Shown here: piece by piece, positions 1 to 64,000 of the stretch
Layout of the letters: every line of letters starts with the position of its first letter
Position numbering within the stretch: the stretch's first letter is position 1
Virus record (IMG/VR): IMGVR_UViG_3300037424_000485
Span: 96,001-160,000 of that record
DNA: 64,000 nt
Strand: one strand, 5' to 3'
DNA from: a virus
Lineage: Duplodnaviria; Caudoviricetes
The notes under the pieces: model-generated
What the model was told of the DNA's origin: nothing
Seen by the model: only the letters and a program-made list of their open reading frames with translations
The model's database searches: none
Translations under genes and position numbers: made by a program

Positions 1-318
1 ATGCACTGTTTTTGATATGGTATTAGCCCACATCCATAACACATCATTCATTTTTGGAGTTAGTTTATCAACCTGTACAGTCCATTGATTGGAACGCTCT
101 CTAATCCTAGCCCATCCACGTTTTATAATGCGTATCATAATCTCGTTACGTGCCTCTCCTTCCCAATTCATTTTCTCATCACGAGCATCATAATCTCTTT
201 GAATACTCTCTGCTGTTTCACCGAATTTTTTAGGATTTTCTATCACTACTTGTATATGTGTCTTTGAACCTAAATCTAAAACTTCTCCTTTAGGTGACAC
301 CCAATAACCTTTAAACAC
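1..318 (-). CDS. Hypothetical phage protein, truncated by the window edge
   Basis: Open frame from GTG at 318 to position 1 (VFKGYWVSPKGEVLDLGSKTHIQ...RGWARIRERSNQW); absent from the ORF track because it has no stop in the window. Confidence 0.6.
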   Translation of the reverse strand, partial: MFKGYWVSPKGEVLDLGSKTHIQVVIENPKKFGETAESIQRDYDARDEKMNWEGEARNEIMIRIIKRGWARIRERSNQWTVQVDKLTPKMNDVLWMWANTISKTVH

Positions 319-328
319 TACAACCACC

Positions 329-925
329 TCAAACTATATCTACTATGTCTTGCCATCTTTTCTCTGACAAGATATGCAACCCCCATCTACCATTTATAGT
401 AGTTGGTTGCTGGATTATTTCTATTTCTTCAAATGTAAACTTGCGTCCTTTAACCCTAGAAAAAAATTGTTTACCCTTACCTCCTTTAAATCCACCAAGA
501 GATTCTTTTTTGCCAAAATTAGGCCATGCATTAGGGCGTTTTGATGTGCCTAGTAAATATGGACTGCTCCCAGGAGGTATTATTAAAACAGAATCTTGAT
601 CAAATAGATGGCCTAGTTTACTAAGATTTTTTTCTAGGGTATCGATTGTTCCTTTTCTATCAGTTACAATAAAACTGTTTTCACTAACTTCATGTTCTGA
701 TTCACTGCCAAAGTCTTCTATATAGGTTCCTTTTACACTAACAACGTCATATCCTAATGTCAAAAGTTTGGATATTAAGATTTTATTTCTTGCTTTATTC
801 TCTTTAGATGAGAATTCACCTCTAAACGCAGTTATAGCACCAGAAGGAAATTCTTCAAATTTTCTATACAATCTAGACAATGATTTCTCATTTATTATAT
901 TATCATTAAGATAGTCTCTTAGCAT
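329..925 (-). CDS. Conserved-looking hypothetical phage protein (198 aa)
   Basis: Long ORF co-oriented with neighbours; EKSLSRL...GAITAFRG...GYDVVSVKGTYIE pattern resembles proteins of large T4-like phages. Confidence 0.65.
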   Translation of the reverse strand: MLRDYLNDNIINEKSLSRLYRKFEEFPSGAITAFRGEFSSKENKARNKILISKLLTLGYDVVSVKGTYIEDFGSESEHEVSENSFIVTDRKGTIDTLEKNLSKLGHLFDQDSVLIIPPGSSPYLLGTSKRPNAWPNFGKKESLGGFKGGKGKQFFSRVKGRKFTFEEIEIIQQPTTINGRWGLHILSEKRWQDIVDIV

Positions 926-945
926 TTATCATTTTTCCATATAAT

Positions 946-1209
946 TTAATTCCATGCATTATACTTGTTAATATCCAACCCTGCTTCATCAAAGATGTTA
1001 TCCATTATCTCTTCAAGAAAGTCATCCTTACCAACAAAGCTAATCTCTATTCTCTTCCCCTTTACACTATCTGTACAGTTATGACATAAAACAATCATTC
1101 CAACTACTTCATTATGGTCATTTTTCTGTTCTACGGTAAGTAGATCTTCTTTAGCTCTGCATTTTGCACAATAATATTGAATTGTGGTTTTATTATCACG
1201 GCGATTCAA
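946..1209 (-). CDS. Hypothetical protein with CxxC pairs
   Basis: CAKC and CHNC motifs; co-oriented gene run. Confidence 0.5.
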   Translation of the reverse strand: MNRRDNKTTIQYYCAKCRAKEDLLTVEQKNDHNEVVGMIVLCHNCTDSVKGKRIEISFVGKDDFLEEIMDNIFDEAGLDINKYNAWN

Positions 1210-1409
1210 AATAAAATATCTCCATATATTGCTATTGGTAGCAATAACCTTTTATTCAATACTATTTATATATTGTCTCCTATAAAAACTGCATTTAAAA
1301 TATTTATAGCATATATAGTCATGATACACCCAAGCTGGTGACTAGATCCACATTTAGGGTATATACCACAACCCTATTATCATAAGTATATTGGTTAATA
1401 TACCCACAA

Positions 1410-1724
1410 TTAGTTAGTATCCATATATTTTCTATGTACACGATATCCTATTTGAGGGCATTGCATTGGCGTACTCCCCAATGTAGAATCATACTCAAAC
1501 ATCTGAGTCACTGTAAATGATCTCTGTGCTGATTTTTCATTATGAATATTAACAACAGTAATCATAAATTTAAGACCTTCTTTACAGAATACTTCAGATA
1601 CAAATTCATCCTTACCAAGCATAACGGTACTAGCCATGGCAGTACCAGTCAACATACACAATATACATAAAATAATAGTCCACAAACACAATACACCTAA
1701 AATAATAGCTATATTTTTAAACAT
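1410..1724 (-). CDS. Small exported/membrane protein, apparent paralog of 5457..5699
   Basis: Hydrophobic N-terminus; CKEGLKFMITV...VTQM aligns with CEDGRLFMITI...TVQV in the paralog. Confidence 0.55.
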   Translation of the reverse strand: MFKNIAIILGVLCLWTIILCILCMLTGTAMASTVMLGKDEFVSEVFCKEGLKFMITVVNIHNEKSAQRSFTVTQMFEYDSTLGSTPMQCPQIGYRVHRKYMDTN

Positions 1725-2460
1725 TTTTATTTCTCCCTCTTTTAGTTCCAGGGGTTTTCTTAAAGCTCATATCATTAAACCCCCTTTTATGAATCATAAC
1801 TTCATTGCTGATATCTACTGTTTTTGGAGACTGTCCACCAAGAACACCACTGATATACCCTGAAAGCTCTTGAAATGCCGTAAATGTATCTACAACCTTA
1901 TAGAATTGAAAGTCTTCTAGAATTTCATTCCATACTAGTTTCTTATCTAGAATATTAAGAACAAAGGTAGGGATACGCTCTAAGTGGAATAGATCTTCAC
2001 ATTCTTTATCTTTGCCTTTTACATAAGCAAAGAATCCATTCATTTTTTCCTCTGTGAGGTTATTCCATCCACCAGTTTCTTGATATATCTTAATGATTTT
2101 TTTTAGTTTATGAGTAGTAAGGAAATCAATTATATCTGCTGGATCATATACATAAGAAACAAATTTTTCTGTTTTGTGATAAATTGTATGCTCATACTCT
2201 AATTTAACACATGGATACAGTCTCCCACTAAATCCAATTATATACATTTTCCAGTGGAAATCCCCATTACCCCTACCATCACCAAGGAAAGGGAATCTAT
2301 TTTTATTATATGAGATATCGGTATAAAACACACTATTGAAATCAAAATCAATATCTTTGATATCAGCTTCTTCTCTTTTTCTAATATAAACGCAGTTTGG
2401 ATCAATACCAAATGCCCTTACACTATCATAATAATCACGTGTTTTTCCGATAATTCTCAT
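1717..2460 (-). CDS. Hypothetical phage protein (247 aa)
   Basis: Long ORF overlapping the next gene; phage-like composition. Confidence 0.7.
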   Translation of the reverse strand: MRIIGKTRDYYDSVRAFGIDPNCVYIRKREEADIKDIDFDFNSVFYTDISYNKNRFPFLGDGRGNGDFHWKMYIIGFSGRLYPCVKLEYEHTIYHKTEKFVSYVYDPADIIDFLTTHKLKKIIKIYQETGGWNNLTEEKMNGFFAYVKGKDKECEDLFHLERIPTFVLNILDKKLVWNEILEDFQFYKVVDTFTAFQELSGYISGVLGGQSPKTVDISNEVMIHKRGFNDMSFKKTPGTKRGRNKNV

Positions 2461-2463
2461 GAT

Positions 2464-2667
2464 TTATACATCCTGTCTTGTATACTCTCTATTTTCTTCA
2501 TCCAACATATATAGATAGATTCTATCACCATCCTTGTCGAATACATCAATATATTCTGCTCCATCCATAAGAACATCCTCAAGGTCAAAGTAGATCTTTC
2601 GAGGGGCTGTATCTGTAGAATCTTCATTTACAACAAAAAACATGCCTTCTTTTTCCATCGTTGCCAT
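2464..2667 (-). CDS. Small acidic hypothetical protein
   Basis: AGGAG RBS upstream; tight packing. Confidence 0.5.
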   Translation of the reverse strand: MATMEKEGMFFVVNEDSTDTAPRKIYFDLEDVLMDGAEYIDVFDKDGDRIYLYMLDEENREYTRQDV

Positions 2668-2685
2668 CTTTATCTCCTTATTGTT

Positions 2686-2772
2686 TTATAAAATAAAAAA
2701 TTCTTCTGGTATTAAATTTTTTGGTGCGCCCCAATCTTGTTTATTTAATATAATAGACGTTGATATATACAT
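2686..2772 (-). CDS. 28-aa ORF ending in the recurrent C-terminal motif (NLIPEEFFIL)
   Basis: Manual translation MYISTSIILNKQDWGAPKNLIPEEFFIL; below the ORF-track length cutoff. Confidence 0.35.
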   Translation of the reverse strand: MYISTSIILNKQDWGAPKNLIPEEFFIL

Positions 2773-2803
2773 AATACAACTATTATAGGATATATGTAAA
2801 GAA

Positions 2804-3139
2804 TTATTTTACAATCTTAATAAACTCTAAATCAAAGTCATCTATAAATCCTGTTTCCCAATCAGGTACACAGTTCACAAACTGCAATTGGTAGATAGCA
2901 CCATCCTCTATGTTGTTAATCATAGGTGCTTTTTGGCTATATACATCTTCTTGTAGGGTTTCATCAAAAGCACCGCATTTATCACATCCTCTACAGGACA
3001 TACGTTTTAAAGGAACCATTGTTTCTTTATAGGTATATGTGCCATTTTCACTCATATAACATGAAACATGTCCTCTATATACTCTACCCTTACAAGGTTG
3101 TATATCCTCCTGTAAGAACCCATGAAGATCTATGTTCAT
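2804..3139 (-). CDS. Hypothetical protein with CxxCxxC
   Basis: CRGCDKC; directly downstream of the helicase. Confidence 0.6.
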   Translation of the reverse strand: MNIDLHGFLQEDIQPCKGRVYRGHVSCYMSENGTYTYKETMVPLKRMSCRGCDKCGAFDETLQEDVYSQKAPMINNIEDGAIYQLQFVNCVPDWETGFIDDFDLEFIKIVK

Positions 3140-3141
3140 AA

Positions 3142-4488
3142 CTATCCTTTATTGTAAATATTTGTACTACCACCACTTCTTTTAGAGTCTTCTATCCATA
3201 AATCCATTTCAGAAACATCATACAATTTTAGAGATCTGTCATCAAGATACAATCTATTGATAATACCACTATGTCCAAATCTACTTTTACATATTTTATA
3301 AGCAACTTCACTTTCATATACCATGGCATCTTCATCAGATCCTAATATAGCTACAAAATCTGCTGTTGCTCCAAGGCCGGAACTTTCAGATATACTATTC
3401 ATATCAACTTCTTCTAGTGTTAGAAAAGATCCTGATCTGTTTAGCTGAGATACAGAAACAACAGGAATATTAAACTCAAAACCTATTGCTCTTAGTTCTT
3501 CTGATATTTTCTTAACATCTCCATACATTGAATCTTTTGAACCATATTCAGGTTTCATTAGATTAACATAGTCACAATATAATATTTCAGGGGCTTTTCC
3601 TCTCATGGCTAACTCTCTTAGCCATATTCTAAAATTAGCCGTTGATGCTGTACCAGTAGGAAATTCTTTAATATATAAATCTCCTCTCCCTTCCTGTTTT
3701 TTTAAAGTTTTTAATGCAGAATATAAATCTCTCTTCATCTGATTATTGGTATACATTCTGTTAATATCCAACATAGAATATATAGAATCGAATCTTTGGG
3801 CAAATGCTTTTTCTGACATCTCAAGAGTGCATATTCCAACGTTATGACCGTGCATAACCTGCCTGGTTATGATGTTGGCCATTATATTCGATTTTCCAGA
3901 ATGTATCTTCCCAATAAAAGCTGAAAATGTATAGGGGGGAAACCCACCATTTAAATATTCATCTAGTTGGGGTAGATATGTTGGAATTCTAATATCGGTA
4001 GCAGAAAATGTGTCTTTAAGGCGTTCAAATAATTTGCCCCAATAATCAAGCCCTAAATTTATTTTAATATCTTTACATAGAGCTGCCTCTACTAAAGACT
4101 TGATTTCATTGACATTACCACCACTATCGATAATATCAGCCGAATCCATAATAGCGCGTTTTATTGCCCTGTCTTTTAGATATATATTAGTATTCTCTAA
4201 TAGCCATGTATAATTACGAGAAGTGTCATAATCTATAGAATCCATTTCAGTAAAAAAATTTTTACAATCCTCACGAACACTTGAAGATACAGATTGTATT
4301 ACTATGTCTCGTTGAGGGACTTCTTTAAATTCTAGAAGGTGTTCACTAATAGATTTAAAAATTTCAGAATGTGTGGCATCTTCAAAGTATTCTGGTATGA
4401 AAACTGTTGTTATAGTTGTTAAATATTGCCTATCTTCTAGTGCAGTTTTGAACATGCATGATATTAAATAATTTGGATCTATTGTCAT
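3142..4488 (-). CDS. gp41: DnaB-family replicative helicase (T4 gp41-like)
   Basis: Walker A GKIHSGKS, TLEMSE, YCDYVNL, SQLNRSG, ISESSGL..TAD, KSRFG motifs. Confidence 0.93.
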   Translation of the reverse strand: MTIDPNYLISCMFKTALEDRQYLTTITTVFIPEYFEDATHSEIFKSISEHLLEFKEVPQRDIVIQSVSSSVREDCKNFFTEMDSIDYDTSRNYTWLLENTNIYLKDRAIKRAIMDSADIIDSGGNVNEIKSLVEAALCKDIKINLGLDYWGKLFERLKDTFSATDIRIPTYLPQLDEYLNGGFPPYTFSAFIGKIHSGKSNIMANIITRQVMHGHNVGICTLEMSEKAFAQRFDSIYSMLDINRMYTNNQMKRDLYSALKTLKKQEGRGDLYIKEFPTGTASTANFRIWLRELAMRGKAPEILYCDYVNLMKPEYGSKDSMYGDVKKISEELRAIGFEFNIPVVSVSQLNRSGSFLTLEEVDMNSISESSGLGATADFVAILGSDEDAMVYESEVAYKICKSRFGHSGIINRLYLDDRSLKLYDVSEMDLWIEDSKRSGGSTNIYNKG

Positions 4489-4530
4489 TAAAACTCCTTA
4501 TGTTTATCTACCAATAATAACATAGGGAAT

Positions 4531-4779
4531 TTATATTGTAAATAACACCTCTGGTACTATATTGCATTTAATTTCTTTTCCTACCCTATGATCATATACA
4601 TCTTTACTTATAAAACCCTCCAAGCTCCCACACTTTTCACAGCGATAGTTATAATTATCGGTATCTATATCACAATCTAACAATAGCCGATGAGTGCATT
4701 TAAAGCATGATATAATAATTTTAGCTCGGTGTATTTCTATCAATATATCAACAACGTCACAACTCCGACTATTTAACAT
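4531..4779 (-). CDS. Small Zn-ribbon protein with C-terminal IVPEVLFTI motif
   Basis: CFKC and CEKC. Confidence 0.55.
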   Translation of the reverse strand: MLNSRSCDVVDILIEIHRAKIIISCFKCTHRLLLDCDIDTDNYNYRCEKCGSLEGFISKDVYDHRVGKEIKCNIVPEVLFTI

Positions 4780-5233
4780 ATATTTCCACTCCCTCTATAA
4801 TTCTCTTAATACCTGATATATATTTTTTCTCTAATCTTATATGAGTTTTTTCATCGAGAAGATCCATTCTTTCTCTAAGCATGTTATGCTCTATATCTGC
4901 TTTCTTGACCCTCATGGCCGATATGTTCCCAGAGTCAACAATTTCATTTATCCATATAAGATATGGTCTATGATCATCTACATCTCTGGTAACAAGTTTA
5001 AGGATATCAATAACCTCTTCTGTATATCCCATATCATGAAGATTATCATAAGTATATGAAGTATCCTCGACAATATCATGTAAAAGTGCTGCATGTTTCT
5101 CTGTATCTGTTGCATCGACACCAAGAAGACTATAAACAGCAAAAGGATGTAGCCAATAAGGTACTCCGACTTTATCAAACACACCAGCATGTGCTTCTTT
5201 TATAAAATCTATCGTTTTTTCTATACTTCTCAT
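4769..5233 (-). CDS. HD-domain hydrolase of the RelA/SpoT (Mesh1-like, small alarmone hydrolase) type
   Basis: AH.G..DK.G.PY..HP..V, ALLHDIVEDT and VKKADIEHN motifs. Confidence 0.8.
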   Translation of the reverse strand: MRSIEKTIDFIKEAHAGVFDKVGVPYWLHPFAVYSLLGVDATDTEKHAALLHDIVEDTSYTYDNLHDMGYTEEVIDILKLVTRDVDDHRPYLIWINEIVDSGNISAMRVKKADIEHNMLRERMDLLDEKTHIRLEKKYISGIKRIIEGVEIYVK

Positions 5234-5457
5234 AATATGAACATATCCTCTGGTATAATATCATAAATAACTACGAATTCTTTATATACCCCATGTCCTT
5301 TTTTATCCCATAAAATACATTTACCATTATTACACATTTCTATTTTATGGACAGTAAATATTCTCCCCGCTCTCCACCCATACCCACATCTATGTCTAGG
5401 GACACCACGCACCTTAACACATATTACTATACTACCAGCTTGTATATTATTTATCAT
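5230..5457 (-). CDS. Small protein with C-terminal IIPEDMFIL motif
   Basis: Overlapping start/stop with neighbours. Confidence 0.5.
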   Translation of the reverse strand: MINNIQAGSIVICVKVRGVPRHRCGYGWRAGRIFTVHKIEMCNNGKCILWDKKGHGVYKEFVVIYDIIPEDMFIL

Positions 5458-5699
5458 TATTTACATTTCAATGGCTTGCCATTTCCCCTTTCAAATGAAG
5501 TAGATAATACTTGAACAGTTGATACAGAGACAGATCCATGTATCATCGTTTCGGCAATAGTTATCATAAACAGTCTACCGTCTTCACACACCAACATGGT
5601 TTCAACATTATGACCTTTGTTGGTAATGTACGTCTTGGCAGAAGCCGTGCCACATACCAAAAATACAGACATAAATACAACACATATAATCTTTTTCAT
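5457..5699 (-). CDS. Small exported protein
   Basis: Signal peptide MKKIICVVFMSVFLVCGTASA; AGGAG RBS. Confidence 0.6.
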   Translation of the reverse strand: MKKIICVVFMSVFLVCGTASAKTYITNKGHNVETMLVCEDGRLFMITIAETMIHGSVSVSTVQVLSTSFERGNGKPLKCK

Positions 5700-5776
5700 A
5701 CCAATCTCCTTGTTAAGTTTTTACACTATATCATAATATACCATATAGAATGTAGATGTCAAGAAAATTTATTACA

Positions 5777-5805
5777 TTGACATAAAGCAAAATGTAGGAT
5801 ATAGT
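5777..5805 (+). promoter_or_regulatory. Sigma70-type early promoter driving the hu-gp44 operon; a divergent promoter lies in the same gap
   Basis: TTGACA-17 nt-TATAGT. Confidence 0.75.
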
Positions 5806-5852
5806 GAAGAAAATTGTATTATCAAATATAAAACATCAAAAAGGGGTAGAAT

Positions 5853-6131
5853 ATGAACAAATCAGAACTTGTAAAGAAAGTGAGTGATGAGCTGCTTGTT
5901 GATAGCTTAGAGGTGAGGGAAGTAATTGATATAATTTTCGATATGATATCAGATAGTCTTGGTGATGGGGATAATGTCACCATCACTGGCTTTGGATCTT
6001 TCAATCTCGTTCGCAGAGCAGCACGAACAGCACGTAATCCAAAAACAGGAGAAGAGCTTAATGTTCCAGAAAAAACAGTTGTGTCTTTTATTTCTTCAGG
6101 AAAGCTAAAGGGGAGAGTAAATAATGGATAA
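5853..6131 (+). CDS. hup: HU/IHF-family DNA-binding protein
   Basis: MNKSELVKKVS...VTITGFGSF..VRRAARTARNPKTGE signature. Confidence 0.93.
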   Translation: MNKSELVKKVSDELLVDSLEVREVIDIIFDMISDSLGDGDNVTITGFGSFNLVRRAARTARNPKTGEELNVPEKTVVSFISSGKLKGRVNNG

Positions 6132-6738
6132 AGGTAAAAAATGGGAGTTTGCTTACGAACCAACCACTGTTGATGAAATGATACTACATCCTGATGTAAG
6201 GATAAGGCTCATAAAGGCCCTAAAAGAAATTCCAAATATTATGTTGATAGGAAGTCCTGGTATTGGAAAGGGAACATGGGTTAATATTCTACGGAAACAG
6301 ACTGGCTTTAATTGTCGTAAGCTGAATGGATCTGATGAAAGGGGTATAGATGTCTTTAGAGAAAAAATAAAACCATTTTGTTCTGTACCACCCTTAGAAG
6401 GTAGGTATAATATTATGTATTTAAATGAGTGTCTTGAAGAACATGAAAAGGTGAGAATTGGTGATGTTAATAAATGGGAATCTATTGAACTTAGAGATTT
6501 GAAAAATGATACTGAATATCCTATAGTATCCTTTAATATGAAAACAGGTCAATTAGAAAATGATACTTGTACAATAATCACTGATAAGATTGATGATATT
6601 TATGAATTGGAATTAGAAGATGGTCGAAAGATAAAGACAACAAAGAATCATCCTTTTCTTGTGAAAAATAATGATGGTGAAATCGTAGAAAAAGAATTAC
6701 AATATTTGAGTGAAAATGATGAAATAATCACATTGTGA
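6124..6738 (+). CDS. gp44: Clamp loader large subunit N-half (gp44/RFC, aa 1-102) fused to a split-intein N-fragment (102 aa)
   Basis: Walker A GSPGIGKG, LNGSDERGID, Walker B YLNE followed by intein block A CLEEHEKV and block B TTKNHPF; ends ENDEIITL-stop. Confidence 0.88.
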   Translation: MDKGKKWEFAYEPTTVDEMILHPDVRIRLIKALKEIPNIMLIGSPGIGKGTWVNILRKQTGFNCRKLNGSDERGIDVFREKIKPFCSVPPLEGRYNIMYLNECLEEHEKVRIGDVNKWESIELRDLKNDTEYPIVSFNMKTGQLENDTCTIITDKIDDIYELELEDGRKIKTTKNHPFLVKNNDGEIVEKELQYLSENDEIITL

Positions 6739-6804
6739 TTTATAGAATATAATATTTTCACATAAAACACACACTTTACATAAATACTGATAAAGAAATG
6801 TGTT

Positions 6805-7750
6805 ATGAACGAAAGAAAATTAAGAACTCTGAAACGTTACTATAACGAAAGACAGAAACTACTATATAATGAATGGAAAGATGATATATTGATTGATGGT
6901 ATGTATCATTGTCCAGTATGTGATTATACTACTGATAATATAAACGGTTTATGTTGTCATTTAGGTAACAAAGATATAATAAAAATCATATATCATGAGT
7001 ATTTTGGTGACAACACTAAATGTGAAATATGTAATGAAAATACAACATTTTTGAGTCTTTCTAAAGGTCATAGTAGATTTTGTTTGTCGTGTAGTTTAAA
7101 ACGCAATGGTAAAAGATTATCTTCTGATAAGGTTAAACAATTACGTGAATCGGGGTTGTTGAAATATAACACAGATGTTATAAAAAGAAAAAATACAAAT
7201 AAAATAATTGGGGATAAAAATAAAATCAATATGTTGAGATATGTTGAGATATTTTAGAGATAATCCTGAAAAGAAGAAAGAATTATCTGTAAAGGTATCA
7301 AAATCCATGAGGGATAAGATCAAGAATGGTGATTTCACCCCTAATATATCAAACTGCTATAATGGTATTGTTATAAAACATGGTGGTATATCATATAGAA
7401 GTGCATGGGAATTTTCATTTCATCAATTAAATCCACATTTGTTGTATGAAAATATCAGAATACCCTACATATCACCTAAAGATGGTAAATGTAGAAGTTA
7501 TATTGTTGATTTTGTTGATGTTAATAAAAAGATATTGTATGAAGTAAAACCATTTATTAGACAGATGGATGATGTTAATATATCAAAACATAAAAGTGCA
7601 TTGAAGTGGTGTGAAGATAATGACTATATATATGTTTATATATCTGAAATATACTTTCATGATAATCTCAATACGGAGATTATTGAAAATTGGGACAATA
7701 ATATTAAAAAAAGGTTAAAATATTTTGTTAATGAAGACAATAAAAATTAA
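6805..7750 (+). pseudogene. Free-standing homing-endonuclease-like gene (Zn fingers plus PD-(D/E)XK, TnsA-N-like domain) between the split-intein halves, frameshifted by a 10-bp tandem duplication
   Basis: ATGTTGAGAT repeated at 7231-7240 and 7241-7250; removing one copy gives 936 nt = 311 aa; YRSAWE...YE..IPY...Y.VDF...YEVKP motifs; CATAAATA late-promoter-like box at 6779-6786. Confidence 0.75.
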
Positions 7751-8453
7751 AAGAATTACAAATATTGGTACTGGTAGGGTTATTAATCTAAATGTTAAAA
7801 GAAACCACACATTTGTTACTGAGAACGGGATACCAACACATAATTGTGATCATCTAACACCAGATACCCAAGCAGCATTGCGAGATTTCATTGAGACTGT
7901 GCATAATACAACAAGATTTGTTGTATGTGCAAACTATGGTGATAAAATAACACCAGAATTCAAGTCCAGATTTAGAGTGGTTGAGATGCTACCACCACCA
8001 GGAAAAGAGATATTCAAACATCTTGAGTATATCCTTAAATCTGAAGGTATTAGATATAAAAAAGAAACTCTTGTGGATTTGATTAAAAAATGCTACCCTG
8101 ATGTACGTCAAACCATTATATCATTACAGGAGAACGTTATCAATGGCGTACTTCCTGAATATCTTGTCATTACTACAATAAACGATGTATATGATGATAT
8201 TCTCAAAGCTATGCTAACTGGCAATCCAGATAATGTAAGAAAACTATTGCGTAGCCATCATATTGACTATACTGCATTATACAAATACATCTATGATAAA
8301 ATCATGGATAGTGCTGATGATGATTTATTCGCTAATGATGTGGGTGCTATATTGTTGGTTGGTGAGCATTCACATAAGGATAATACAAGCTGTATTAAAG
8401 AAATTAATTTTATGGAAATGTTTTTTAAAATGTTGTCTCAAGGAGTTATTTAA
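7731..8453 (+). CDS. gp44: Split-intein C-fragment (38 aa) plus clamp loader large subunit C-half
   Basis: MKTIKIKRIT...VINLNVKRNHTFVTENGIPTHN then C-extein CDHLTPDTQAALR...TRFVVCANY..KI...KSRF, YPDVRQTI. Confidence 0.88.
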   Translation: MKTIKIKRITNIGTGRVINLNVKRNHTFVTENGIPTHNCDHLTPDTQAALRDFIETVHNTTRFVVCANYGDKITPEFKSRFRVVEMLPPPGKEIFKHLEYILKSEGIRYKKETLVDLIKKCYPDVRQTIISLQENVINGVLPEYLVITTINDVYDDILKAMLTGNPDNVRKLLRSHHIDYTALYKYIYDKIMDSADDDLFANDVGAILLVGEHSHKDNTSCIKEINFMEMFFKMLSQGVI

Positions 8454-8455
8454 TA

Positions 8456-8650
8456 ATGGATAAAACCCTAGAAGAAGAATATCACGAATTCATCGTAAGT
8501 CGTTGTACCAGCGTAATTAATTCTTGTGTTAATCTATCACAACTACGTTATGCTGGTACATATTGTGAGTTGTTTAGAAATGTATACTATACCGATATTT
8601 GGCCTGATATCTGGAACGTGTATAAAATAAAGTTCAATGAATTAAAGTAA
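8456..8650 (+). CDS. Small hypothetical protein
   Basis: Co-oriented and tightly packed. Confidence 0.5.
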   Translation: MDKTLEEEYHEFIVSRCTSVINSCVNLSQLRYAGTYCELFRNVYYTDIWPDIWNVYKIKFNELK

Positions 8651-8662
8651 AGGTTAATTTTA

Positions 8663-9238
8663 ATGGATAATTATTATAGATATAAGTCTACATTAGATGA
8701 AAAAAATCTTATTAGTAGTATAGCATATGATATTAAACATGCTTTTAAAGATATGATTCTTAGGGCTATTAAAATTGGTTATATCCATACTGCCCATATG
8801 ACAACCCATGAATATAATTCCCTTATATATTATTTTGAGAAATGTCTAAGAAATGAAATTCAGCACATTATAGGTAGATCTTTCTATAGCCCATTGAGAT
8901 TTTCTATCAATCCTCCTAATCTTGAATATATCCATTCCATATCCATTAGATTAGAGATAGGAAATGATCCTCTTGTAATTGATACTGTATGGGAATATAA
9001 CAATATAGACCATATTCAAAGATATAACCGTGTGGATAGTTCAGACCATATAAATGCATCTGATCTATACAGTATATTATCTAATCCTGAAGCTAGAAGA
9101 ACTAGATATTATACACATCAGCATGTTGGGGTAGATGGTGAGATAAGATATTGTCCTTTTGAGTATAATATCGATAAACAAAAAAAAGAAAAACCTAAAG
9201 AAATCATTCCATCTAATTTATTTAGTATGGATGAATAA
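8663..9238 (+). CDS. Hypothetical protein with C-terminal IIPSNLFSM motif
   Basis: 191-aa ORF in operon. Confidence 0.6.
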   Translation: MDNYYRYKSTLDEKNLISSIAYDIKHAFKDMILRAIKIGYIHTAHMTTHEYNSLIYYFEKCLRNEIQHIIGRSFYSPLRFSINPPNLEYIHSISIRLEIGNDPLVIDTVWEYNNIDHIQRYNRVDSSDHINASDLYSILSNPEARRTRYYTHQHVGVDGEIRYCPFEYNIDKQKKEKPKEIIPSNLFSMDE

Positions 9239-9254
9239 TAGAAAAAGGAATTAG

Positions 9255-9992
9255 ATGTATATATTAACTGATGAAGAAAGAAAAAATCTGAAGGCTATTA
9301 TAGAACCATCAACCTCTATAATGACCAGATTTAGAGATAAAGCCCCCGGCTCTTATAAACATTGCCAAGCTGTATCTGCATTATGTGAAAATGTTGCCCT
9401 TGAGTTGGGTCTTGATGTAGATTTAATGTCTGCTGCTGGTATGCTCCATGATATTGGTAAGATAGTAAATCCAGGATATTTTACTGAGAATCAAGAGAAT
9501 GTCAATCCTCATGATGAATTAGATCCATTTGTATCATATCAGATTATAACAAGGCATATTAGCGATACTGTTTTAATGCTAACTCAAATGACAGATATTA
9601 CTCGTAAAGTTATCGAGATTGTATCAGAGCATCACGGAGATGCAATTTTAATGCCATTTTATCTAAAACAAAAGGAAAAAACTAAGAATGGTATATTAGA
9701 AGATAGGTTTAGATATAAAAGCAGAAAGCCAACAACTACTGAATCATCAGTGTTGATGATTGTCGATTGTATAGAGGCAACTGCCAAATCTATATATAAC
9801 TCTGGTAAGCAGATCAATGTTAAAGAGATGGTCGATTCTGCATTCATACGACTCGAAGATGATGAACAGCTTGACGAATTAAAGATAGGTATTAAAAGAA
9901 TTATCAAGCAAGTGATATACAAGGAAGTTGAGAGTATATACCATAAGAGAGTTTCTTATGAAGAATTAGAAAAGGAATCTCAAAATGTCTGA
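9255..9992 (+). CDS. Stand-alone HD (HDIG) phosphohydrolase resembling the HD domain of PgpH/YqfF 7TM-HD proteins
   Basis: PGSYKHC..VS.L, LHDIGK..NPGYFTENQ..NPHDEL.P, EHHG, RY..RKPTT.ES..LMI.DCIEA motifs; no TM segments. Confidence 0.8.
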   Translation: MYILTDEERKNLKAIIEPSTSIMTRFRDKAPGSYKHCQAVSALCENVALELGLDVDLMSAAGMLHDIGKIVNPGYFTENQENVNPHDELDPFVSYQIITRHISDTVLMLTQMTDITRKVIEIVSEHHGDAILMPFYLKQKEKTKNGILEDRFRYKSRKPTTTESSVLMIVDCIEATAKSIYNSGKQINVKEMVDSAFIRLEDDEQLDELKIGIKRIIKQVIYKEVESIYHKRVSYEELEKESQNV

Positions 9993-10320
9993 TTTATCTG
10001 ACTGTTTAAATGCAGTAAACGAAAAGACAGCATATACCTATAACAAAAAACATTGCAGCGGTTTTATGCTTGCAATGTGGTTATCTCATGATCCAGGGCT
10101 TATTGGTATTTGCAATAAAATAAACCCATATATATTCAATTTACCAGATGAGTTAATATATAAATATTTTAGAAAGAATGTTCCGAGTAAGAAGAGATAT
10201 TTAAAATGGACTAAAAAAATTGGTATTGGTATAGAAAAAGATTCAGAAATACAAGAGTTTATGGATAAATATGATGTATCTTCGAGAGAGGCCATGTTGT
10301 CTATAAGACGATTAAAGTAG
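9985..10320 (+). CDS. gp62: Clamp loader small subunit (gp62-like)
   Basis: L.AVNEK..Y, FML..WLS, Y.YF...V..KKRYLKW.KK, REA pattern; position between gp44 and gp45. Confidence 0.75.
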   Translation: MSDLSDCLNAVNEKTAYTYNKKHCSGFMLAMWLSHDPGLIGICNKINPYIFNLPDELIYKYFRKNVPSKKRYLKWTKKIGIGIEKDSEIQEFMDKYDVSSREAMLSIRRLK

Positions 10321-10322
10321 TT

Positions 10323-11177
10323 TTAATTGCATTTATTTCTTCTCATATCACAGCCTTTTTGCTTGTGTATTATATTGTGACATGCTTTGCATAATGTAAT
10401 ACAGTTATCAATATCAGCACTTTCAATAGGATTTATTTCTATCCCTTCAAAGTGGTGACAGTGTAATTGGGCATTGATATCACTACATTTTTGACACATC
10501 CAAATGTCTCTTTCTAATACTAATTTTCTTAATTGTGGTTGTACTTCTCTAGACGTGTTAGTTTTAAACCCTTTAGGATATACTTTTTGACCATATGTTC
10601 CACAAGATTTTTTGCAATTGTCAGAGCAATAAAGACTATTATCACTTGTATAATTTCCATTTATTGATAATATTCTACTAGATATGGACATATTAGTAGG
10701 CTTAAAATACTTACCACAATATTTGCATCTTACCTCAAGTGCTACGCCATCATCAGCCAATCTTGGCTCTTCTTCCATTGTTAGCTGATGAGCATATGTT
10801 TCGTATAATGCATGATATTTGTGATATTGTTTACACTTATTCTTTATATAATCAATATTATCAGTACGATATTGTTTACTTTTTTTCTTTATATAATCAA
10901 TATTATCGGTACGATATTGTTTCTTATATAAAGAAATGTCTTTTTTGTTGTCAATATAATATTGTTTTTGATATAACGAAACGTCTTTTTTGTTGTCAAT
11001 ATAATATTGTCTTGACTTCTCTATAATATCTTCTCTATTGTTAATATAGTGCTGTTTTCTACATTGTTTACAATTAAAGTTATGACCATCTTTTGCTGAT
11101 TTAGATATACCAAATTCATCAATAGATTTTATTTCATTACATTTAGTGCATTTTTTGGTATAAATATGGATAGACAT
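10323..11177 (-). CDS. HNH homing endonuclease, antisense insertion between gp62 and gp45; paralog of 26164..26895
   Basis: KKCTKCNE..SIDEF; KQYY.DN repeats; RDIWMCQKC...LHCHH...DNCITLCKACHN. Confidence 0.85.
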   Translation of the reverse strand: MSIHIYTKKCTKCNEIKSIDEFGISKSAKDGHNFNCKQCRKQHYINNREDIIEKSRQYYIDNKKDVSLYQKQYYIDNKKDISLYKKQYRTDNIDYIKKKSKQYRTDNIDYIKNKCKQYHKYHALYETYAHQLTMEEEPRLADDGVALEVRCKYCGKYFKPTNMSISSRILSINGNYTSDNSLYCSDNCKKSCGTYGQKVYPKGFKTNTSREVQPQLRKLVLERDIWMCQKCSDINAQLHCHHFEGIEINPIESADIDNCITLCKACHNIIHKQKGCDMRRNKCN

Positions 11178-11256
11178 GATTTACTCCTTCAAAGTAGATT
11201 GTGGTTAGAAACCCATTAGCTATTAGCGTAGCAATGGGTTTTGTTATTTCTATTAG

Positions 11257-11264
11257 TATTTATA
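11257..11264 (-). promoter_or_regulatory. T4-type late promoter upstream of the HNH gene, followed by a hairpin (11209-11241)
   Basis: TATAAATA on the minus strand; gp55 homolog present in the window. Confidence 0.55.
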
Positions 11265-11332
11265 TAAACTGGTTTACATTTCTGTTATTTTATAGTATTC
11301 TATATATAATATATAAAACAAGGAGAATTATA

Positions 11333-12076
11333 TTGAACGTAAATATTGATAGCTTTAAAAATTTGTTGTTAAAGGGAACTCTTAATTATTCCTCATCGAA
11401 TATTGGCTTTACTGTAGATAAAGAAAGGATAAGAGTTGGTATGCGTGGAGATAATTATGTGGTTATCTTAAAAATGAATAATGATTTAATCCCAGATGTA
11501 AAAGGAGAAGCATCATTTTATTTTGACGAACCAAGTAACCAAATACGAACCCATTTAGATTTATTATCTGACTGTGAGAATGTAGAGATTGGTATTAAAG
11601 ACAATCATATTATTTTAAATGCGGATGGGCAAAAAAGTGTTATTCATTTCTGTTCTCCAAATTTAGTACCAACTTTTAGCGGTTCAGGCCCAAAAACAGA
11701 TGGCGTACATGTGTATGATGTAAAGATAAGTCATGAGTGGATGTATAATCTAGATAAAATTCAAAAAATAGCTAGTAAATTTAAGAAGATATATTTTGTT
11801 GTTAAGAATGGTAAAATATATATTGAAGCAACTGATAAAACAAACAGCTACTCTAATGGTCTGACATTCGAGCTAGGATCTACTGACCTATCAGATACAA
11901 TTATGTGTTTCGATTTTAAACCATTTTCCAATGCATTTAAGGTATTGGGGGATAGATATGAGGAATTCACCATGTCTGTTAATTATATAGAAAAACTGAA
12001 TGCAGGTATTATATCCTTTATTAATGAAGACGGAAGTGAAAAATATTTCATTTTAAGCAAAGATGATATAGATTAA
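11333..12076 (+). CDS. gp45: Sliding clamp (gp45-like); probable TTG start at 11333
   Basis: AGGAG RBS 7 nt before TTG; about 247 aa with clamp-like beta-rich pattern; follows gp44 and gp62 in T4 order. Confidence 0.7.
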   Translation: MNVNIDSFKNLLLKGTLNYSSSNIGFTVDKERIRVGMRGDNYVVILKMNNDLIPDVKGEASFYFDEPSNQIRTHLDLLSDCENVEIGIKDNHIILNADGQKSVIHFCSPNLVPTFSGSGPKTDGVHVYDVKISHEWMYNLDKIQKIASKFKKIYFVVKNGKIYIEATDKTNSYSNGLTFELGSTDLSDTIMCFDFKPFSNAFKVLGDRYEEFTMSVNYIEKLNAGIISFINEDGSEKYFILSKDDID

Positions 12077-12085
12077 AAATAAATG

Positions 12086-12114
12086 TTGACATATTATATC
12101 ACATAGGGTATAGT
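12086..12114 (+). promoter_or_regulatory. Sigma70-type promoter 1 upstream of the Ubl gene
   Basis: TTGACA-17 nt-TATAGT. Confidence 0.7.
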
Positions 12115-12218
12115 ATCTTTCATAATGAAGAGGATATGTTGTTAAAGTAAATAGGTTAGTCTCAATCCACGGATGATGATAGATCCAAAACTTTAACAAC
12201 ATAAACTCAAAAAAGGGG

Positions 12219-12247
12219 TTGACATTATAATTCATAAAGAGTATAGT
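12219..12247 (+). promoter_or_regulatory. Sigma70-type promoter 2 upstream of the Ubl gene
   Basis: TTGACA-17 nt-TATAGT. Confidence 0.75.
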
Positions 12248-12343
12248 GTCTATTAAATAGTAGAGGGATTAATATAGTCCCTAATTAAAGGTGTGTTAGA
12301 ATAATCTAACATGTTAATCAAAATTGTAAAAAGGAGATTTAAA

Positions 12344-12595
12344 ATGGCTTGGAACACTGAAACTACCCATGTTGCAAATGTAACCACTATTACCGTAAAT
12401 GGCTCTCGTCAGTCACTTGATTCATCAGTGGGCGAATCTTTCGGTTCGACTGTTGTAGAAGCAGCAGTCGCCGCAAATATGGGCAAATTCCGCGTATTTC
12501 TTAATGGAGCGGAGATTGATCAGGCAGATGCACCCACCACTATTACAGCTGGCATGGCTATTGAGCTGAAGCCCTACGATGTAGCAGGGATGTAA
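12344..12595 (+). CDS. Ubiquitin-like (beta-grasp, ThiS/MoaD/SAMP-type) protein, 83 aa, ending PYDVAG-M
   Basis: AAGGAG RBS; TITVNG...FRVFLNG.EI...ITAGMAIELKPYDVAG strand pattern; penultimate Gly; E2/E1/JAB genes downstream. Confidence 0.75.
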   Translation: MAWNTETTHVANVTTITVNGSRQSLDSSVGESFGSTVVEAAVAANMGKFRVFLNGAEIDQADAPTTITAGMAIELKPYDVAGM

Positions 12596-12629
12596 TGTCG
12601 TAAAATCAATGACTTATGTTGTTGAACAT

Positions 12630-12856
12630 GAGGACATCCGATATACCATTTTTAGCAAGTTATAATACCAGAGATTTGTACAATCTCGTCCCATGAAAGG
12701 ATACTTTCAGGTTATCATATCTCCCTTGTTAGGTGTATCAAAAATGTCATTTTATTAGCTGTTGACTCTGTGCTGGTTGTCCTATCAATGTACAGATAGA
12801 TTAAGAGGGTAGAAGTAGGACTGATGACCCTTTTGTTAATTTAAAATGATGTCCTC
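12630..12856 (+). ncRNA. Candidate structured RNA between the Ubl stop and a terminator
   Basis: Closing stem GAGGACATC/GATGTCCTC; internal helices GATATACC/GGTGTATC, GAGATT/AATCTC, CTATC/GATAG, AGGGT/ACCCT; no ORF over 30 aa found. Confidence 0.35.
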
Positions 12857-12860
12857 TTTT

Positions 12861-12900
12861 AAGGGATATAGACCAAACGGTTTATATCCCTTATTTTTTT
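12861..12900 (+). terminator. Rho-independent terminator
   Basis: AAGGGATATAGACC-aaac-GGTTTATATCCCTT followed by a T-tract. Confidence 0.8.
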
Positions 12901-13018
12901 GCCTTTTACAATAATAACTCTTGACAGATAATAATTTTTCTTATATATTAGGGGAAATGATTGTATTTTATTAATTATTAAAACTAAGGAAAAAATATGT
13001 GGACAACAGCAAGTAATA

Positions 13019-13414
13019 ATGGGAAAATCTCAAAAAAACATATGCCCTGAGTGTCATTGTGAGATTGGGGCTTTTCCTCTAACTTTTAAGGATGGAAGTC
13101 TGGGATGTGAAGAGTGTGTATTAGAGGATAATAAAAAGATAAAGTTTTCATGGTATCTAGACAATTATCCCTCTCTTGATATTGATGACTGCGAACGTCT
13201 TGATGAATATGGTGATATTACAAAACTAAAAAATAAATGGGTCACTATTATTTTTGGGGATTTTTTAAGTGCCTTGTGGTGTGCTGGATTTGATAATAAA
13301 CAAGATGTTGAAGATTTTCTTAAAGATTCCATCGAAGAAATCAATTCGGATTCAGATATAATCGTGTACCATTTTGGTAAGGTAGTTAATTGGAAATTTT
13401 CTATCGAAGATTGA
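13019..13414 (+). CDS. Zn-ribbon protein within the Ubl locus
   Basis: CPEC and CEEC; TTGACA promoter-like box upstream. Confidence 0.55.
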   Translation: MGKSQKNICPECHCEIGAFPLTFKDGSLGCEECVLEDNKKIKFSWYLDNYPSLDIDDCERLDEYGDITKLKNKWVTIIFGDFLSALWCAGFDNKQDVEDFLKDSIEEINSDSDIIVYHFGKVVNWKFSIED

Positions 13415-13498
13415 AATAATCCTTGACTTTTAATAGTTATGGGATTAAGATAGCCCAGATAGTATAAACAAATATTAATTCTAACTAAGGAAAATAAA

Positions 13499-14380
13499 AT
13501 GGTATCGTCAAAAACAGATGTTGAAAAACTACAAAAAGAGGTGTCTCTAGGAGTAGATGAAATCATCTCTGGTATCGATCTCACAGATATTCGTGCCTCT
13601 GGTATTATCATCACCGTAGGTGGAAAGCGCGTAAGGCTTGAGGTTGCTGAAGAGCAGATAGTTGAAGAAGATGCAATTCGTAAAGAACTGACTGAAAAAT
13701 TCAATGAGAAGCTTCAGTCAATTCGTAGCTTCGTTAATGAGAAGGCTATGAGTATTGAAAATGTACTCTCCACATATCGTAATGATTACGAAAAGAAAGA
13801 AAAAGCTCTTGATATTCGTCTTTCAGAGGCTAATATCATGCCAGACATTACACGCTCTCACTCATACAAGGGACTTTCTGTTGTTAAGGGTGGAGGGCCT
13901 ACTTATGCTGGTAGGGCTGATGTGTTTACATGGATCTATCGCACCACATATAAACCCACTAGGTGGAATGGCATTCCTCTAAATCAAAATTTTGCAAAGA
14001 AGATGATTACACCTATCATTATTGAACTTACAACTGAGAGAGATAAAATTCTTGCAATTCGTGTCAAAACATATATTGGAGATAGGGATTTTAGTCACTA
14101 TCACAACAATTGTTGGGGTGAATGGAAATATAGTGCAGAGATAGTAAAGACACCTGATGATATCCTACGTGTTTGTGAAACAGCATCTGCTGTACTTGAT
14201 AATATCAATGGAAGGTCTTTAGCTCAGAGTGCTCCGAATGGTTTGCCTAGAGCATCTACCGTTGAAAAAAATGTTATCAAAACAAATCCAGGGGCATCAA
14301 CTGTTGTATCGAGTAATAGAGCAGATGAAAGGGCCGGTCTTGATATGACTGTAGAACCTGATTCTGGATGGACAACTTGA
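13499..14380 (+). CDS. Prokaryotic E2-like (UBC-fold) conjugating enzyme with N-terminal coiled coil
   Basis: FSHYHNNCWG resembles the HPH..CWG/CLG catalytic segment of Prok-E2 families; downstream VLDNINGRS resembles the L..PN..S element; context next to ThiF and JAB. Confidence 0.65.
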   Translation: MVSSKTDVEKLQKEVSLGVDEIISGIDLTDIRASGIIITVGGKRVRLEVAEEQIVEEDAIRKELTEKFNEKLQSIRSFVNEKAMSIENVLSTYRNDYEKKEKALDIRLSEANIMPDITRSHSYKGLSVVKGGGPTYAGRADVFTWIYRTTYKPTRWNGIPLNQNFAKKMITPIIIELTTERDKILAIRVKTYIGDRDFSHYHNNCWGEWKYSAEIVKTPDDILRVCETASAVLDNINGRSLAQSAPNGLPRASTVEKNVIKTNPGASTVVSSNRADERAGLDMTVEPDSGWTT

Positions 14381-14555
14381 TTAAAACATAAGGGGTCGAA
14401 ATATACCCCTTATAGTAAGGTATGGATATCTTGTCTAATAATAATAATATTTCTGAAAATAGTTGAGTTCTTTTATTCATTAAAAACTTCTTGACTATAC
14501 CTAAAAATATGGTATATTGTCTTTATAGATTAAATATTAACAAAGAGAGGGATAT

Positions 14556-15167
14556 ATGTCACTAGGTGGAACGCTTTATAATCGTCAAGAAACATTAGGT
14601 CTAAATGTTGATCAATCCGTGGTTTGTATCGGCGCGGGTGGAATTGGATTCCATGTAACCAAAATGCTTGCAATGTCTGGTATTAAAAATCTGTTTGTGT
14701 TTGATACAGACATTTTTGAAGAGCATAATCTTAATCGTATCGACTGTCCTACTGATTGTATTGGTATGAACAAAGCTGATGCTATCAAGATGTTCGTTGA
14801 GCAGATGCGTCCAGATTGCTATATTAAAGCATTCCCATATCAATTCTCTCCATCTTTTGTTAATATGGCAGAAATTGATTGGATTGTTGACTGTACCGAT
14901 GTTTTTGAAGCACAATTGAAACATCAGGGATTTGCAGATCAATACAAAGTAAAGTACCAGAAAGCTGGATATGATGGAGAATCAATGTCCATCAATAGCA
15001 GAGTTGGCACATGGGATACAGGTAATACTCCTGATGGTTATCAAATAACCCCCTCATGGGTTGTTCCTACTATTATTATTGCGGCTTTGGCTGTTGGGAA
15101 AGTTCTGAAATATACAACTGGTGAGATGGGTTGTAATTTAAAAGACTTTTATACATTATCAGATTAA
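14556..15167 (+). CDS. ThiF/MoeB/E1-family adenylating enzyme
   Basis: GAGGIG, D.D.FEEHNLNR, IGMNKA, WIVDCTD motifs. Confidence 0.92.
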   Translation: MSLGGTLYNRQETLGLNVDQSVVCIGAGGIGFHVTKMLAMSGIKNLFVFDTDIFEEHNLNRIDCPTDCIGMNKADAIKMFVEQMRPDCYIKAFPYQFSPSFVNMAEIDWIVDCTDVFEAQLKHQGFADQYKVKYQKAGYDGESMSINSRVGTWDTGNTPDGYQITPSWVVPTIIIAALAVGKVLKYTTGEMGCNLKDFYTLSD

Positions 15168-15185
15168 TACAATAGAGGAATAACC

Positions 15186-15650
15186 ATGGTTAATATTACA
15201 TGCAAGAAAATACAGACATATGTAATCAGTGCTGATGAGATTTACAATCTCATCTTAGATAAATATGATGCTGTTGATGGTAAATTTGGACAATTGTTCC
15301 TATATAAAGAGACTGTATCTACAGTTATTGATAAACAAGATTTATTTGAATTTTCTATTGTTCTTAATGATAATGAAAAGGCGTTTAAATTACCACCATA
15401 TAACACTGGTGGTGAATGTATATCAGTAAATAAGGCGTGGGAAGTTCCAGCAACTCCTTTATCTCTGAACGAACCATGGACAGTTACACCTATTAAACAT
15501 GTACATCCTGAAAGTAAACCATTTATTGGTGACTCATGGACAACAGAAAAACCCAGCGATCTCCCCATTATAGACGATATTTATTCTGTTGTGGATAATG
15601 ATCTTCCTATCGTGGATGATGATTTTGAAGAGGCCGGTGGTTCACAATAA
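15186..15650 (+). CDS. Hypothetical protein between E1 and JAB (PWT repeats, acidic tail)
   Basis: RBS GAGG; operonic position. Confidence 0.6.
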   Translation: MVNITCKKIQTYVISADEIYNLILDKYDAVDGKFGQLFLYKETVSTVIDKQDLFEFSIVLNDNEKAFKLPPYNTGGECISVNKAWEVPATPLSLNEPWTVTPIKHVHPESKPFIGDSWTTEKPSDLPIIDDIYSVVDNDLPIVDDDFEEAGGSQ

Positions 15651-15676
15651 GTTATACAATAATATCAATACTATAG

Positions 15677-17140
15677 GTGGACATGATGGGATTGCGAAGA
15701 CAGAAATATAAAGGGATGATAAAAAATAGAAATGTAAAAAGTATCTTGGATCAATTTAAAGAGAGGGATATCGATAAAGGACGAGATATGTATATCCACT
15801 CAGATTCATGTATTAAAAATGACTGTAATATCCCCCTAAATGTAAGAGGTGGTTTGCTTGGTAGAGTATTTACGCCTAGTGTGGTATATACCCCACCAGC
15901 TCCCGATTACTGGCAAGCACCAGAGCCAAAAGAGATTAAATATCATGCTCTAGCTCCACAACAACATGATGTTATTTTTACTCAATTGGTAAAAGCAAAA
16001 ATCGATACTCTGATGTCTGCATATCCTAACATTGAGTGGCTGGTATATCTGTCTGGAAAGAGAGAGGACAATACAACATATATTAACGATTTGATTGTTC
16101 CTGTTCAGAGTGTTACCAGTGTCCGTGTTGATAAAATTGAACTTGAGAATATGGGATCTCTTCCTATTGTTGGTGTTATGCACTCACATCATGGTATGGG
16201 AAACGGTTTCTCAGGTACTGATGATATGTTTATCAATGCAAACCATCTTCTGTCTTTGTGTATCTCACATGGTGGTATCAACGGTCAATTTCGATGGGGT
16301 ACTCCTGAAGGTGATCAGGTTATGATCAAAGCATCTGTAAAAATTGAATACAGCTTTGGTTTTGATGCTGAAGAATTTAAAAAGCATTGTAGTGAAAATA
16401 TCTCAGAAATTACATACGCTAATCACGGACGTAATTTTGGATATCTCACCAATACACGAAATGCATATTGTAACATTATGAATCCATCACTTGATGATTT
16501 GATGGAAGAATTATCTGATGGAGATACTGATGGAATCGGATTCATGCATCATGGATCTACAGATATTGCCAATATTCCTAACAATTTTATCATACCGCCT
16601 GATAATTGCCCTTCTTGTAATAGTGTAGATATTGTCGATAGCGGGGATGGATGGTTCTGTAGTGTATGTGGTGATGAAGGATATCATTTCGAGGAAGGTA
16701 GCATTGGATTCAATGATGTCCCTGTTGATGAGCATCGATATTTTGATAATATTTCAGAAAGACCCAAAGAAAGCGTCAAATCTAATACATATCCTCTTAA
16801 ATCAGAGGATTTTGAAGAGGCCGAGAGTTTAGGATATATCCAATGTGAGAGGTGTTTATCCCATTTCGATAAAATTGATGTGTATATGGGAAATCATCCA
16901 ACAGATCATATTGACGGAGATCCTGAGTGTTCTCTGTGTAAGGAGTGTTTCGTAATATTGAAATATCATCCTAAAGCATCAACAGTTCCATTTACCTGGA
17001 CTACATCAAAGGAAGTAGAGGTAATTACAGACGGTGTTCAATGTGCTAAGTGTGATTCAATTCATATTGTTGATAACATTGTTAGCACTCCAATAGGTAA
17101 TATCTGTAGAGGATGTTATAATCTTTGGTTAAGAAGGTAA
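15677..17140 (+). CDS. JAB/MPN+ metalloprotease (Prok-JAB) with C-terminal multiple Zn ribbons
   Basis: EWLVYL and GVMHSHHGMGNGFSGTDD (E...HxHx7Sx2D); CPSC..CSVC, CERC..CSLC, CAKC..CRGC. Confidence 0.88.
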   Translation: MDMMGLRRQKYKGMIKNRNVKSILDQFKERDIDKGRDMYIHSDSCIKNDCNIPLNVRGGLLGRVFTPSVVYTPPAPDYWQAPEPKEIKYHALAPQQHDVIFTQLVKAKIDTLMSAYPNIEWLVYLSGKREDNTTYINDLIVPVQSVTSVRVDKIELENMGSLPIVGVMHSHHGMGNGFSGTDDMFINANHLLSLCISHGGINGQFRWGTPEGDQVMIKASVKIEYSFGFDAEEFKKHCSENISEITYANHGRNFGYLTNTRNAYCNIMNPSLDDLMEELSDGDTDGIGFMHHGSTDIANIPNNFIIPPDNCPSCNSVDIVDSGDGWFCSVCGDEGYHFEEGSIGFNDVPVDEHRYFDNISERPKESVKSNTYPLKSEDFEEAESLGYIQCERCLSHFDKIDVYMGNHPTDHIDGDPECSLCKECFVILKYHPKASTVPFTWTTSKEVEVITDGVQCAKCDSIHIVDNIVSTPIGNICRGCYNLWLRR

Positions 17141-17179
17141 TAATGTTTTAAATATAGCAGAAAATGTGAGGAATTATTT

Positions 17180-17593
17180 ATGGTTTATAGGGATTCTGAA
17201 GGGGCCGAATGTAATTTGTTACAGATGGTGAAAAGAGAGCCAGAATGGGCGGCATCCAGGGTGATCGAAGGCGATCAGGCTATTAAAAGAGTGTCAGAAT
17301 TAGAGCACACGCTTAAAGAGATAACAACAGACCTACATGATGTGAGATCAGACCTACATGATGTGAGATCAGATCTACATGATGTGAGATCAGATCTATT
17401 ATTGTTTTGTTTATTCATTATCTTCAATGGAAAAGGAGGATTGATGAACATCATAAGAGTAGGTGGATTTATCGCTTGCTTTACAATTTTAATCTTAGGA
17501 GTTTATGACCACAATCTTGTAGAGGCATTAGGATGGGGAGCTGCTTCCCTTTATATGGGATGGGTAGTTGCGAAAGGGTTTCTTAAAGCATAA
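17180..17593 (+). CDS. Hypothetical ORF, probably a readthrough fusion of a coiled-coil gene and a small membrane-protein gene
   Basis: Internal AGGAGG RBS before MNIIRVGG; 21-bp triple repeat inside. Confidence 0.4.
   Translation: MVYRDSEGAECNLLQMVKREPEWAASRVIEGDQAIKRVSELEHTLKEITTDLHDVRSDLHDVRSDLHDVRSDLLLFCLFIIFNGKGGLMNIIRVGGFIACFTILILGVYDHNLVEALGWGAASLYMGWVVAKGFLKA
17330..17398 (+). repeat. 21-bp tandem repeat x3 (LHDVRSD)
   Basis: GA(C/T)CTACATGATGTGAGATCA repeated with no spacers. Confidence 0.85.
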
Positions 17594-17636
17594 CGATGAA
17601 GCTAAAGCTGTGCGCGTATTAGCTTCATCGTTATAT
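17588..17636. mobile_element. Short attC-like inverted repeat (also a possible terminator)
   Basis: GCATAAC-GATGAAGCTAA...TTAGCTTCATC-GTTATAT; ORF stop TAA lies within the AAC box; 49 bp, shorter than canonical attC. Confidence 0.4.
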
Positions 17637-17678
17637 TGTGAATTAAATAATTATTTTTTCATATTTCTTATTTTTGTG

Positions 17679-17707
17679 TTGACAGGTATCAACTCATGTT
17701 GTATTGT
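17679..17707 (+). promoter_or_regulatory. Sigma70-type promoter just after the attC-like site
   Basis: TTGACA-17 nt-TATTGT with AT-rich UP region. Confidence 0.65.
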
Positions 17708-17740
17708 ATTTATAACAGAGAGGGAATAACCCCAAACTAC

Positions 17741-18037
17741 ATGAGCCAAGGAAATGATATGCCAGAATCAATATGTACCGGGAGACTTAGTTGGGAAGTT
17801 AGCAAGAACAAGTATGGTTCTGGTAGAACAGCTAAACTTGGTAAGTGGGCAGTAGCAGACACATGTTATGATATGATGTTGTCTAGGGATGATACCACTA
17901 CTGGGAGGTTCAAGCTTACCTGCCATCTCCCAGGCATCAAGAAGATTTTGGGAAACTACCAAACAGAAGAAGAAGCTATGAAACGTGGGGAAGAGGTTGT
18001 TTGTTTCTGGATTAATGCATCGGGGGTATCACTATGA
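17741..18037 (+). CDS. Hypothetical protein (start moved to ATG 17741)
   Basis: GAGGG RBS; the ORF-track N-terminus overlaps the promoter. Confidence 0.55.
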   Translation: MSQGNDMPESICTGRLSWEVSKNKYGSGRTAKLGKWAVADTCYDMMLSRDDTTTGRFKLTCHLPGIKKILGNYQTEEEAMKRGEEVVCFWINASGVSL

Positions 18038-18300
18038 GTAGACCACCTGATAACTTGATTAAACTGAAAAGTGAAACGTTAGACTTATGTGAATATAAAT
18101 CCGGTGGTAGTTTGGGTTTCTGGTTGTATGACGAAACAAGAAGCATGAATCTTGCTATGAGGGCAAAGACTAAAGATGATGCATTTGTTGAAGCCTTACA
18201 CTATTACCAAGAACGCTTATTAGAAGTTGAGCAGGAGTATGTGGCTTTACAGACAAAGGTCAACAATTTCGTTTCGCAATTTTGTGAGGAAGTTGATTGA
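18034..18300 (+). CDS. Hypothetical coiled-coil protein
   Basis: ATGA overlap with the previous gene. Confidence 0.6.
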   Translation: MSRPPDNLIKLKSETLDLCEYKSGGSLGFWLYDETRSMNLAMRAKTKDDAFVEALHYYQERLLEVEQEYVALQTKVNNFVSQFCEEVD

Positions 18301-18324
18301 TTATAAAACATAATAGGATATAGA

Positions 18325-18492
18325 ATGAAGATTTTTTGTGTTGCTACTTGGTGTCCGTTAAGTGCCGAGTGTAAAAACTCCCAGGAACAGCGTATGCGTG
18401 GCACTGATTCTGACTATTACGTTGATTACAGCAGTGAAGTTGTGGTGGGAATAGACGGTTATACCTGCCCTCATTTTATAAGGAGGTTTTAA
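18325..18492 (+). CDS. 55-aa Cys-containing hypothetical protein
   Basis: Manual translation MKIFCVATWCPLSAECKNS...YTCPHFIRRF. Confidence 0.45.
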   Translation: MKIFCVATWCPLSAECKNSQEQRMRGTDSDYYVDYSSEVVVGIDGYTCPHFIRRF

Positions 18493-18493
18493 T

Positions 18494-18693
18494 ATGTCGT
18501 TTGAATATAAAATTAAGATAACAAGCTGTCGAGAGTGTCCTTACTCGTCTAATAATCAACAGGAGCATAACGACCCTTTCACCAGCACCCCCCTAAATAC
18601 CTACTGGTATTGTAATCAGGGGATAACACTAGGAGCAGGGTAGATATAAGGGACTGTAACAAAATTGCTTATAACTGCCCATTGAGCACATAA
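18494..18693 (+). pseudogene. Small Cys-rich ORF broken by a 1-nt frameshift in a G run (18619-18622)
   Basis: AGGAGG RBS; CRECPY...YWYCN then, in the shifted frame, DNTRSRVDIRDCNKIAYNCPLST-stop at the attC-like site. Confidence 0.4.
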
Positions 18694-18776
18694 TGCCGAA
18701 CTAGCCAGGCCCGGTCTGGTGGATGGAAATAGTTAACGCCGAATTTGACCTGTTCGCGTTTAGTGTCTTGTTAATT
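18688..18776. mobile_element. Degenerate attC-like site(s), possibly two tandem short sites
   Basis: ACATAAT-GCCGA-ACTAGCC..., internal GTTAAC-GCCGA-ATTTGAC, ending GTTTAGT-GTCTT-GTTAATT; GC-rich island followed by a promoter. Confidence 0.45.
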
Positions 18777-18811
18777 TTTTACATTATTTTAGTTATATGT
18801 TGATATTTTTC

Positions 18812-18840
18812 TTGACAACAATCAACCACAGGGTTAAGAT
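18812..18840 (+). promoter_or_regulatory. Sigma70-type promoter after the attC-like site
   Basis: TTGACA-17 nt-TAAGAT. Confidence 0.7.
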
Positions 18841-18873
18841 AAGCTATAATAAAAATTAACCTAAGGAAACAAC

Positions 18874-19248
18874 ATGGAACTGACGCAAGAGGAAGTGGAA
18901 AAGATGAAAAGGATAAAATCATTCTTCCCATACCGCAAAGTATCGGCAGTGAAAACCAAAGATGCTAAGTGTGAGATATTCGCAAACGCGACATTTGCCC
19001 AAGCTAATAACTACGCTAGGAAGACAGGCGGAACCCTTAACTTCAATACTGAAGAAAGGGAAGTCAATCACTACCGTCTTGATAATATCTATAGTGGAAA
19101 AGCCCTTACATTCCTTGAAGAAATTAGAAACGCCATGAATGTTGGCAATTGGGATAAGTCTGATATTATGACCGATTATTTTAATGTTGGTTGGTATATC
19201 AGTATTAAAATTGGTAAATGGAATAAACCTTACATCTATATAGGATAA
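18874..19248 (+). CDS. Hypothetical phage protein
   Basis: C-terminal VNHY...SDIMTDYFNVGWYISIKIGKWNKPY looks like a conserved phage/MGE domain. Confidence 0.6.
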   Translation: MELTQEEVEKMKRIKSFFPYRKVSAVKTKDAKCEIFANATFAQANNYARKTGGTLNFNTEEREVNHYRLDNIYSGKALTFLEEIRNAMNVGNWDKSDIMTDYFNVGWYISIKIGKWNKPYIYIG

Positions 19249-19253
19249 TTATC

Positions 19254-19709
19254 ATGTTGAAAATATACACTGGTAGTGAGCTTTATGATCATCTTGTTAA
19301 CTATGACCTTATCAATCCATGGGCAGAATTAGAGAGGCTAGAAAATTCTTTTAGATTTTTTGGAGATCTTATCAACCATGATCATAATGCATGTAACTAT
19401 TTCTTCTGTATTATTGTGGATGGTGATATTATAGGGCTTACAAAATTCAAAGTAGGGGGTTCGTTCTCCTGTTACAATCCAGAGTATAACAATTGGATCT
19501 CATATGTATGCGTAGACAAACACCATAAAAGCAAAGGGTATTCAAAGATCATGCTGGAAGGTTTGTTTAAATTCGCAAAAGAGCGGAATCTTAGTATTCT
19601 TTCTAGTGGATATACAAGTGAGGGGTATTTAAGAATAAGACCTCGTATGCATAAATTGGCTAAAGAATTTGGTATTGACTTTAAAGATGCCGATAAAGTA
19701 GAATTTTAA
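19254..19709 (+). CDS. GNAT-family acetyltransferase
   Basis: ISYVCVDKHHKSKGYSKIML motif A. Confidence 0.7.
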   Translation: MLKIYTGSELYDHLVNYDLINPWAELERLENSFRFFGDLINHDHNACNYFFCIIVDGDIIGLTKFKVGGSFSCYNPEYNNWISYVCVDKHHKSKGYSKIMLEGLFKFAKERNLSILSSGYTSEGYLRIRPRMHKLAKEFGIDFKDADKVEF

Positions 19710-19764
19710 AAATAATTATTAGCACATCCTAGAGAAATACACTTCTGAGATTTGGAGACTTAAA

Positions 19765-20103
19765 ATGCGAGAAATACCATGGACTGTAGAAGAGATCAAA
19801 GAGGGGCTTAAAACCAAAGATAAATGGGTTTATAGAGCCATTCTAGCTATCTTCAATCTCCAAACAGATCAAGAGCAGGATAGTGAGGCTACTCTTGATC
19901 ATAATGGCATAGGGTTTAATAGCTTTGATGGACATCTCCTAGGCTCTTATGCAAAACAGATCCAGAGATGGAACAACGATAAGAGTGTTTTGAGATTTCC
20001 AACACCCTTATCAAAGAAGCAAACTTCTATCGCTCGTAATAAGATTATGAAGTATAGTAGTCAACTTGTTAAGATTGCAAATGGAGCTATAATTATTAAT
20101 TAG
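19765..20103 (+). CDS. Conserved-looking hypothetical phage protein
   Basis: RAILAIF..QT..EQ...T...NGIGF...D pattern. Confidence 0.65.
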   Translation: MREIPWTVEEIKEGLKTKDKWVYRAILAIFNLQTDQEQDSEATLDHNGIGFNSFDGHLLGSYAKQIQRWNNDKSVLRFPTPLSKKQTSIARNKIMKYSSQLVKIANGAIIIN

Positions 20104-20668
20104 AAGCATACATTATATTATAAGGTCTAATAATGGTAGTTATAGCAGTATTGACTTTATCAACATAATTATACGGGTCATGATCAAGACCATATTTCAT
20201 AACAGTTCCAGGCCCTCTATTATATGCCAATACAGCATATCTCCAAGGATCTGGATATTTTCTAAATTTATCTAATAGATATGCAAAATAGTCTGCTGAT
20301 AGTTTTATAGCCCATTCATCCATCAACAACAATCTTATGAATATTTTATTATCTGAATATTTTCTATCATCCTTTCGTATGTTTTTAATAACATATCTAG
20401 CTGTTGAGATTTTCATCTGTGCAGTGCCAAAATATCTATTAGAAAAATTATCATCAGCGGGGCCGTATTTATTAATCCCACATGTACTCTCAACAAATTG
20501 AATAGCTTGTATTGTTTCTGGCCATCCAATTTCATCACCGGCCTGTTTAGCAGTATCTAAAATATACTTTTGTTCTTCTGAAGGTTCCCATCCACCCTCT
20601 CCTAATACAATATTAGGAATAATTATCATTAAGATCAATAATATTATTGTTTTCATCATTAACTCCAT
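20096..20668 (-). CDS. Lytic transglycosylase (SLT/lysozyme-like) with signal peptide
   Basis: AIQFVEST, GTAQMK..TA, AVLAYNRGPG, Y..KV motifs. Confidence 0.8.
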   Translation of the reverse strand: MELMMKTIILLILMIIIPNIVLGEGGWEPSEEQKYILDTAKQAGDEIGWPETIQAIQFVESTCGINKYGPADDNFSNRYFGTAQMKISTARYVIKNIRKDDRKYSDNKIFIRLLLMDEWAIKLSADYFAYLLDKFRKYPDPWRYAVLAYNRGPGTVMKYGLDHDPYNYVDKVNTAITTIIRPYNIMYASN

Positions 20669-20733
20669 TCATTATGCATAAACCCATACCTAAAAATATG
20701 GGTTTATTATTTGGTTATAGATATATTTATAAA

Positions 20734-21036
20734 TTATTGTTGATTTATAACTCCTAAATTATATTCAATCGATTTCTCAATATCATCAACAGTTTCGAGT
20801 ATAGTCCTACAATATCCCATATACCCTTCTTTCTCCAATTCTTTTATTTGTCCAGAAGCTTTAACAGTCTCAATTTTTAGAAGATCTTCAACAATAGAAG
20901 ATATACTAGCTGCCATAATTTCAACATCTTTAACATCCACATCTTTTAATGTGAATTCAACTGTTGGTTTTGTTGATTGGTAGTTTCCAGTATTTATGGT
21001 TATAGTTCTGCCAATTGTAATATCTATTTTACTCAT
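20734..21036 (-). CDS. Hypothetical phage protein
   Basis: TINTGNYQS.K pattern; AGGAG RBS. Confidence 0.6.
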   Translation of the reverse strand: MSKIDITIGRTITINTGNYQSTKPTVEFTLKDVDVKDVEIMAASISSIVEDLLKIETVKASGQIKELEKEGYMGYCRTILETVDDIEKSIEYNLGVINQQ

Positions 21037-21046
21037 TCATTTCTCC

Positions 21047-21957
21047 TTAAAAGAAAATATCAAAGCATTTGCTTTGTGTTAGTATTTTTTCACGATTCTG
21101 AGGCTCTAATAAAAATTTTACCTTACCTACGAAAAACTTCTCAATCTGTTTTCCATAATCCAACTGTAGCCCATTTTCAGTGAATTCTTTAGGCCAATCA
21201 TAATAACTAACCACTGTAATCCCAAAGCGATTTCTTTTAAGATATACTACCTTGGCTTTATCCCCTTCTTTTATTCTTTCATATTTGTTCTGAATGTTAA
21301 ATTCTTTTAATAGCATATGATAATTACAAGCACCCTTGACATGATAAGGGGTTCCTTTTATGGCACAGTCATTCTTAATATACTTGCTCATATTATTAAT
21401 ACCTATATTAGCACTCAATTCTTCTGCTGGTGATGCTTCCATACTAATCTTATACTCATCTACATGTTTTCGTATATCATCGTCAGAATGTCCTTTAAGG
21501 ATCATTCCTAGCAGATGTTTTAATGCTTTGCGAAATATTGATGGGCATTCAGACCTAATAATAACAAGACCTTTTACATCTATCTTATCGCATGGCTTTC
21601 CATCATCATCAACTACATTATAACCATACATTTTCTTTTTAATAAAAAGTGCAGTACGACACACAATTTCTTGTTTAAATCCAATAGAAAAATCATCTCT
21701 TTCAACTATAGAGTTATACGTACCTATCTGAGTATTTTCAAACGCCTCATCTTCTACATTTTTTTCTACGATTTTTGATATTCTTTTAACAAAATCAATT
21801 TTATGAACATCGGGTATTTTATCCCAATGCTGTTTTGTAATTCCTTGATCTAAAAGAAAAGCCTCCACCATTATAAATAAACTATCAGTATCGATCTTCT
21901 CTAAATATAGGCGATATAATCAATCATATCGCCTATATTTCTATTCCTTTTTATCAT
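21047..21957 (-). CDS. gp43: Family B DNA polymerase C-terminal subunit (gp43B); motif C interrupted by an 11-nt gap
   Basis: MIKRNRNIGDMIDYIAYI-TAG-AGAAG-ATC then DTDSLFI...KQE...KKKMY...VKGLVIIRS; removing 11 nt gives DYIAYIDTDSLFI and 900 nt in frame. Confidence 0.85.
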
Positions 21958-21973
21958 ATTATTTTTCCTCTTT

Positions 21974-22159
21974 TTAATAATCCAATGGGACTACATTATA
22001 ATTATCCCCGAAACTATGTGTAACAATATATGTATCACCAGTTTTTACATCATACACCATATGTGGCTTATTGTCACCAAACTTTTCTCTCATATCCTTA
22101 TCAGAAGAACATCCAGATAATAATACACCAAGAATGATTATTAGTATTAGTTTATTCAT
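21974..22159 (-). CDS. Small lipoprotein
   Basis: Lipobox LLSGC after a hydrophobic signal. Confidence 0.6.
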   Translation of the reverse strand: MNKLILIIILGVLLSGCSSDKDMREKFGDNKPHMVYDVKTGDTYIVTHSFGDNYNVVPLDY

Positions 22160-22232
22160 AATATCTACCTTTGTGTTTGTTTATTCTCTATAGTGCCTAT
22201 ATTATCCGGTCTAGTTTTCATTATCTCTCCGC

Positions 22233-22454
22233 TCATCGGCCCGAGTTCCAGCCCTCTACATCATCGCTGTAAACCGCGCTCTCGCCGTCTTCTCTCTCGT
22301 CAGCGTAGTTTTCAAACCGGTTCAGGAGCATGTAACCTTTGCCGCATTTTCTCCGCAGGAGGGAGTTTCTGCCGTCATCGGCAACGCTTTCAAAACCCAT
22401 CTTCTTCCAGTCATCGGTTTTGTTGAGTTCGTTTATAATCTGGTCTTTCGTCAT
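22233..22454 (-). CDS. GC-rich small hypothetical protein, probable cassette cargo
   Basis: Visibly higher GC than the genome; GGAG RBS; own promoter. Confidence 0.6.
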   Translation of the reverse strand: MTKDQIINELNKTDDWKKMGFESVADDGRNSLLRRKCGKGYMLLNRFENYADEREDGESAVYSDDVEGWNSGR

Positions 22455-22506
22455 GTTCGTAGTCTCCGGGTTGGGTGGTGGGCTTATTGCCCCTCTCTAT
22501 GATTTA

Positions 22507-22535
22507 AATATATACCTTATTAAACAAGGAGTCAA
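22507..22535 (-). promoter_or_regulatory. Sigma70-type promoter next to attC site A
   Basis: TTGACT-17 nt-TATATT; upstream GTGAATTAAATAA also occurs at about 17638. Confidence 0.65.
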
Positions 22536-22591
22536 TAGAAAAAAGTATATTCTTTTATTTAATTCACTTTTTTTTCTTCGAAGGTCGGCCA

Positions 22592-22654
22592 GACTAACCA
22601 GCGGGTAAACGCGGAACCGCAAAAAGCGCGGAGCCGGTTAACTCCACGTTGGCC
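22592..22654 (+). mobile_element. attC-like site A (63 bp)
   Basis: GACTAAC-CAGCG-GGTAAAC-GCGGAACCGC...GCGGAGCCG-GTTAAC-TCCAC-GTTGGCC imperfect palindrome with bulges. Confidence 0.65.
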
Positions 22655-22656
22655 CG

Positions 22657-22887
22657 CTAGGCGTACTGCACGCCGATATTAAGATGGCAAATTAAATTAA
22701 AAACCTTCCCACATTCACCGCATGTATGGTCAAAAACGCCATCTGTTTTGCCCCGGCCATCGTCAGTACCCCAAATTGTCACAGAAACATCAACATCATC
22801 AATCTCGACATATTCACCACATCCAGGGCATATAACCTCAATAGGATTTTGAAGCCTGTTCATCTCACCCATAATAATTGTCCTCAT
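22657..22887 (-). CDS. GC-rich Zn-ribbon protein between attC sites A and B (inverted cassette ORF)
   Basis: CPGC and CGEC; bounded by GTTGGCC and GCCCAAC. Confidence 0.6.
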   Translation of the reverse strand: MRTIIMGEMNRLQNPIEVICPGCGEYVEIDDVDVSVTIWGTDDGRGKTDGVFDHTCGECGKVFNLICHLNIGVQYA

Positions 22888-22911
22888 AAATAGTAGTTAA
22901 TCGTTGCCGCT

Positions 22912-23005
22912 GCCCAACAAGTCGCTCCACACGGAACGCGGGAAGCTCCGTTTTTGGTTTATCTGCTACTCCCCGGGCCGCGTCCGGTGAGCTAAAACGG
23001 TGTGT
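22912..23005 (+). mobile_element. attC-like site B (94 bp), outer R box degenerate (GGT instead of GTT)
   Basis: GCCCAAC-AAGTC-GCTC(C)AC-A-CGGA(A)CGCGG...CCGCGTCCG-GTGAGC-TAAAAC-GGTGTGT with two extrahelical bases. Confidence 0.7.
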
Positions 23006-23043
23006 CCTATGTGTTCGTCAGATGTAAAGTAGTACATAATATC

Positions 23044-23304
23044 CTACATAGTGAAAAGTTCAGGTGGAGCTATATCATACAGTGATAATGTGTCTTCTCT
23101 ATACCACCACCCTGTAGTGTCATATGGCGATCTATAGACCTCTCTTAGTATATTATTATCTGTTTGTACTAGATAGCCTCTATCCCTCCTAATACTCTTA
23201 ACCACACCAACTTTACCATTGGCATGTGCTATCATATAATCATTCCAATTAGATACATCCCCTAAATTATTTATAGCTACCCTATCACCAACTTTAAATT
23301 TCAT
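23044..23304 (-). CDS. Small SH3/KOW-like protein with C-terminal IAPPELFTM motif
   Basis: MKFKVGDRV...GKVGVV. Confidence 0.55.
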   Translation of the reverse strand: MKFKVGDRVAINNLGDVSNWNDYMIAHANGKVGVVKSIRRDRGYLVQTDNNILREVYRSPYDTTGWWYREDTLSLYDIAPPELFTM

Positions 23305-23627
23305 ACCATCTCCATATCGAAAAGATTTTCTGGAACTATATTAATAAGTAGTATCTCAAGACCTTTCTCATGTATAACAATATCATGTCCATCTTCAAGA
23401 GACACACCAACAATTTCTTGATATGTGTCATTGGTGTGATATGTGTCATCGGAGTGTGATCTAACATCAACAACAATACCTACCTCTCCATTAGATCCAC
23501 GATATCCAATTTTATAATTATGAAGACCCATCATCTCAGCCATGATTTTACATCCAGTGAATATCATCCATCTATTAATAATCTTGACTTTACATCCAGG
23601 TAGTAACTCTATACCATTAATCTTCAT
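23301..23627 (-). CDS. Hypothetical protein with C-terminal IVPENLFDM motif
   Basis: Overlapping operon. Confidence 0.55.
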   Translation of the reverse strand: MKINGIELLPGCKVKIINRWMIFTGCKIMAEMMGLHNYKIGYRGSNGEVGIVVDVRSHSDDTYHTNDTYQEIVGVSLEDGHDIVIHEKGLEILLINIVPENLFDMEMV

Positions 23628-23943
23628 ATAATAAATCCCGTACTGATTTTATAATATTTCCATCTTGGTTATAATAATTATAATACTCATAATCATCATA
23701 TAAATGCAAGAGAGCTGGACACCTAGCAGACTCACCAAACATCTGTACTATCTGCTCAATTCCCTCTGGTGTATGTCTTACTGTACGATGTTTATACCCA
23801 AGTTTGACATATAGTGCATCCAACCATTGATGTACCTCAGTATAAGGTTTACCAAAAAACTCTATACATCTAGCTTCATGCTCTTCTCTCCACATTATAG
23901 ATAAGGCCCAAATAAGAAAATCATTAAACAGATATGGATACAT
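23617..23943 (-). CDS. His-rich hypothetical protein
   Basis: H...C...FG....VH.WLD, HR..RH..EG, H..DD pattern; the true start is probably internal. Confidence 0.55.
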   Translation of the reverse strand: MYPYLFNDFLIWALSIMWREEHEARCIEFFGKPYTEVHQWLDALYVKLGYKHRTVRHTPEGIEQIVQMFGESARCPALLHLYDDYEYYNYYNQDGNIIKSVRDLLYED

Positions 23944-24278
23944 TGATCTAATGCTAATGTATTCCAGAATTTATCATCTTTTGTATGGAGATTATATTTT
24001 ACATAATCCTCGATATCTTCTCTTTTATAAGCATATTTTTTAAAATATGTCCATAGATACTTATCTTGAATACCATGACATAAAACATAAAGCACGACAA
24101 TCCACTGAGGCATATCAATAAAAAATGCGAACACGGCGAATATGATATATATGATACCCATATGGATACCCATACTCACCCAATCATTAGATTTAGTTTC
24201 GGCTACTTCTCTTGATTGTAAATAAAAATCACTAAAAAAGTGTAGAAATACAGCTACATAAATCATCTGACCACCCAA
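23895..24278 (-). CDS. DUF3307-like membrane protein
   Basis: LHF.SDF.LQ, H..., HG..D, DQ..H motifs. Confidence 0.7.
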   Translation of the reverse strand: MGGQMIYVAVFLHFFSDFYLQSREVAETKSNDWVSMGIHMGIIYIIFAVFAFFIDMPQWIVVLYVLCHGIQDKYLWTYFKKYAYKREDIEDYVKYNLHTKDDKFWNTLALDQCIHICLMIFLFGPYL

Positions 24279-24466
24279 AAAAGTAATACTTATTTATTCT
24301 ACTATAAATTATAGTAAAATCCTCTGTTGTTTTTAATATTACATCATCTATACAGAAATAGCAACAAAAATGATTGCCAATGTGCTCATCACTACTATTT
24401 CTTTTCCAAAGATCATACCAGTCGCAGTATTCGCTATGGGATATTTGGTTTCTATCGCCCATTATT

Positions 24467-24940
24467 TCAAAATATCTTTTTTCCATCAAATAACCCCAAA
24501 TTAACACCCTCAAGCAACAATACCTGTTGTGTTTCATTTAAATATTTAAAGGCTGTCTTGTAGTGTACCCATCTCCATCTATCAATTTCTGGCCTTCTTT
24601 GCTCTGTAATCATACAGTAGAATGTACTATCACAAACAGGTGTTTTTTTAATTATACCATCAAACTCATATGCAAAGGCAACTAGTTGTTTTGGGATGTC
24701 AGAATATTTAGAGCATCCAAGCAAGGATCTCCTATACTTAAAACCACCTCTTATGATATCATCACGAAGGATTCCTGTTTCTTCTGTTACTTCCCTCCAT
24801 GCAGCTCTTAATTCGCTCTCACAGGACTCTTTAATTCCTTTTGGAATGCTCCACATTCTAACTGGTATGCCTGTTGGATGCCCTATTAGAATTTGCTTGT
24901 ATTTGTTTATGAGGAAGATCCCACATGTAGTCTTGATCAT
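24467..24940 (-). CDS. NUDIX hydrolase
   Basis: WSIPKG...ESELRAAWREVTEETG Nudix box; PEID..RW. Confidence 0.9.
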   Translation of the reverse strand: MIKTTCGIFLINKYKQILIGHPTGIPVRMWSIPKGIKESCESELRAAWREVTEETGILRDDIIRGGFKYRRSLLGCSKYSDIPKQLVAFAYEFDGIIKKTPVCDSTFYCMITEQRRPEIDRWRWVHYKTAFKYLNETQQVLLLEGVNLGLFDGKKIF

Positions 24941-25173
24941 TTAAGTCTCCACCCATATTTACCATCCTCTGATAAAACTAGTACAAGTGCAAGACCAACT
25001 ATTCCACACAAACCACTACAGAAAGCTATGACTAAAGACACGAAAATATCATATTTATACTGTTTGTCTTTAAGACTCTCGTATTCTCCTTGCCAGAATG
25101 CGAACATAAGACCATATGATATAAAAGACACAATAGGTATAGTAATTAAATATAATATAATTAGATATTTCAT
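24937..25173 (-). CDS. Small two-TM membrane protein
   Basis: Two hydrophobic stretches. Confidence 0.55.
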   Translation of the reverse strand: MKYLIILYLITIPIVSFISYGLMFAFWQGEYESLKDKQYKYDIFVSLVIAFCSGLCGIVGLALVLVLSEDGKYGWRLK

Positions 25174-25544
25174 TCTGAAATATCCTCATCTATATGTTTA
25201 TTTAAATCTTTAAAACTATGGAAAGATTCTGGATTAAAAGAATCAGCAAGTTCTGTTTTATGTAATGGATTTTTCTCATATAGCTCTGATATATTTGAGT
25301 ATCTTTCTAGAGCATACATATATATCATATCCATATAGGAATCATCTCTTAGCTTAAAAATGGTTCTCTGATATACAATATGTCCTAAGAAACTCCACCA
25401 TGCTAACATCCACCCAGCGGCTTTATATATATCACCACTGCTTGAATATACATACACGCCAATTACAGCAGACATTAAAGATAATATAATAGTAAAAATT
25501 TCTACCCCGCCTGTGTAAATATTAAACTTGTTTAACAGATTCAT
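25170..25544 (-). CDS. Membrane protein
   Basis: Two N-terminal TM segments. Confidence 0.55.
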   Translation of the reverse strand: MNLLNKFNIYTGGVEIFTIILSLMSAVIGVYVYSSSGDIYKAAGWMLAWWSFLGHIVYQRTIFKLRDDSYMDMIYMYALERYSNISELYEKNPLHKTELADSFNPESFHSFKDLNKHIDEDISE

Positions 25545-25603
25545 AATGTTTTATCTCATTGATGATATTTAATAACTCTTCATTAGGATTATTTAACAGC
25601 TTG

Positions 25604-25924
25604 TTAAACACCGTATTTAGCCTTGAGCTTTTCCAACTGACAAAGCTCTTGATTCTCAATAAATTTTCGGTGGTTATCTTCGTTATTCAGCCGTGCGGCT
25701 TCCTCGGCATCGGTTTCCAACCGCTTATAGCTTATTTTCACCTCAAACTGACTGCCATCGTAATAGGTTGACGTACTGCAATCTATATTTATGGTCGCCT
25801 TGTACTCATCAGGCACAAGGGCAAATTTATCAGACCACCATTTCAAAAACTCTTCCGGGCTACTCGGCAGGTCATAGGCACAAGACTCGGCTTCAAAAAC
25901 AATAACTTTAATTTCCTTTTTCAT
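25604..25924 (-). CDS. Hypothetical protein carried by the inserted cassette
   Basis: GGAGG RBS; stop lies at the GTTAAAC junction; GC-richer. Confidence 0.65.
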   Translation of the reverse strand: MKKEIKVIVFEAESCAYDLPSSPEEFLKWWSDKFALVPDEYKATINIDCSTSTYYDGSQFEVKISYKRLETDAEEAARLNNEDNHRKFIENQELCQLEKLKAKYGV

Positions 25925-25979
25925 AACTTCCTCCGTACATATGTGTTTATCCAGACATCAACTGAGCTTGGTGTTAGCA
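25921..25979 (+). mobile_element. Degenerate attC-like site closing the inserted cassette
   Basis: ...CTGAGC-TTGGT-GTTAGCA right arm; left arm TCATAAC-TT-CCTCCGT eroded into the ORF RBS. Confidence 0.5.
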
Positions 25980-26069
25980 TATCTCTGACCATTAAGAATG
26001 GTATGTCTACACATGATGTTATAGCCTCTGCCATAATACCATAAAATTTTCTAATAATCAATAACTTTA

Positions 26070-26077
26070 TATAAATA
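26070..26077 (+). promoter_or_regulatory. T4-type late promoter upstream of the HNH gene, followed by a hairpin (26094-26126)
   Basis: TATAAATA. Confidence 0.55.
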
Positions 26078-26163
26078 ATATTATATAAAAACAAACCCAC
26101 TAACCGTTGGTAGCGGATAATGGGTTCTAATCATAACATTTACTTATAAGGAAGTAAACAAAT

Positions 26164-26895
26164 ATGACTATATTTATTTATACACAAAAAACCAAGAAAT
26201 GTATTCAATGTAAAGAAATAAAATCTATAGATAATTTTAACAAAAGAATGACTGGAAAATATAGAGGTCAGTGTAGAATTTGTCAAAATAAAGCGAATAG
26301 AGATAGATATCACAATCACAGTAAAAACACATTGAAAAAATCCTCATTAGACTACTATAATAACAATAAAAAACATTACATGGCGGTACATAAAATATAT
26401 AGGACATCACTTGCATCATATGAAACATATGCACATCAGCTAACAGTAGAAGAAGATCCAATATTATCTGATGATGGTGTTTCTCTTGAGGTTAGATGTA
26501 AATATTGCGGTAAATATTTTAAGCCTACTAATAAAGAGGTATCATGTAGAGTTAGTGTAATAAAAGGACTATCAATAGGTGAATTAAGTCTTTATTGTTC
26601 TGATAATTGTAAAAAATCATGTGGGACATATAGACAAAGAAAAAATCCAAAAGGTTTTAAAATATGTACATCGAGAGAAGTACAGCCAGAACTTAGGAAA
26701 TTGGTTCTTGAAAGAGATAATTATCAATGTCAGTCATGTGATAATATTGATATCAAGCCATTACACTGTCATCACTACGAAGGTATTGAGATCAACCCTA
26801 TTGAAAGTGCTGATATTGATAATTGTATTACATTATGTAAAAAATGTCACAATGCTGTTCATAAGCATTGTGACATGAGAAGAAAAAAATGTTAA
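26164..26895 (+). CDS. HNH homing endonuclease, antisense, abutting the gp43A stop; paralog of 10323..11177
   Basis: Shares YETYAHQLT.EE, LEVRCKYCGKYFKPT, TSREVQP.LRKLVLERD, EGIEINPIESADIDNCITLCK. Confidence 0.85.
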   Translation: MTIFIYTQKTKKCIQCKEIKSIDNFNKRMTGKYRGQCRICQNKANRDRYHNHSKNTLKKSSLDYYNNNKKHYMAVHKIYRTSLASYETYAHQLTVEEDPILSDDGVSLEVRCKYCGKYFKPTNKEVSCRVSVIKGLSIGELSLYCSDNCKKSCGTYRQRKNPKGFKICTSREVQPELRKLVLERDNYQCQSCDNIDIKPLHCHHYEGIEINPIESADIDNCITLCKKCHNAVHKHCDMRRKKC

Positions 26896-28752
26896 TTATT
26901 TATCATATATCTTAATCTCATTGATGATATTTAATAACTCTTCATTAGGATTATTTAACAGCTTGTTAGCATATCTCTGACCATCAAGAATGGTATGCCT
27001 ACCACATGATGTTATAGCCTCTGCCATGTTAATATTAAAATATCTACTATATGGTACTGCCATAATACCATAGATAGAGTTAATGAGAATCTTAAAAGCC
27101 CATTGTAGATCATATTTTTGTTTTGCTTTATCTAATATTTTCTTCTTAGATTTCCCATCTTTTATAGATAACGATTTTTCGTAAAGAAGTGACATTTTGT
27201 TCTTCTCTTCTTTACGCTTAATAAATACCATTTTCTCTATTGTAGGTATAACACCTCTTTTCCCATTTTTAAACATACTACCACATGGTGCTATAGATAA
27301 CAATTTCTTTTCTATAGATTTATTAAATATATCTAATTTTTGACCATCGATATATTGAACCATCCCATCTTTTAATAAATAAAAAGGTGGAAATTTTTTA
27401 TTCCTTGCATGATCAACTACTATATCATAAAATGGCCTAGTTTCATCGTCTTTATTATGAATCCCTATACCAGCATTATAATCTACTACATGGTTTTCAT
27501 TAAAACCAATAATTCTACCATAATATGTTTCATTTGATATATTTAATATAATAATATGACTTGGGTATGAGCTTGTTATATCAAGATCCACTACCCAAGG
27601 ATGCAGTCCTTTATATGGTTCTTTAACAAAAGCGGCTGGAAACCATTCTTTATCTCCCCCCATCAATCTAGGAGCTGCTAGATTATTTCTACGATAGTAT
27701 ACTAACATAAGACCTTCAACAAGACCAACAGTTGTGTTATACATATCCATAGGGACACGACAAAGAAGTGTGAGTGATTGTATTAACGATAAATAACCGC
27801 ACTTCTTCTCTATATTTTGTATTAGAAGAGCATCGTTTATGTTATATTCACAATACAGCTGCCAATTTTTCATATACAACTCTTGTAGTGTGCCGTATTC
27901 TCCATAGTCTATCTTACCACCAAGATTTTCTACTTCAGCAACATGGTCTAGTTTATTACTTTCAAGGTTGTTTGTGGTATACCATCTATAAACACTCATA
28001 TAATCGAGTAGTGTTACACCAGCAATATTAATATGCTGAACCCCAACTCTATCAACATAAGAATTTACATTATTAATGGGCGATAACTTCTTATAAAGCT
28101 TGGTATCATCCCCAAATAATACTTTGGTGCGATTTATGATATAAGGGAGATCGAAACCCCCTCTGACTTTTGCTTTTCTATCATCACAATAAAACCATCC
28201 GGTTACAACATCACACATATTTGTGTGTTTCCAGTTAAAATATTGTGTCAGTAGGTCATATTCATCTTTACAGTGATGATAAGTGAGATTTTCTATACCT
28301 TTGTCATTAACAAAAGGATGCAGTCCAAATGATTGGATGCCTCTGTTATGAGCTATGGTAATAATTGTGATAGGCCATTTAGCCTCGTCTGGTTTTGGAA
28401 ACTCGTCAGCACTATGAACTTCTATATCTTCAAAATGAATGACAAGATGCGGCACTTCCATATCATCATCAGATATACCGCTATATCTTTCAGATAAAAA
28501 TTGGATAACAGGGTTAACTTCGTTCTCATAACATTGTTTATTTTTATCTATAAAAGACTTATATTGGGCGTAATTACTAAATGATTTCCTTCCTACTGAA
28601 ACTCCATCAATAGTTTTAACATCTTCATCTTCATAGTGTTTTAAAAAAACAAAAGGTGAAAAATCTATACAATCATAGAATCTTTCACCTTTTATCGACT
28701 CCCATAAATGGAGTCTTGACTGTCTGGTATCATAATGTGCATTTGTAAACAT
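26896..28752 (-). CDS. gp43: Family B DNA polymerase N-terminal subunit (gp43A: exonuclease, motifs A and B)
   Basis: EDIEV, FDLPYI.NR, YN..D exonuclease motifs; DLDITSSYPS (A); KILINSIYG (B); ends before motif C. Confidence 0.93.
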   Translation of the reverse strand: MFTNAHYDTRQSRLHLWESIKGERFYDCIDFSPFVFLKHYEDEDVKTIDGVSVGRKSFSNYAQYKSFIDKNKQCYENEVNPVIQFLSERYSGISDDDMEVPHLVIHFEDIEVHSADEFPKPDEAKWPITIITIAHNRGIQSFGLHPFVNDKGIENLTYHHCKDEYDLLTQYFNWKHTNMCDVVTGWFYCDDRKAKVRGGFDLPYIINRTKVLFGDDTKLYKKLSPINNVNSYVDRVGVQHINIAGVTLLDYMSVYRWYTTNNLESNKLDHVAEVENLGGKIDYGEYGTLQELYMKNWQLYCEYNINDALLIQNIEKKCGYLSLIQSLTLLCRVPMDMYNTTVGLVEGLMLVYYRRNNLAAPRLMGGDKEWFPAAFVKEPYKGLHPWVVDLDITSSYPSHIIILNISNETYYGRIIGFNENHVVDYNAGIGIHNKDDETRPFYDIVVDHARNKKFPPFYLLKDGMVQYIDGQKLDIFNKSIEKKLLSIAPCGSMFKNGKRGVIPTIEKMVFIKRKEEKNKMSLLYEKSLSIKDGKSKKKILDKAKQKYDLQWAFKILINSIYGIMAVPYSRYFNINMAEAITSCGRHTILDGQRYANKLLNNPNEELLNIINEIKIYDK

Positions 28753-28867
28753 TTATAACATCTCCTTGTAAAGGGATAGTATAACATTATACATAATAGA
28801 TGTAAATTATCATATCTTAAATAAATCTGATGGTAATATACCTTTTTTACCTAGACTTATAAATCCC

Positions 28868-29107
28868 TTATTTTCTGATCAGTATCAGACCAATAATTTT
28901 ACTATATAGATCTATAATTTCTCTCTGATTTTTGATAATTCTCTCATCCATCTCTGTATTTTGATCTGATATATGATGTGACCATATAATATACAATGCA
29001 AATATACAAAGAAATGAAGCACTATCACCTTTAAGGGCATATGAAACACCTAATAAAAACAGTATGAGGCATGTAATAATATATACCAACCTAATAAAAT
29101 TTTTCAT
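28868..29107 (-). CDS. Small membrane protein
   Basis: Two hydrophobic segments. Confidence 0.5.
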   Translation of the reverse strand: MKNFIRLVYIITCLILFLLGVSYALKGDSASFLCIFALYIIWSHHISDQNTEMDERIIKNQREIIDLYSKIIGLILIRK

Positions 29108-29216
29108 ATTCTTTCCTTTCTTTTTATTGAGTTATCCTTATCAAACCCAGGGTTTTTTACTATTGTTATTGTTTATAAAAGATTGTCGTTTTATTACGAT
29201 ATTAATATTCTTCCTA

Positions 29217-30400
29217 TCAGCCTTTTAAAGCAGCGATTGGTGAAAGTTTGTATACTACTTTCACCAAATCCAGTTGGGATGAAATAACTTTTTCTATATC
29301 CTTATACGCACCAGCGGCCTCATCCAAATCAGCTTGATTTCGGATACCATGAACCACACCGATATCATCAAGACGCTTGATCTCATCCCCAATACCAATC
29401 TACGTTGAGCATCCTTGCGCCCCATTGCACGACCCGCTCCATGGGAGCAAGACATGAATGAATCTGGATTGCCTAAACCCTCGACAATATATGAGTTAGA
29501 CCCCTGAGATCCAGGAATTATACCAACTTCTCCTTTCTTAGCAGAAGTAGCCCCTTTTCGATGAACCCATACATTCTTACCAAAGTGATTTTCCGATATG
29601 CAAAAGTTGTGATGGATGTTGATCATCTCGTTAGGGAAAGATACATATTCCCCTTCATACTTATCAACACAATTGTTAACAACTTCCATGACACGGAACA
29701 TCATCTTCTTACGAGATAAGAAAGCAAATTCAGTACAATAATTCATATCAGTAATATAATCACGTCCCTCATCCGTATCCCCTGGCAGCCAAGCCAGATC
29801 TTTAGGAGCACCAGTATGCCATTTATCATTAAATTTTTGAGCTAAATTATTGTAATGCTTGGCAACTTTACCACCCAAGTTACGAGATCCAGAATGTACC
29901 ATGATCCATAAAAACCCATCTTTATCACGCTGTAACTCGATAAAATGGTTGCCACCTCCCAGAGAAGAAAGCTGATATCTTGCTGACTCATATTCAACAG
30001 CTACAGGGTAATTAAAATCTAAATCAGGCATGTCCATATCTTCTACAGGTTCTTTATTATTCCAACCTAGACCCATAGGAACAACTTGACGAACAGCGTT
30101 CATAATGGATTTTAAGATGTCTTTGGAAATAGGGCCTGAATATTCTGATTTAACAGCACACATACCACAGCCAATATCCATACCCACTGCATTAGGAATT
30201 ATCACATCCTCACATGCTATAACACCACCAATCGGCATACCATATCCCATGTGAGTATCCGGCATTAATGCTATATGGCGGTGCATAAATGGAAGGTTTG
30301 CTAAAACAGTCGCTTGGTCTATTGCTCCTTGCTCTGGCTCATTACACCAAGATTTTATAGGCACTCTATTTCCGGTTATTACTCGCATTTTATTTACCAT
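29217..30400 (-). CDS. rtcB: RtcB RNA ligase; a 1-nt frameshift at the G run 29387-29390 separates the C-terminal DEA.GAYK motif
   Basis: MPDTH.GYG.PIG, VG.DIGCG, GGGNHFIE, HSGSR, HRKGAT, SHGAGR; the shifted frame continues DEIKRLDDIGVVHGIRNQADLDEAAGAYKDIEKV...PIAALKG. Confidence 0.9.
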
Positions 30401-30451
30401 CCTTATAATTTATGATTTAATTTAAGATATATATCCATTTTTAATTCTTCT

Positions 30452-30733
30452 TTACATCTTAAATAAGTTCTCAGGCAGTATTGAAAAACAAAGATCTTTT
30501 CTTCCTTCAACACCATAATTTGCTTCAGCATGGTGTAGTCTATCCCATCCACAATATCCCTCCTCATAGGTATAATACAATGCAGCTGGTTGAAAATTCT
30601 GTATAGTATCCCATAATAATGAACATTCACGTCTATTTGTGGTATTTTCTATAAAAAACCTTTTAATTTCATTAAAACCATCTTCACTATAAACGGTTGT
30701 ATAGTTTTTCATGGTATATGTCTTTGCTAACAT
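30452..30733 (-). CDS. Hypothetical protein with C-terminal ILPENLFKM motif
   Basis: Co-oriented ORF. Confidence 0.55.
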   Translation of the reverse strand: MLAKTYTMKNYTTVYSEDGFNEIKRFFIENTTNRRECSLLWDTIQNFQPAALYYTYEEGYCGWDRLHHAEANYGVEGRKDLCFSILPENLFKM

Positions 30734-30804
30734 GGTAGATGTCTTTGTTAATGTTTAATTGATATATACAACATACTACTTTTACAGGATATGTCAAGAA
30801 AATA

Positions 30805-31521
30805 TTATATTAACTTTACAAACCAATTAGTTAGATTGCATCTGTTTAATAATGTCCAATGACATCCTTTATTAAATCCAGTAGTGAAGGAATGGAAATG
30901 ACCTAAAACCCACAATTTAGGGTGGTGATGCTCCAAAATCCATTCAAGATATCCATTAGCAGAATCATTTTTCTTATCCCACATACCAACAGGATTTTTA
31001 GCCCATATACCACCAATAAAGCTTTCAGGGCATGTATGACTGATAACTATATCAATATCGCCTATCTCATCAAGAGAATCGAGATCATGTGGTCTTATAT
31101 CTTCACCTGAGAACCAGTCATATCCAGGCGTTCTCCATTTCTTATCAATAGAGGATGCCCCGCCAAAGAACATCATTTTACGACCATCTTCAAGGGTTAT
31201 TACTGTACCTCTAGGACAATAGAAAATGTTAGGAGCTACTTCAATAGGGCTATTGCTTTTAATGGCATCTGGATGTTCATTTCTAATACGCTCAAGATCG
31301 TCATGATTTTCATGATTTCCATCACACCAAAATATTTTTGTCTTACCATTCTTAATGATATCTATTTCAAAGCCTTTATGTCCAGGCCACCAACCAAAAT
31401 CACCTGTTTGATATATAGCATAAGGTTTCTTTTTGTTAATAAATTCATTCAACTTACCCCATTCACCATGAACATCACCAAGTATGTAGGAGTTACTATA
31501 TGGTATTATTTTTGTATTCAT
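30805..31521 (-). CDS. Calcineurin-like metallophosphoesterase (start at ATG 31521)
   Basis: GDVHG, GDFG, DGNHEN, SHTCP, GHFH motifs. Confidence 0.88.
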   Translation of the reverse strand: MNTKIIPYSNSYILGDVHGEWGKLNEFINKKKPYAIYQTGDFGWWPGHKGFEIDIIKNGKTKIFWCDGNHENHDDLERIRNEHPDAIKSNSPIEVAPNIFYCPRGTVITLEDGRKMMFFGGASSIDKKWRTPGYDWFSGEDIRPHDLDSLDEIGDIDIVISHTCPESFIGGIWAKNPVGMWDKKNDSANGYLEWILEHHHPKLWVLGHFHSFTTGFNKGCHWTLLNRCNLTNWFVKLI

Positions 31522-31604
31522 ATTATTTCCGTATTTTAAATTATCTTCGTATTTTTCATGATTGTCTATATAAATAAACATGAAAAATACGAAGGACATC
31601 AGAC

Positions 31605-32327
31605 ATGAATTATAGAAAACATTATAACAGACTGATATTAAAAAGTCAAGTACGAACATTAGACACTTGCAAATATACAGAAAAACACCACATTATACCT
31701 AAATGTATTGGTGGATCTGACGAATGTACAAACATAACAGTGCTTTTACCAGAAGAACATATTGTTGCACATATGTTACTATCGAAGATATATCCAAAAA
31801 ACAAAAAACTAATATATGCTGTGTTTTGTATGATCAGCGGTTTTAATAGATGTGCCGTAAAAGTAAAAAATAATAAACAATATAAACACATTAAAGAAAG
31901 ATATGCTAAAATTAATGGTGAAAGAATGAGAAAAATATTCAAAAAACATAACCCTTTTTTGAATATGAGCACAGAAAAAAGAAAAAACAGGAGTGTAAAA
32001 TCATCAGAAACCACTAAACTGTTAGGAATGAAATCAGGCAAAAACCATCATTATTATGGAAAATGTCGCACTGAAGGAGATAGAAGAAAGATAGCAGAAA
32101 ACCATGCTGATGTGTCAGGAAAAAACAACCCTAGATCAAAAAGCTGGTCTATAATATCACCTGTTGGTGATATTATTGGTATTGAAGGGACTTTAAAATA
32201 TTTTTGTGAAGAACATAATATAAGTTTAAGTATCCTAAAAAGAAACAGAGGACATATTATCAAAACTACCCGATACAATACAGAAATATGTAAAAATACT
32301 ATAGGGTGGAAACTTATTGAAATTTAA
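31605..32327 (+). CDS. HNH homing endonuclease with NUMOD-like C-terminal repeats
   Basis: Y.KHY..LI, EKHHIIPKCIGG, L.PEEH..AH.LL; NHHYYGK, GKNNP; TATAAATA at 31569-31576. Confidence 0.85.
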   Translation: MNYRKHYNRLILKSQVRTLDTCKYTEKHHIIPKCIGGSDECTNITVLLPEEHIVAHMLLSKIYPKNKKLIYAVFCMISGFNRCAVKVKNNKQYKHIKERYAKINGERMRKIFKKHNPFLNMSTEKRKNRSVKSSETTKLLGMKSGKNHHYYGKCRTEGDRRKIAENHADVSGKNNPRSKSWSIISPVGDIIGIEGTLKYFCEEHNISLSILKRNRGHIIKTTRYNTEICKNTIGWKLIEI

Positions 32328-32344
32328 AATTGATTCAATATTAC

Positions 32345-32407
32345 TCATTCTCCATGAGTATCACCAATCACATAGTCTTGTGTATATGGGGTTGTTTTTT
32401 CTTTCAT
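32345..32407 (-). pseudogene. Stranded 20-aa N-terminal fragment of the metallophosphoesterase
   Basis: MKEKTTPYTQDYVIGDTHGE-stop parallels MNTKIIPYSNSYILGDVHGEW. Confidence 0.7.
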
Positions 32408-32451
32408 ATTGTTATAATACCTTTCGTTGTAATTATTTTTGTATATATAGC

Positions 32452-32802
32452 TTACATCCTAAATAAACTATCTGGTATTGTGGATACATATTCAAGTTCA
32501 GTATTATAATACAACCACCCATGGAATCCAACCAATTCCTCATGTAGTAGTGGATCTCCAATATACACACGACAATACATATCACTAAGTGCTGACCCGA
32601 TGGCTGTTACAGTTCCTATTTTACCAATAGCGTGATTCTCCATATGAACATTCCAATAAGAGCTATGAAAGCCATGATCGGCATGAGGAACATGAGAAAC
32701 TATCCTAACTTTATCACCAGTTTTAAAACGTCCCATATAGTATCTCCAATTTACTTTTTTAGGCTGATCCTTTCGGTATAAACATGACTTATTATACACC
32801 AT
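32452..32802 (-). CDS. SH3-like small protein with C-terminal IPDSLFRM motif; the true start is probably MGRFKTGDKV
   Basis: FKTGDKVRI...GKIGTV, like 23044..23304. Confidence 0.55.
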   Translation of the reverse strand: MVYNKSCLYRKDQPKKVNWRYYMGRFKTGDKVRIVSHVPHADHGFHSSYWNVHMENHAIGKIGTVTAIGSALSDMYCRVYIGDPLLHEELVGFHGWLYYNTELEYVSTIPDSLFRM

Positions 32803-32817
32803 CTATATTATAAGTCA

Positions 32818-32858
32818 ATAAAAAACCCCTATCTCATAAAGAAATAGGGGTTTTTTAT
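32818..32858. terminator. Bidirectional-type terminator
   Basis: ATAAAAAACCCCTAT...ATAGGGGTTTTTTAT. Confidence 0.75.
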
Positions 32859-32859
32859 T

Positions 32860-33142
32860 AGATAAATGTTTTCTGTGTTAGGGGTAAGATAACCCTATCG
32901 TAGATTCATAACAACCATCTAAGCTTGTATACTATGGATATTATGCCCTCCACACATTGGAGGGCGCGGGATCATCACTGCCCATTCCACCCATCATCTT
33001 TTATATGGTCGAGGATAGACACACTACCGTCTGGATTCTTCAAGGCTACAGATCCTGTCTGTATATCATATACAACACCCTACACTTTTCGGCACAACTT
33101 ATTCATCATGCTATTCATACTATTACCAACTTCTACATTCAT
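32860..33142 (-). pseudogene. Decayed phage gene with in-frame stops
   Basis: GGAG RBS; MMNKLCRKV-stop-GVVYDIQTGSVALKNPDG continues in frame; more stops follow. Confidence 0.4.
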
Positions 33143-33227
33143 TTTAAATCTCCTCTACATTTTTGATTAATAAAAACACATATTGTTTATACGTGTATGG
33201 TGTTATATTTTACTCTTTGTAAACAAC

Positions 33228-33494
33228 TCATTTATTAAGATCGGAGAGTTGATATTCTCCACTAGCAATCTTAGCGGCAGTTTCTTTCTTATTCTCACCA
33301 AGAAAGTAATTGCGATACTTGCCAGTGGTGACAGAATATCCCCAATATCTCTCATCAAGGGTAATAAGGCCCATATGACGCTTTGCAATGATGCTTTCAT
33401 AGCTCTGGAAATACTCAGCACCATCATCATCAATAATGATAAACTGGTTGGGTATTTTATTTCCCCTATTGCTAGTCATGTTGGTTACTTTCAT
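33228..33494 (-). CDS. Conserved-looking small phage protein
   Basis: NQF.I......FQSY.S.IA....YS.TTGKYRN.FL pattern; AGGAGG RBS. Confidence 0.7.
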   Translation of the reverse strand: MKVTNMTSNRGNKIPNQFIIIDDDGAEYFQSYESIIAKRHMGLITLDERYWGYSVTTGKYRNYFLGENKKETAAKIASGEYQLSDLNK

Positions 33495-33559
33495 TTTGAT
33501 ACCTCCTTTTAAAATAATGATTAATATAGCAGTATGTATATATTATATTGACCAGTATG

Positions 33560-34063
33560 TCAAGGATTATTTCGCATCCCTTGGATGATTTTACTTACAA
33601 CTTGACCATCAACGGCCTTACCAAAATGTTTAGTAACCATACCAACAGCTTGCATCTTGTTTTTCAGAGCACCAAAATCAATATTATCTTTAATGAACTT
33701 GATAACATCTTCTTCAGATACTTTTTCAGGTAAAAGACCATCAAGAATATTAACATATTCAGATGTTGAAGGATCTTCCCCTTTAGCAGTTAGCAATTCA
33801 ATCTCAGATTTCATTAATTTCTCAATAATACTAAGCATTTGAATGTCAGTTGGATGTTCATTTGCTTTGAGATTCAAGCGAGGAATTTCACCAAGGATCA
33901 TTCTTAACGTATCTTTCATAACAACATCTTTTTCTTTCATAGCATTTGTAAGAGATGTTCTTAGCTTCACTTCTAGCTTATTCATTTTTAAATCCTTTTT
34001 ATCATTGTTATGTCTTATCATATCTAAGGGTATAACCCCTTCGTTAATTCTAAAATATATCAA
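33560..34063 (-). CDS. GatB/YqeY-domain protein
   Basis: AMKEKD....LRM.LGEI, E..IL..LLPE.VSEE, MG.VTKHFG..VDG..VS. Confidence 0.85.
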   Translation of the reverse strand: MIYFRINEGVIPLDMIRHNNDKKDLKMNKLEVKLRTSLTNAMKEKDVVMKDTLRMILGEIPRLNLKANEHPTDIQMLSIIEKLMKSEIELLTAKGEDPSTSEYVNILDGLLPEKVSEEDVIKFIKDNIDFGALKNKMQAVGMVTKHFGKAVDGQVVSKIIQGMRNNP

Positions 34064-34086
34064 TGATTATTTTTGTAATTAAAATT

Positions 34087-34161
34087 TGGTATCCCTACCA
34101 AGAATCGAACTTGGATCACAGCCTTATAAGGACTACGCACTAACCGTTGTGCTATAGGGAT
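34087..34161 (-). tRNA. tRNA-Ile(UAU)
   Basis: Cloverleaf, loop CT-TAT-AA, T arm CCAAG-TTCGATT-CTTGG, encoded CCA. Confidence 0.85.
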
Positions 34162-34225
34162 ATTAAGTTGAATGGATCATATATGACCCTTAACACTATG
34201 TTAGTGGTTTTTATATGAACTAAAA

Positions 34226-34304
34226 TGGTAGGGGCAAAGGGGGTCGAACCCTCACTGGATGGATTTTAAATCCACTATCTCTGCCACAATTGGATTATAC
34301 CCCC
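34226..34304 (-). tRNA. tRNA-Leu(UAA) with short variable region
   Basis: GTGGA-TTTAAAA-TCCAT anticodon arm, GAGGG-TTCGACC-CCCTT T arm, CCA. Confidence 0.75.
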
Positions 34305-34312
34305 ATATTATT

Positions 34313-34606
34313 TTACAGCTTTGAAGCTGTCTTTAATGTGCGTGTCCTAAAAAACCCATCAAATTCAGGTACTTCCAATACAAGCAATCTAGCATATCTA
34401 CTAGTGTAGTTATTATTCAATTTAAAACCATCTTCACTAATAGTTTCAAAACTAATATGCCATCTAACCCTTTCAAATATTGCCTTTGCAGAGTATGTAT
34501 CAAAACCTCTTCTTTTTACTTCTTCTGCAAATCGTTTGAATGCTTTAAAAACAATAGGATTGTTTTTATGATATTCCCAAAATTTAGCATCAATCACATC
34601 CGACAT
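34313..34606 (-). CDS. Conserved-looking small protein
   Basis: F..YH..NP.V...F, YSAKAIFERVRWH, FKLNNN....YARL pattern. Confidence 0.7.
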   Translation of the reverse strand: MSDVIDAKFWEYHKNNPIVFKAFKRFAEEVKRRGFDTYSAKAIFERVRWHISFETISEDGFKLNNNYTSRYARLLVLEVPEFDGFFRTRTLKTASKL

Positions 34607-34632
34607 ATTTTCCTCATCTGTTATTGTTTTAA

Positions 34633-34707
34633 TGGTGCGCCTACTAGGAATCGAACCTAGATAGTCTATTTAGAAGACAGATGCACTATCCATTGTACTA
34701 TAGACGC
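34633..34707 (-). tRNA. tRNA-Arg(UCU)
   Basis: Cloverleaf, CT-TCT-AA, CTAGG-TTCGATT-CCTAG, CCA. Confidence 0.9.
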
Positions 34708-34716
34708 ATATAATTT

Positions 34717-34795
34717 TGAGCACCAGAAGGTAATCGAAACTTCGTATTCTGTATGTAAAACAGACATTCTTCCATTGAACTAAGGGAGCATATAC
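34717..34795 (-). pseudogene. Degenerate tRNA-Val(UAC)
   Basis: Intact anticodon arm TCTGT-TTTACAT-ACAGA; acceptor stem and T arm mismatched; no CCA. Confidence 0.5.
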
Positions 34796-34994
34796 TACTT
34801 ATCTGTTTTGGATTTGAACCAAAACCCCCACGTTGCGGATTTACGCTTACCATAATTAAGTCAGAATCGAACTGACAACTACCCAAGACATGGTGTACTA
34901 ACCAATTATACGACCAGAATATTTATTTTATTATACCTCTTATAAAACAGCCAGTATACCAAAAGCTAAGAACCATAATACCCCAACTTTCTGT

Positions 34995-35112
34995 TTGAGA
35001 GGATGCTAGGATATCCTCAAAGCCCATCGGGTTACGGCAAATGACACCGGGAGACTTCAGTTCTGTCTTGATTAAAGTGAGTGAACTAAGCGTTTCCTAC
35101 AATGCTCACTAT
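34995..35112 (-). ncRNA. Candidate pseudoknotted structured RNA
   Basis: GTGAG/CTCAC, AGCATT/AACGCT, AGAC/GTCT, TTAGTTC/GAACTGA loop pairing, TTTGAGGAT/ATCC-TC-TCAAA. Confidence 0.4.
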
Positions 35113-35116
35113 ATTT

Positions 35117-35192
35117 TGGAAGCGGGTATCGGAACTGCCCCGATCTTATACTTGGTTATGAGCCAAGGAAGACACTATGCCTACCACCCGCA
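35117..35192 (-). tRNA. tRNA-Met(CAU), initiator-like, atypical T loop
   Basis: CTTGG-CTCATAA-CCAAG; TGCGGGT/ACCCGCT with 1:72 mismatch; CCA. Confidence 0.7.
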
Positions 35193-35445
35193 ATACCTTC
35201 TTATTTATCTACAATATCTTCAAGAGGTTTGTAACATTCATAACATACCATAACTACCTTGGATGCGTCAAGCTGCTTTTGAATATCTTTTTCTTCATCA
35301 GAAGACATACTAAGATCGATATCTTTACCACATGAATAGCACTTCATTTTACACACCCCATAGATTCATCATTGCCAACAGTTCAAAATGAACCATCTAC
35401 CCTAATTAAAATATATATTAATCCTTTCATATCATGATATTAAAA

Positions 35446-35524
35446 TGGAGCGGATAGGAGGTAACGATCCCCTTGTGTATGGTTGGAAACCACATGTCCC
35501 ACCTAGGAACTCAACTCTATCCGC
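35446..35524 (-). tRNA. tRNA-Gly(UCC), atypical T loop
   Basis: GCGGATA/TATCCGC acceptor, TT-TCC-AA, CCA. Confidence 0.75.
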
Positions 35525-35527
35525 GCA

Positions 35528-35758
35528 TTATTCATCTACAGTAAAAAACTCACAGCAAGGATATTTTCTCCCCTGCTCATCAAATGGTTCTGTTCCGTCT
35601 TCTTCTTGATTACAGGAACAACCCCTTGGCACACAATAATCACAATAGTAATCATTATGTTGTATACCGCCATAACTTGGCATATATAACCAAGTTCCTT
35701 TATTACCACAATTACAATACCCTACAAGCTCACCAGTAGCTATTTCCATACCTGCCAT
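35528..35758 (-). CDS. Cys-rich small protein
   Basis: CNCG, YCDYCVPRGCSC, PCCE. Confidence 0.6.
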   Translation of the reverse strand: MAGMEIATGELVGYCNCGNKGTWLYMPSYGGIQHNDYYCDYCVPRGCSCNQEEDGTEPFDEQGRKYPCCEFFTVDE

Positions 35759-35774
35759 ACAATAACCTTATAAG

Positions 35775-35980
35775 ATATTAAAACGCGCCCAACTCATGTT
35801 AATTATACAGTCGGTATGCCTACCAAAGACTGATCCGCTATACATTTAGGGAGCAGGGTACAGCAATGAGCTAGATCAAATTTAAGGGGATTTTCACCCC
35901 CACTCTCTTTACATAGGCTTACAGATGGTTATGCATCCCCATTACTTCCCTATGCCGTGATCTAAGAGTAAGACCATGTT
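35775..35980 (-). ncRNA. Candidate multi-domain structured RNA directly 3' of tRNA-Asp
   Basis: TAGATCA/TGATCTA, CATAGG/CCTATG, GGGG/CCCC, AGCTCAT/ATGAGTT, GCTGTAC/GTATAGC, CAGTC/GACTG, GGTA/TACC helices. Confidence 0.5.
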
Positions 35981-35981
35981 T

Positions 35982-36056
35982 TGGCGACCTAGAAGGGATG
36001 TGCGCCCTCACTGTACACGCTGACAACGTGCTGCACTACTATTATGCTACTAGGCC
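35982..36056 (-). tRNA. tRNA-Asp(GUC), atypical T loop
   Basis: GGCCTAG/CTAGGTC, GCACG-TTGTCAG-CGTGT, G73, CCA. Confidence 0.8.
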
Positions 36057-36064
36057 ATATTCTT

Positions 36065-36745
36065 TTATACTTTAGATATCATCAGTTCTGCTTTTTCAAT
36101 AACAGCATTAACAACATCATATGCAGCATTATATTTAATACTATTCTTACGTCCAGCCTGTTTTGCCAGAATTTCCAGCATAATAGATCGTCCGTTTCCA
36201 TAGGGAAGTTTACCTTCCCTTAATCCTTTTGCTACTGAGGAACGAAAACCTCCATTCCCATCTTCAAGTGTATCAGCGATAGACCCCAACAGAGAAATAA
36301 CGGGAGCTAATGCTTCTTGTTTGATCTTCTGATCATCAGCCCATTTCTTCTCAGTAAGCTCATAGTCAGTCAGGCCATCATTTTTTTCTCTCTGAGCTTG
36401 TAACTTTTCTTCACGTTCTTTATTACGCTTCTCTTCACGAAGCTTTCTATCTCTAGCAAGCTTTATTTCATGCACAACACTGGTAAGACCATCATCACCA
36501 GATTTCTTAACACACTCAGATCCAACGGTAAAGAGCTTTCCATTGGCATCTTTAATAATATAATGAATACTCAAAGCAGTATAACAATACTTACATGAAC
36601 CAACGGTAAAGGGAAGATTTTTAAGCATTTCATTCCAGTTTTCTGGATAATTAGCCATCCATTCTCTTGAAGGCATTTCCCAAATCCCATTAACTTTAAA
36701 GGGTGCTTTGCCAAGTCCTTCTACTTCCCATTTATGAATGCTCAT
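36065..36745 (-). CDS. Conserved-looking hypothetical phage protein with Zn motif
   Basis: GLGKAPF, SCKYC, VGSECV. Confidence 0.7.
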   Translation of the reverse strand: MSIHKWEVEGLGKAPFKVNGIWEMPSREWMANYPENWNEMLKNLPFTVGSCKYCYTALSIHYIIKDANGKLFTVGSECVKKSGDDGLTSVVHEIKLARDRKLREEKRNKEREEKLQAQREKNDGLTDYELTEKKWADDQKIKQEALAPVISLLGSIADTLEDGNGGFRSSVAKGLREGKLPYGNGRSIMLEILAKQAGRKNSIKYNAAYDVVNAVIEKAELMISKV

Positions 36746-36828
36746 ATCATAACCTCTGGTTAATTTTGATTATGATATATATTACAACTTTTCTTTAACC
36801 TTGTCAAGAAAATAATATTAATTAATTT

Positions 36829-36903
36829 TGGCATACCGTAAAGGTGACGCTCCCTTGTTTTCTGGTTTGGAATAAGATGTTCTACTGTTGAACTAACGAT
36901 CTG
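36829..36903 (-). pseudogene. Degenerate tRNA-Trp(CCA)
   Basis: TT-CCA-AA loop but mismatched anticodon and acceptor stems; ends CCA. Confidence 0.45.
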
Positions 36904-36911
36904 TACATTTT

Positions 36912-36985
36912 TGGTAGTGGTAAGTGGAATCGAACCACTATCTCAACCTTATCAGGATTGCCCTTTACCGTTAAGGCATACCACT
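36912..36985 (-). tRNA. tRNA-Ile(GAU)
   Basis: AGTGGTA/TACCACT, CT-GAT-AA, TTCGATT, CCA. Confidence 0.88.
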
Positions 36986-36995
36986 ATTTAATTTT

Positions 36996-37081
36996 TGGTG
37001 GGCCAGGTAGGATTCGAACCTACACACCATCGAAGATAAGAGCTTCTAAGACTCCCGTGTCTACCGTTACACCACTGGCCC
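36996..37081 (-). tRNA. tRNA-Leu(UAG)
   Basis: CT-TAG-AA, long variable arm, GTAGG-TTCGAAT-CCTAC, CCA. Confidence 0.88.
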
Positions 37082-37130
37082 ATAATTATTTCATATCCCA
37101 CGTGGGATAAACCGCCATATTTTATTAAAA

Positions 37131-37291
37131 GATTGAACAGGCAGGAGTCGAACCTGCATATCAGGATTACGTTAGGCTGTTACCTGAAAAGTGGTTTGGC
37201 CCATGAGCCTAGAAGATGTCGTTTCCGTTTCATCCCCATCCATATTGGTTTGCCCCACACTCCCCTATACCAGTTCGGGTACAATTCAATC
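37131..37291 (-). ncRNA. tRNA-like RNA 1 with greatly extended central arm (161 nt)
   Basis: GATTGAAT/GTTCAATC closing stem, TACC/GGTA D-like hairpin, TCAGG/CCTGA variable-like arm, GCAGG-TTCGACT-CCTGC T arm. Confidence 0.55.
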
Positions 37292-37456
37292 TTTATTTCT
37301 TTTATCTTATCCATAACCTACGGACAATGTTTCTTCCAATCCATTTATTCATACTACGTTTGAATATAGGAATTAATGACCCTTTCATTAGAGATCTAAC
37401 AATAGCTCTAATGTCATTGTTTATAATATTTAGTTTAAAAAGAGTCATTTTATTCC

Positions 37457-37660
37457 TTATGCCTCATGGTAAATTTCTAGTTTCCGTTGGATAGTTTCGT
37501 AAGACTCAGAACAGTAAAAAGGCTCATCTGAACCAGCTACAAAAACGGAACACTTTTCAACATCTAGCTCATGGATGGCAACTATATAGGATGTTAAAAT
37601 GGATAATTTCTTGCCATTATGGTTTGTAAATAGTTGTTTCTGCATAACAATACACTCCAT
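37457..37660 (-). CDS. Small hypothetical protein
   Basis: Co-oriented ORF. Confidence 0.5.
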   Translation of the reverse strand: MECIVMQKQLFTNHNGKKLSILTSYIVAIHELDVEKCSVFVAGSDEPFYCSESYETIQRKLEIYHEA

Positions 37661-37746
37661 ATCCCTTTACCAATTTGGACAATATTAAATCAATTAACAC
37701 TATCTATGCACTGTAACATAACCTATGTTTAAAAGCAATAGTTATG

Positions 37747-38820
37747 TTACAGATTTATATATTTATCAAAGAACCATTTCCTACCCTTATTAGAGATAGC
37801 ACTTGTGACATCTTTAACAATAAGGCCACTAGCAATTAGAGTATCTACCTCTTCTTTCATTACATCTGTAACAACCCATTTCAGAAACTTACCCGTATTG
37901 GATACATCAGGAGTAATGTTATTGGCTTCAAATATATCTCTTATCCCCTGCTCAAGCCTGTTCTCTGTTACTGCGTAATCAACAAACTCTTTAACGGATG
38001 CCAATTTCTCAGGATCGATAGGAGCGAGGCACTTTACCTTAGATCCTGAATGCTTTTCGCCCTTAACTTTAAAACGAAACATATTGCCATTGATATTAGA
38101 AGACCAAACTGCACCCTCACCAATAATAGAACCATTTTCCGAGGTGGCCCCTAACTTTTTAGCAACAGGACATTCTCTTTCTATCTCATTGGTGATATCA
38201 ATTAACTCATTCTGAGATAATTTGGGATCGTTAAGATCTACCTCTATATTATATGTCCCAAAATAATCAATATGGAACATTCTGATATCATGGTATTTCT
38301 CTACATAAAAATCAAACCAATTTGTTTCTTTTTCATTCTCATCAAGTGGGTTAATTGTATGTTTAACACCAAAGATAACAAACATCTTTTCTAATTGGGA
38401 TACACCAACACCACCTGTAATGCCTTTTCCACACCATTCGCCATATATAGAAACAACACCTTCAGTAAGATCATACGCTTTAACGAGCAGGCTGAACAAT
38501 TCTTTAAAAACAACCTTGTTTTTCTCAACGTAACATGCAAAGCCTTTGTTATCATCGGGAATAGTTATAATCCTTTCTCTGGATTGTACCCACATATCAC
38601 CAGTGGTAATATCAAAACATACCCCTGCATTTGTGCCATGGATTTTTACTCTACCTGTGAAATTAATTACAGGGAGTATTTTGTTGTAATCATATATGAC
38701 TTTTCCTTTATCATCCTTGCCATTATATCTAAGGTGATCTACAAGACCCCTTACAGCAGACCCATACACACTTATGGATGGAAATTTAATACAATTCATT
38801 ACAATACCTCGTCTATACAA
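37747..38820 (-). CDS. ATP-dependent RNA ligase, Rnl2-like
   Basis: Motif I KIHGTN, IYGEWCG, F.IF.V, GEGAVW, FKVKG.K. Confidence 0.82.
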   Translation of the reverse strand: MYRRGIVMNCIKFPSISVYGSAVRGLVDHLRYNGKDDKGKVIYDYNKILPVINFTGRVKIHGTNAGVCFDITTGDMWVQSRERIITIPDDNKGFACYVEKNKVVFKELFSLLVKAYDLTEGVVSIYGEWCGKGITGGVGVSQLEKMFVIFGVKHTINPLDENEKETNWFDFYVEKYHDIRMFHIDYFGTYNIEVDLNDPKLSQNELIDITNEIERECPVAKKLGATSENGSIIGEGAVWSSNINGNMFRFKVKGEKHSGSKVKCLAPIDPEKLASVKEFVDYAVTENRLEQGIRDIFEANNITPDVSNTGKFLKWVVTDVMKEEVDTLIASGLIVKDVTSAISNKGRKWFFDKYINL

Positions 38821-39011
38821 TTATGGCTCATGTCATCTTGATGCCAAGCTCTACATTTTGAACATTTTATGCATCTACCAACCGCAACATCCATTTGCTT
38901 ATTATATTTTACAGATAATCCTATATATATCGCAAATAGTATGAATAAAATAGATACTGCCCATACTATAATACCTGTCACTGTACAGATGTCGGTTAGA
39001 ATTGTCAACAT
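38799..39011 (-). CDS. Small membrane-anchored protein
   Basis: N-terminal TM plus CxxCxxC. Confidence 0.45.
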   Translation of the reverse strand: MLTILTDICTVTGIIVWAVSILFILFAIYIGLSVKYNKQMDVAVGRCIKCSKCRAWHQDDMSHNCIDEVL

Positions 39012-39019
39012 TTAATTAC

Positions 39020-39235
39020 CTATTTTACAAGTTTCTTACCATCAACAGCCAGGATATCTACATTGCCTGTATAGGTATCAATTTCTACATCAAATTTTAC
39101 TTCATATAATGCATACGAGAATTCTCTTTTTACATCATTTGAGAGCGAAAGACCATATTCGTCTTCAATACTATTAATAAAACTATAATTCTCATCTTTA
39201 CTGCTATGACAATACATAACTGATTTAATTTTCAT
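39020..39235 (-). CDS. Small hypothetical protein
   Basis: Co-oriented ORF. Confidence 0.55.
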   Translation of the reverse strand: MKIKSVMYCHSSKDENYSFINSIEDEYGLSLSNDVKREFSYALYEVKFDVEIDTYTGNVDILAVDGKKLVK

Positions 39236-39328
39236 TTCGAATTCACATTTTCCTTAATTAACATTTAGCCGATCTTAATAGATCGTTACCAACATACGCT
39301 ACGTGGAAGCAGTTAATTATTATATGTT

Positions 39329-39400
39329 TCGGAATGAGAGGGGTCGAACCTCTGATCTCTAGTTCCCAAAACTAGCGGCATACCACTTGCCTACACCCCG
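39329..39400 (-). tRNA. tRNA-Pro(UGG), CCA not encoded
   Basis: CGGGGTG/CATTCCG, CTAGT-TTTGGGA-ACTAG, AGAGG-TTCGACC-CCTCT. Confidence 0.85.
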
Positions 39401-39409
39401 GTATAATTT

Positions 39410-39748
39410 TTACCAGTAGAACCAACCAGCATCTTTAATCCATTTATCAAATGAATAACCATCATAATCCATATGACGTAAGACACGTGAAGTCTCTACT
39501 TTATCTTTTGCACGTCTTTCACGATTTAACATCCGTGTATAGGACTTTGGCGCATGGCCATCCCATCCATAACCACTTTTAGTTTCTCTATGGTACTTTG
39601 AAACAGTGTATTTATCATCTCTAATTGAACAATTTCTTGAACAATGAATACCAAAACACCGATCATTAACACATTGCTCTATGCGATAACAATATGTTTC
39701 TAAAATTTGGTCGTTAGTGACCTTTTTTCTTCTGTATGTTCTTGACAT
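39410..39748 (-). CDS. Basic hypothetical protein
   Basis: MSRTYRR start; AGGAG RBS. Confidence 0.6.
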   Translation of the reverse strand: MSRTYRRKKVTNDQILETYCYRIEQCVNDRCFGIHCSRNCSIRDDKYTVSKYHRETKSGYGWDGHAPKSYTRMLNRERRAKDKVETSRVLRHMDYDGYSFDKWIKDAGWFYW

Positions 39749-39839
39749 TTTGAATCTCCTATATATGTATAATTACATATTCGAGTATCAAAATTATTAT
39801 AAATTGTTTTCATTATATTTTTCCTTACATTTTAAAAAT

Positions 39840-39913
39840 TGGGAGGCCCGGATGGTTACGCTCCATCGTTGATCGGTTAAAAGCCGAATATTCTACTATT
39901 AAATTACGAACCC
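39840..39913 (-). tRNA. tRNA-Lys(UUU), atypical T loop
   Basis: TCGG-CTTTTAA-CCGA, GATGG-AGCGTAA-CCATC, CCA. Confidence 0.75.
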
Positions 39914-40189
39914 ATACATTTCTTACTAGCATGGATTCATAATTCATCCATACTTTATTATTTACCTTGACCTCTTGACTTCTTTTTCTTAGCACTCTTG
40001 CTCTTGAGGTTGGTATTTTCACTATTACCGATTGAAGTTTTCTTCTTACGGCTAATATCTGATTTTTTTGTTGTTGATGCTGTCTTCGTCTTTGCCATTT
40101 TAATTCCCTTATTATAACGTTAAATTAATAGTATATTTTACTTCTGACTTTGTGTCAACTTATATTTACCATATATATAATATACCACA

Positions 40190-40500
40190 CTGTTAGCCTT
40201 CGCTATTGAGCAGGGTATCAGCTTCATCCCGCTCGTCAACCGACAAATGGCTGTAATGGTTCCAGCCGGAGTAGGTATTAAACCAATGACACATCCAGGT
40301 TTTCCCTTGGCACCGCATACAGGATCTTGCATCAACTCCGTCACAGGTCGGACAGCCTTTTTCCAGATATGGAATACAACTATAATTTCTTAGCTACTTT
40401 ATCAACACTTCTCAGGAACCACCCTGTCAGTTTATATCAATTTTGCCAACGGTAACTTACTAGATTCAACTGGTTAGGTGTCCTCTCTCAGTAACCTTAA
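40190..40500 (-). ncRNA. Candidate GC-rich structured RNA (about 300 nt)
   Basis: CCGAC/GTCGG, GGAGT/ACTCC, GGCTG/CAGCC, GAGC/GCTC, TAGC-GAAG-GCTA helices. Confidence 0.4.
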
Positions 40501-40597
40501 ATTTGTGAATAGGGTTGGAGTCTAACCAACTAACCTAATTACGGATTTAGGTAAATCTACATGTTATCCTAAGGTTCATGTAATCACTATATTCTTT

Positions 40598-40684
40598 TGG
40601 AAGAAGATGGAGGTATCGCGCCCCTACGTTTTACCGTACCCTAGGGTTCAAGCCTAGTTTGTAATAACTTTTACGGCACCTTCC
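40598..40684 (-). tRNA. tRNA-Ser(UGA)
   Basis: CTAGG-CTTGAAC-CCTAG, long variable arm, CCA; atypical T loop. Confidence 0.75.
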
Positions 40685-40769
40685 TAACAATCAATTAAAG
40701 GACACGAATATTATCTACCCTTCGTTATTTAAGATTAGTCGGTTGGCAGACTAATCTCCTAAAAACTTC

Positions 40770-40847
40770 TGGTGCGCCTGATAGGAATCGAACCCATGCA
40801 AATCCCAACTCTTCAGGATGGTGCTCTTCCAACTGAGCTACAGACGC
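40770..40847 (-). tRNA. tRNA-Phe(GAA)
   Basis: GCGTCTG/CAGGCGC, CT-GAA-GA, TTCGATT, CCA. Confidence 0.82.
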
Positions 40848-40858
40848 ATATACTTTAA

Positions 40859-41008
40859 AAACAGAATGTAGGAATCGAACCTACCAATTCGGGATCATAC
40901 CCCGATATAAACCAATAATCCAACTTATTTAAAATATTAACTAGTATCAATATTAAATGTTGGTGGTCACTAGTGTACTAGCATGTTACCATAACATCTT
41001 TTCTGCTT
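40859..41008 (-). ncRNA. tRNA-like RNA 2 with extended central arm (150 nt)
   Basis: AGCAGAA/TTCTGTT, TGTT/AACA, ACCA-CCAAC...GTTGG...TGGT long arm, TCGGG/CCCGA, GTAGG-TTCGATT-CCTAC. Confidence 0.55.
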
Positions 41009-41014
41009 TAATTC

Positions 41015-41104
41015 TGGTGGGGGCGCATAGAATCGAACTATCCCGGCAGCCACCTACTTTGTTTTACCGAATGGTTTTACAGACCACTTGTAGGAAACGA
41101 CCCC
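41015..41104 (-). tRNA. Non-canonical tRNA-Tyr(GUA) lacking a D arm, with long variable region
   Basis: GGGG/CCCC acceptor, GTGGT-CTGTAAA-ACCAT, TAG-TTCGATT-CTA, A73-CCA; CCTAC can pair with GTAGG in the variable region. Confidence 0.6.
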
Positions 41105-41118
41105 ATAATCTTTAAAAA

Positions 41119-41236
41119 TGGAATAATAAGAAGTCCATAGAGTCTCCCAACTCTAATTCGCACCTGGGAGAAGATACCGATCTAACCGACTAAGCCCTAT
41201 TCGTAGGGAATTATCTTCAGACCTCTTCTTATATCC
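41119..41236 (-). ncRNA. Candidate structured RNA ending in CCA (118 nt)
   Basis: TAAGAAG/CTTCTTA, GAAGATA/TATCTTC, CCCTA-CGAA-TAGGG, TCGGT/ATCGG, TCCCAG/TTGGGA. Confidence 0.5.
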
Positions 41237-41436
41237 AAAAAGCTATATAGTGGTATAGCCAATTGATGAAATTGTTCACCTCACTATACAATTTAATTCA
41301 AAATTATTTGGCTTTTGTTCTCAGAAGTACCATAACTCCTACAACTGGATTATCCAGAAGATTTTAATTAGTTATTCCGTCAACTACCATGTATCATTAA
41401 ATTCTTTATCTACTATACTTTAACTATTTTATAATG

Positions 41437-41703
41437 TCAAGCTATAATTTTACATTTATCATCAGGATATATATAAATTATATGATCCTTATTAACCATC
41501 AATATCTCAGCAGTTATATCATCATTTTTTACATTTGTCAGTATAATAAATTGTTTATTATACGAGTTGAGCCAATCACTTAACCTAGCTCCTTTTTTTA
41601 CATTAACACAGGCACAAAACTCATTCTCTATATTAGTAATCTTAACAGATACTGATATCATATCGACTGTATTTTTCTCATAATCTATAATATTAGCCAT
41701 CAT
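41437..41703 (-). CDS. Small hypothetical protein
   Basis: RLSD.LN....FI.LTNV pattern. Confidence 0.55.
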   Translation of the reverse strand: MMANIIDYEKNTVDMISVSVKITNIENEFCACVNVKKGARLSDWLNSYNKQFIILTNVKNDDITAEILMVNKDHIIYIYPDDKCKIIA

Positions 41704-41754
41704 CTACCTATTTTGTTAATGATATCAACTTTTTTTAAAAAAATTTAAAATAAA

Positions 41755-41792
41755 TAAGATGCCCATTCTAATCGTCATCAAAATGGGCATCT
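41755..41792. terminator. Hairpin/terminator
   Basis: AAGATGCCCATT...AATGGGCATCTT. Confidence 0.55.
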
Positions 41793-42191
41793 TTTGTGTA
41801 TAATCCAGGATACAAAAATCTATTGTTTTATATCCAACACCATGCCTTGATGCACCGTCCTCTAACGCTGTGAGGTATTATGCGGTATCATCACTTTTAT
41901 GTCTAGAAGCCTTCTATATCGTGTGATCATCACTCACACATGGGGAATACCCATAATTTTGGCGACCACCTAGTTTCCCGATATGAATATAGTTTCTATG
42001 ACATTTTTACTACTAGTATAGTACATTATTTGTTTATTCTCTTATTATATTATATTATATAATAAGTAGTCAGAGGTGTCTAGACATAATCTACTCCTTA
42101 TTGGTTGAATATGGATTTAGGGTTTCTTCTCAACATCTTCTGCAACTCTATAATTACATCTTACTCTATTTGATTTAGGATGTCAACTTTT

Positions 42192-42614
42192 TTATAGTTT
42201 AGATCCGCAAATCTTACAAAAACCTTTTCCATTATCCGCAATCGGTCTTTTGCACTTGACACAGTTAGTCTTAATCACTCGTTCTGGTGTCTTTTTTACC
42301 TTCTCAACAACTACAGGCTCGACTACAGGCTCAACTACAGGCTCGACTACAGGCTCAACTACAGGCTCGACTACAGGCTCAACTACAGGCTCGACTACAG
42401 GCTCGACTACAGGCTCAACTACAGGCTCAACTACAGGCTCAACTACAGGCTCGATATATTTCTTCTTAGAAGATTTCTTTTTCTTCTTAGAAGATTTATC
42501 AACATCCATTTCTTCTACTCTACCAACAACAATATCCATTTCTTCAATATCAACTGTTGTGTTATTCTCAAGGCCGAGATTATTCTCATCCTCTTCTTTT
42601 TTATACCATGTCAT
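42192..42614 (-). CDS. Protein with (EPVV)n repeat and C-terminal Zn ribbon
   Basis: GGAGG RBS; CVKC..CKIC; late-promoter-like TATAAATA upstream. Confidence 0.6.
   Translation of the reverse strand: MTWYKKEEDENNLGLENNTTVDIEEMDIVVGRVEEMDVDKSSKKKKKSSKKKYIEPVVEPVVEPVVEPVVEPVVEPVVEPVVEPVVEPVVEPVVEPVVEPVVVEKVKKTPERVIKTNCVKCKRPIADNGKGFCKICGSKL
42310..42453. repeat. 12-bp tandem repeat x12 (ACTACAGGCTC[A/G])
   Basis: Direct reading; encodes EPVV on the minus strand. Confidence 0.9.
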
Positions 42615-42768
42615 AATTTTTTCCTCCTATAGATAAAATACTACTATTATTTATAAGAGAGTGAAAATTATTATATCAACTTTTCTTTAAATCTTTCATG
42701 ATCCCAATGTCTATATATCTACATAATCAAGAAAAAGAACTTCAATAACAATCACCTTTATTTTTAAC

Positions 42769-42844
42769 TGGAAGCCGGGGAGGGGATAGAACCCTCAACA
42801 CTCAGGTTCAAAACCTGATGCTCTACCAATTGAACTACCCGGCT
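42769..42844 (-). tRNA. tRNA-Gln(UUG)
   Basis: AGCCGGG/CCCGGCT, TCAGG-TTTTGAA-CCTGA, CCA. Confidence 0.85.
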
Positions 42845-43028
42845 ATTTTTTATACTTCTCCACTAAACTATCAGCATGGTCTAAAGAAGCATATTCACCA
42901 CAAAGACATATACCAACTGAGTGATCACATCCTTCACCAGATCCCTCATGGTATAATTTTATAATTTCCATAAGATCTTCAATACACTCCACAAGCTCAT
43001 GCTGTATTTTATTCTTATTCATATTCAT
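42843..43028 (-). CDS. Small hypothetical protein
   Basis: GAGGTG RBS; CDHSVGICLC. Confidence 0.5.
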   Translation of the reverse strand: MNMNKNKIQHELVECIEDLMEIIKLYHEGSGEGCDHSVGICLCGEYASLDHADSLVEKYKK

Positions 43029-43039
43029 AACACCTCACA

Positions 43040-43343
43040 TTACATTTTAAATAAGTCTTCCGGCACTATGGATATGCCCATATAAGCCATAACTTCTGAT
43101 ATATTATTTACTATATGGTATTTAATATCATATTCAATCATGCCATCCAACACCCTACACCCTACCATAATATCTACAATATATTAATTTTTTATCCAAA
43201 CTTAATATCAGATAAGGTGAATCTGAGGTATGTGATATATTAGTATCCTCGAACCGCCATCTAAAACCAATCTTAAACAATTCTTTTTGAATATATACAG
43301 ACTGCATTTCACAGTGTATAGGTATAGCTAAATTATTTATCAT
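43040..43343 (-). pseudogene. Small gene frameshifted by a 7-bp tandem duplication; the restored product ends IVPEDLFKM
   Basis: CACCCTA x2 at 43151-43164; removing one copy gives 297 nt in frame. Confidence 0.6.
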
Positions 43344-43447
43344 ATCTGATAATATACAACTATTTTAAATATAGTCAAGAAAAAAATAAAAGGGTTGGAA
43401 GAAAACTCCATAACCCTTTTAAACAACATAATTAAAACAATAAGATA

Positions 43448-44428
43448 TTATCCAAGCATTTTATCTAGCTCATCAAGAATATCATCATCATCACCAGCAT
43501 CACCAGCATCACCAGCATCACCAGCATCATCATCTTCCTTAATCTCTGCTTTCTTCTCTGCTTTCTTTTTCTCTTGTTTAGGAGGATCAAAATTTACATC
43601 ATCCTTCTCTTCTTTTTCTACCTTAGCTGAAAATCTTTTATTAAATTCATTTTCAACATCATCCCATACCATCTCTTCTCTGAGAAGTTTTTTATGCTCA
43701 TCTGGTGAAAGCTCAAGACTCTTAATATATTCCTCAAGAGATATACGAGATGCCATAAGCTCTTCAAGCTCTTTGTCAGAACCTGCAATAGAAGACGGTT
43801 TACGTGCAAACATAGAAGGAGTATAGTCAGGCCATACCTTTTGATTTGCATCTGGTTTCTTAGCTTCTATTTTTAACAAGAAGTTAAAACCATCTTCTTC
43901 TGGACTAAAAATTAACTGACCGTATCCGTTTTTCTTATCTGTAATTTCAGATTTGAACATCTTCTCAACTGTGGGTGGAAATTCATATAGTCTAACAGTT
44001 TTATTTACTTTACGGGCATCATCTGTCTGTTCTGTATCTCTGGGATCATTAAGAATGAATACGTTAGATACATACTTTTGCTTGCGTTTGTAATCGTTTC
44101 CTTTTTTCTTATCAGAGGCGGTTCCTTTATACAGAATCTGTGCAATCTGACACCATGGGCAATAACAATCTAAACCATGTGTTTTTGGACAAAGAAAGAA
44201 CATCCATTTTTCCCCAACTAGGAACATATGATAGAAATAGCCTTTATAACCACTACCGTCTGTATCAGGAAGAAGTCTGAATTCATACTCTTTTGGTTTT
44301 CCTACACTACCCATTGTAGGTGAGATCCACTTCTTATAAAAGGTTTGGTTCTCGGTGCTTGAATCTTGTTCTGTTGATTTTTGTTCATCCCATTGTTTAA
44401 ATTTTTTGTTGTCTAGCCATTTACTCAT
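43448..44428 (-). CDS. gp32: Single-stranded DNA-binding protein (gp32-like)
   Basis: Y.FRLLP, FYH, CPKTHG...CPWC, KY.SNV..L.DP, R.YEF....K, GFNF.LK, acidic tail. Confidence 0.88.
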   Translation of the reverse strand: MSKWLDNKKFKQWDEQKSTEQDSSTENQTFYKKWISPTMGSVGKPKEYEFRLLPDTDGSGYKGYFYHMFLVGEKWMFFLCPKTHGLDCYCPWCQIAQILYKGTASDKKKGNDYKRKQKYVSNVFILNDPRDTEQTDDARKVNKTVRLYEFPPTVEKMFKSEITDKKNGYGQLIFSPEEDGFNFLLKIEAKKPDANQKVWPDYTPSMFARKPSSIAGSDKELEELMASRISLEEYIKSLELSPDEHKKLLREEMVWDDVENEFNKRFSAKVEKEEKDDVNFDPPKQEKKKAEKKAEIKEDDDAGDAGDAGDAGDDDDILDELDKMLG

Positions 44429-44711
44429 TTTTACTACCTCTAATGTCTTTACTGTTGTTCTACTGTATTATACTGTAGGTTTGCTATCTAATCACAATAC
44501 TATTAATGCAATCAATAACATATATATTATAACCTATTATAGTATGGATGTAAATCAACCCATACTACATAGATCATTTATTTCTTGTGGGTATTTGTCT
44601 TTATCAGGATCTTCTATAAAAGGAATATCATACCTCTCACCAGATTCATAACATTGAAGAATTCTAATGCTATCTCTTCTAATCCATCTGAATTATGTCT
44701 GTTATGCCCTC

Positions 44712-44909
44712 TTAAACTTCCGCATGGTTTCGGCAAGTATCGTTATCATACTCATTTAATTCTTTATCCTGATATTCTTCTTTCTTCTTCTCTTTCTCAA
44801 GAAGCGATTCGCCATCACCATACAACATTTGTTCTCTAACTTTCTCTTTCTTACCGTTAGGCTTCTCTAAATAATCGCCTTTACTAATTTTAGTAGCTTG
44901 TTCGTTCAT
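44712..44909 (-). CDS. Small charged hypothetical protein
   Basis: AAGG RBS; packed. Confidence 0.5.
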   Translation of the reverse strand: MNEQATKISKGDYLEKPNGKKEKVREQMLYGDGESLLEKEKKKEEYQDKELNEYDNDTCRNHAEV

Positions 44910-44919
44910 GGTATTTTCC

Positions 44920-45372
44920 TTAATCTTTAATTCCTGCTTCTTTTTCCATTTTTATAAGTCTAGTATAATAGTCAGGAATCTCACAGAGATGGTCAGTAGC
45001 AATTCTTTCAGATAATATTTTACTTGAAGTATGCTCCATCTCTACTTTTATACCCATAGCTAATTCTTTTTGATCAACATCTTTACTTGTTTTGTTCTTC
45101 TCATTCGCTCTACCATATCCCAAAAAAGATCCAAGCAAAAAGTATATTTGCTCTTCAAATTCATGAGTATTATATTTTAAATTATCGGCAAGGGCATGAA
45201 TATCTTTTTCATCTGATGGATTTGGGTTTTTTTTAAAAAGATCTATTATCTTAGGAACCACACTCATATCTTGCTTTTCTTCTCTATCTTCAAGCAAATA
45301 TTTAATAAATTTATTTTCACTCATAGTTATATTCTCCTGCTGGCATTCAAATAACTGTACAGTATTCGCCAA
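44920..45372 (-). CDS. DUF5661-like protein
   Basis: LAMGIKVEMEHT, IATDHL.E.PDYYTRL..ME. Confidence 0.75.
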   Translation of the reverse strand: MANTVQLFECQQENITMSENKFIKYLLEDREEKQDMSVVPKIIDLFKKNPNPSDEKDIHALADNLKYNTHEFEEQIYFLLGSFLGYGRANEKNKTSKDVDQKELAMGIKVEMEHTSSKILSERIATDHLCEIPDYYTRLIKMEKEAGIKD

Positions 45373-45574
45373 GTTTTTCTTTCATACAGTGTTGGCAAAT
45401 ATCTATGTATATTTCGGAACCATCTCCAAATACAGATGAGTACCCACCGACCTGGGAAAAGCTAAAAGCCTCTTGTGCTTCCATCTCGTCTTCCATTAGG
45501 TCACGCTTACACACAGAGCAAGTCCATTCTGTAAGTTTCCGTTCTTTAACTTTTACAATCCCATATTTTCTCAT
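45347..45574 (-). CDS. Zn-ribbon small protein
   Basis: CSVC, GGYSSVFGDG, DICQHC. Confidence 0.65.
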   Translation of the reverse strand: MRKYGIVKVKERKLTEWTCSVCKRDLMEDEMEAQEAFSFSQVGGYSSVFGDGSEIYIDICQHCMKEKLGEYCTVI

Positions 45575-45817
45575 TTTAGTTTTCCTTTATCGGGTCGTAT
45601 TACCGCTCCGTTATTAAGACTTCAACTATATTTATATAAATTTACTATTTTTCCCACCTCTTAACATACCAATAGATGTAGTTTTCAAAACCAGAGAAAC
45701 ACCATTTAAATATCTTATATCTTCTGGTATTGAAATTTGTTGACCATGACTTAGGAACATAATCTAGTAAAACCCATCCTAACCACCAAAAAAATATATC
45801 TAATATAGTTGGTTCTT

Positions 45818-46072
45818 TCATAGGTCAAATAACTCCCTCTTAAATTCTTGTATATATCCTGTATCATACGATCCACACAACCCCCAATGGACACAGTTTT
45901 TACCAATTTTAGAGTGTACCGCTAAAACCTTGAACATCACATCACCAATCATCCTCAATTCTCCCGATTTAATACCATTTTCATATGATATTATAATGGT
46001 TCCTATATATCCATACCAGTTATATTCAACATCATCAACAGATGCTTTAAGATTGGTCGCATGTATTCTCAT
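45818..46072 (-). CDS. Small hypothetical protein
   Basis: GGAG RBS. Confidence 0.5.
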   Translation of the reverse strand: MRIHATNLKASVDDVEYNWYGYIGTIIISYENGIKSGELRMIGDVMFKVLAVHSKIGKNCVHWGLCGSYDTGYIQEFKRELFDL

Positions 46073-46271
46073 ATCTCTCCAACATCAATTTAACACCATC
46101 TGTAATAATCTCGCCTACTTCTTTTTCAATATCATCGATAGTAATATCCGTATCTTTTATATCTTCTTCATTATGGAGTATATTTAAAGTAATGCCATTA
46201 TCTGTACATTCAATATCTGACAGTTCCACATAAATTCCACATTTTTCTAAATACACTTTTGTTTTATTCAT
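46047..46271 (-). CDS. Small acidic hypothetical protein
   Basis: Overlapping operon. Confidence 0.5.
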   Translation of the reverse strand: MNKTKVYLEKCGIYVELSDIECTDNGITLNILHNEEDIKDTDITIDDIEKEVGEIITDGVKLMLERYENTCDQS

Positions 46272-46888
46272 ATCATACTCTCTGCTTTCTCAATGAATTT
46301 TTTAATATCGAGCATCTCATCTACCAACTCTCTATAGTTCTGTATAAATACAGTGATATTACCACGTTCAGTATCTGTCAATTTTAGATATCTCTTAACC
46401 ATCAAGAAAGCCATTGTTAGGTTATCTAGCTTGCCTTTAATATAATCCTGATATGCTATATGACTATTACCATCTTTAAGCTTGCAATATGTCTCTAGTT
46501 TGTTATACCCGTTGATAGTTGACCTATCTTCCATATATTTTTTTATATGTTTCATAGATTCAATAACGGTTTCTTTAGATATCCTCATTTTTCTCATATG
46601 GACGGTGGCTTTTCTTTTATACATCTCCATAACGCGAGGATCTTGAAATTGATGATATGAAAAGTTCTTCCATAACTCAAAACCAGTCTGCATATATTTG
46701 TTTAGATCTATATTATGCCACTTGGTATTGAAATTGTTAACTATAGCATCTAAATATACCCTATTACTGGCAGACATTTTAGTTTCCTTAAATGTCTGCC
46801 AGTCCTTTGGTGGTCGGAATCCTTTACCTTTTGCTATAGATTGAGCGTTTCTAAATGCAATATAGACGTTCCAATCGTCCAATGTCAA
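46268..46888 (-). CDS. Hypothetical protein, possibly a gp59-like helicase loader
   Basis: About 206 aa, basic and helical, near gp32; no diagnostic motif confirmed. Confidence 0.35.
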   Translation of the reverse strand: MTLDDWNVYIAFRNAQSIAKGKGFRPPKDWQTFKETKMSASNRVYLDAIVNNFNTKWHNIDLNKYMQTGFELWKNFSYHQFQDPRVMEMYKRKATVHMRKMRISKETVIESMKHIKKYMEDRSTINGYNKLETYCKLKDGNSHIAYQDYIKGKLDNLTMAFLMVKRYLKLTDTERGNITVFIQNYRELVDEMLDIKKFIEKAESMI

Positions 46889-47085
46889 TACCCACTAATT
46901 TTTCGATAGGTTTTATTACACCACCTAATCTCTTTTACATCTGTTTTGAACTTCTTATTAATGTCCTTTCTAACCTCTGACATCTTACCATAGAACTGCG
47001 ACCTATACTGTTTACCATCAACAATAAGCCAATCAAAAACTCTTACGTAATGATCATCAGTTAATACTATTTCCCCTGCATACAT
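46885..47085 (-). CDS. Small hypothetical protein
   Basis: Overlapping operon. Confidence 0.5.
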   Translation of the reverse strand: MYAGEIVLTDDHYVRVFDWLIVDGKQYRSQFYGKMSEVRKDINKKFKTDVKEIRWCNKTYRKISGY

Positions 47086-47113
47086 GTTTTATTACCTTTT
47101 TTAAGGTTTAATC

Positions 47114-49348
47114 TTATGGAACAAGTCTCTTCCCAAACAATGACAAATATGTATTGATATAATGGGTTAGGTTATCATATTCCTCCCAAAACAACTGTTT
47201 TCTAACACTTTCAAAATCTTTGGTATATACTTTATGCCTTAAATCAATATCACCAATTAATTTTTCTATATTACTAACTATATCACCCGATGTATCACAT
47301 GTCAATGTGGCATCTTTATAAGGCTCTACATTTGAGTATACACCTGGACACCCTAGAATGGCGTACTCTAATTTTTTGATATTGCTATTATGAGAAACTA
47401 TCCCATTAGCTAGATAATAACTACCATCTGGAACTTGTATATCATAAACATCATTATTAGATTTTTGTATATCAACTATCTCATCATTCATTTCAAATTC
47501 TTTAAAAGCATTTGATCTTTTATGTGATAACCTTTCTTCTAATATAGATTTCTTTCTATTTGATATAAATCCAATATCCTTATGGAATATTTCAGATGCT
47601 TGTCTTCCTAAATACAGAGTATAGTAATCTTTATCATATGTCTTATTTCTATACACTTGTATACGAGATACTATACCAAAACCTAATAACAGAAATTGAA
47701 CATCTCTAACCAAATCTTTATCCTTACTTACAAAAGAAACAGAAGTTGATTTTTTACATGTAGTTCCATCGGTTTCAAACAAACCTGATAAAAATTCTCT
47801 AATTACTGATTTTGGAGATTTTAATATAACATCAGGAACCCTTAAAATCTTACCATATCTTCCTTTAAACCCAATTTTATCACCTAAAAATACTTTTAGG
47901 TTTCTACTTGATATTTTTATATCAAGGCCCTTGCCAGAATATCCATCATCTCTTTTCTTTTCAACAAAATGATAGTTTAATCCTATATTAGAAGCAAATT
48001 CAGTAATATCATAAATAACATCAATATCGTTCTTATTACAAGAAATAGATATACAATTAGATGTTGCGAGATGTCCATCACCTAATACATAACCAATAAA
48101 TCTACCCCATTGCTCATTAATTCTAACTCTTGGCATAACATCATCATCTAAGCTACTATAATCTATGCTATCTAATTTCTTAGTAATAAACATAGGAAAT
48201 GTTAGCTCTTGATATGGAACATCTGGAAAATCGTAAGTTCCTATATCTACACTATCACCTATTTTAAACTCATCCATTCTTTTATATAGATTAAGACCCC
48301 TAAGTTTATGATTCAATGTGCCTTCAATTTCAAAGCCTTTTTTGGTAATAAATTTTAAAGTATCTCTATTACTATATTTTATATTACTGGCTACATTCTT
48401 ATATGAATTCTCCTGCCATATAGTATTTTTAATATTAACGCTATCTATAGCACAAATACCTTTATCAGTTACCACTCTTGTGTCCTTTACTAGACATTTA
48501 CAACTATTAAATAGATTATCCTCCAATGGTGCTATTGCAATATCAACATCGAGCTTCTTAACATACTGAGGAAACTTCCAAATTGATTGCCATTGATGAA
48601 ATTCTATTTTATCTTTAATATCATGAAGCTCTCTTGGTAATGCTCCCATAATAACCCATTGGATATCATCAACAGTCTTTCTAATATAATCAAGAAGATC
48701 CTTTCCAAAGTCGCCACCTTTCCTATCAGCCTTCATAGCAAAATGATTACTCGATCCAGCCCAATATACACGTGGCTTTCTGCTAATCTCTTCTTTGAAT
48801 GGTAGAGGCTCGCCCCATAGAAATTTTGGTAAATGGTTTGGTATTACCCTGATATTCTTATTAAATTTGCTATATACTTCTTTGAGTTTGTTGGTACTAC
48901 AAATCATACCATCCATCAACCCCATGATCTGAGGAATGAATTCTTGTTGCGGCTTATACCAATCAGCAGCAAAATTCCAATCTGGGATCTCTGTTAGTAG
49001 ATCGTCTATCTCATATATAATTGGTGTGTTTGTTTGTCTGCTTATATTAGATTTAAAATATTGCAGCATCTCAAGTTGTGGTTTTGTAGCACTTCTTTGA
49101 AATTGACAGAATAACAAGTCTTTGTAAAAATTAGGATCTGGAATGAATTTATTTCCATAGTTTGCTAAAATTTTTACCTTTGCTATCTCTTCATAATGAT
49201 TTAGTAATAATGTGGGGAAGATAACTCTTATATGTCCACATCCTTGATTATCAGCAGCATATGAATACATGTTTAACTGGATAGGAGGTTTTATTAAATC
49301 CACCTTTGGTTTATTGCCTTTTCTTTTTATATTTCTTAAATTTCCCAT
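47114..49348 (-). CDS. GT-B glycosyltransferase containing a 370-aa LAGLIDADG intein (47387..48496)
   Basis: GCGHIR.IFP, YEIDD, WAGS.NH, DIAIAPL..N.FNSCK | CLVKDT...GYVLGDG...SGLFETDG...SHN | SNIKKLEY. Confidence 0.88.
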   Translation of the reverse strand: MGNLRNIKRKGNKPKVDLIKPPIQLNMYSYAADNQGCGHIRVIFPTLLLNHYEEIAKVKILANYGNKFIPDPNFYKDLLFCQFQRSATKPQLEMLQYFKSNISRQTNTPIIYEIDDLLTEIPDWNFAADWYKPQQEFIPQIMGLMDGMICSTNKLKEVYSKFNKNIRVIPNHLPKFLWGEPLPFKEEISRKPRVYWAGSSNHFAMKADRKGGDFGKDLLDYIRKTVDDIQWVIMGALPRELHDIKDKIEFHQWQSIWKFPQYVKKLDVDIAIAPLEDNLFNSCKCLVKDTRVVTDKGICAIDSVNIKNTIWQENSYKNVASNIKYSNRDTLKFITKKGFEIEGTLNHKLRGLNLYKRMDEFKIGDSVDIGTYDFPDVPYQELTFPMFITKKLDSIDYSSLDDDVMPRVRINEQWGRFIGYVLGDGHLATSNCISISCNKNDIDVIYDITEFASNIGLNYHFVEKKRDDGYSGKGLDIKISSRNLKVFLGDKIGFKGRYGKILRVPDVILKSPKSVIREFLSGLFETDGTTCKKSTSVSFVSKDKDLVRDVQFLLLGFGIVSRIQVYRNKTYDKDYYTLYLGRQASEIFHKDIGFISNRKKSILEERLSHKRSNAFKEFEMNDEIVDIQKSNNDVYDIQVPDGSYYLANGIVSHNSNIKKLEYAILGCPGVYSNVEPYKDATLTCDTSGDIVSNIEKLIGDIDLRHKVYTKDFESVRKQLFWEEYDNLTHYINTYLSLFGKRLVP

Positions 49349-49457
49349 TTAACCCACAAATTAATTAAAAATAGGGGTTTAGGAGTTATAACGCACTCTT
49401 AACAATGCATATCATATTATTTCTAATATGATCTCCATACCCCTCTACCTTTACTAC

Positions 49458-49982
49458 CTACACAAGATTTTCAAGTATCTCATTGATATACTTGTCAATT
49501 CCTAATGTTTCGACTTTTAACAATAAAAATTCATTGATGGTCGGCGTATATGGAGATCTCTTCAGATACATATTAATATCTCTTAAAGATTTATCTCCTT
49601 TATTATGATTACATTTTTGACATGCACATACACAGTTATCCCATTCTGATTTACCACCTATAGAACTTGGTACAACATGGTCTAGAGTGCATTCATCAAC
49701 TTTCAGTTTAACATCACAATACTGACATGTAAACTTGTCACGTGTAAAAATATTTCTTTTTGAATAGGGAACTCTATTTTTGTAAATTTTCCTAACCATT
49801 TTAACAAGACGAATTATCTTAGGTATAAGCATCTCAAACGATTTAGAGCTGTTAGAAATGACATCATCTGACCATGACAATACATCAACTTTTGCTTGAA
49901 AAACAAGAGTGATTGCCTTCTGCCATGATATAGTATTCAAATATTGATAGTTTGCATTTAATACAACTACTGATCTTACCAT
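49458..49982 (-). CDS. HNH endonuclease (McrA-like family)
   Basis: VLNANY, RD..TCQYC, TLDHVVP...GG...WDN...C..CN..KG. Confidence 0.85.
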   Translation of the reverse strand: MVRSVVVLNANYQYLNTISWQKAITLVFQAKVDVLSWSDDVISNSSKSFEMLIPKIIRLVKMVRKIYKNRVPYSKRNIFTRDKFTCQYCDVKLKVDECTLDHVVPSSIGGKSEWDNCVCACQKCNHNKGDKSLRDINMYLKRSPYTPTINEFLLLKVETLGIDKYINEILENLV

Positions 49983-50009
49983 CTCAATATACCTTTTGTT
50001 TGTATTAGT

Positions 50010-50276
50010 CTATTTCACTCCCTTGTTTCCTTGTGTGACTAATAGTTTTGATATACCCTCATCCTCCGAGAGTTCCTTTAGATATCTAATATAATTCTTT
50101 TTTGCTTCTTCTTTAGTAACCTTATCTTTAAAATTTCCATTGCTATCTTTAAGTGTTACCTCATCTTTCAATGTTTGGCAGAAAATACATTTACAAATAT
50201 CTCCTGTCGCTGTGGTGTCTACCACAATCATCCAATCTGGATGAAATAAAAATTTACAAACCGCACACTCTGGCAT
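50010..50276 (-). CDS. Zn-finger small protein
   Basis: MPECAVC, CKCIFC; GGAGAG RBS. Confidence 0.65.
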   Translation of the reverse strand: MPECAVCKFLFHPDWMIVVDTTATGDICKCIFCQTLKDEVTLKDSNGNFKDKVTKEEAKKNYIRYLKELSEDEGISKLLVTQGNKGVK

Positions 50277-50351
50277 TATTCTCTCCTTGTTTAAGTATTA
50301 ACATTACTATATTTTATAAATTTTGTCAATGTTATTGTATATGTAGCTTAT

Positions 50352-51290
50352 TTATAAGATATAAGATTCTTTTGCTATAATATCCAGCAATTTTTCAACT
50401 TTTTTACTATAATTTGATTCAACTATATAAAAGGAATTGCTTGTATCTTCTCTCATCATAAGGACACGACAAATACAATTATCATTAGTCTCCCCATTAC
50501 CACTCTCAATCCACTCACATATATTTTCTATGTATTTTAAAGCTTTTGATAATGGTAATTTAGGTAGTGTAATTTTTACTTCATTAGTACCAAAAGATGT
50601 AATTTCACATTCATCTATAAAAGATAATCCACTAAAATCAATACTTTTTATCTCTTCATATGGATCTTTAATAAGAGGCTCTTGCATAAATTCAGCATTA
50701 CCGCCTTCTAATACCCATAATATAGGATTGAACTGTTGTTCTCCCATATATTTTATATAAGGATTGAGATCTACCTCCGCAATTTTTACATTCTTATATT
50801 TTATTTCTGTGTCTTCATATAGTTCACGAAGGATGTTAATAGCTTCCTTACATTTCTTTATATCTTCCCTTAATGTATTAGTTTTTCTTGCTATTGTCAT
50901 TGGCACTAAATCTATATCTGATCTAATATCTAACAACGCTGCGTGTGTTTGTTTGATCTTATCTTTTTCTTTGTCTATATCAATTTCTATATCAAGAAGT
51001 TCTTTTAAAGTGTTCTCATACTCATATCTAAAAGAGTTAACAGCTTTCTTATAGGCACTCCATGATTCATAAGCCTCTTTATATCCCATATCATCATAAG
51101 ATATACGATCATAAGACATATATTCAAATTCACATTGTAATATTATTTTGTCATTATTTAATGATTCTTTTATTTTATTTATATTCATATTCTCAGTCAA
51201 TATATTATATTTCTGTAGTCTGCTCATATAAATCTCCTTACTAGTATTTATATTAACAGCACTGGTCAAAATAGTAATCCTCCAAATCAA
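50352..51290 (-). CDS. Coiled-coil hypothetical protein; the true start is probably MSRLQKY
   Basis: Long ORF; AGGAG before the internal ATG. Confidence 0.6.
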   Translation of the reverse strand: MIWRITILTSAVNINTSKEIYMSRLQKYNILTENMNINKIKESLNNDKIILQCEFEYMSYDRISYDDMGYKEAYESWSAYKKAVNSFRYEYENTLKELLDIEIDIDKEKDKIKQTHAALLDIRSDIDLVPMTIARKTNTLREDIKKCKEAINILRELYEDTEIKYKNVKIAEVDLNPYIKYMGEQQFNPILWVLEGGNAEFMQEPLIKDPYEEIKSIDFSGLSFIDECEITSFGTNEVKITLPKLPLSKALKYIENICEWIESGNGETNDNCICRVLMMREDTSNSFYIVESNYSKKVEKLLDIIAKESYIL

Positions 51291-51492
51291 GACTATTTAT
51301 TTCATCCCATGTTTTTTCATTAGTTACTTTATATACGTTTTTTTTACGTACTAGATGTATATCTACAATATCTATATCATATTGATCTTCTTCGTTATCA
51401 TCATCATAGTAAGACTCGCCCCTAGTAACTTCTACATTCACTTCCACTTGGTAATCAAGGCCATTTAATTCAATCTCTAGTATCTCTATCAT
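51253..51492 (-). CDS. Small acidic hypothetical protein
   Basis: Co-oriented ORF. Confidence 0.5.
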   Translation of the reverse strand: MIEILEIELNGLDYQVEVNVEVTRGESYYDDDNEEDQYDIDIVDIHLVRKKNVYKVTNEKTWDEINSLDLEDYYFDQCC

Positions 51493-51621
51493 AGTGTTGT
51501 TATTGTTTAATTTTTCTAGGAAATATATACTTTTTTCCTATATTTTAATATCCCTAAAGCCTATGGTGTATATAGACCCAAAGTCTCTTTTGGATTTAGA
51601 CTATTTGCTTATCCCTATTTA

Positions 51622-51813
51622 CTAAAAATAATGGTAACACTCCCACTCTGTTAAATCAGAAAATCTTTTTACTAAGGCCATTCCAGTACGTTTTATTTCT
51701 CTTTCTATAGTTTTATCTTCCAACCCATATATGCTATTAGGATTGTTTGGTACTATAGGTGGACTGGATATTATATCGCCTGTATCTGTTTTTAGTTTAA
51801 GTATAAAAGGCAT
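51622..51813 (-). CDS. Small hypothetical protein
   Basis: Overlap with the upstream gene. Confidence 0.45.
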   Translation of the reverse strand: MPFILKLKTDTGDIISSPPIVPNNPNSIYGLEDKTIEREIKRTGMALVKRFSDLTEWECYHYF

Positions 51814-52169
51814 TAATCCTCACCTAACTGGATTACTGGTAATCTCTCAAGTTCTGTTATGATAGCATCTATAGTGCTATCTGTCAATTCACCATAAATA
51901 AATAAATCATAACTATAATCCATTTGTTTATAAAATGGTTTTGAATGATCTACCATGTCTGTCTTACTAATATATAGATGATTTATTCTACCACCATTGA
52001 TACCATAGATGCTTGGGCTATCAGCGACATTTGCCCTTACCCATCTACCATTAATAATAGCAGTAATCCATCCAGTTATAGAATGTGGATCTACTATTAT
52101 TATGTTTCCTGTTTTTACTATTTTACTTTCTTCCATATTGTTATTCTGGGTATCGTATAATCCTTCCAA
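51813..52169 (-). CDS. Hypothetical protein
   Basis: W..A.V.D.PS.YGIN.GRI..L.I pattern. Confidence 0.6.
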   Translation of the reverse strand: MEGLYDTQNNNMEESKIVKTGNIIIVDPHSITGWITAIINGRWVRANVADSPSIYGINGGRINHLYISKTDMVDHSKPFYKQMDYSYDLFIYGELTDSTIDAIITELERLPVIQLGED

Positions 52170-53798
52170 TTTTGGCTTCTATCATATCAATTTGATACTC
52201 ATATATATGGGAACCAGAGCTATAATAATACATCTTACCTACTTTTTTACCTATATATTCAGCGACCATTTCTTGTAGTCTAGCCATACCACCCATATTA
52301 ACAGGGAAGCCAGCCCATAAATCATTACTGCGCCAATAAGTGGTAAGAGTCAGAGAATCACCAACTACTTTGAAATCAATTTCTCTAAGACAGCTTGGGT
52401 CATTAATTAATACATCTTCTTTCCTTCCTATAGCAATACATGTCTGATTAGTATTTGGTGTGTTTAGAAGAGTTTCCATTACGGTGGGTAGCTGTTCGCC
52501 AATTCTTTCTGCATAGGTATTACCAGACCAACATGCCTTTCCATTTCTTCTAACATATAATATATGATTTTTTGGTAATCTTGAACAGTAAACAGCGCAT
52601 GATTTATCATTATCAATTACTTTAACATTTTTATCTTTTAACACATGAGGCATATTAAAAATATCGTTTTTATAAATATAATTTATATATATATTATTAT
52701 CCACTCTTTTAGTTAATGTAGAACTATACCCTATTTTTAAACACAACTCTTGTACATTATCAGCAAGCTGTTTTGATAATGTAGAATATGAACAGTTTCT
52801 TGTTGTGCCATCACATCTATACATCCAGTAAAACAATATTTTTAATTGTTCTTTTGATAGATTCATAAAATCTCTATCAATATATTTATCTCTTGACTTG
52901 CCAAATTTTTCAAGATAACAATATAACTGCTTATCGCTTATTAATATATCTTTATCATAAACTCTGACATTATCAAATATCTTAGAGAATACTTTTATAA
53001 AAATATCTTGTTCTTTTTTATTTTGTTTTGTAATAGTTACAACATATTGATTTTTATCTTTATATCTCCTTAATGACCCATCTGCTAACCAAGCACCATA
53101 GAACATTAACCATATATTCATTTTTATCTGTCTTTGTTCGCCATAGCCATTATATCTATGATTATTATATTCTATAGAAGGAAGAATAAAGTTTTCTTCT
53201 TTATTACCTTTCCATATACCATTCTTTTTAAACCTAAATCTATAATATGGTATATCATCAACAGGCGATAGATTAAATAATTCTCTATTTTCTTTTGATA
53301 TATATAGTGAATGTCCTGATGATACTAACTGATCTATATACTTGGATTTAACATGATATAGAGGTTTTATAGTATCAAATTTAACATTTTCTATAGGCTT
53401 TATATATTCTATTTCATTATTTATAGGGTTTAAGGAACATATCTTTTCATCACCTTTTAGATCTTTAAAAAAAACCATCCTATATCAGTGAGGACTTCAG
53501 TATCTTCCGAATAACAGTATTCCTCATTCTTCTCTGGCTTCTTACCACCTAAAATATAATTACAATAGTATTCTTCAATAAACTCTTGAGTAGATGGTGG
53601 GGCTACCCCAACTGGAACACTAGGAACCATATCTACTAAAGGATTTTCAATTTCTACTGATAGAAAGGGGTACTGTAGACGGTATGACTCATTTTCAAAT
53701 GAGCCTCTATCTATAACTTGTTTATATACTTCTGGAAGGTCTAAATGATATAACACTTGAAACCATGCATCACTTATAGTTTTTCCAATAATTTCCAT
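52141..53798 (-). CDS. thyA: Thymidylate synthase-family (ThyA-like) enzyme with a 333-aa LAGLIDADG intein (52519..53516) and a -1 frame break at a T8 run (53467-53474)
   Basis: N-extein ...EEY | CYSEDTEVLT..GW; intein GAWLADG, YRCDG, ends WSGN | TYAERI; DPSCLR, RSNDLWAGFPVN (Asn suggests dUMP), SGSHIY. Confidence 0.82.
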
Positions 53799-54074
53799 TA
53801 CTTATATATTCCCTATATTCCTTTGCCCATCTAATAAAATCTATTTGACCACTGGTTTTTATATATTTCTGATATGTCAAACTACAACAGGTCATACAGA
53901 GTGCATAATCATCCTAGATCATCTCCACAATTAGAGCAATGCATGTCTGGTTCATCACCATAGACATTATACCAAACAACCCTAGTATGGCCTTTAGACC
54001 TACAAACAAAAGCCCTTATGGAAAAAGGATCTTGACATAAATATTTCCACCACTCTTTAGTAAGCCAATGCATA

Positions 54075-54257
54075 TTATTTATCCTTTAGACGATCAGTAT
54101 TTAATATATTATCTACTTGTTCTTTTAAATCCATGTTTTTTTCATTAAGATATCTATGATAAGATCTGGATATAATAGAAGACATATCATCCACGTGATA
54201 TATACCTACACCATTAAACTTTCTAGTAAGCATATTATCACCCCAGCTCAAACTCAT
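54075..54257 (-). CDS. Small hypothetical protein
   Basis: H.DDMS.II..SYHR.LN pattern. Confidence 0.45.
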   Translation of the reverse strand: MSLSWGDNMLTRKFNGVGIYHVDDMSSIISRSYHRYLNEKNMDLKEQVDNILNTDRLKDK

Positions 54258-54450
54258 TCCGTATAACTCTACCTAATGAATGATGGCCTGTAGTTACAGC
54301 GTCTTCTTCATTCATAAGCATATACTGCTCAATGGTTATATCATCGAAGTCATTAGCTATGATTTCGCTTATACGCTCAAAATTATACAATATGGTTAAT
54401 GACAGTCCTATTAGCATTTATTTATCCTCAAATGATACCTATTCTAATCA

Positions 54451-54657
54451 TTAAGAAATTTTCCTAGATTTATATGCTGAACCAAGGCCCCTACTAAATT
54501 TAGAAGCTTGTCTTGTTGTTGCTGGAATACCAGCATTTTGACATGCTTTAATAAAAGCGTCTGATTTTACGATATTTCTGTTTCTCTCTGCTGCTGCTGA
54601 TGTATCATAAATCGGCGCACCACCTCTAACACGTTCCCACTGTCTAGCTTTACTCAT
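54451..54657 (-). CDS. Small basic protein
   Basis: AGGAG RBS; F..AC..AG...T.RQASKF..G.G.AY pattern. Confidence 0.65.
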   Translation of the reverse strand: MSKARQWERVRGGAPIYDTSAAAERNRNIVKSDAFIKACQNAGIPATTRQASKFSRGLGSAYKSRKIS

Positions 54658-54784
54658 TTACATCTCCTTGTTTAATTTTAACTTTTTTTTCTTCTTTATT
54701 GATATAAAGAAAACATATTTTATTTAACACTGCCTATACAGGCAGTGGAAGTGATGTTCTTATATTCAATACATATCCTCTTCT

Positions 54785-55018
54785 TTATAAACGTTTAACA
54801 TCTATTTTTTTATTATATATATCAGACATCATAATGTAAACAAACAGATCTGTTAGATCGTGTTTTACTTTATCCCCTTTTACAAGATCTTCAAAAGCCG
54901 TTGGAATGAAAACACTGTCATCTTCTCTATAAACTTTTTTATTTTGATCTCTAACACCCCAACATCCATCCAACATATTATCAGTAATCATTATTATTTT
55001 TACCATAGTAATAGTCAA
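54785..55018 (-). CDS. Small hypothetical protein
   Basis: Co-oriented ORF. Confidence 0.4.
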   Translation of the reverse strand: MTITMVKIIMITDNMLDGCWGVRDQNKKVYREDDSVFIPTAFEDLVKGDKVKHDLTDLFVYIMMSDIYNKKIDVKRL

Positions 55019-55694
55019 TCACATGCTGAAAACCCATTCCCAAAACAAACCATATAGGCGATACTAATCCGTTGGCTGGTGTCTTCAAAAGAAAGCATAG
55101 CATATGCCCAATAATAGCAAACAATATAAGAATATAAAGAACTTTAAATCCAACCCACATTAATAGTTCCTCATGTTCTTGTGTTTCTTGTTACGTACAT
55201 AAGAACCCTTGCCTTTTATAGGACGATGTACAATAACACCTATCTTTGAAACAGGTTTACGAATACTTCTTTGTATTGCTATCATATCTATTTTCATATT
55301 CGTTATCATTTTCATTGTCCTACCTCCTATTGATTTATTTCATAGCAATATACTACTATCTTTATCTACCGTCAATCTATTTTATACATTTTTCTTAAAT
55401 TGGGTATATTCATATAGAACATGATAGTATGAGCTACGTGCTGCGATATACTCATTCTTCAGCCCTTCCTGACCAGAGACACAAGAATAAATTTTATCAT
55501 TTAAACTGCTGATTTCGTTGGATATTTTACTCTCAAAAGCGTCCATATGTTAGTTTTCCTATATTTATTTTAAAATACCTATTGACAAACCTTATTCTTT
55601 ATGTTATAATAAAACCTGTTAAGGGGGGAAATATAATATTTGAATTTTAGAAGCAACAGATTCAAATTTGAATTAGAAATTTGAATTAGAAATT

Positions 55695-55943
55695 TTAAAC
55701 AAATGTTTCCTTTATCCAATCCTTAATAGAAGAAATAGTTTTACAATTATCAAGAGACTCTAATTGAGAAGAAGACAATTTAAAATTAACATTCTTTATT
55801 ATCATATTACCCAATGAAGTTAAAGGATGATTACCTTTCTTTAACCACTTTATATAAAGACTCCAACCAACAGAACCCTTTTTAACCATCTTATTAGTCT
55901 CTATATTAAAAACAGTATTACTTTTATTTGTTATTTGATACAT
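55695..55943 (-). CDS. Small tail-associated hypothetical protein
   Basis: AGGAG RBS; Y..WL..GN.P pattern; last gene of the tail-fibre cluster. Confidence 0.55.
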   Translation of the reverse strand: MYQITNKSNTVFNIETNKMVKKGSVGWSLYIKWLKKGNHPLTSLGNMIIKNVNFKLSSSQLESLDNCKTISSIKDWIKETFV

Positions 55944-55955
55944 TTAATATCTCCT

Positions 55956-57311
55956 TTATACCTTATAAATGTAAGCTTTACCACTTGATAAACCACCTGC
56001 ATCGTCTTCCAGATAAGCACCAACAATTGCATAGTTGTCTGATATAGCTATAGAGTATCCAAAGCTATCACCATCACTAGTGTTATAAGCATTAGGGTTG
56101 TCTAATGTACTAAGCAAAGCACCTGTAGCTGGATTGTAAATATAAGCTTTACCACTTGTCAAGCCACCTGCATCATCTTCATAAGGAGCACCAACAATAG
56201 CATAGCTGTCTGATATAGAAACATAATATCCAAAATAATCGCCTGTTGTTGAGCTATAAGCATTAGGATTGTCTAGTGTATGAAGCAAAGCACCTGTAAC
56301 GCTGTTGTAAATATAAGCTATACCACTACCTAACCCACTAATATCATCTTCTTGATAAGCACCAACAATAGCATAAATATCTGAAATAGAAACAGAGTAT
56401 CCAAAGCTATCACCAGCACTAGTGTCATATGCATTAGGGTTGTCTAATGTCCATAGCAAAGTACCTGTAGCATTATCGAAAATATAAGCTTTACCGCTAC
56501 TTAAACCACCAGCATCATCTTCCAAATAAGCACCAATAATAGCATAGCTATTTGATATAGAAACAGAGTATCCAAAATAATCACCATCAGTAGTGCCATA
56601 TGCATTAGGGTTGTCAAGTGTCCATAATAGAGCACCTGTAGAAGAATTGTAAATATAAGCTTTACCACTACCTGTGCCACCTGCATCATCTTCATAAGGA
56701 GCACCAACAATAGCATAGCTATCTGATATAGCTATAGAGTATCCAAAACCATCAACAGCACTAGTGTCATAAGCATTAGGGTTATCTAGTGTCCATAATA
56801 GAACACCAGTAGCATTATCATAAATATAAGCTTTACCACTGTCCAATCCACCTGCATCATCTTCCAGCATAGCACCTACAATTGCATAGCTTTCTGAAAT
56901 AGAAACAGCTCTACCAAAGTTATCATTAAGGCTAGTGTCATAAGCATTAGGGTTATCTAGTGTCCATAATAGAACACCAGTAGCATTATCGAAAATATAA
57001 GCTTTACCACTACCTGTTCCGCCTATATCATCTTCAGCATAAGCACCTACAATTGCATAGCTATTTGATATAGATACAGCTCTACCAAAATAGTCATTAA
57101 GGCTAGTGTCATAAGCATTAGGGTTGTCTAGTGTGCGAAGAAAACTTATAAGTGCCTTACCATAGCCATCAGAAAGACTAATAGCACCTGTATAAACACC
57201 AAACAAATGTCTCAAATTAGCCTGTCCAAGGCTAATTAGTGTTGTTGATATTTCACTAAGCTCAGTATTTACTTGTGATAATGATATGCTTCCGCTTGCT
57301 GGTAATGTCAT
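55956..57311 (-). CDS. Tail-fibre-associated protein: TLPASG.IS N-domain plus 7 FG-GAP (integrin-alpha-like) beta-propeller repeats
   Basis: 7 x TLDNPNAY...FG.SV.IS..YAIVGA..EDD...SGKAYI. Confidence 0.85.
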   Translation of the reverse strand: MTLPASGSISLSQVNTELSEISTTLISLGQANLRHLFGVYTGAISLSDGYGKALISFLRTLDNPNAYDTSLNDYFGRAVSISNSYAIVGAYAEDDIGGTGSGKAYIFDNATGVLLWTLDNPNAYDTSLNDNFGRAVSISESYAIVGAMLEDDAGGLDSGKAYIYDNATGVLLWTLDNPNAYDTSAVDGFGYSIAISDSYAIVGAPYEDDAGGTGSGKAYIYNSSTGALLWTLDNPNAYGTTDGDYFGYSVSISNSYAIIGAYLEDDAGGLSSGKAYIFDNATGTLLWTLDNPNAYDTSAGDSFGYSVSISDIYAIVGAYQEDDISGLGSGIAYIYNSVTGALLHTLDNPNAYSSTTGDYFGYYVSISDSYAIVGAPYEDDAGGLTSGKAYIYNPATGALLSTLDNPNAYNTSDGDSFGYSIAISDNYAIVGAYLEDDAGGLSSGKAYIYKV

Positions 57312-57317
57312 TAAATA

Positions 57318-59837
57318 TTACCCTAGTTTAGATTCTAATATTTTAATTTTATTATTAAGTTCTTTTATAGCCTCTATTAATAGAGGGACTAATTTTTCAT
57401 ATTGAACAGTCATATAATTTTCACCTGATTTAGATGATATATATCCTAACTCTGCATCTCTATTAATATCAAATGGAGCTGGTTTTACTACTTGAGGGAG
57501 AATTAATTTTACCTCTTGAGCACTGATACCAACCTCTATATCATCACTCATATATCCATATGATTTTGCTATACTATTAGCAGTATAATAAAAGCCATTT
57601 AGGGTACTGATCATATCAAGAGCGTTTTCAATATTACCGATCTTATTTTTAAGTCTCATATCAGAAAAATAAGCAGTTATATTTCCAGTAGCTGTAATAT
57701 CCCCTGTAGTAGCAAAACCTGCACTGGCTGATTCTACTGTTATGTCATGAGATCCATCAAATTGAATACCACCTATAGTACGAGCTGTTTCAAGGGTTGT
57801 AGCAGTTGATGAATTACCTACAAGATCGCCGGTAAATGTTGTAGTTGTAAGTATACCGGCAGCAGAGTTAAAAGTTAAATTTGTACCTGTATGTATTTGC
57901 TGTATTCCCTCAGGACTATTAAAATATGCTACATAACAGCTAGTATCTGCACTCTCATCAAATGATGTAATAGTGATAGCATTCCCAGATAAAGATTGTA
58001 CATCTAACAGTTCTGACTGTGTTAAGTGATAATACTCACCAGGGCCTCCTCCTTGTATGCTACCAAGGCCATTATGGAGAACAGGTGTTGATGATTGCAG
58101 TAATTGGGAAAAAGGACTTTGAATTTCAGTTATATTTGAAGCACCTTGTAAATAAATTACCTTCCCTACTAATTGAGATCCTACACCTGTTGCTTCTGGT
58201 GGTAAAATTCCTGGTATCTCTGCCACTTGAGCATCTGTTAGTGTTGCGTACTGATCTTGTCCATATACAGAATATAAAGAAGATGAAGTACCTATAATTA
58301 AATAAATCCAATGAACACCGTAATATCCGGCTGTCATTGCTGAAAGTGTCCCTGTCCCGACATCAAAATAATTAACATCTATATCTGTTTGAGATGGCGT
58401 TCTTACCCAATCACCTCCCGACATATACAATGTAGTGAATGTATCCGCTGCACTAGTATCAAATGATGGATGGGTTCTTTTAATATTAGCTAAGTAAAAA
58501 ATACCAGCTGTTAGGTTCAATCTAAGAGCACTAGTACCTTCTGTTAGAACTGTACCTCCTGGTTGATGTTCATACCCATTAACAAAGAAGTCTTTTCTTG
58601 AGTTATTTGCCTGATAATTAAGACCATATTCTCTCATATCAACAATATGTAGAGTATTTTCTATTCTATTAACAATCCATATAGGAACTTTTGTATATCC
58701 AGCCTCTACAGGCACTGAAGTTTCACATGTAATTCTGGTAGTACCCATATTCCAATCAGCAAATAAATAGTTAGGTATATTATCTACCAATGATGATATA
58801 CCACCAATACCTGTAGTTCCAGATGGTACACTGAATTCTTCAAGTGATGTTGTGTATATATCAAGTCCTGTTCTTAATAATGCATTACCAGCGGATATAG
58901 TTACAGTTCCATTTCCATTATCAATAAGATCAAATCCACTAAGTGGTGTTGATGACATTACATGATCAAAATATGCCTGAACACTTGAAAGACTAGGTGT
59001 TTCTGAATGTGTTGGATAATCTATAGCTGATGTTGGCCATGTATAATATAGTATATTATCTACATTAACCTGTACACTTTCAATTTCATTTTGTAATATA
59101 ATAGCAGATACACTAAGTACATTTATATCATAATTATTAGCATCTATAGCTGCTGATAGAAAATCTGTATTTAACTCTAAAGAATATACGCTTGATGATA
59201 GAGGCATCATATCAATAATTGATTGTGTATTAGCATCTATAGCTGCTGATAGAAATGCTGTATATGCTGTTAAATAACTACCATCTACAGTTAAATTATC
59301 AATAGATGCTGATAGAAATTCAGTATTTAAATTAAGAGTATTTAGATGATTATCACTTACCAGTTTATTCCTAATAGTATCTATACTACCATCTACAATA
59401 CTATATATATTATGAGCACCTTCATTATAGCTAGTTCCTGTTACATGCTCAGTCCAAATATTTGCATAGTAGTTACTAACCACCCTATCTTTGGTTTGAC
59501 TATTATCTTTAACATCAACAGGATAATAATCAAGACTCTCATCAAAAACATCTACGTAATCTATATGACCTTTTGATATCCCTGCTTTATCCCATGCTAT
59601 TTTTATTTTTTGAGATGAATCATATCCGCCATCTTCTTGTAAATCTGCAATCCAGAATTCAAAAAATCCATTAGATAATGTTACTACTTGACCAACAGCA
59701 TCAGGCGATCCGCCATCTTCTTGATGATATATAGTAGCTTGTGTTTCACTACCTGCAAGATACACCTGTACAGTAGCACCTTCAATTGGTTGTCCTTCTC
59801 TGTTTATCAAATACTGCCATACATGTGCTCTAGCCAT
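57318..59837 (-). CDS. Tail fibre with C-terminal intramolecular chaperone (peptidase S74)
   Basis: TARTIGG..FDGS.DIT, SDMRLKNKI..I.NAL, G.SAQEV...LP..V, V.YEKLVPLLIEAIKEL. Confidence 0.85.
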   Translation of the reverse strand: MARAHVWQYLINREGQPIEGATVQVYLAGSETQATIYHQEDGGSPDAVGQVVTLSNGFFEFWIADLQEDGGYDSSQKIKIAWDKAGISKGHIDYVDVFDESLDYYPVDVKDNSQTKDRVVSNYYANIWTEHVTGTSYNEGAHNIYSIVDGSIDTIRNKLVSDNHLNTLNLNTEFLSASIDNLTVDGSYLTAYTAFLSAAIDANTQSIIDMMPLSSSVYSLELNTDFLSAAIDANNYDINVLSVSAIILQNEIESVQVNVDNILYYTWPTSAIDYPTHSETPSLSSVQAYFDHVMSSTPLSGFDLIDNGNGTVTISAGNALLRTGLDIYTTSLEEFSVPSGTTGIGGISSLVDNIPNYLFADWNMGTTRITCETSVPVEAGYTKVPIWIVNRIENTLHIVDMREYGLNYQANNSRKDFFVNGYEHQPGGTVLTEGTSALRLNLTAGIFYLANIKRTHPSFDTSAADTFTTLYMSGGDWVRTPSQTDIDVNYFDVGTGTLSAMTAGYYGVHWIYLIIGTSSSLYSVYGQDQYATLTDAQVAEIPGILPPEATGVGSQLVGKVIYLQGASNITEIQSPFSQLLQSSTPVLHNGLGSIQGGGPGEYYHLTQSELLDVQSLSGNAITITSFDESADTSCYVAYFNSPEGIQQIHTGTNLTFNSAAGILTTTTFTGDLVGNSSTATTLETARTIGGIQFDGSHDITVESASAGFATTGDITATGNITAYFSDMRLKNKIGNIENALDMISTLNGFYYTANSIAKSYGYMSDDIEVGISAQEVKLILPQVVKPAPFDINRDAELGYISSKSGENYMTVQYEKLVPLLIEAIKELNNKIKILESKLG

Positions 59838-59864
59838 TATAAACCTCTTTTTATTTCCTTATAA

Positions 59865-61142
59865 TTAATATGCTTCATTCCATTTTTCTATCTGAGCATA
59901 ACTTCCAGATCCTGTTACTTTATAAGTGGCTCCTGGCGGTACATAGAATATTAAATGTGATGTATACTCCCACTGACATCCCCAGTTGACTGCTAAATTA
60001 TTATCTACTAATGTTAGACCAGATCCTCTATTTACATAAGCATACATGTATGCATAAAATGGAGAACATGCCGCATCATGGAAGCTTACATGAACTGCCA
60101 TTACCTTTCCAGTATTATTAGTATACAAAACATCTTTTGATTTAGAAACCTCGCCTTGCCATGTACTGAAAGGAGATGATGTAGATACTTTACTGTCAAT
60201 ATATGCTTTAATACTTTGCTGAGTAGCAAGATGAACATCAGAATTAGATGCCATGTTGTCTTCATCTTTAATAGCAGTTCCAGTTATCTGTGTATTTATA
60301 ACAGGACTTGTTAAAGTCTTATTAGTCATTGTTATAGTGCCAGAGTCAACATATGCTTTAATACTTTGCTGAGTAGCAAGATGAACATCAGAATTAGATA
60401 TCATATCATCTTCATCTAATACGGCAGTTCCCGACACACTTGTATTAAGAATTGAAGATGTTAAAGTCTTATTAGTCATATTGATAGTACCACTATCAAC
60501 ATATGCTTTAATACTTTGCTGAGTAGCAAGATGAACATCAGAATTAGATATCATATCATCTTCATCTTTTATAGCAGTTCCAGTTATCCCTAATGCATTT
60601 AACTGTACATCGGTTCCATCAATACCATTATCCAACACTTTGAATGTATTATCAGAAGCATATATATCACCTCTTAACTTACCAGCAATTTGAGCATCAC
60701 CAATAACTGTTAATCCATTATAAACAGTTAAATCACCCATAGTGGCAGATACAGCTGATAGCCCTACAGTTCCAGTATAATTTGCATATAAATTATTTAG
60801 TATGTTTACATCATGATATATAGTTATTATACTACCATTATTAGCTGATAATGAATCTGTACTTACTCCATCACCATATAACTTCATCAATGTCCATCTT
60901 TGGAAACCTGTTTCATCATTAGGTTTAATATAGTATGGCAGGTCATCACCGACTGTGATTTCAAAGGGATATGTAACCGCATTGTAAAAATACATACCGC
61001 CTTCATGTTCTGTCATTACAATATCATTATCATTGATAACATCTGTTGAGATTTTATCAACAGAATATGCCGTATCAGAAGCACCAACAATATCATTAAT
61101 TAATGTATATGCCCCCATTATTTTAATAGGTGTTACTGCCAT
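59865..61142 (-). CDS. Tail fibre/structural protein with three internal repeats
   Basis: 3 x TA.(K/L)DED.M.SNSDVHLATQQSIKAY.DS; C-terminal VPPGATY.V. Confidence 0.75.
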   Translation of the reverse strand: MAVTPIKIMGAYTLINDIVGASDTAYSVDKISTDVINDNDIVMTEHEGGMYFYNAVTYPFEITVGDDLPYYIKPNDETGFQRWTLMKLYGDGVSTDSLSANNGSIITIYHDVNILNNLYANYTGTVGLSAVSATMGDLTVYNGLTVIGDAQIAGKLRGDIYASDNTFKVLDNGIDGTDVQLNALGITGTAIKDEDDMISNSDVHLATQQSIKAYVDSGTINMTNKTLTSSILNTSVSGTAVLDEDDMISNSDVHLATQQSIKAYVDSGTITMTNKTLTSPVINTQITGTAIKDEDNMASNSDVHLATQQSIKAYIDSKVSTSSPFSTWQGEVSKSKDVLYTNNTGKVMAVHVSFHDAACSPFYAYMYAYVNRGSGLTLVDNNLAVNWGCQWEYTSHLIFYVPPGATYKVTGSGSYAQIEKWNEAY

Positions 61143-61164
61143 ATATCCACTCCATTTAGCTAGA

Positions 61165-61602
61165 TCATCTCATAAGGGTATAATCAATTGATTTTTGAGA
61201 ATATGAATCTTCCTCTTCTCTTATGAATAAATCCTTTTGTTGATAGCACATGTCCTTTATTGTACTGTGCTTCTTTTGTTTTTCAATATACGCTACAAAA
61301 GCATTATAACATATCATAGTGATATAGTTGAAGATAGTACCTTTCTCTGGTTTGTAATTATGAAAATACTTAATTGTATTATGCAAACCTTCCATGATAA
61401 AATCTTCTTTGTATGTATACTGATTAAAATTTCCCTTGTTTGATAAATTTTTTGATATTTTAAATATCATCGTACCAAATTCTTCTGTAGTCTTTGCCGA
61501 TCCATATATATATTTACCTGCTGATGTGTATTGTGCAGTAAGTGTATATATATCAGCTTGCTTTTTTAAATCTTCAGGCTCTATATAATAATTATCTTCC
61601 AT
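61165..61602 (-). CDS. gp55: Late-transcription sigma factor (gp55-like)
   Basis: G.MI.KI...LS...NF..YTYK...I..G....KY..NY.PEK...F.Y.T.I.YNAF...I..QKK. Confidence 0.85.
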   Translation of the reverse strand: MEDNYYIEPEDLKKQADIYTLTAQYTSAGKYIYGSAKTTEEFGTMIFKISKNLSNKGNFNQYTYKEDFIMEGLHNTIKYFHNYKPEKGTIFNYITMICYNAFVAYIEKQKKHSTIKDMCYQQKDLFIREEEDSYSQKSIDYTLMR

Positions 61603-61651
61603 AAATTAAACTACCTCCTATAATAGTAATAATTATAATTATTATATCATT

Positions 61652-62014
61652 TTAGGTATCGTTATGTAAATTAGATCTCTGTAGAGTTCTTTCAAACTCT
61701 TTTTGTATAATTGCAAGATCATTATTAAACTCATCAATCTTACGAAAAATTCTTTCTCTCTTTTTAGTATTTATATCAAGATGATTTATATTTTCTTCTT
61801 CCTTGATATAAAATCCAAATTTATATTTTCCTTTTAATATATTTTTAAATTGTTTATTACATTTTTCAATGGTTTCAAGAATATCTATATGTTGATATTT
61901 TTTAATCACATCAACATATAGATCATCTTTTTCAACAATTCCTATATTTAAGGAGCGAAATGTTAGTTCATCTGGTGTTTTAGAAGATAGTGTTATATAT
62001 TTAAGAAATTTCAT
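61652..62014 (-). CDS. Hypothetical protein
   Basis: MKFLKYI start typical of these phage genes. Confidence 0.5.
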   Translation of the reverse strand: MKFLKYITLSSKTPDELTFRSLNIGIVEKDDLYVDVIKKYQHIDILETIEKCNKQFKNILKGKYKFGFYIKEEENINHLDINTKKRERIFRKIDEFNNDLAIIQKEFERTLQRSNLHNDT

Positions 62015-63999
62015 AATGTATCTATCTTATATATATATGTTTTACCACTGTATGTTCCGCCATCATCAGACTCGCTATAAGCACCTACGATTGCATGAGT
62101 ATTAGATATTCCTACAGAATATCCGAATCTATCACCAGCAGTAGTGTCATATGCATTAGGGTTGTCAAGTGTGTGAAGCAAAGCACCTGTAGCATTATCG
62201 AAAATATAAGCTTTACCACTATTTGTCCCATCAATACTATCTTCTCTATAAGCACCTACAATAGCATAGCTATCTGATATAGATACAGAATATCCAAACT
62301 GATCATCAGCACTAGTGCCATATGCATTAGGGTTGTCTAATGTCCATAGCAAAGCACCAGTAGCATTATCATAAATATATGCTTTACCACTACCTAATCC
62401 ACCAGCATCACCCTCTTGATAAGCACCTACAATAGAATAAGTATCTGATATAGAAACAGATATACCAAAATAATCAACAGCACTAGTGTCATAAGCATTA
62501 GGGTTGTCTAGTGTCCATAATAGAGCACCAGTAGCATTATCATAAATATAAGCTTTACCACTGTCCAATCCACCTGCATCATCTTCAGCATAAGCACCTA
62601 CAATAGAATAAGTATCTGATATAGAAACATTATTTCCAAACTGATCACCAGCACTAGTGTCATAAGCATTAGGGTTGTCTAGTGTATGAAGCAAAGTGCC
62701 TGTGATAGTATTATAAATATAAGCTTTACCACTATTTACACCTCCTATATCGTTTACTTCATAGGCACCTATAATGGTATAAGTATCATTAATTGATATA
62801 GAAGATGCAAATCCACCAGATAATGATGGATTTGTTAATGTATGTAATAAGGAACCTGTAGATGTAGTATATATATATACAACACCATTTCCAATAATAC
62901 CCCCTTCATAAGGTGTTGCAACAGCTGTATAAGTATCTGATATAGCTACAGAATATCCAAAGCTATCACCAGCACTAGTGTCATAAGCATTAGGGTTGTC
63001 TAATGTATGAAGTAAAACACCTGTTGCATTATCAAATATATAAGCTTTACCACTATCTATACCACCACCAACACCATCCTCCTCAGGAGCACCAATAATA
63101 GCATAAGTATCTGATATAGCTATAGAGTATCCAAATTTATCCCAATCTGATGTTCCATATGCATTAGGGTTGTCTAATGTTAATATAGATACCTCAGGAA
63201 CTGCTTCTATATATTCATTTGTTATCAACCATGTATCACTATAAATACAACCCTCTACAGTTACAGTAACATCATTTCTAGCAGCACCAGTAGCACTTAC
63301 TATATGAGAGAAGCCTTGACTGTAATATCCCATATCTCCGACAAATACATATGCAGGATCGGATAATGTCCATGTTAGATCACCAGAAGCTGCATCTGTT
63401 TTTACATATACAATAGCTGTTTCATAAGGATTAATAGTAAAATTAGATATAGATGTATTTATATCAATATAGGATATTCCCTCATACACTGTAGTTAATG
63501 TATTTTCTATATATACACCTGTTCCAGAGCTAACAGATATAGTCACATCTTCCCCATCAGACCCGGAACAAGATATACCTAGAGTCACAACATATAAATC
63601 TGGATTTAAAGGATCTATATAATATGAATCTGTTAAAGGGTGATATCCTGTATGAGTTTTAGTTCCAGTATCAGACCATACAACCCCCGGTAGTGTTGAT
63701 GTAATATCCCATGTCAAAACAGAAGGATGTGCATTTGTGCTTATACTTATTAATGACTCAGACCCACATTGATTTATAGGAATTGTTGTTGATGTAGCAC
63801 CATCTCCATCAACAACATCATTCCATGCTATAGTTTCACCCATAGCTGTTTTAATAACCCTGTAATGCATTAAAAAATCTACATATGGTGGTTTGTATAA
63901 ATCAGAAATGGTAGTTCTAAATTGTACTTTATCTCTACTAATGATCTCTATTGTAGCAATATCCTCATACTCAGAAGCATAATCAAGACCCCAATTCAT
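62011..63999 (-). CDS. Structural protein with Ig-like N-region and 7 FG-GAP repeats; paralog of 55956..57311
   Basis: TLDNPNAY repeats nearly identical at DNA level to the paralog. Confidence 0.82.
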   Translation of the reverse strand: MNWGLDYASEYEDIATIEIISRDKVQFRTTISDLYKPPYVDFLMHYRVIKTAMGETIAWNDVVDGDGATSTTIPINQCGSESLISISTNAHPSVLTWDITSTLPGVVWSDTGTKTHTGYHPLTDSYYIDPLNPDLYVVTLGISCSGSDGEDVTISVSSGTGVYIENTLTTVYEGISYIDINTSISNFTINPYETAIVYVKTDAASGDLTWTLSDPAYVFVGDMGYYSQGFSHIVSATGAARNDVTVTVEGCIYSDTWLITNEYIEAVPEVSILTLDNPNAYGTSDWDKFGYSIAISDTYAIIGAPEEDGVGGGIDSGKAYIFDNATGVLLHTLDNPNAYDTSAGDSFGYSVAISDTYTAVATPYEGGIIGNGVVYIYTTSTGSLLHTLTNPSLSGGFASSISINDTYTIIGAYEVNDIGGVNSGKAYIYNTITGTLLHTLDNPNAYDTSAGDQFGNNVSISDTYSIVGAYAEDDAGGLDSGKAYIYDNATGALLWTLDNPNAYDTSAVDYFGISVSISDTYSIVGAYQEGDAGGLGSGKAYIYDNATGALLWTLDNPNAYGTSADDQFGYSVSISDSYAIVGAYREDSIDGTNSGKAYIFDNATGALLHTLDNPNAYDTTAGDRFGYSVGISNTHAIVGAYSESDDGGTYSGKTYIYKIDTL

Positions 64000-64000
64000 A

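Follow-up and report, generated by a model that had tools for sequence, protein, structure and literature searches.

A genome-specific C-terminal tail on small early-region proteins of an uncultured T4-like phage, possibly a docking peptide

Why do so many small proteins of one T4-like phage end in versions of the same eight residues? The question arises from a 64,000-nucleotide stretch (the window) of the 204 kb genome of an uncultured T4-like sediment phage, G000. The original prediction listed nine scattered ORFs there with a common C-terminal motif, and each of the nine does end, at the position given for it, in the strict eight-residue motif [ILVA]P..[LMF]Fx[MIL].

Unless noted, these ORFs lie on the minus strand. 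A Cys-rich, Zn-ribbon-like protein of 82 residues (4531..4779; weak Zn_ribbon_8 and DUF6510 matches, below cut-off) ends NIVPEVLFTI, and a 93-residue protein (30452..30733), for which no family match was found, ends SILPENLFKM. Four proteins are SH3/KOW-like, with 75 (5230..5457, ending DIIPEDMFIL), 86 (23044..23304, DIAPPELFTM), 108 (23301..23627) and 116 residues (32452..32802, STIPDSLFRM; SH3_15 at E 0.0016, below cut-off). The 108-residue protein, which ends NIVPENLFDMEMV, has the tail VPENLFDMEMV, whose last three residues, beyond the motif, are encoded where the following gene has its ribosome site and start (GAT ATG GAG ATG GTA TGA). On the plus strand, a 191-residue protein in the clamp-loader operon (8663..9238) carries the tail IPSNLFSMDE behind a Lys/Glu-rich linker, its end reading KQKKEKPKEIIPSNLFSMDE; in L068, a relative with 70% clamp identity, the ortholog ends NEIIPSELFRMDD, the tail having been retained through three substitutions. 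Just downstream of gp32, a gene of ~98 residues ending SIVPEDLFKM (43040..43343) is split into 43155–43343 and 43040–43168 by a 7-bp tandem duplication that proved real, GTAGGGT occurring twice at 43152–43165 on the minus strand. The ninth ORF (2686..2805), which ends NLIPEEFFIL exactly at its stop, is a doubtful gene or a remnant of a tagged one, since it has only 28 residues from the ATG at 2772, or 39 codons from the first start, and no clear Shine-Dalgarno sequence. A remnant consisting of the tail alone, GILPSDLFKI and then two stops, also lies in a 22-codon minus-strand frame upstream of the N-terminal part of gp43 (28810..28878).

Among the 350 called genes of the phage, 18 (~1 in 20) have the strict motif at most three residues from the C-terminus, against 0.023 expected from composition-matched draws, and an internal match occurs once in 63,352 residues. 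With a loose regular expression, 10 of the 21 matches in the six-frame translation of the window and 16 of 68 in the whole genome end exactly two residues before the stop; a DNA pattern for the tail gave 12 matches and its reversed control none. The enrichment over chance controls is confirmed by these counts, and a chance origin of the tail in this genome is excluded. The carriers, as predicted genes, are small proteins of the early region. Acidic residues occupy tail positions 3–4 and hydrophobic residues positions 1, 5, 6 and 8. Thirteen of the 18 end in F-x-[MIL] exactly at the free end, and five have one to three residues beyond the tail (G, E, EK, DE, EMV). These extensions code for the ribosome site of the following gene.

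Conservation at the protein level, as originally proposed, holds. Identical tail residues share a codon at a frequency of 0.51–0.60 against 0.40–0.49 expected, every codon for Leu and Pro is in use, and synonymous codon use in the tails of five genomes is almost as free as genome usage predicts. Such free synonymous variation indicates that selection acts on the peptide, not on the DNA.

The description of the bodies as mostly unrelated stands only in part. Eight of the 18 carriers, including the four SH3/KOW-like proteins of the window, form one divergent family; the remaining bodies differ. The alignment of the eight has a K-x-G-D-x-V N-terminal strand and the five to six strands of a barrel. 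The AF2 model of 5230..5457 (mean pLDDT 83) has six strands and a one-turn helix at residues 70–73, and its tail is a short helix of lower confidence (pLDDT ~66) than the barrel from which it hangs. Foldseek returned only weak matches for this protein, to SH3, KOW, Tudor and eS4 (E >= 0.1), while a family HMM built without the tail recovered it at E 3e-12. About 30 metagenomic clusters (50% identity) of the 23044..23304 family retain a tail of the same type. Since members of the SH3-like family have no linker between the last strand and the tail, the tail could belong to the domain's own fold. Elsewhere the tail is borne by Zn-ribbon or Cys-rich proteins, by a protein with two L7/L12-CTD-like domains and by others, some of them without detectable mutual similarity. 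Most carriers in a related genome, G001, likewise belong to a few paralogous families, so that some of the recurrence is due to inheritance and not to separate acquisitions.

Related phages have versions of their own. The form in G000 is [IVL]P[ED][ED][LM]Fx[ML]; it is IPKEEFKI on ~18–20 genes of G001, LPEELFEI on 8 genes of G010, LPEELFTI or FDEELFTI on 21 of 131 ORFs of G012, and [LV]PQHLFDFD (for example VPQHLFDFD) on 5 of ~15 ORFs of L026. A tail-free HMM of the SH3-like body found members in six tag-bearing contigs, each ending in its own genome's version, and none in tagless relatives. G003 lacks a P...F tail and has instead EIEKILDI-type tails on five small proteins, two of them Cys-rich paralogs and three mutually unrelated. 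Judged from these sequences, the tail family of this T4-like clade is uniform inside a genome, different between genomes, and new here; the in-step change rests on ~6 lineages from few genomes, all of them incomplete.

We consider it somewhat better than even (a probability of roughly 0.55) that the tail serves as a modular docking peptide specific to each genome. The common docking tag originally suggested agrees with the pattern in the sequences, in which one tail recurs on different bodies and would behave as such a tag. The element would be a short acidic-hydrophobic peptide at, or at most three residues from, the free end, probably a one-turn helix capped by Pro with hydrophobic side chains at -8, -4, -3 (Phe) and -1. 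Some 18–21 small proteins of several folds, encoded amid replication and recombination genes, would all insert this tail into the same hydrophobic groove on a single partner, and would thereby be recruited to one hub or compete for it. Because the tail is uniform in a genome and differs between relatives even on homologous bodies, the partner is most likely phage-encoded and co-evolving. There is a precedent in the same virus family, where gp43, gp55 and gp33 bind gp45 through acidic-hydrophobic C-termini (PMC2988020, PMC7892883). If the tail is a docking tag, the gp45 clamp, bound at a site or in a mode other than that of gp43 and gp55, is a tentative candidate for the partner; a receptor for the C-terminal tip of gp32 (for example gp59, a helicase, the polymerase or gp32's own core) is a slightly weaker one, and a component of the phage ubiquitin-like (Ubl) system a faint one, with another phage or host protein taking the rest.

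Two other known peptide systems resemble the proposed docking peptide in part. The T4 capsid-targeting sequence, too, is one short peptide carried by many unrelated proteins in a T4-like phage, but it stands at the N-terminus, where the prohead protease cleaves it; every tail here is C-terminal, and its carriers are early-region proteins. The free-end F-x-[MIL] of 13 carriers resembles a class II PDZ ligand (hydrophobic-x-hydrophobic-COOH), but the five tails with extra residues do not; no PDZ protein was identified, and in bacteria most such proteins lie outside the cytoplasm.

The tail might instead be a clamp-binding motif of the T4 kind, with its carriers riding gp45 through the hydrophobic patch used by gp43, gp55 and gp33, although we regard this as rather unlikely. 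T4 clamp-binding tails (SLDFLFG, SLDFLY), which gp43, gp55, gp33 and ligase carry, are, like the tag, acidic-hydrophobic C-terminal peptides on different proteins in the same virus family. All 18 carriers have a hydrophobic and acidic peptide at or near the C-terminus; the tail has an LF core and resembles the D-[LM]-F-x-hydrophobic stretch in the RB69 gp43 tail, to which ..HLFDFD of L026 is closer still, and the 191-residue carrier, with its flexible linker, is conserved in the clamp-loader operon. A gp45-like clamp is present (11333..12076, plus strand; phrog_223 E 3.6e-9, TTG start after AAGGAG) in gp44-gp62-gp45 synteny and with 40 homologs found. However, the phage's own clamp clients end differently. 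The C-terminal part of its split gp43 DNA polymerase (21047..21871, minus strand) ends ..SKCFDIFF, and its late sigma factor gp55 (61165..61602, minus strand) ends ..KSIDYTLMR, both motifs of the T4 type; gp43 of G001 ends ..LSLFFK, and the corresponding ends in G010 are ..IDSIFG and ..GIDYTVL. No gp33 homolog was identified. These client tails follow a hydrophobic-D-hydrophobic pattern that lacks Pro and is spaced differently, and in G000, G001 and G010 the tag is not highly similar to them; gp55 keeps IDYT in G000, G010, G011 and G006, whereas the tag varies. In T4, by contrast, client tails are "highly similar" to one another and can be swapped from one carrier to the next (PMC2988020), follow linkers of varying length and are read by one hub (PMC2988020, PMC7892883). 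T4 also has them on 3–5 replication and transcription enzymes, whereas the tag occurs on ~20 mostly tiny proteins of no known function and gp45 is only a candidate reader. The tail differs from the T4-type motif that the phage's gp43 and gp55 retain, so that its membership in the family of clamp-binding motifs, one of several possibilities named in the original prediction, is not supported. The PIP box and the bacterial QL[SD]LF motif share with the tag a short, often C-terminal form and a hydrophobic-aromatic pair; here the pair is LF or MF, but positions 1–2 are Pro and acid or two acids in 18 of 18 carriers, with no initial Gln and an acid where Leu is expected, and the phage has its own clamp.

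A further possibility, and one we think unlikely, is that the tail mimics the tip of gp32 and fits the pockets that receive this tip on proteins of replication and recombination or on the gp32 core, so that carriers would be recruited to gp32-coated DNA or would compete with gp32. SSB-type tips (the acidic domain of T4 gp32, ..DDDIPF of E. coli SSB, the acidic tails of T7 gp2.5 and gp4) have an acidic run capped at the terminus by a few hydrophobic residues, and are read by many partners. The gp32 of this phage (43448..44428, minus strand) has the acidic tip ..DDDDILDELDKMLG, a variant of the clade-wide D-x-[DE]-L-L-x-E-L-x-x-[LMI], and 119 of 120 gp32 homologs of the clade end hydrophobic-hydrophobic-x-x-L-x-x-hydrophobic. 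The tail weakly shares its register with this conserved tip, with hydrophobic residues at -8, -4 and -1 and an acid at -5 in common. A gp32-tip PSSM ranks tagged C-termini above the others of G000 (AUC 0.83, against 0.63 +/- 0.11 for permuted columns), 2.5% of column-permuted matrices reaching the observed AUC, a nominal p of ~0.025 from a single test; the absolute scores of the tags are nevertheless negative (median -12). The gp32 tips of G000 and G001 end DKM(LG) and DKI where the tags have FKM and FKI, and tagged genes adjoin gp32/gp59 in G000 and G003. The K-M match is not stable, however, since the closest relatives of G000 gp32 (73–83% identity) end DSL, NDL, ENL and DNL, and the best-conserved tag residues, Pro -7 and Phe -3, are missing from gp32 tips. 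The tail is found on small non-SSB proteins, mostly without an acidic run, and the relation is reversed: one carrier with many readers for SSB and gp32, many carriers of one tail here.

The tail could also be a C-terminal degron for a host or phage protease or adaptor, by which a class of early proteins would be removed together later in infection. Common C-terminal degrons of the ssrA type are established in bacteria, and a near-terminal tail with a non-polar end on many small early-region proteins would suit such a role. Yet residues after the tail are tolerated in five of the 18 carriers, the tail changes sharply between related phages, unlike the conserved signals of host proteases, and no protease or adaptor candidate appeared among the proteins scanned; we judge this reading improbable.

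There is little likelihood that the tail has no common partner, being intrinsic to a few paralogous families or kept by gene conversion or by a DNA or RNA signal. Many carriers are indeed paralogs, and the post-tail extensions encode the ribosome site of the following gene. Against this, the tail occurs on bodies without detectable similarity and, in the AF2 model, is less confident than the barrel, and the freely differing codons leave both gene conversion and a nucleotide signal unable to explain it.

Least credible is a handle that couples variable adaptors to the phage Ubl conjugation system (Ubl, E1 and JAB, window positions 12311–17140), in the manner of viral F-box/PRANC adaptors or SIM/LIR motifs: G000, G001 and G010 each have tags and a Ubl cluster, and the bodies vary while the tail is constant, but the Ubl-E1-JAB cluster adjoins gp45 in all clade members observed (L067, L069, L070, L071), no tag was found in ~70 kb of flanks of these four loci or in a further 19 kb around gp32 of one such phage (a 209-kb NCBI contig), and the early region of one of these relatives showed none in ~40 kb.

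In its widest form, the docking-peptide reading would make the tail a virus-encoded address code, in which a genome-specific C-terminal helix renders 5–15% of the genes interchangeable clients of one hub; in the boldest version, the hub would be a sliding clamp modified by the neighbouring Ubl system. We regard this as a long shot. If true, the boldest version would amount to a PCNA-style toolbelt under Ubl control in a bacteriophage, and under an address code tag and reader would diverge together, insulating co-infecting relatives from each other.

All nine small proteins that the original prediction listed as ending in a shared C-terminal tail, [ILVA]P..[LMF]Fx[MIL], were found where it had placed them. 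The 7-bp duplication it had repaired is also confirmed, with GTAGGGT occurring twice at window 43152–43165 and splitting one gene. Among 350 greedily called ORFs of the whole contig (G000), 18 carry the strict eight-residue motif no more than three residues from the end (8 of 129 in the window), against 0.023 predicted by composition-matched draws, the kind of control that had been proposed as a check; only one internal match occurs in 63,352 residues. Of the six-frame matches to the loose form [IVLA]P..[LMF]F, 10 of 21 in the window and 16 of 68 in the genome end exactly two residues before a stop codon. A degenerate nucleotide pattern encoding the tail yields 12 matches, and its reversed control none. 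Matches to this DNA pattern in L017, L018 and L020 lie in small, uncalled frames of structural regions and are probably due to chance. The carriers are all small (34–191 aa, plus the ORF at 2686, a doubtful gene of just 28–39 codons) and are confined to 33–140 kb of G000, among replication, recombination and nucleotide-metabolism genes. From this position we infer early or middle expression; no T4-type late promoter (TATAAATA) lies directly upstream of any tagged gene. No RNA run was listed with window 22900–23700, a stretch contained in two sediment DNA runs, and contigs of one sequencing run are identical over the tagged genes, without polymorphism. When one tagged protein was compared by tblastn with 50,697 GenBank phages, nothing matched.

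G000 (204,431 bp, 32% G+C; the window is its bases 96,001–160,000) is a distant T4 relative, and its gp41 is only ~30% identical to those of the nearest cultured phages. The window encodes homologs of gp41 (3142–4488), gp62 (9985–10320), gp32 (43448–44428) and gp55 (61165–61602), a gp45-like clamp (11333–12076) and a gp59-like protein (46268–46888). The gp44 clamp-loader gene is split (6124–6738 and 7725–8453) by an insert holding an endonuclease-like gene (7241–7750; phrog_15427). Also split is the gp43 DNA polymerase gene, on the minus strand (26896–28752 and 21047–21871), which is a single ORF in the related genomes G001 (905 aa) and G010 (887 aa); an HNH gene (26164–26895) and several small genes, two of them tagged, lie between its halves, ~5 kb apart. 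A Cys-rich C-terminus, ..HKQDGCNMRRxKC, recurs across the genome in over 20 paralogs that resemble homing-endonuclease genes (for example window 10323–11177 and 26164–26895, and G000 30736, 32763, 39794 and 53905); several of these are within or adjoin essential genes. A tail-only remnant lies at window 28810–28878, and others occur ahead of the window, in tiny frames at G000 39733–39793 (..EELFRMD-stop) and ~58862 (..IPSELFGMEI-stop). Next to the remnant at 39733–39793 is an HNH gene, a hint that disruption of tagged genes is frequent.

The description of the carriers as mostly unrelated holds only in part. One divergent SH3/KOW-like family, starting K-x-G-D-x-V, accounts for eight carriers in G000, of which four lie in the window; the others include a Zn-ribbon-like protein and proteins without detectable mutual similarity. 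AlphaFold2 (30-row alignment) models the SH3/KOW-like barrel confidently (mean pLDDT 83) and predicts the tail as a one-turn helix at residues 70–73, with confidence below that of the barrel; in Foldseek, the SH3, KOW and Tudor rows were all weak. A profile search across 1.8 billion representatives brought ~30 more clusters into the small SH3-like family, and nearly every one ends in a tail of the same kind.

Conservation of the tail at the protein level, as originally proposed, is supported by codon choice: the same residue is encoded by the same codon at a rate of 0.595 versus 0.487 expected from genome codon usage, and at 0.51–0.60 versus 0.40–0.46 in four other genomes. The first Leu of the tails in G012, a 51-kb related genome, is encoded by TTA, TTG, CTA, CTC, CTG and CTT. 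The 191-aa carrier of the clamp-loader operon (window 8663–9238) ends IIPSNLFSMDE, versus IIPSELFRMDD in its ortholog from a relative with a 70%-identical clamp. In five cases, one to three extra residues follow the tail (G, E, EK, DE or EMV), and a free carboxylate at a strictly fixed distance is therefore not required; in three of the five, the extra codons (EK, DE and EMV) serve the following gene as ribosome site or start. The tail is thus kept by selection on the peptide.

The tail is uniform inside one genome and differs from genome to genome. G001 (156 kb; gp41 48% identical) has [IL]P[KE][ED]xF[KE]I on ~18–20 small proteins, mostly from two Cys-rich paralog families; another is a 154-aa protein (L014:17462–17926) with two stretches that match the ribosomal L7/L12 C-terminal domain (PF00542, E 1.7e-9). 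The version in G010 (162 kb) is LP[ED][ED][LW]FEI, on 8 proteins, and that in G012 is LPEELFTI or [FL]DEELFTI, on 21 of 131 ORFs; G011 (98 kb) and G013 (22 kb) have a few tails of the same type. A 6.5-kb ENA contig (L026) has [LV]PQHLFDFD, on 5 of ~15 ORFs. With the tail left out, an HMM of the SH3-like body detects members in six tag-bearing contigs, every one with the version of its own genome, and detects none in the tagless relatives. The P...F tail is absent from the related G003 (127 kb), where five small proteins near the gp59/gp32 and primase genes have EIEKILDI-type tails (L044–L050: 8954–9292, 9308–9670, 10005–10247, 26918–27109 and 27106–27306); two are Cys-rich paralogs and three are mutually unrelated, and the G003 gp55 tail is also unlike the IDYT type. 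A distinct, conserved C-terminal motif occurs past the window end, in the head-gene region of G000, on late-region proteins of 263 aa (..LIPDNFF; 165657–166448) and 246 aa (..IPVDNFFA; 172284–173024); the G010 homolog of the second ends ..SPDNFFL.

A tail that is uniform within genomes, divergent between them and selected as a peptide is what one would expect if a docking motif and its single reader evolved together. The best reading, held at slightly better than even odds (about 0.55), is that this is a modular C-terminal tail by which the carriers would dock on one co-evolving partner. Uniformity within and difference between genomes also favours a phage-encoded reader, but a difference in hosts would be another explanation. 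No convincing reader stood out when the genes of tag-bearing contigs were compared (G000, G001 and G010 have ~45 proteins in common); candidates include G000 45296–45745 (phrog_1017) and window 1717–2460.

The reader could be gp45. The original prediction related the tail to the clamp-binding tails of T4, which end SLDFLFG and SLDFLY... The D-[LM]-F-x-hydrophobic end of the tag does resemble the RB69 gp43 tail, a likeness stronger for the L026 version, HLFDFD. However, T4-type tails are present on G000's own gp43 (..CFDIFF) and gp55 (..SIDYTLMR), and likewise on G001 gp43 (..LSLFFK), G010 gp43 (..IDSIFG) and G010 gp55 (..GIDYTVL), and gp55 has the same IDYT motif in G000, G010, G011 and G006, whereas the tag differs; by similarity, the tag therefore falls outside the T4 clamp-motif family. 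For the 75-aa carrier at window 5230–5457 (30-row alignment) and a trimer of gp45 (40 rows), complex prediction reached 0.02 and 0.09 where the mark is 0.32, scores that speak neither for nor against binding. Another site on gp45 or another binding mode could still serve. In the related locus L067, a 76-aa protein downstream of gp46 (990–1220, minus strand) ends ..DTGLFDWLFG, much like SLDFLFG, and no tag was seen in the 20.7 kb of that locus; this protein has no homolog among the tagged proteins, so an argument from tail-type swapping is not possible.

A receptor for the gp32 C-terminal tip, which the tail may mimic, is a weak lead. The tip is strongly conserved: among 120 homologs of this clade (P0192–P0311), 119 have tips of the form hydrophobic-hydrophobic-x-x-L-x-x-hydrophobic, commonly D-x-[DE]-L-L-x-E-L-x-x-[LMI]-COOH; G000 gp32 is unusual in ending ..ILDELDKMLG. 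Scored with a gp32-tip profile, tagged ends rank higher than the rest (AUC 0.83, equaled by 2.5% of column-permuted profiles), but the absolute scores of the tags are negative, and their Pro and Phe have no counterpart in gp32 tips. Tip and tag agree in K-M in G000 and K-I in G001, an agreement that is lost in the closest gp32 relatives of G000.

The ubiquitin-like (Ubl) system fares less well. In all clade members seen (G000 at window 12311–17140, G001 at 98.3–103 kb, G010 at 148.5–151.2 kb, L067, L069, L070 and L071), its cluster sits immediately downstream of the gp45 clamp gene and consists of a Ubl with the C-terminus ..YDVAG, a protein of ~290 aa, an E1 of ThiF type and a JAB protein; this conserved synteny recalls PCNA ubiquitylation. 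As for the co-occurrence of tag and Ubl locus that was to be checked, no tag was seen in the cluster flanks of L067, L069, L070 and L071, nor in another 19 kb surrounding gp32 in the 209-kb NCBI relative, and the Ubl system can therefore do without tags. No protease, PDZ or MoxR-type reader came up among the proteins scanned, and G000 has no AAA_5 ATPase (PF07728, MoxR-type). A vWA-like protein at G000 52980–53675 has homologs in G011, which has a few P...F tags, and in G003, which lacks them. That 231-aa protein, encoded downstream of gp46 and before the window, has a vWA-type metal-site signature (D-R-S-G-S ... T-D-G-G) by eye.

Docking of several proteins on one hub through a common C-terminal tail is already known from T4 and T7, and no published description of the present tail was found. 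What sets it apart is its difference from the polymerase's own clamp tail, its scale and its genome-specific code; a reader other than the site to which the polymerase binds would be new, as would that scale and code. If one partner reads the tail, ~20 uncharacterised proteins per genome, and hundreds across the clade, would form one functional class, and finding the reader would be one experiment covering all of it. Phages would then use eukaryote-style short linear motifs proteome-wide, and from one lineage to the next such a motif would diverge together with its reader.

Follow-up and report, generated by a model that had tools for sequence, protein, structure and literature searches.

We identified four neighbouring genes in an uncultured T4-like phage that probably, with a likelihood of roughly 60%, form a phage-borne module for the conjugation of a ubiquitin-like protein (Ubl). 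The four core genes encode a Ubl precursor, an E2-like protein, a minimal E1 and a JAB/JAMM metalloprotease, and comparison with related loci supports that they constitute one conserved module. It looks like a virus-owned protein-tagging system, a kind of system hitherto described only as a bacterial defence against phages. A literature search found no earlier paper on such a phage module, and neither its E1 nor its JAB had a match among 50,697 GenBank phages. A large number of further phages, recognised solely through metagenomes, carry the module as well.

Gene content and conservation of the locus

The source record is about 204 kb long, has an estimated completeness of 85% and belongs to a T4-like phage very distant from cultured phages, for which the label 'jumbo phage', used in the first-pass annotation, is a loose one. 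Coordinates below refer to the window, the whole stretch of 64,000 nt that was analysed. The six co-oriented genes reported earlier were all recovered as open reading frames on the plus strand with the same boundaries, and the motifs quoted for them are present as placed and invariant across 19-25 homologues. Their description as a complete system of six genes is overstated, as it holds for the four core genes but not for a Zn-ribbon gene and a gene for a 154-aa protein, which are subclade-specific accessories. The Zn-ribbon protein (131 aa, CPEC...CEEC; 13019..13414, plus strand) has no Pfam or PHROG hit, and the 154-aa protein (15186..15650, plus strand) is acidic and of no recognised family. 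Homologues of both genes were absent from the related loci L002-L030. In the close relative L036, a Zn-ribbon homologue of 33% identity and a weak counterpart of the 154-aa protein (E 0.012) occupy the same positions.

The core genes, by comparison, co-occur across related phages. The order clamp, Ubl, E2-like, E1, JAB was kept in about 24 of 29 related loci, at 27-68% identity, and in the fragmentary relatives L017-19, L024 and L035 the E2-like gene was present without an adjacent E1 or JAB. Distant homologues of the E2-like gene were found in four other phage contigs, where all four adjoin a ThiF gene and three also a Prok-JAB gene; a Ubl homologue was recognisable in both of these contigs that were readable. 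The recurring gene order, together with these distant neighbourhoods of E2-like, ThiF, JAB and Ubl genes, indicates that the four genes make up a single mobile phage module.

The gene directly upstream encodes a gp45-like sliding clamp (11333..12076, plus strand), as had been recognised before; it matches phrog_223, the DNA polymerase processivity factor, at E 3.6e-9 and does not belong to the module itself. Translation of the clamp probably starts at a TTG codon at 11333 behind an AGGAG sequence rather than at GTG 11201. The clamp gene precedes the Ubl gene in 28 of the 29 related loci, and this linkage is restricted to the T4-like clade. The module sits among early or replication genes. The proposal that the clamp is a substrate of conjugation is speculative, and the presence of the module next to other genes in further phage contigs weakens it.

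Promoter-like boxes were found on the plus strand where the first-pass annotation had put them. Two sigma-70-like boxes precede the Ubl gene (12086..12114 and 12219..12247, both TTGACA-17-TATAGT, 11/12 match), one lies upstream of the Zn-ribbon gene (12921..12949, TTGACA-17-TATATT, 11/12 match) and one upstream of the E1 gene (14491..14518, TTGACT-16-TATATT with extended TG, 10/12 match). The window contains 9 copies of the pattern TTGACA-N17-TATAnT where shuffles predict 0.16, which marks the pattern as a genuine element of the genome. From these boxes, the module may be expected to be expressed early in infection. The Ubl gene is further equipped with an AGGAG sequence 8 nt upstream of its ATG, and a 265-nt untranslated stretch separates it from a predicted terminator-like hairpin with a 15-bp stem and a T run (12860..12893, plus strand). 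The strength of this hairpin suggests that the Ubl gene is a transcription unit of its own.

The four core proteins

The Ubl precursor (83 aa; 12344..12595, plus strand) presumably adopts a beta-grasp fold and ends in PYDVAG-M. Gly82 was invariant in 25 homologous sequences and was followed by 0-5 variable residues, the tails being none, M, A, T, F, R, SK, AK, AE, VE, LV, ASA, LAE, LVMA, RANR, NVNP or LERGF. An invariant Gly with unrelated short tails is, as far as sequence can tell, the signature of a Ubl precursor. It is also the pattern predicted by trimming through the JAB protease, and thus consistent with the earlier proposal that JAB removes the terminal Met. The Ubl encoded in the window terminates in a single Gly after Ala (AG) and not in GG, and one distant homologue terminates in AA. 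Profile searches in Pfam, NCBIfam, PADLOC and PHROGs gave no match for this Ubl; a ThiS profile matched one of 25 family members weakly (E 0.14), and PF02597 matched nothing in the 204-kb genome. Profile searching against the PDB gave weak matches to a designed ubiquitin (E 0.38) and SUMO (E 1.2), and the nearest neighbours of the Ubl in language-model feature space were ThiS, SAMP2 and Ub-Mut7C clusters (0.87-0.93).

The JAB/JAMM metalloprotease (487 aa; 15677..17140, plus strand) was recognised by the Prok-JAB family and by its motif, and carries a lineage-specific, Cys-rich C-terminal extension. The Prok-JAB profile (PF14464) scored 24.9 bits against the whole protein, with a cut-off of 25, and exceeded it with 27.9 bits in a six-frame search. 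The motif E...HSH-x7-S-xx-D stands as annotated, with E120, H169-S-H171, S179 and D182 invariant in 24 sequences, and over this motif the protein aligns weakly with the AMSH-like JAMM.

The third core protein is a minimal ThiF-type E1 adenylyltransferase of 203 aa (14556..15167, plus strand). Its assignment to the ThiF family was borne out by PF00899 (85.4 bits, cut-off 28.1, E 4.4e-24) and by the motifs GAGGIG, NLNR and VDCTD. Across 19 sequences, G26xG28G29xxG, D50, N58-L-N-R61, K73 and D112-C-T-D115 were invariant, and in the crossover region so were W153, G161, Y162, S167 and W168. The invariant set includes the Gly-rich loop for nucleotide binding and, in the DxxD motif, the Asp that binds Mg in this superfamily. 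The aligned homologues share no crossover-loop Cys and no Cys after residue 113. The reported absence of a CxxC Zn motif was likewise confirmed, and a rhodanese domain is missing too. Canonical thioester-forming E1s (UBA1, UBA5, Cap2, BilD) possess a conserved catalytic Cys in the crossover loop or in an insertion there, unlike the phage E1, whereas sulfur-carrier E1s (ThiF, MoeB) often lack a catalytic Cys as well. The best sequence matches were Cap2, MccB, UBA3 and Uba4 in the PDB and the ThiF and MoeB models in NCBIfam; in PADLOC, the match was confined to the E1 portion of 'E1-E2' models of the Cap2 type.

The E2-like protein (293 aa, with HYHNNCWG and LDNINGRS; 13499..14380, plus strand) belongs to a family of 193 clusters at 50% identity. 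It consists of an N-terminal helical/coiled-coil region, a UBC-like domain at about residues 108-265 and a conserved tail ending in GWTT. The C-terminal domain was modelled with a pLDDT of 85.8 and a pTM of 0.80, and the order of strands and helices in the model agrees with the UBC core. An unbiased, Foldseek-independent fold search of this domain with VIA-align against 48,161 chains returned only 10 chains at Z >= 5, all of them E2 or RWD, although VIA-align itself calls the range of Z 5-6 non-decisive. The top 50 matches were nearly all E2, UEV or RWD, with modest Z-scores of 3.8-6.0 and about 118 residues aligned at an rmsd of ~4.3 Å, and a repeat look gave the same outcome. Foldseek found no significant match for the domain (every E-value > 0.1). 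In an Atlas structural neighbour cluster, Prok-E2_D is present in 11% of members.

Conservation within the family centres on the HYH...C motif. H200, Y201, H202, C205, W206 and G207 were invariant in 25 close sequences, and HYH...DC[WL]G is kept in distant relatives. In the model, H200-Y-H202 and C205 follow the last strand and precede the long helix, the position where E2s have HPN...C. In most homologues the first His and the Cys are 10 residues apart (5 in the window protein), and the HPN-to-Cys spacing of E2s is 10 residues. The invariance of H200, H202 and C205, and their retention in distant relatives, points to an active site. Sequence profiles of the E2 families, namely PF00179 UQ_con and PF14457-14462 Prok-E2, hit neither the window protein nor 22 family members at E <= 5, and PF14460 and PF00179 had no hit anywhere in the 204-kb genome. 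The protein was also without a match among Pfam, NCBIfam, PADLOC and PHROGs profiles. Its earlier naming as an E2 is therefore backed in part, by a UBC-like predicted fold (at modest Z) and the invariant HYH...C, but not by any match to an E2 sequence profile.

A possible conjugation route and its alternatives

If the four proteins act together, the Ubl would be made as a precursor in which Gly82 is followed by one Met. The JAB/JAMM protease would remove the residues past the invariant Gly, and may later also reverse conjugates. The minimal ThiF-type E1 would then adenylate the exposed Gly carboxylate, using ATP. As this E1 has no conserved Cys, the usual E1 thioester is not possible, and the activated Ubl might pass directly from the adenylate to Cys205, the invariant Cys of the UBC-like protein. 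Alternatively, by analogy with bacterial Bub, the E1 might first bind it as an oxyester at Tyr162 or Ser167, both invariant, and then hand it to Cys205. An E1 without the Cys has a precedent in Bub (PMC11601596). From Cys205, the Ubl would be moved to lysines of phage or host proteins. Points that speak against this route are the lack of profile matches for the Ubl and the E2-like protein, the lack of a significant Foldseek match, the Z-scores in the non-decisive range, the AG terminus, the Cys-less E1 and the fragmentary relatives whose E2-like gene adjoins no E1 or JAB. We put the wider proposition, that tailed phages run an early Ubl-tagging cascade of their own on host or phage proteins through an unrecognised E2 family and a Cys-less E1 of ~200 residues, at slightly short of even odds. 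Its candidate targets are speculative; defence proteins are one example and, for the T4-like clade, parts of the replisome such as the neighbouring clamp another. If true, a bacterial virus would for the first time be found to have a Ubl 'writer' system, mirroring the Bil, Bub and CBASS systems of hosts.

The E2-like protein also bears on whether conjugation requires an E2 at all. The E1 might ligate the Ubl by itself, as in archaeal SAMP/UbaA and Thermus TtuB/TtuC, with the 293-aa protein serving as the main substrate, a UEV/RWD-type adaptor for target selection or a regulator. Non-catalytic RWD and UEV domains reach the same Z as true E2s in the fold search, E2 profiles are silent, a long N-terminal coiled coil and a conserved tail are typical of adaptors, and the main product of Bub in vitro is the Ubl joined to the E2 itself. 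Yet H200, H202 and C205 are invariant in the 25 close sequences, HYH...DC[WL]G persists in distant ones and the His...Cys spacing resembles HPN...Cys of E2s, so that we regard E1-only ligation as unlikely.

Two further readings dispense with protein tagging by the phage, and both appear improbable to us. In a sulfur-carrier pathway of the ThiS/MoaD/QbsE/CysO type, JAB would trim and E1 adenylate the Ubl, a host sulfur donor would convert its C-terminus to a thiocarboxylate, and a new enzyme or scaffold, the 293-aa protein, would use this sulfur to build a thiolated nucleotide, cofactor or metabolite for the phage. ThiS-like clusters are the nearest feature neighbours of the Ubl, ThiF and MoeB head the NCBIfam models of the E1, whose lack of a Cys is expected of a plain adenylating enzyme, and JAMM proteases trim or release the sulfur carriers of QbsE/QbsD and CysO/Mec. 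Against this, and in keeping with the first-pass remark that sulfur-metabolism genes are missing nearby, a rhodanese, a PP-loop thiolase (PP-loop ATPase, ATP_bind_3) and MoaE were not found in the 204 kb of the genome (85% of the estimated whole). Nor does the E1 carry a CxxC Zn motif or rhodanese domain; the Ubl terminus is AG (AA in a distant member) as opposed to the GG of known sulfur carriers, and an invariably linked partner with a UBC-like predicted fold and an E2-like His...Cys motif is not known from sulfur pathways. A mainly counter-defensive role would have JAB strip Bil or type II CBASS conjugates (of Ubl or CD-NTase, respectively), or have the Ubl, E1 and E2-like set act as a decoy or competitor in these host pathways with no targets of its own. 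It would fit the attack of host Ubl systems (Bil, CBASS) on phages, the early-type promoter-like boxes on the module genes, and an E1 that is as near to Cap2 E1 domains as to anything. A lone decoy or deconjugase, however, would require neither four co-conserved genes nor, among them, a precursor Ubl and an adenylating enzyme whose active site is intact, and PADLOC Bil and Cap3 models match no module protein save for the generic E1 domain.

Comparison with known systems

Bil (BilABCD, the bacterial ISG15-like system) and the phage module each comprise four separate genes, for Ubl, E2 (E2-like in the phage), JAB/JAMM and E1, with no E3. The catalytic Cys of the Bil E2 is paralleled by the invariant Cys205, and the exposed C-terminal Gly that the Bil Ubl needs by the invariant Gly82. 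In contrast, Bil belongs to bacteria and protects them from phage, while the present module is encoded by phages; the Bil E1 has inactive-active tandem adenylation domains and a Cys domain, while the phage E1 is a single, Cys-less domain of ~200 aa. Unlike the Bil E2, the phage E2-like protein falls outside known sequence families, and no protein of the module was matched by PADLOC Bil models. Type II CBASS Cap2/Cap3 shares with the module the combination of E1 and E2 chemistry with a JAB peptidase, as predicted on the phage side, and in both the PDB and PADLOC the phage E1 found its best match in the E1 domain of Cap2. Cap2, however, fuses E2 to E1 and conjugates the C-terminus of a CD-NTase and not a Ubl, whereas the phage module uses separate genes and a Ubl and contains no CD-NTase or effector gene. 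The sulfur-carrier systems ThiS-ThiF, MoaD-MoeB and QbsE-QbsC-QbsD resemble the module in pairing a small carrier whose last residue is Gly with a ThiF-type enzyme, and in Qbs and CysO the carrier is trimmed by a JAMM protease. Their GG terminus, CxxC or rhodanese on the E1 and sulfur-using partner are all absent from the phage module.

In its E1, the module resembles Bub (6E/DUF6527), which has a minimal ThiF/UBA5-like E1 with an invariant Tyr and no crossover-loop Cys, as does the phage E1 (Y162, S167). In Bub, too, a JAB processes the pre-Ubl, and the Bub complex chain 9eav_D was among the structural matches of the E2-like domain (Z 3.9). The Bub E2 relies on Ser and His and forms oxyesters, whereas in the phage E2-like protein a Cys is invariant. 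The genes of Bub occur as fusions (Ubl-E2, JAB-E1 or E2-E1), whereas those of the phage module are all separate. Bub always includes the serine protease BubE, of which no counterpart was seen with the phage module, and sequence searching with the phage E1 did not bring up the Bub E1. The very short E1 and the lack of a conserved catalytic Cys within it are the points at which the phage module departs from known systems. The sole phage-borne pairing of Ubl and JAB that we found in the literature is TAPI/TAPK of lambdoid/T1 phage tail assembly, with a Ub-like domain and JAB-NlpC/P60 (PMC1779556). Those proteins are encoded among tail genes without an E1 or E2, while the present module adds E1 and E2-like enzymes in an early or replication setting.

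Source genome and conserved gene order

The IMG/VR virus record from which the window (bases 96001-160000) is taken is linear, 204,431 bp long and estimated to be 85% complete. It is T4-like, encoding clamp-loader genes, a gp45-type clamp (phrog_223, E 3.6e-9 in a PHROGs profile search) and a family B polymerase with only about 28% identity to the polymerases of T4-like cyanophages. No cultured relative was found among 50,697 GenBank phages, in which the DNA of the region had no megablast match and the clamp, E1 and JAB proteins had no tblastn match. The six ORFs described in the first-pass annotation are all present on the + strand with their quoted motifs: Ubl (12344-12595, 83 aa), a Zn-ribbon protein (13019-13414, 131 aa), the E2-like protein (13499-14380, 293 aa), E1 (14556-15167, 203 aa), a 154-aa protein (15186-15650) and JAB (15677-17140, 487 aa). 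Upstream, the clamp ORF as listed starts with a GTG at 11201 and thereby carries a hydrophobic 44-residue extension (11201-11335) that is absent from homologues; the likely start is a TTG at 11333, located 8 nt past an AGGAG. An HNH gene (10323-11177, - strand) lies between clamp loader and clamp, a sign of homing-endonuclease movement near the module.

When viral contigs were scanned with a single-protein query, no related loci were retrieved; an alignment as query retrieved 26. Profile searches revealed the order clamp, Ubl, E2-like, E1, JAB in 23 of 29 loci, at 27-68% identity, and one further contig, which is cut, retains the E2-like, E1 and JAB part in order. The exceptions are five loci without a visible E1 or JAB, namely L017-L019 and L024, which are fragments of 3-11% completeness, and L025, which ends right after the E2-like gene. 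The four fragments encode a Ubl ending in AGF or AGR and an E2-like protein. Within 5 kb they show neither E1 nor JAB; the E2-like gene is instead followed by two conserved ORFs of about 365 and 210 aa that had no Pfam match.

Tandem E2-like paralogues (329 and 248 aa) are found between Ubl and E1 in two loci (L028:4908-6650 and L029:4908-6650), where JAB has 643 aa. Further signs of homing-endonuclease movement come from three relatives. In L036, which is 66% identical, a GIY-YIG gene (L036:1983-2669, - strand) lies between the E2-like gene and E1. One locus has an extra gap and a second, 59-aa E1 fragment (L005:5865-8162), and in another two ORFs make up the E2-like gene, owing to a frameshift or sequencing error (L009:4956-5861). 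In the closer relative L035, a small contig fragment, the E2-like gene adjoins a DNA ligase, and neither a Ubl nor a nearby E1 or JAB was seen.

More distant E2-like homologues (E 2e-14 to 7e-6) are located on contigs with other neighbours, for example AAA_25, ClpP and RNase H. Where neighbours were readable, a ThiF gene directly adjoined the E2-like gene in four of four cases, and Prok-JAB was also adjoining in three of them. The two with available DNA (L031 and L032) further encode a Ubl homologue of approximately 80 aa, ending in PYDKAA or HDTAG. Given this linkage both within and beyond the T4-like clade, the four genes make up a module that travels as a unit; only in the T4-like clade does it lie next to the clamp. 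Scanning 185,579 species genomes with one peptide pattern, a search that was not exhaustive, gave a single match, the module-carrying 27,887-bp contig JRFF01000039.1 (L037) of the MAG 'Candidatus Izimaplasma bacterium HR2'. As the viral contig behind locus L020 is also 27,887 bp long, the match probably comes from a phage and was binned together with the bacterium, and it provides a weak host hint at most.

Features of the four core proteins

An AGGAG precedes the Ubl start at 12344 by 8 nt, and the start is at the same position in homologues. Gly82 is invariant in 25 homologues and is followed by nothing in ten and by 1-5 unrelated residues in the others. Judged from the alignment, this is what Ubl precursors look like when a peptidase has to trim them, and no other single observation argues as strongly for the proposed relation between JAB and Ubl. 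No match to Ubl was found in Pfam, PHROGs, PADLOC or NCBIfam. Its language-model neighbours with a family label were all ThiS, SAMP2 or Ub-Mut7C, and a PDB profile search returned designed ubiquitin and SUMO at E 0.4-1.2; we regard both as leads, not as proof.

JAB scored 24.9 bits as a whole protein against the Prok-JAB cut-off of 25, and 27.9 bits in a six-frame search. Its residues E120, H169-S-H171, S179 and D182 do not vary across 24 sequences, and in an alignment they coincide with the JAMM motif of AMSH-like proteases. The C-terminal part, long and rich in Cys, is specific to the lineage, and orthologue lengths range from 234 to 643 aa.

The E1 protein belongs to Pfam ThiF (E 4.4e-24), and among solved structures it is closest in sequence to the Cap2 E1 domain, MccB, UBA3, Uba4 and UBA5. 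Nineteen orthologues, spanning just 192-208 residues, retain the Gly-rich loop, D50, NxNR61, K73 and D112-C-T-D115. The same alignment bears out the earlier statement that a CxxC motif is missing. There is no conserved cysteine past residue 113, and the segment where the crossover loop is expected contains invariant W153, G161, Y162, S167 and W168 instead. We regard it as a new minimal E1 without a catalytic Cys, the smallest seen in such a system. Because MccB scores equal to Cap2, MccB-like peptide-nucleotide synthesis was considered, and it was dismissed in view of the linked genes, which are Ubl-like, JAB and UBC-like.

The E2-like protein had no match in Pfam, PHROG, PADLOC or NCBIfam, and a PDB profile search with its family gave chance matches only. 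The family comprises 22 close homologues and, among 1.8 billion representatives, 193 clusters at 50% identity (73 clusters at E <=1e-30); it was found almost exclusively on viral and metagenome contigs and never in the cultured phages searched. On these comparisons the family is new, without a sequence link to known E2 families.

In the full-length model of the E2-like protein, a long helix at the N-terminus is followed by a confidently predicted C-terminal domain. In a wide structural search with VIA, helical matches to the N-terminal coiled coil filled the list of the full-length model, and the C-terminal domain (residues 108-270) was therefore refolded alone (pLDDT 85.8, pTM 0.80). Foldseek found nothing significant for either model in PDB, AFDB clusters, AFDB Swiss-Prot or BFVD; E2s appeared in the PDB lists among weak rows only. 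VIA-align, which is independent of Foldseek, compared the domain model with 48,161 representative chains and returned 10 chains with Z >=5, every one of them E2 or RWD. Its top 50 were almost entirely E2, UEV or RWD, including one Bub-complex chain (9eav_D), with about 118 residues aligned across domain-model residues 1-154. A second look at the Foldseek candidates gave E2, UEV or RWD in 50 of 50, with Z up to 6.0. Since the Z values fall in the range in which the tool warns of a mere common arrangement, we rate a UBC-like fold of the modelled C-terminal domain as likely, not proven. One structural neighbour cluster in the Atlas (TM 0.55) contains Prok-E2_D in 11% of its members.

Invariant in 25 E2-like sequences are F198, H200, Y201, H202, C205, W206, G207, L233, N235, N237, S240, P246 and P250. 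The model places the HYH...C motif in a loop between the last strand and a long helix. From the first His to the Cys the distance is 10 residues in most homologues, a spacing that matches the HPN...Cys of E2s, and distant relatives retain HYH-x(5-7)-DC[WL]G. A joint fold of two E1 copies, Ubl 1-82 and the E2-like protein as scored partner reached 0.01 against a mark of 0.32, which speaks neither for nor against binding.

Promoter-like boxes and accessory genes

The promoter-like boxes described earlier were confirmed as TTGACA-17-TATAGT at 12086 and 12219, TTGACA-17-TATATT at 12921 and TTGACT-16-TATATT at 14491. TTGACA-N17-TATAnT occurs nine times in the window, at 5777, 12086, 12219, 12921, 26258, 40130, 41412, 47277 and 55582, compared to 0.16 expected from shuffles, and three of the nine sites are in the Ubl region. 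It is probably the early-promoter consensus of the phage, and from the boxes alone we infer early expression of the module. A strong hairpin with a 15-bp stem and a T run (12860-12893) closes the Ubl transcription unit. The 265-nt stretch between the Ubl stop and this hairpin (within 12596-12893) is unusually long for the 3' untranslated region of a phage gene and contains no ORF of >=30 aa and no Rfam match; Rfam gave nothing credible within 12000-17700.

The Zn-ribbon and 154-aa genes had been counted as parts of the system, a view that did not hold up: both are subclade accessories, without a homologue in L002-L030 and with counterparts in L036. There, a Zn-ribbon homologue (33% identity, E 1e-16) precedes the E2-like gene and a weak counterpart of the 154-aa protein (E 0.012) follows E1. 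Neither protein matched Pfam, PHROGs, PADLOC or NCBIfam.

A short acidic-Trp motif recurs in three module proteins, all encoded on the + strand. It is found at the Ubl N-terminus (MAWNTETT, 12344-12365; E-x-W-[GND] or WNT, also at the Ubl N-termini of L013-L030), at the very C-terminal end of the E2-like protein (DSGWTT, 14363-14377; D-V-W-[STG]-x, with W291 conserved in at least 90%) and in the 154-aa protein (DSWTTE, about 15531-15548; WTT or WNT, also in the L036 counterpart, L036:3615-3938). In the clade of locus L002 the Ubl is without the motif, and there the E2-like protein begins with MxAWD. The motif may be a shared docking motif.

Proposed conjugation pathway, alternatives and known systems

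The best-supported reading, which goes beyond gene content, motifs and linkage by inference and to which we assign a probability of roughly 0.6, is a phage-borne Ubl conjugation by the four core genes. JAB would trim the precursor and expose Gly82, which the minimal E1 would adenylate. Ubl would then be transferred to Cys205 of the UBC-like protein and from there passed to lysines of targets. As the E1 is without a conserved Cys, the transfer from E1 would be either direct or, by analogy to Bub, via an oxyester on Y162 or S167. The clamp, put forward earlier as a substrate, is kept as a sub-hypothesis only, given that its adjacency is a clade-wide gene order and that the module is also found in other contexts.

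The ThiS-like features of Ubl and an E1 without a conserved Cys would also fit a sulfur-carrier pathway; however, the AG or AA terminus, the presence of a UBC-like partner and the lack of any rhodanese, PP-loop ATPase or MoaE found in the genome record make this very unlikely. The UBC-like protein could instead be a substrate or adaptor of a ligation carried out by E1 only, which we consider unlikely, and to a mainly counter-defence role of the module we give a low probability, on the order of that of sulfur transfer.

It is only recently that bacterial operons of Ubl, E1, E2 and JAB were shown to act as anti-phage weapons. A phage counterpart that is complete and widely conserved would mean that ubiquitin-like tagging is used on both sides of the conflict, and if its targets were host defence or replisome proteins, it would represent a new mode of phage takeover. 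An E1 of such small size without a catalytic Cys would bear on the evolution of E1-E2 chemistry, and the compact four-gene set can be rebuilt in E. coli.

A full-text literature search yielded no description of a phage-encoded set of Ubl, E2, E1 and JAB, and a jumbo-phage survey mentions neither JAB nor ThiF. The only phage pairing of Ubl and JAB found in the literature is TAPI/TAPK of lambdoid and T1 tail assembly, which is without E1 or E2. In gene content, the closest system is Bil; however, Bil E1s are large and include a Cys domain, and none of the phage proteins matches a Bil model. Cap2 of type II CBASS is closest to the phage E1 in sequence, yet it is an E2-E1 fusion acting on a CD-NTase. 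In its E1 chemistry, the phage module may be closest to Bub, whose E1 likewise has no Cys in the crossover loop and employs an invariant Tyr (PMC11601596), whereas the Bub E2 uses a Ser and the Bub genes are fused.

Follow-up and report, generated by a model that had tools for sequence, protein, structure and literature searches.

Natural programmed bypassing is, to our knowledge, restricted to very few systems, namely the T4 gene 60 family, the yeast mitochondrial byps and the phiHau3 candidate, and the rules of bypassing that we know of were derived almost wholly from one 50-nt case; short stop-hops are otherwise known to us from synthetic constructs. The bypass of T4 gene 60 is reportedly carried on the MobA homing-endonuclease element (Huang 1988; Bonocora 2011; Manning & Atkins), and the terminase gene of phiHau3 is said to be bypassed as well. 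In the MobA/gene 60 system, the bypass allows foreign DNA to sit in a conserved region with the protein unaltered, and the bypassed insert shields the phage against additional nicking (bioRxiv 10.1101/2022.08.31.505936). The upstream mRNA of gene 60 re-folds behind the sliding ribosome (PMC7026636), and published gene 60 homologues are all located within topoisomerase genes. An upstream refolding hairpin stimulates forward slippage of 70S ribosomes at CUU-UGA, and attenuates -1 frameshifting (PMC6321510).

In the terminase gene of Streptomyces phage phiHau3, blocks of 10 nt are bypassed, and a 5' stem-loop has been proposed (Smith 2013; Antonov et al. 2023, PMC10732093). Synthetic stop-hops in E. 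coli (Weiss, Dunn, Atkins & Gesteland 1987, as cited in PMC10732093 and PMC5009743) are, in these citing accounts, of low efficiency, found in artificial constructs and without dedicated stimulators. The byp elements of Magnusiomyces capitatus mitochondria (Lang 2014, as summarized in PMC7026636) have gaps of 27-55 nt with a stem-loop inside the gap, are translated by mitochondrial ribosomes, and occur in many genes per genome. The gp43 polymerase of Aeromonas phages 25 and 44RR is split (43A/43B) into two chains that co-purify and show activity; the summary of this work in PMC2988022 (Petrov, Ratnayaka & Karam 2010) mentions neither a frame break nor a bypass. Our literature search turned up no description of bypassing in PolB or gp43.

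The frame break described in this study was found in a stretch of 64,000 nt (referred to as the window; positions 96,001-160,000) of a 204-kb IMG/VR virus record, IMGVR_UViG_3300037424_000485 (32% G+C; estimated completeness of 85%), from an uncultured T4-like phage. The gp43B site would work like gene 60 and phiHau3, yet belongs to neither family, because the gene, take-off codon and gap length differ, there is no stem-loop in the gap, and the conserved 5' hairpin contains the take-off codon.

Results

Anatomy of the frame break in gp43B

The original prediction had described a mini-ORF, a TAG, an 11-nt gap and resumption at DTDS on the minus strand, and each was found at its position. The mini-ORF, ORF1 of gp43B (21901-21957; ATG at 21957-21955), consists of 18 codons and TAG, and a Shine-Dalgarno (SD)-like GAGG (21967-21970) is located 9 nt 5' of its ATG. 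The translation, MIKRNRNIGDMIDYIAYI, is made up of a basic leader, NIGD (codons of the 5' arm of a hairpin) and the motif-C β-strand, DYIAYI, followed directly by TAG (21901-21903); these final six residues were identical to the consensus of uninterrupted homologues. The candidate take-off codon is ATT (Ile; 21904-21906). The coding gap of 11 nt, TAGAGAAGATC (21893-21903; TAG, AGAAG and ATC), is proposed to be untranslated, and its last triplet, ATC (21893-21895), is the candidate landing triplet. Coding resumes at the first GAT of GAT ACT GAT AGT (DTDS; 21881-21892). ORF2 (21047-21892; 281 codons from the first Asp of DTDS to the stop) encodes the rest of the palm and the thumb, and its translation opens DTDSLFIMVEAF (DTDSLFI). 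All of these elements are on the minus strand.

The perfect 15-bp hairpin that had been reported to end on the first base of the stop was confirmed at 21940-21926/21917-21903, also on the minus strand: a 5' arm of 15 nt, AAATATAGGCGATAT (21926-21940), a loop of 8 nt (21918-21925) and a 3' arm of 15 nt, ATATCGCCTATATTT (21903-21917), which encodes (Y)IAYI, with the T of TAG as the last paired base. The phage does encode the tRNA-Ile(GAU) attributed to it (36912-36985, minus strand), which reads both the take-off AUU and landing AUC. The tRNA cluster of the window (34090-42844, minus strand), in which Rfam found 11 tRNAs and ARAGORN eight, includes tRNA-Ile(GAU) and tRNA-Ile(UAU), and three hits in it were from Rfam only (35985-36056, 39843-39913 and 34719-34789).

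The 11-nt insert was present in a second assembly, a 14.4-kb Logan contig (depth of 27) that probably derives from the source sample of the window: zero differences from the window were observed at 21700-22100. Another contig (run X2) stops at 21890 and was uninformative. Among the runs listed as containing the stretch, none was an RNA run. Since independent assemblies of relatives (see below) carried the same type of break, and the re-assembly matched, an assembly error was excluded for this class of break. A pseudogene was also ruled out, by the conservation of the break and the agreement of independent assemblies.

Split polymerase and its neighbourhood

gp43A (26896-28752, minus strand; 618 aa) comprises the N-terminal, exonuclease and fingers regions of a split, T4-type PolB; it terminates approximately 10-30 residues short of motif C, and its predicted lack of this motif was thus correct. 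Motif C and the thumb are in the second ORF, gp43B, as in split T4-type PolB (gp43A and gp43B), and PF00136 matched only these two ORFs in the record, at 13-202 and 266-438. In line with the original prediction, no intact motif-C gene was found elsewhere in the 204-kb record, nor any PolA, DnaE, second gp43B or other replicative polymerase. Split gp43 is the sole DNA polymerase of the record.

A region of 4.9 kb separates gp43A from gp43B, and contains an HNH-type ORF, small ORFs including a NUDIX gene, and a dead duplicate of the 3' end of gp43A. The HNH-type ORF (26164-26895, plus strand; 243 aa) abuts the stop of gp43A and is likely a homing endonuclease: the Pfam match was weak (18 bits, below the cut-off), and the C-terminal motif was visible. 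The dead duplicate (25550-26056, minus strand) is divided into a piece at 26056-25972 (87% identity over 86 nt to the 3' end of gp43A) and another at 25606-25550 (98% over 57 nt), the latter of which encodes NKLLNNPNEELLNIINEIKHYE. An insert of approximately 365 nt between the pieces contains an ORF (25604-25924, minus strand), and the empty and filled forms of one insertion site seem to coexist in one genome. The items between the polymerase halves, including this scar, indicate mobile-element activity where the gene is split. The NUDIX hydrolase ORF is at 24467-24940 (minus strand), and a DUF6915 ORF (23617-23943, minus strand) is also inside the 4.9-kb insert.

gp43B family and conservation of the break

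Homologues of gp43B were sought among 5.8 billion proteins, which yielded approximately 60 stand-alone gp43B homologues of roughly 290 aa. Most of them start with M-x(2-20)-DY[IV]xY[IGV]-DTDSLF, and three uninterrupted homologues read DYIAYIDTDSLFI exactly. When the gap of the window is skipped, the family sequence is therefore restored to the residue (DYIAYIDTDSLFI), and the proper motif C foreseen for the skipped product was the one found in uninterrupted relatives; with a -1 shift, LEKI would instead separate the invariant Tyr-Ile from DTDS. The N-termini of some homologues were unusual, with MTIDTDS... or a start past DTDS. The interrupted set was assembled from the DNA of these proteins, 80 viral loci and two pattern scans; among viral contigs, a scan with a single protein found no relatives, whereas a scan with an alignment did.

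The break was conserved in relatives, as had been anticipated: metagenomic, independent assemblies contained 23 distinct interrupted gp43B contexts from approximately 20 lineages, which, given one cassette origin (see below), are therefore not fully independent for features inherited from the cassette. The same break was present in contigs of different samples (L003/L004, L087/L088, L081/L085 and others). In all contexts, SD and ATG precede a mini-ORF of 17-28 codons that ends with ...D-Y-[IV]-x-Y-I and a stop, and ORF2 of the interrupted genes has no SD or start of its own. The stop is mostly UGA, usually as UGA-C, and UAG and UAA also occur. After the gap, GAY ACN GAY (DTD) follows, and ORF2 was intact (277-283 aa) wherever the contig permitted. 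The gap from the take-off AUU to GAY was 8 nt in 11 contexts, 9 nt in three, 10 nt in four and 11 nt in five. Gaps were thus not restricted to whole codons: ORF1 and ORF2 were in frame in the 9-nt contexts, and the lengths overall spanned all three frame relations.

The take-off was UAY-AUU in 23 of the 23 contexts, although this invariance was partly built in by the scan pattern, which fixed CTACATTT (CTAYATTT) and a stop; six cases found via truncated proteins, and hence unselected by the pattern, had the same take-off context with ...Y-I before the stop. The last gap triplet was AUU (9), AUA (4), AUC (1), GUU (3), ACU (2), AGU (1) or CUU (1), with at most one mismatch from AUU in every case, and never AUG, GUG or UUG. 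The match between take-off and landing codons was approximate: the pair is AUU/AUC in the window, and AUH was the landing triplet in 14 of the 21 triplets, but GUU, ACU, AGU and CUU, each one mismatch from AUU, also occupy this position. SD-like runs (AGGAG, GGAG, GGAAG and GAGAAG) were confined to 10- and 11-nt gaps. If translated, the gap residues would be non-conservative: E/K/Q in 9-nt gaps, and GV versus KS in 10-nt gaps. Leaders were homologous across the gp43B tree (M-[IT]-x-[KR]..N-V-G-D), the NVGD part being dictated by the hairpin arm.

Inteins occur at the same motif in relatives. In P0067, DTDS is followed immediately by a full intein; P0065 has an apparent C-terminal piece of a split intein, with SIYLYV after it; and L120 (929-979) has a stop-gap (TGACAAGGCTT) plus an intein-like insert after DTDS. 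In L006, a T4 RnlA-type RNA ligase gene (1120-2232) is approximately 2 kb upstream of the interrupted gp43B, probably as a coincidence of T4-like gene order.

Conservation and covariation of the hairpin

A hairpin of 11-17 bp was present in all interrupted genes, with the end of ORF1 as the 3' arm. The mean MFE of the 75 nt upstream of DTDS was -21.8 kcal/mol in interrupted genes (-24.7 to -18.9, n=15) versus -5.9 kcal/mol in split uninterrupted genes (n=27, best of -10.2) and -9.9 kcal/mol in unsplit genes (n=49). The hairpin was limited to interrupted genes, with a weak version in one uninterrupted gene, L007 (MKKGDKDISNKDYIAYI-DTDS): an A/U-rich hairpin (680-755; -10.2 kcal/mol) at the cassette position. 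L007 may be a cassette that lost the gap by precise deletion.

Stem arms were aligned from the stem base (A3) in 20 distinct rows. In 12 anchored pairs, 98.3% of the cells were paired versus 36-54% when the 3' partner was slid by 1-3 columns. The covariation expected for a conserved hairpin was detected. Compensatory, double-sided changes occurred in four pairs, one position showing CG, GC, AU and UA; there were 19 doubly changed cells versus 5.1 in shuffles, and the covariation score (0.356 versus 0.191) was reached by 0 of 500 shuffles. The variable residue x of DY[IV]xYI (A, T, L, I, S or V) co-changed with the opposite arm, and therefore the pairing, not the leader peptide, is conserved.

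A downstream structure that might act as a barrier to forward slippage was sought, and interrupted and other genes were alike in this respect; a stem-loop of the take-off type was absent from these 8-11-nt gaps. Two signals of T4 gene 60 are therefore absent here. A genome-wide scan (204 kb) for stop-adjacent hairpins detected no second cassette, and was too permissive, with 160 AT-rich matches. A look-alike hairpin at genome position 80216 was rejected; it is inside an intact ORF.

Phylogenetic distribution

In a maximum-likelihood tree of 71 gp43B sequences, 12 rows of which were interrupted, the interrupted state underwent at least seven state changes across well-supported branches, and interrupted rows adjoined unsplit genes (L005/L089; L086) or split uninterrupted ones. 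An endonuclease gene was located just upstream in L003 and the window (HNH) and in L005 (GIY-YIG), and a GIY-YIG fragment in L092; the upstream neighbour in L056 was a possible restriction-endonuclease-like ORF, and no upstream endonuclease neighbour was found in L081, L087 or L089. The leaders of L003 and L005 overlap the endonuclease ORF in a different reading frame, an arrangement also described for the MobA element. Because it is scattered across the gp43B tree, often beside HNH/GIY-YIG genes, the interrupted state looks like a mobile cassette; an adjacent endonuclease gene, a patchy distribution on the tree and an imported flank unlike the parental one are features of homing-endonuclease cassettes, and all were seen here. 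Megablast and blastn searches with the locus and with the cassette gave no match in cultured phages.

Discussion

From the anatomy of the break, its conservation, the covariation of the hairpin and the phylogenetic scatter, we infer that gp43B is made by a programmed translational hop of 8-11 nt, a variant of the T4 gene 60 type with a short gap and a 5' hairpin; we give this a probability of roughly 0.65. The ribosome would initiate at the ATG of the mini-ORF, translate the leader and the β-strand DYIAYI, and pause with peptidyl-tRNA-Ile on AUU and the stop codon in the A site. This codon is UGA-C in most relatives, a poorly terminating stop context. Instead of termination, the mRNA would slip forward by 11 nt (8-11 nt in relatives), tRNA-Ile would re-pair with an AUU-like triplet (AUC in the window phage), and decoding would restart at GAY, giving ...DYIAYI-DTDSLFI..., a normal motif C. 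The upstream hairpin may drive or ratchet this slippage as it re-zips at the rear of the ribosome: when AUU occupies the P site, the entire 3' arm would be inside the ribosome and the 5' arm already out, and each re-formed base pair would need the mRNA 1 nt further forward. The SD-like runs of 10- and 11-nt gaps might, more speculatively, aid placement, as does the gap SD in gene 60.

The occurrence of all three frame relations and all three stops, together with the joining of Y-I to D-T-D-S, argues for one frame-independent mechanism, bypassing. Two frames with a junction equal to the family consensus, a stop after the take-off codon and a free frame relation are what bypassing entails, and all were observed here. 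Because the gaps measure 8, 9, 10 or 11 nt, a frame-independent hop is favoured over a -1 shift. The comparative evidence thus supported the bypass interpretation originally put forward. On the other hand, some of the landing triplets (GUU, ACU, AGU and CUU) are not cognate for tRNA-Ile, and the AUH landing triplets double as weak start codons, both of which count against a hop.

It is on these start codons that the first alternative draws. Termination-reinitiation is frequent in phages, and split gp43 already functions as two chains (PMC2988022); the polymerase might be in three pieces, in which ORF1 releases an 18-aa peptide that provides the DYIAYI strand non-covalently and re-initiation makes gp43B from DTDS, either at the AUH/GUU triplet or at a UUG overlapping AUU-UGA. 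AUU, AUA and AUC (14 of the 21 triplets) are weak start codons, and in UGA lineages with 8- and 11-nt gaps, the stop-overlapping UUG is in frame with DTDS and is chosen by gene callers. However, AUG, GUG or UUG was the last gap triplet in 0 lineages, and GUU, ACU, AGU and CUU are not start codons, such that a start codon is missing in one-third of lineages. When the gap is 9 or 10 nt, the overlapping UUG is not in frame, and there is no such UUG where the stop is UAG or UAA. Moreover, all lineages are without an SD at a usable distance (the SD-like runs of 10-11-nt gaps abut the triplet), and the docking of a six-residue strand from a free 18-mer beside the catalytic aspartates would be unprecedented. 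We regard a three-piece polymerase as unlikely.

Ordinary recoding, in which the gap is translated by a +1 or -1/+2 shift at AUU-stop or by in-frame readthrough, would add 2-4 residues. AUU-UGA-C is similar to the RF2 site, CUU-UGA-C, alternative frames are open across the gap, and an upstream hairpin stimulates +1 shifts in 70S systems; the same study nevertheless found that such a hairpin attenuates -1 frameshifting (PMC6321510). Three different mechanisms would be needed among close relatives with one conserved signal, there is no slippery X XXY YYZ heptamer, tRNA-Ile cannot re-pair at -1 or +1, and the inserted, non-conservative residues would displace the invariant Tyr two residues before DTD. 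A typical frameshift site also differs from this one in its structure, which is here upstream, with no downstream one specific to interrupted genes. Recoding of this kind is decidedly improbable. The gap may otherwise be removed or absent at the level of nucleic acids, through a micro-intron, RNA processing or minority gap-less DNA, or the polymerase gene may be inactive. Introns and inteins favour phage polymerase genes, relatives carry inteins at DTDS, and minority variants may be masked in contigs; however, Rfam found no intron or ribozyme at 20500-29000 (E<=1), consistent splice-site bases are lacking in the 8-11-nt gaps, approximately 20 lineages carry the break as a fixed feature with ORF2 intact and conserved, and this is the sole polymerase in the record. 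These points leave little room for such explanations, to which we give a very low probability.

Under the hop reading, the leader, hairpin and gap would form one cassette that arrived when homing-endonuclease traffic split the gene. The 8-11-nt gap interrupts the DNA for Y-I-D-T-D-S, a natural homing-endonuclease target, and probably breaks this target in the conserved DTDS-coding DNA with the protein unchanged, an anti-nicking role suggested by analogy with MobA/gene 60. The original prediction proposed that the hop gates DNA replication; protection from endonucleases may be an equally good reason for the gap. The broader proposal of a widespread mobile family of hop cassettes in uncultured T4-like phages, in which a re-zipping hairpin with the P-site codon would drag the mRNA by 8-11 nt and the gap would serve as anti-homing immunity, is more tentative, and we place it slightly short of an even chance.

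As in T4 gene 60/MobA, endonuclease traffic has split an essential replication gene in a T4-like phage, and the second piece opens with a new leader plus an imported version of the host sequence that it replaced. Here too, a stop after the take-off codon is followed by a putatively untranslated gap, the distribution is patchy and horizontal, and conserved target DNA can be protected by the gap while the protein stays the same. In spite of these similarities, the features of the gene 60/MobA family (topoisomerase gene, GGA take-off codon and 20-50-nt gap with a take-off stem-loop) were absent from gp43B. The site is in PolB, not topoisomerase, and is not homologous; the gap is 8-11 nt versus 50 nt in gene 60 (20 nt in the Aeromonas clade), and the take-off codon is AUU versus GGA. 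Unlike gene 60, gp43B has no stem-loop in the gap, no downstream barrier and a leader of merely 17-28 residues. The upstream hairpin of gp43B, which holds the take-off codon, is its best-conserved element, whereas the 5' stem-loop of gene 60 is not conserved.

phiHau3 shares with gp43B a very short gap (approximately 10 nt), an essential phage gene, a proposed 5' stem-loop and an SD-like element. Bypassing over frameshifting was shown for phiHau3 by a junction peptide in E. coli. The A-site trigger in phiHau3 is a rare UUA codon, with a regulatory rationale in the host cell cycle, and that in gp43B would be a stop codon; the handful of known phiHau3-type genes have no link to gene splitting or homing endonucleases. 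The synthetic stop-hops, as the citing papers describe them, resemble the proposed mechanism in that peptidyl-tRNA leaves a codon beside a stop and re-pairs a few nucleotides downstream, independent of the frame. Unlike them, the gp43B site is natural and conserved, lies in an essential gene and has a candidate stimulator that co-varies. The byp elements, in the summary cited above, are likewise mobile untranslated inserts in coding sequences that are skipped via matched take-off and landing codons, and the Aeromonas phages 25 and 44RR, according to the same account of their split gp43, also carry T4-type PolB as two genes with inserted DNA between them, which includes a seg-type endonuclease in phage 25.

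The system is minimal (a leader of 18 codons, a single hairpin, a stop and a gap of 8-11 nt), and its approximately 20 natural variants make upstream mRNA refolding, stop context, gap length and landing match directly testable. An essential polymerase is truncated by gene callers in many metagenomic phages, as 'MTIDTDS...' or with a start past DTDS. The link among homing endonucleases, gene splitting and recoding would be extended from topoisomerase to a replicative polymerase. If the broader proposal of a mobile family is true, these phages would carry a previously undescribed and first natural family of stop-hops, a 5' hairpin alone, without a gap stem-loop, would be enough to programme efficient bypassing, and the gap would make the best-conserved DNA of the polymerase gene immune to homing.

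Follow-up and report, generated by a model that had tools for sequence, protein, structure and literature searches.

A GC-rich island with two attC-type sites and a small gene behind a predicted promoter between the split DNA polymerase halves of a T4-like sediment phage

A 0.8-kb island in the genome of an uncultured sediment phage, jumbo-size and distantly T4-like, appears to be a mosaic of two foreign pieces that lie in a variable region between the halves of a split DNA polymerase. We propose that one piece is an integron-derived two-site CALIN and that the other is a phage moron, a reading to which we assign a probability of about two in three. The source is an IMG/VR record of 204,431 bp (32.3% GC, completeness estimated at 85%), and the window, by which we mean the whole 64,000-nt stretch of DNA that was analysed, corresponds to bases 96001–160000 thereof; all positions given below are positions in the window.

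The variable region is bordered upstream by the gene for the N-terminal half of PolB (26896–28752, − strand; 618 aa; Pfam DNA_pol_B_exo1 and DNA_pol_B; phrog_262, 2e-107) and downstream by that for the C-terminal half (21047–21871, − strand; 274 aa; Pfam DNA_pol_B; phrog_262, 4e-42). The halves are separated by 5,024 nt with the island inside, just as a first-pass annotation made from the sequence had placed it in a 5-kb gap between them. The closest match to the polymerase in 50,697 phage records has only 28% identity, and stand-alone PolB C halves (~290 aa) are frequent in metagenomes, with 98 relatives. We regard the gap as a hyperplastic region because its gene content is quite different in a relative (L092/L093). 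In the relatives L090 to L093 the PolB C half is preceded by unrelated genes, and the closest relative contig (L089, 82% DNA identity) stops within the lipoprotein gene. No island-free 'empty-site' relative was found among the relatives' contigs, and a search of viral contigs for loci related to the PolB N half or the P0002 family (see below) returned nothing.

The stretch from 22201 to 23100 is the longest of more than 45% GC in the 204-kb record. The island within it is uneven in composition (51% GC at 22215–22498, 17.5% in the 80 nt at 22499–22578 and 50% at 22579–23005), and it is flanked by DNA of 29% and 34% GC. Its borders coincide with GC steps, the right-hand step to phage-like DNA falling at the R' box of the second attC-type site, and both the extent and the mode of the insertion are inferred here from composition alone. 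Two ORFs occupy the island, P0001 (50.5% GC) and P0002 (43.5% GC), each on the − strand like the phage genes next to them; the earlier description of GC-rich ORFs pointing opposite to the attC top strand is thus borne out. BLASTN of the island against the 50,697 phage records gave no match, nor did Rfam at permissive thresholds over 20000–25000.

The region is present in two sediment metagenomes from different studies. A contig from an independent sediment run (X2) matches 22707–23120 with 0 differences, a segment that takes in the second attC-type site and its junction with phage DNA, and so we consider this site and junction to be stable in the phage population. The X2 contigs are of low coverage and none extends over 21974–22492, such that this run says nothing on the presence of P0001.

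The two attC-type sites

The sites were evaluated with covariance models of our own construction, distinct from that of IntegronFinder and with E-values taken from a shortened calibration. The starting point, a 60-nt attC sequence, proved 100% identical to plasmid R100 DNA downstream of aadA1 and is thereby confirmed as a real site. With IntI1 of the R100 locus we collected class-1 integron loci of various species, 79 in all, applied a strict structural rule to extract their attCs, and aligned 17 of these to give a model, R1, that comprises only the R-box and L-box pairs. On the class-1 loci R1 found 95 attCs (57–112 nt, all on the array strand), from which the broader model R2 was built; none of them came from the phage window. 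Phage sequences were searched with filters off and on both strands.

Several controls bear on how R2 scores are to be read. In 952 kb of control bacterial loci, searched on 2 strands (1.9 Mb), R2 gave 111 matches of at least 20.3 bits, all on the array strand and all but one within a class-1 array. Real attCs outside the training set (n = 16) scored 20–31 bits, and R2 also recognised arrays that are not of class 1: in three contigs of IMG/VR it found 11, 5 and 3 sites, respectively; these environmental arrays scored 26–60 bits. We trust the orientation that R2 assigns because the ORF lies on the called top strand in 21 of 27 cassettes from arrays that contain a 19-mer of the phage site (described below) and in all cassettes of the class-1 controls. 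The window yields some 11 further matches with E up to 10, about the number expected, which indicates that the R2 statistics hold on this AT-rich genome.

The two sites that the first-pass annotation had picked out, site A (22592–22654, + strand) and site B (22912–23005, + strand), were returned by R2 with exactly those coordinates as the two best matches. Site B, with 28.4 bits (E 1.2e-5), ranks first in the 204-kb record, and site A, with 20.3 bits (E 0.0026), ranks second; both matches are full-length and on the + strand, and they lie 258 nt apart. The next-best match in the window has 11.3 bits (E>1), and the remaining 140 kb contain nothing above 12 bits, so that the two sites stand clear of the background level into which they might have fallen. 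Other candidate places in the window stay at background with R2, namely 25553–26043 (11.3 bits), 17588–17636 (8.8 bits) and 18688–18776 (9.1 bits). With the narrower R1, site B is again the top match in the window (18.2 bits, E 0.021); site A is missing from the R1 list and was detected only by R2. Since the 16 non-training attCs give 20–31 bits, sites A and B score like real but divergent attCs. Chance resemblance of the two sites to attC is excluded. The genome contains no further copies of either site, and the two are not repeats of each other.

Site A is a 63-nt attC-type site composed of R'' GACTAAC, a 5-nt spacer, the L'' and L' arms, the spacer CAC, and R' GTTGGCC. The AAC and GTT triplets are both present, each R box has one deviation, and the L arms align as those of an attC with two non-standard pairs. 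A pattern scan identified a terminator-like hairpin with a T5 run on the − strand at 22627–22648, inside site A and directly after the P0002 stop. In the minimum free energy (MFE) fold of the RNA (−32.9 kcal/mol, z −1.4) this U5 run sits in the loop of a longer hairpin, and a terminator function for site A is uncertain for this reason. With its AAC and GTT triplets retained, site A could still serve a host integron integrase as a substrate.

Site B is a 94-nt attC-type site with R'' GCCCAAC, the spacer AAGTC, a 15-bp L stem, a 36-nt unpaired centre, and R' GGTGTGT. In the stem, 22924–22941 pairs with 22978–22992 through 15 pairs, with three single-base bulges that are all on the 5' arm: GCTC[C]AC[A]CGGA[A]CGCGG (bulges in brackets) pairs with CCGCG TCCG GT GAGC. 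The 5-nt spacer, the extra C of the L box and the second bulged A described earlier are all there. R'' is perfect, and R' has GGT instead of GTT, as had also been remarked; a mutated R' and a truncation of the site beyond L' are both conceivable. Given GGT at the crossover triplet and the unpaired centre, site B is probably crippled or a relic.

The first 19 nt of site B, together with the arm CCGGTGAGCT, are identical to those of an attC at L107:3798–3853. The 19-mer occurs in 38 metagenome contigs, where nearly all copies are R2 attC matches and many are in arrays, and the attC family that shares with site B the 19 nt and the L' arm is common in cassette arrays from soil and sediment. Of 16 viral contigs with the pattern GCCCAACNNGTCGCTCCA, about as many as chance would give, only 3 contain real arrays.

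The first-pass annotation had named folding of the bottom strands as a check, and its outcome is mixed. The bottom-strand z-scores (−1.7 for site A and −0.3 for site B) are weaker than the median of −4.4 for 66 class-1 attCs, but they lie within the range of the L107 array (11 sites related to site B; median −1.8, range −5.3 to +0.85). The canonical folds of the two sites come within 0.1–3.4 kcal/mol of the MFE, that of site A within 1.6–3.4 kcal/mol. Plain MFE folding of the single-stranded DNA puts neither site ahead of its shuffled versions, which, taken alone, would argue against attC identity. We reject that reading because the related real array in L107 folds equally weakly, and folding energy accordingly neither supports nor excludes function.

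One cassette and a gene with a predicted promoter of its own

The segment between the sites starts with GTTGGCC (22648–22654) and ends at GCCCAAC (22912–22918), as had been claimed for a single cassette. These boxes, R' of site A and R'' of site B, are complementary at 6 of 7 positions, and on this basis we delimit a complete cassette of 351 nt (22649–22999, + strand; 47% GC) that runs from TTGGCC of the site A R' box to G of the site B R' box. Judged by its boxes, this cassette, which contains P0002, is the only complete one that can be delimited. With at least two attC-type sites on the same strand of a record that lacks an integrase, the locus is, by its sequence features, a two-site CALIN. 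The earlier statement that no integrase is present in the window extends to the whole 204-kb record (an estimated 85% complete), in which neither an integron integrase (TIGR02249) nor any Phage_integrase domain (PF00589) was detected. Nor was a tyrosine recombinase found in the record, and the locus is thus not a complete integron, in which intI, attI and Pc stand beside the array.

P0002 (22657–22887, − strand) encodes a small four-Cys zinc-ribbon protein and is antisense to the attC polarity. Its true product probably has 71 aa, starting at the second ATG (22872), because the alignment with its relatives starts at residue 6 and GAGGA precedes this ATG. The family comprises ~25 proteins of roughly 70–78 aa with invariant C15, C18, C51 and C54. 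The AF2 model is a beta-rich zinc ribbon (pLDDT 78), a structure search with which gave no significant PDB match. An ORF on the + strand (22726–22893, 55 aa), which would be sense to attC, looks like an antisense shadow of P0002. The antisense orientation of P0002 is that of phage transcription, and read-through from upstream phage genes probably expresses it.

Two relatives of P0002 could be placed; both are in tight operons of phage-like contigs, beside PolA and helicase genes or an SNF2 helicase gene, with no attC nearby. Since these relatives sit in ordinary phage operons, no other instance of the gene as a cassette is known. Antisense ORFs are in the minority, with 6 among the 27 cassettes of the 19-mer arrays. 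TBLASTN of P0001 and P0002 against the 50,697 phage records gave no match, TBLASTN of P0001, P0002 and IntI1 against all attC-bearing loci likewise gave none and hence identified no donor array, and the ESM Atlas offered no usable match.

The P0001 block (22215–22498, − strand) consists of an ORF of 73 aa (22233–22454), a 45-nt 5'UTR with a hairpin, GGGCTTATTGCCC, at 22480–22492, and about 15 nt of 3' flank. It has 87% DNA identity to its closest contig (L006) over 22215–22498 only, the homology stopping before site A, and in a 1.8-kb contig of another sediment run (X3) 22223–22485 is found at 96.6% DNA identity between flanks that are unlike those of the phage on both sides. Because homology is limited to the block and a near-identical copy occurs elsewhere with unlike flanks, we view P0001 as a separately mobile gene. 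Ten relatives of the protein (68–95% identity) are encoded in contigs of 39–46% GC with rows of small ORFs; one of these contigs, of 8.6 kb, also encodes a Zot protein. No attC was found in six fetched contigs of P0001 relatives (R2 <10 bits). P0001 has no Pfam or PHROG family match. Its AF2 model has a pLDDT of 82; the best PDB match to it would suggest a RelE fold, but with a Z of 4.2 is below noise, and we reject this assignment.

Between site A and the P0001 block lies an AT-rich promoter module (22499–22578, − strand; 17.5% GC) that contains a 13-mer, GTGAATTAAATAA, at 22567–22555 and a match to a sigma-70-type promoter, TTGACT-17-TATATT, at 22535–22507. One of the ORFs had earlier been credited with its own promoter, and this predicted promoter upstream of P0001 agrees with that. 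A conserved AGAGAGGG follows at 22502–22495, just beyond the module at the start of the 5'UTR, and the order on the − strand is accordingly P0002 stop, site A hairpin, GTGAATTAAATAA, TTGACT-17-TATATT, AGAGAGGG, small hairpin, P0001. The 13-mer has only 2 copies in the genome, both with a hairpin on one side and a TTGAC promoter on the other. The second, at 17638 (+ strand), is followed by a TTGACA promoter and then by AGAGAGGG, such that homologous copies of the module extend over 17588–17720 (+ strand) and 22654–22495 (− strand) and share the 13-mer, a TTGAC-17-TAnnnT promoter and AGAGAGGG; the part that constitutes the common promoter module is 17638–17720. Contigs of two other runs match 22479–22574 only and have unlike flanks.

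Origin of the island

The most probable account, in our view, is that the island combines the two pieces. Piece 1 (about 22579–23005) would come from an integron cassette array and would comprise site A, one 351-nt cassette, and the attC of that cassette (site B). Its route into the phage may have been illegitimate or homologous exchange, the partner being another mobile element or an array of the host, or else insertion by an integrase. Piece 2 (22215–22578) would be an ordinary phage moron in which a sigma-70-type promoter module precedes the small gene P0001. The CALIN-like array proposed in the first-pass annotation stands as regards the two attC sites, the missing integrase and the P0002 cassette, whereas P0001 is unproven as a cassette gene, its relatives being without attC in the six contigs fetched.

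This last point bears on the possibility that the island is a two-cassette array, in which P0001 and site A form a first cassette with its own promoter and P0002 and site B form a second. P0001 shares the high GC content of the island and directly adjoins site A, and a GTT at 22213–22215 lies near the left end of its homology block. However, attC is never beside P0001 relatives in the six fetched contigs, the closest P0001 copies share only 22215–22498 or 22223–22485 with the phage, and the 80 nt that separate P0001 from site A are of 17.5% GC and belong to a module found elsewhere in the phage. Moreover, the GTTTTCA at 22213 is unlike GTTRRRY and is not complementary to the R'' box of site A (GACTAAC); indeed, the island has no visible GTTRRRY boundary on its left. 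We therefore hold a two-cassette array to be very unlikely. Less credible still, to the point that we give it little weight, is an origin without any integron, with the sites as GC-rich hairpins that serve imported phage genes as terminators or regulatory elements and have come to look like attC by convergence. The terminator-like hairpin and T5 run on the coding strand within site A would fit this idea, as would the order of hairpin and promoter, which is that of the PeSL design of T4-type phages (PMC4122927), the weak fold z-scores of both sites, and a phage hairpin at 17588–17636 that also has AAC...GTT ends. That native hairpin scores only 8.8 bits with R2, though, and in the controls R2 gave no more than about 1 false positive per 1.9 Mb at the score of site A. 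Site B has exact matches of 19 nt and 10 nt to a widespread attC family, the placement of its bulges on the 5' arm is that of real attCs, and the position of the U5 run in a loop of the RNA MFE fold speaks against the terminator.

If piece 1 is of integron origin, it might be more than a remnant: host integrases could use both attCs during infection to insert, excise or swap cassettes, which would open the host's pool of cassettes to the phage and make it a cassette vector. Qi et al. 2023 (PMC9892861) found that 5 of 6 attCs from virulent phages recombined with IntI1, site A combines the canonical AAC and GTT with a canonical fold that is accessible, sediment and soil arrays abound in the attC family to which site B belongs, and the phage-like contig L107, which carries primase and D5 helicase genes, has 11 attCs of that family. 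Against such an active platform, site B is without a GTT crossover triplet and has its 36-nt unpaired centre, the locus amounts to two sites and one cassette, and two samples yield it in identical form and show no variant in cassette content. We consider an active platform unlikely. A broader conjecture is that some phages keep attC arrays between antisense accessory genes and trade genes from phage to phage via host integrases, so that the cassette and phage gene pools form one market; the two cases would be the P0002 cassette of this phage and the 11-site array of the viral contig L107, next to the primase and D5-helicase genes, where 8 of 10 cassettes are antisense. We offer this as a speculation whose odds are distinctly poor.

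Relation to known integron-type and phage gene-exchange systems

The attCs most similar to those of the phage belong to the environmental and class-1 family (55–60 nt, GCCCAAC-NNGTC-GCTCCA...TGAGC...GTTRRRY), of which L017:7448–7504 and L107:3798–3853 are examples. Site B has the R'', the 5-nt spacer, the L'' with extra C, and the L' arm of this family, but its centre is ~40 nt longer and unpaired and its R' is GGTGTGT. Site A follows the overall plan, with AAC and GTT conserved, and deviates at one position per R box.

In integrase-mediated insertion at genomic attG sites, as described by Loot et al. (5'-G|WT-3'; bioRxiv 10.1101/2022.09.11.507474), a cassette with its attC comes to lie outside an integron platform, in a genome without attI, which is also the situation in the phage. 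Such an insertion would be recognised by G|TTRRRY on the left and attC-G|WT on the right. Here the right junction is G|GT rather than G|WT and a fitting left G|TTRRRY junction was not found; for these reasons, we do not assign the insertion to an integrase.

The module in front of P0001 resembles the PeSL modules of T4-type phages, which are composite terminator/promoter modules (Arbiol et al. 2010, PMC2839356; Comeau et al. 2014, PMC4122927). Like PeSL, it belongs to the hyperplastic part of a T4-like genome; between a gene and the small gene that follows come first a hairpin and then an early-type promoter; and the module (13-mer, TTGAC promoter, AGAGAGGG) recurs in the genome and in other contigs. 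Unlike PeSL, it has only two copies, and the hairpin by the P0001 promoter is the attC-type site A rather than a conserved phage stem-loop. Two gene-shuffling devices, integron-type sites and promoter/stem-loop modules, would stand side by side in one hyperplastic region.

CALINs are defined in IntegronFinder 2 as having at least 2 attC sites and no integrase (PMC9024848), and Qi et al. 2023 (Front Microbiol; PMC9892861) reported 17 of them in phages, virulent ones included. CALINs in virulent phages have thus been known since 2023, and the present locus is a further example and not a new kind. Like those cases, it combines at least two attCs and small cargo genes with the absence of an integrase in a lytic-type phage genome, and mosaic borders without clean core sites were reported there too. 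The present case differs in that it comes from an uncultured 204-kb T4-like sediment phage, that it has only two sites and one cassette, that its cassette ORF, of a phage zinc-ribbon family, runs antisense to the attC polarity, and that one R' is broken (GGT). It adds an independent and well-controlled case of integron sites in lytic phages, from an uncultured environmental T4-like phage, and it goes beyond the published cases in three respects: the cassette gene is of a phage protein family, it is antisense to the attC polarity, and its attC comes from a family that abounds in arrays from soil and sediment and makes up an 11-site array in a phage-like contig as well. Taken together, these features point to cassette traffic between integrons and phages in both directions.

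Paired regulatory modules and weak attC-model matches in the phage

The window contains two homologous regulatory modules, one at 17588-17720 on the plus strand and the other at 22495-22654 on the minus strand, and in both the elements follow the same order, namely a hairpin, then GTGAATTAAATAA, then TTGAC(A/T)-17-TAnnnT, and finally AGAGAGGG. The 13-mer GTGAATTAAATAA occurs only twice in the 204 kb of the phage record, once in each module. Elsewhere in the window, the covariance model built from class-1 integron attC sites returned weak plus-strand matches at 43990-44069 and 58002-58027 whose scores are those of background (10-12 bits, E about 1-3). These two matches end in GTTAGAT and GTTAAGT, respectively, and have in common the R-box-like word TCTAACAGTT, which may mark a native phage motif.

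Neighbors of the GC-rich island and relatives of its ORF P0001

Metagenomes yielded 98 relatives of the stand-alone C-terminal half of the family-B DNA polymerase (21047-21871, minus strand), each of about 290 aa, and we therefore conclude that the split of the polymerase is clade-wide and is not an artefact of assembly. Between this gene and the GC-rich island lies a 61-aa ORF (21974-22159, minus strand) that has a lipoprotein-type N terminus and is kept in L089, the contig most closely related to the phage. Its PHROG matches are weak and fall in families of Cor superinfection-exclusion proteins and of Rz-like spanins.

The gene for P0001, the 73-aa product of an island ORF, is present (window 22223-22485) at 96.6% identity in a 1,819-nt contig from a third sediment run. 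The flanks of this copy are unrelated to those in the phage, and P0001 therefore moves from one genome to another in the sediment habitat. A truncated homologue of P0001 (P0012; 56 aa, 74% identity) is found on an 8,576-nt contig (Logan SRR22387929), alongside a gene for a Zot-family assembly ATPase; the contig is probably a filamentous phage.

attC arrays on other IMG/VR contigs

We note that L110 (69% GC) and L115 (59% GC), two contigs listed in IMG/VR, carry arrays of five and three strong attC matches, respectively.

A third contig, L107 (IMGVR_UViG_3300037067_014230; 7.7 kb, 48% GC), contains 11 covariance-model matches to attC, all on a single strand and scoring 26-40 bits. This array (L107:57-4179) directly follows genes for a DnaG-type primase and a D5_N helicase (L107:4174-7654). 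Eight of its ten cassettes contain a small ORF antisense to the attC strand, the product of one such ORF being a phage-type Dam methyltransferase. L107 resembles a phage or satellite that bears a large array of antisense cassettes, with attC sites from the family to which site B (22912-23005, plus strand) of the phage island belongs.
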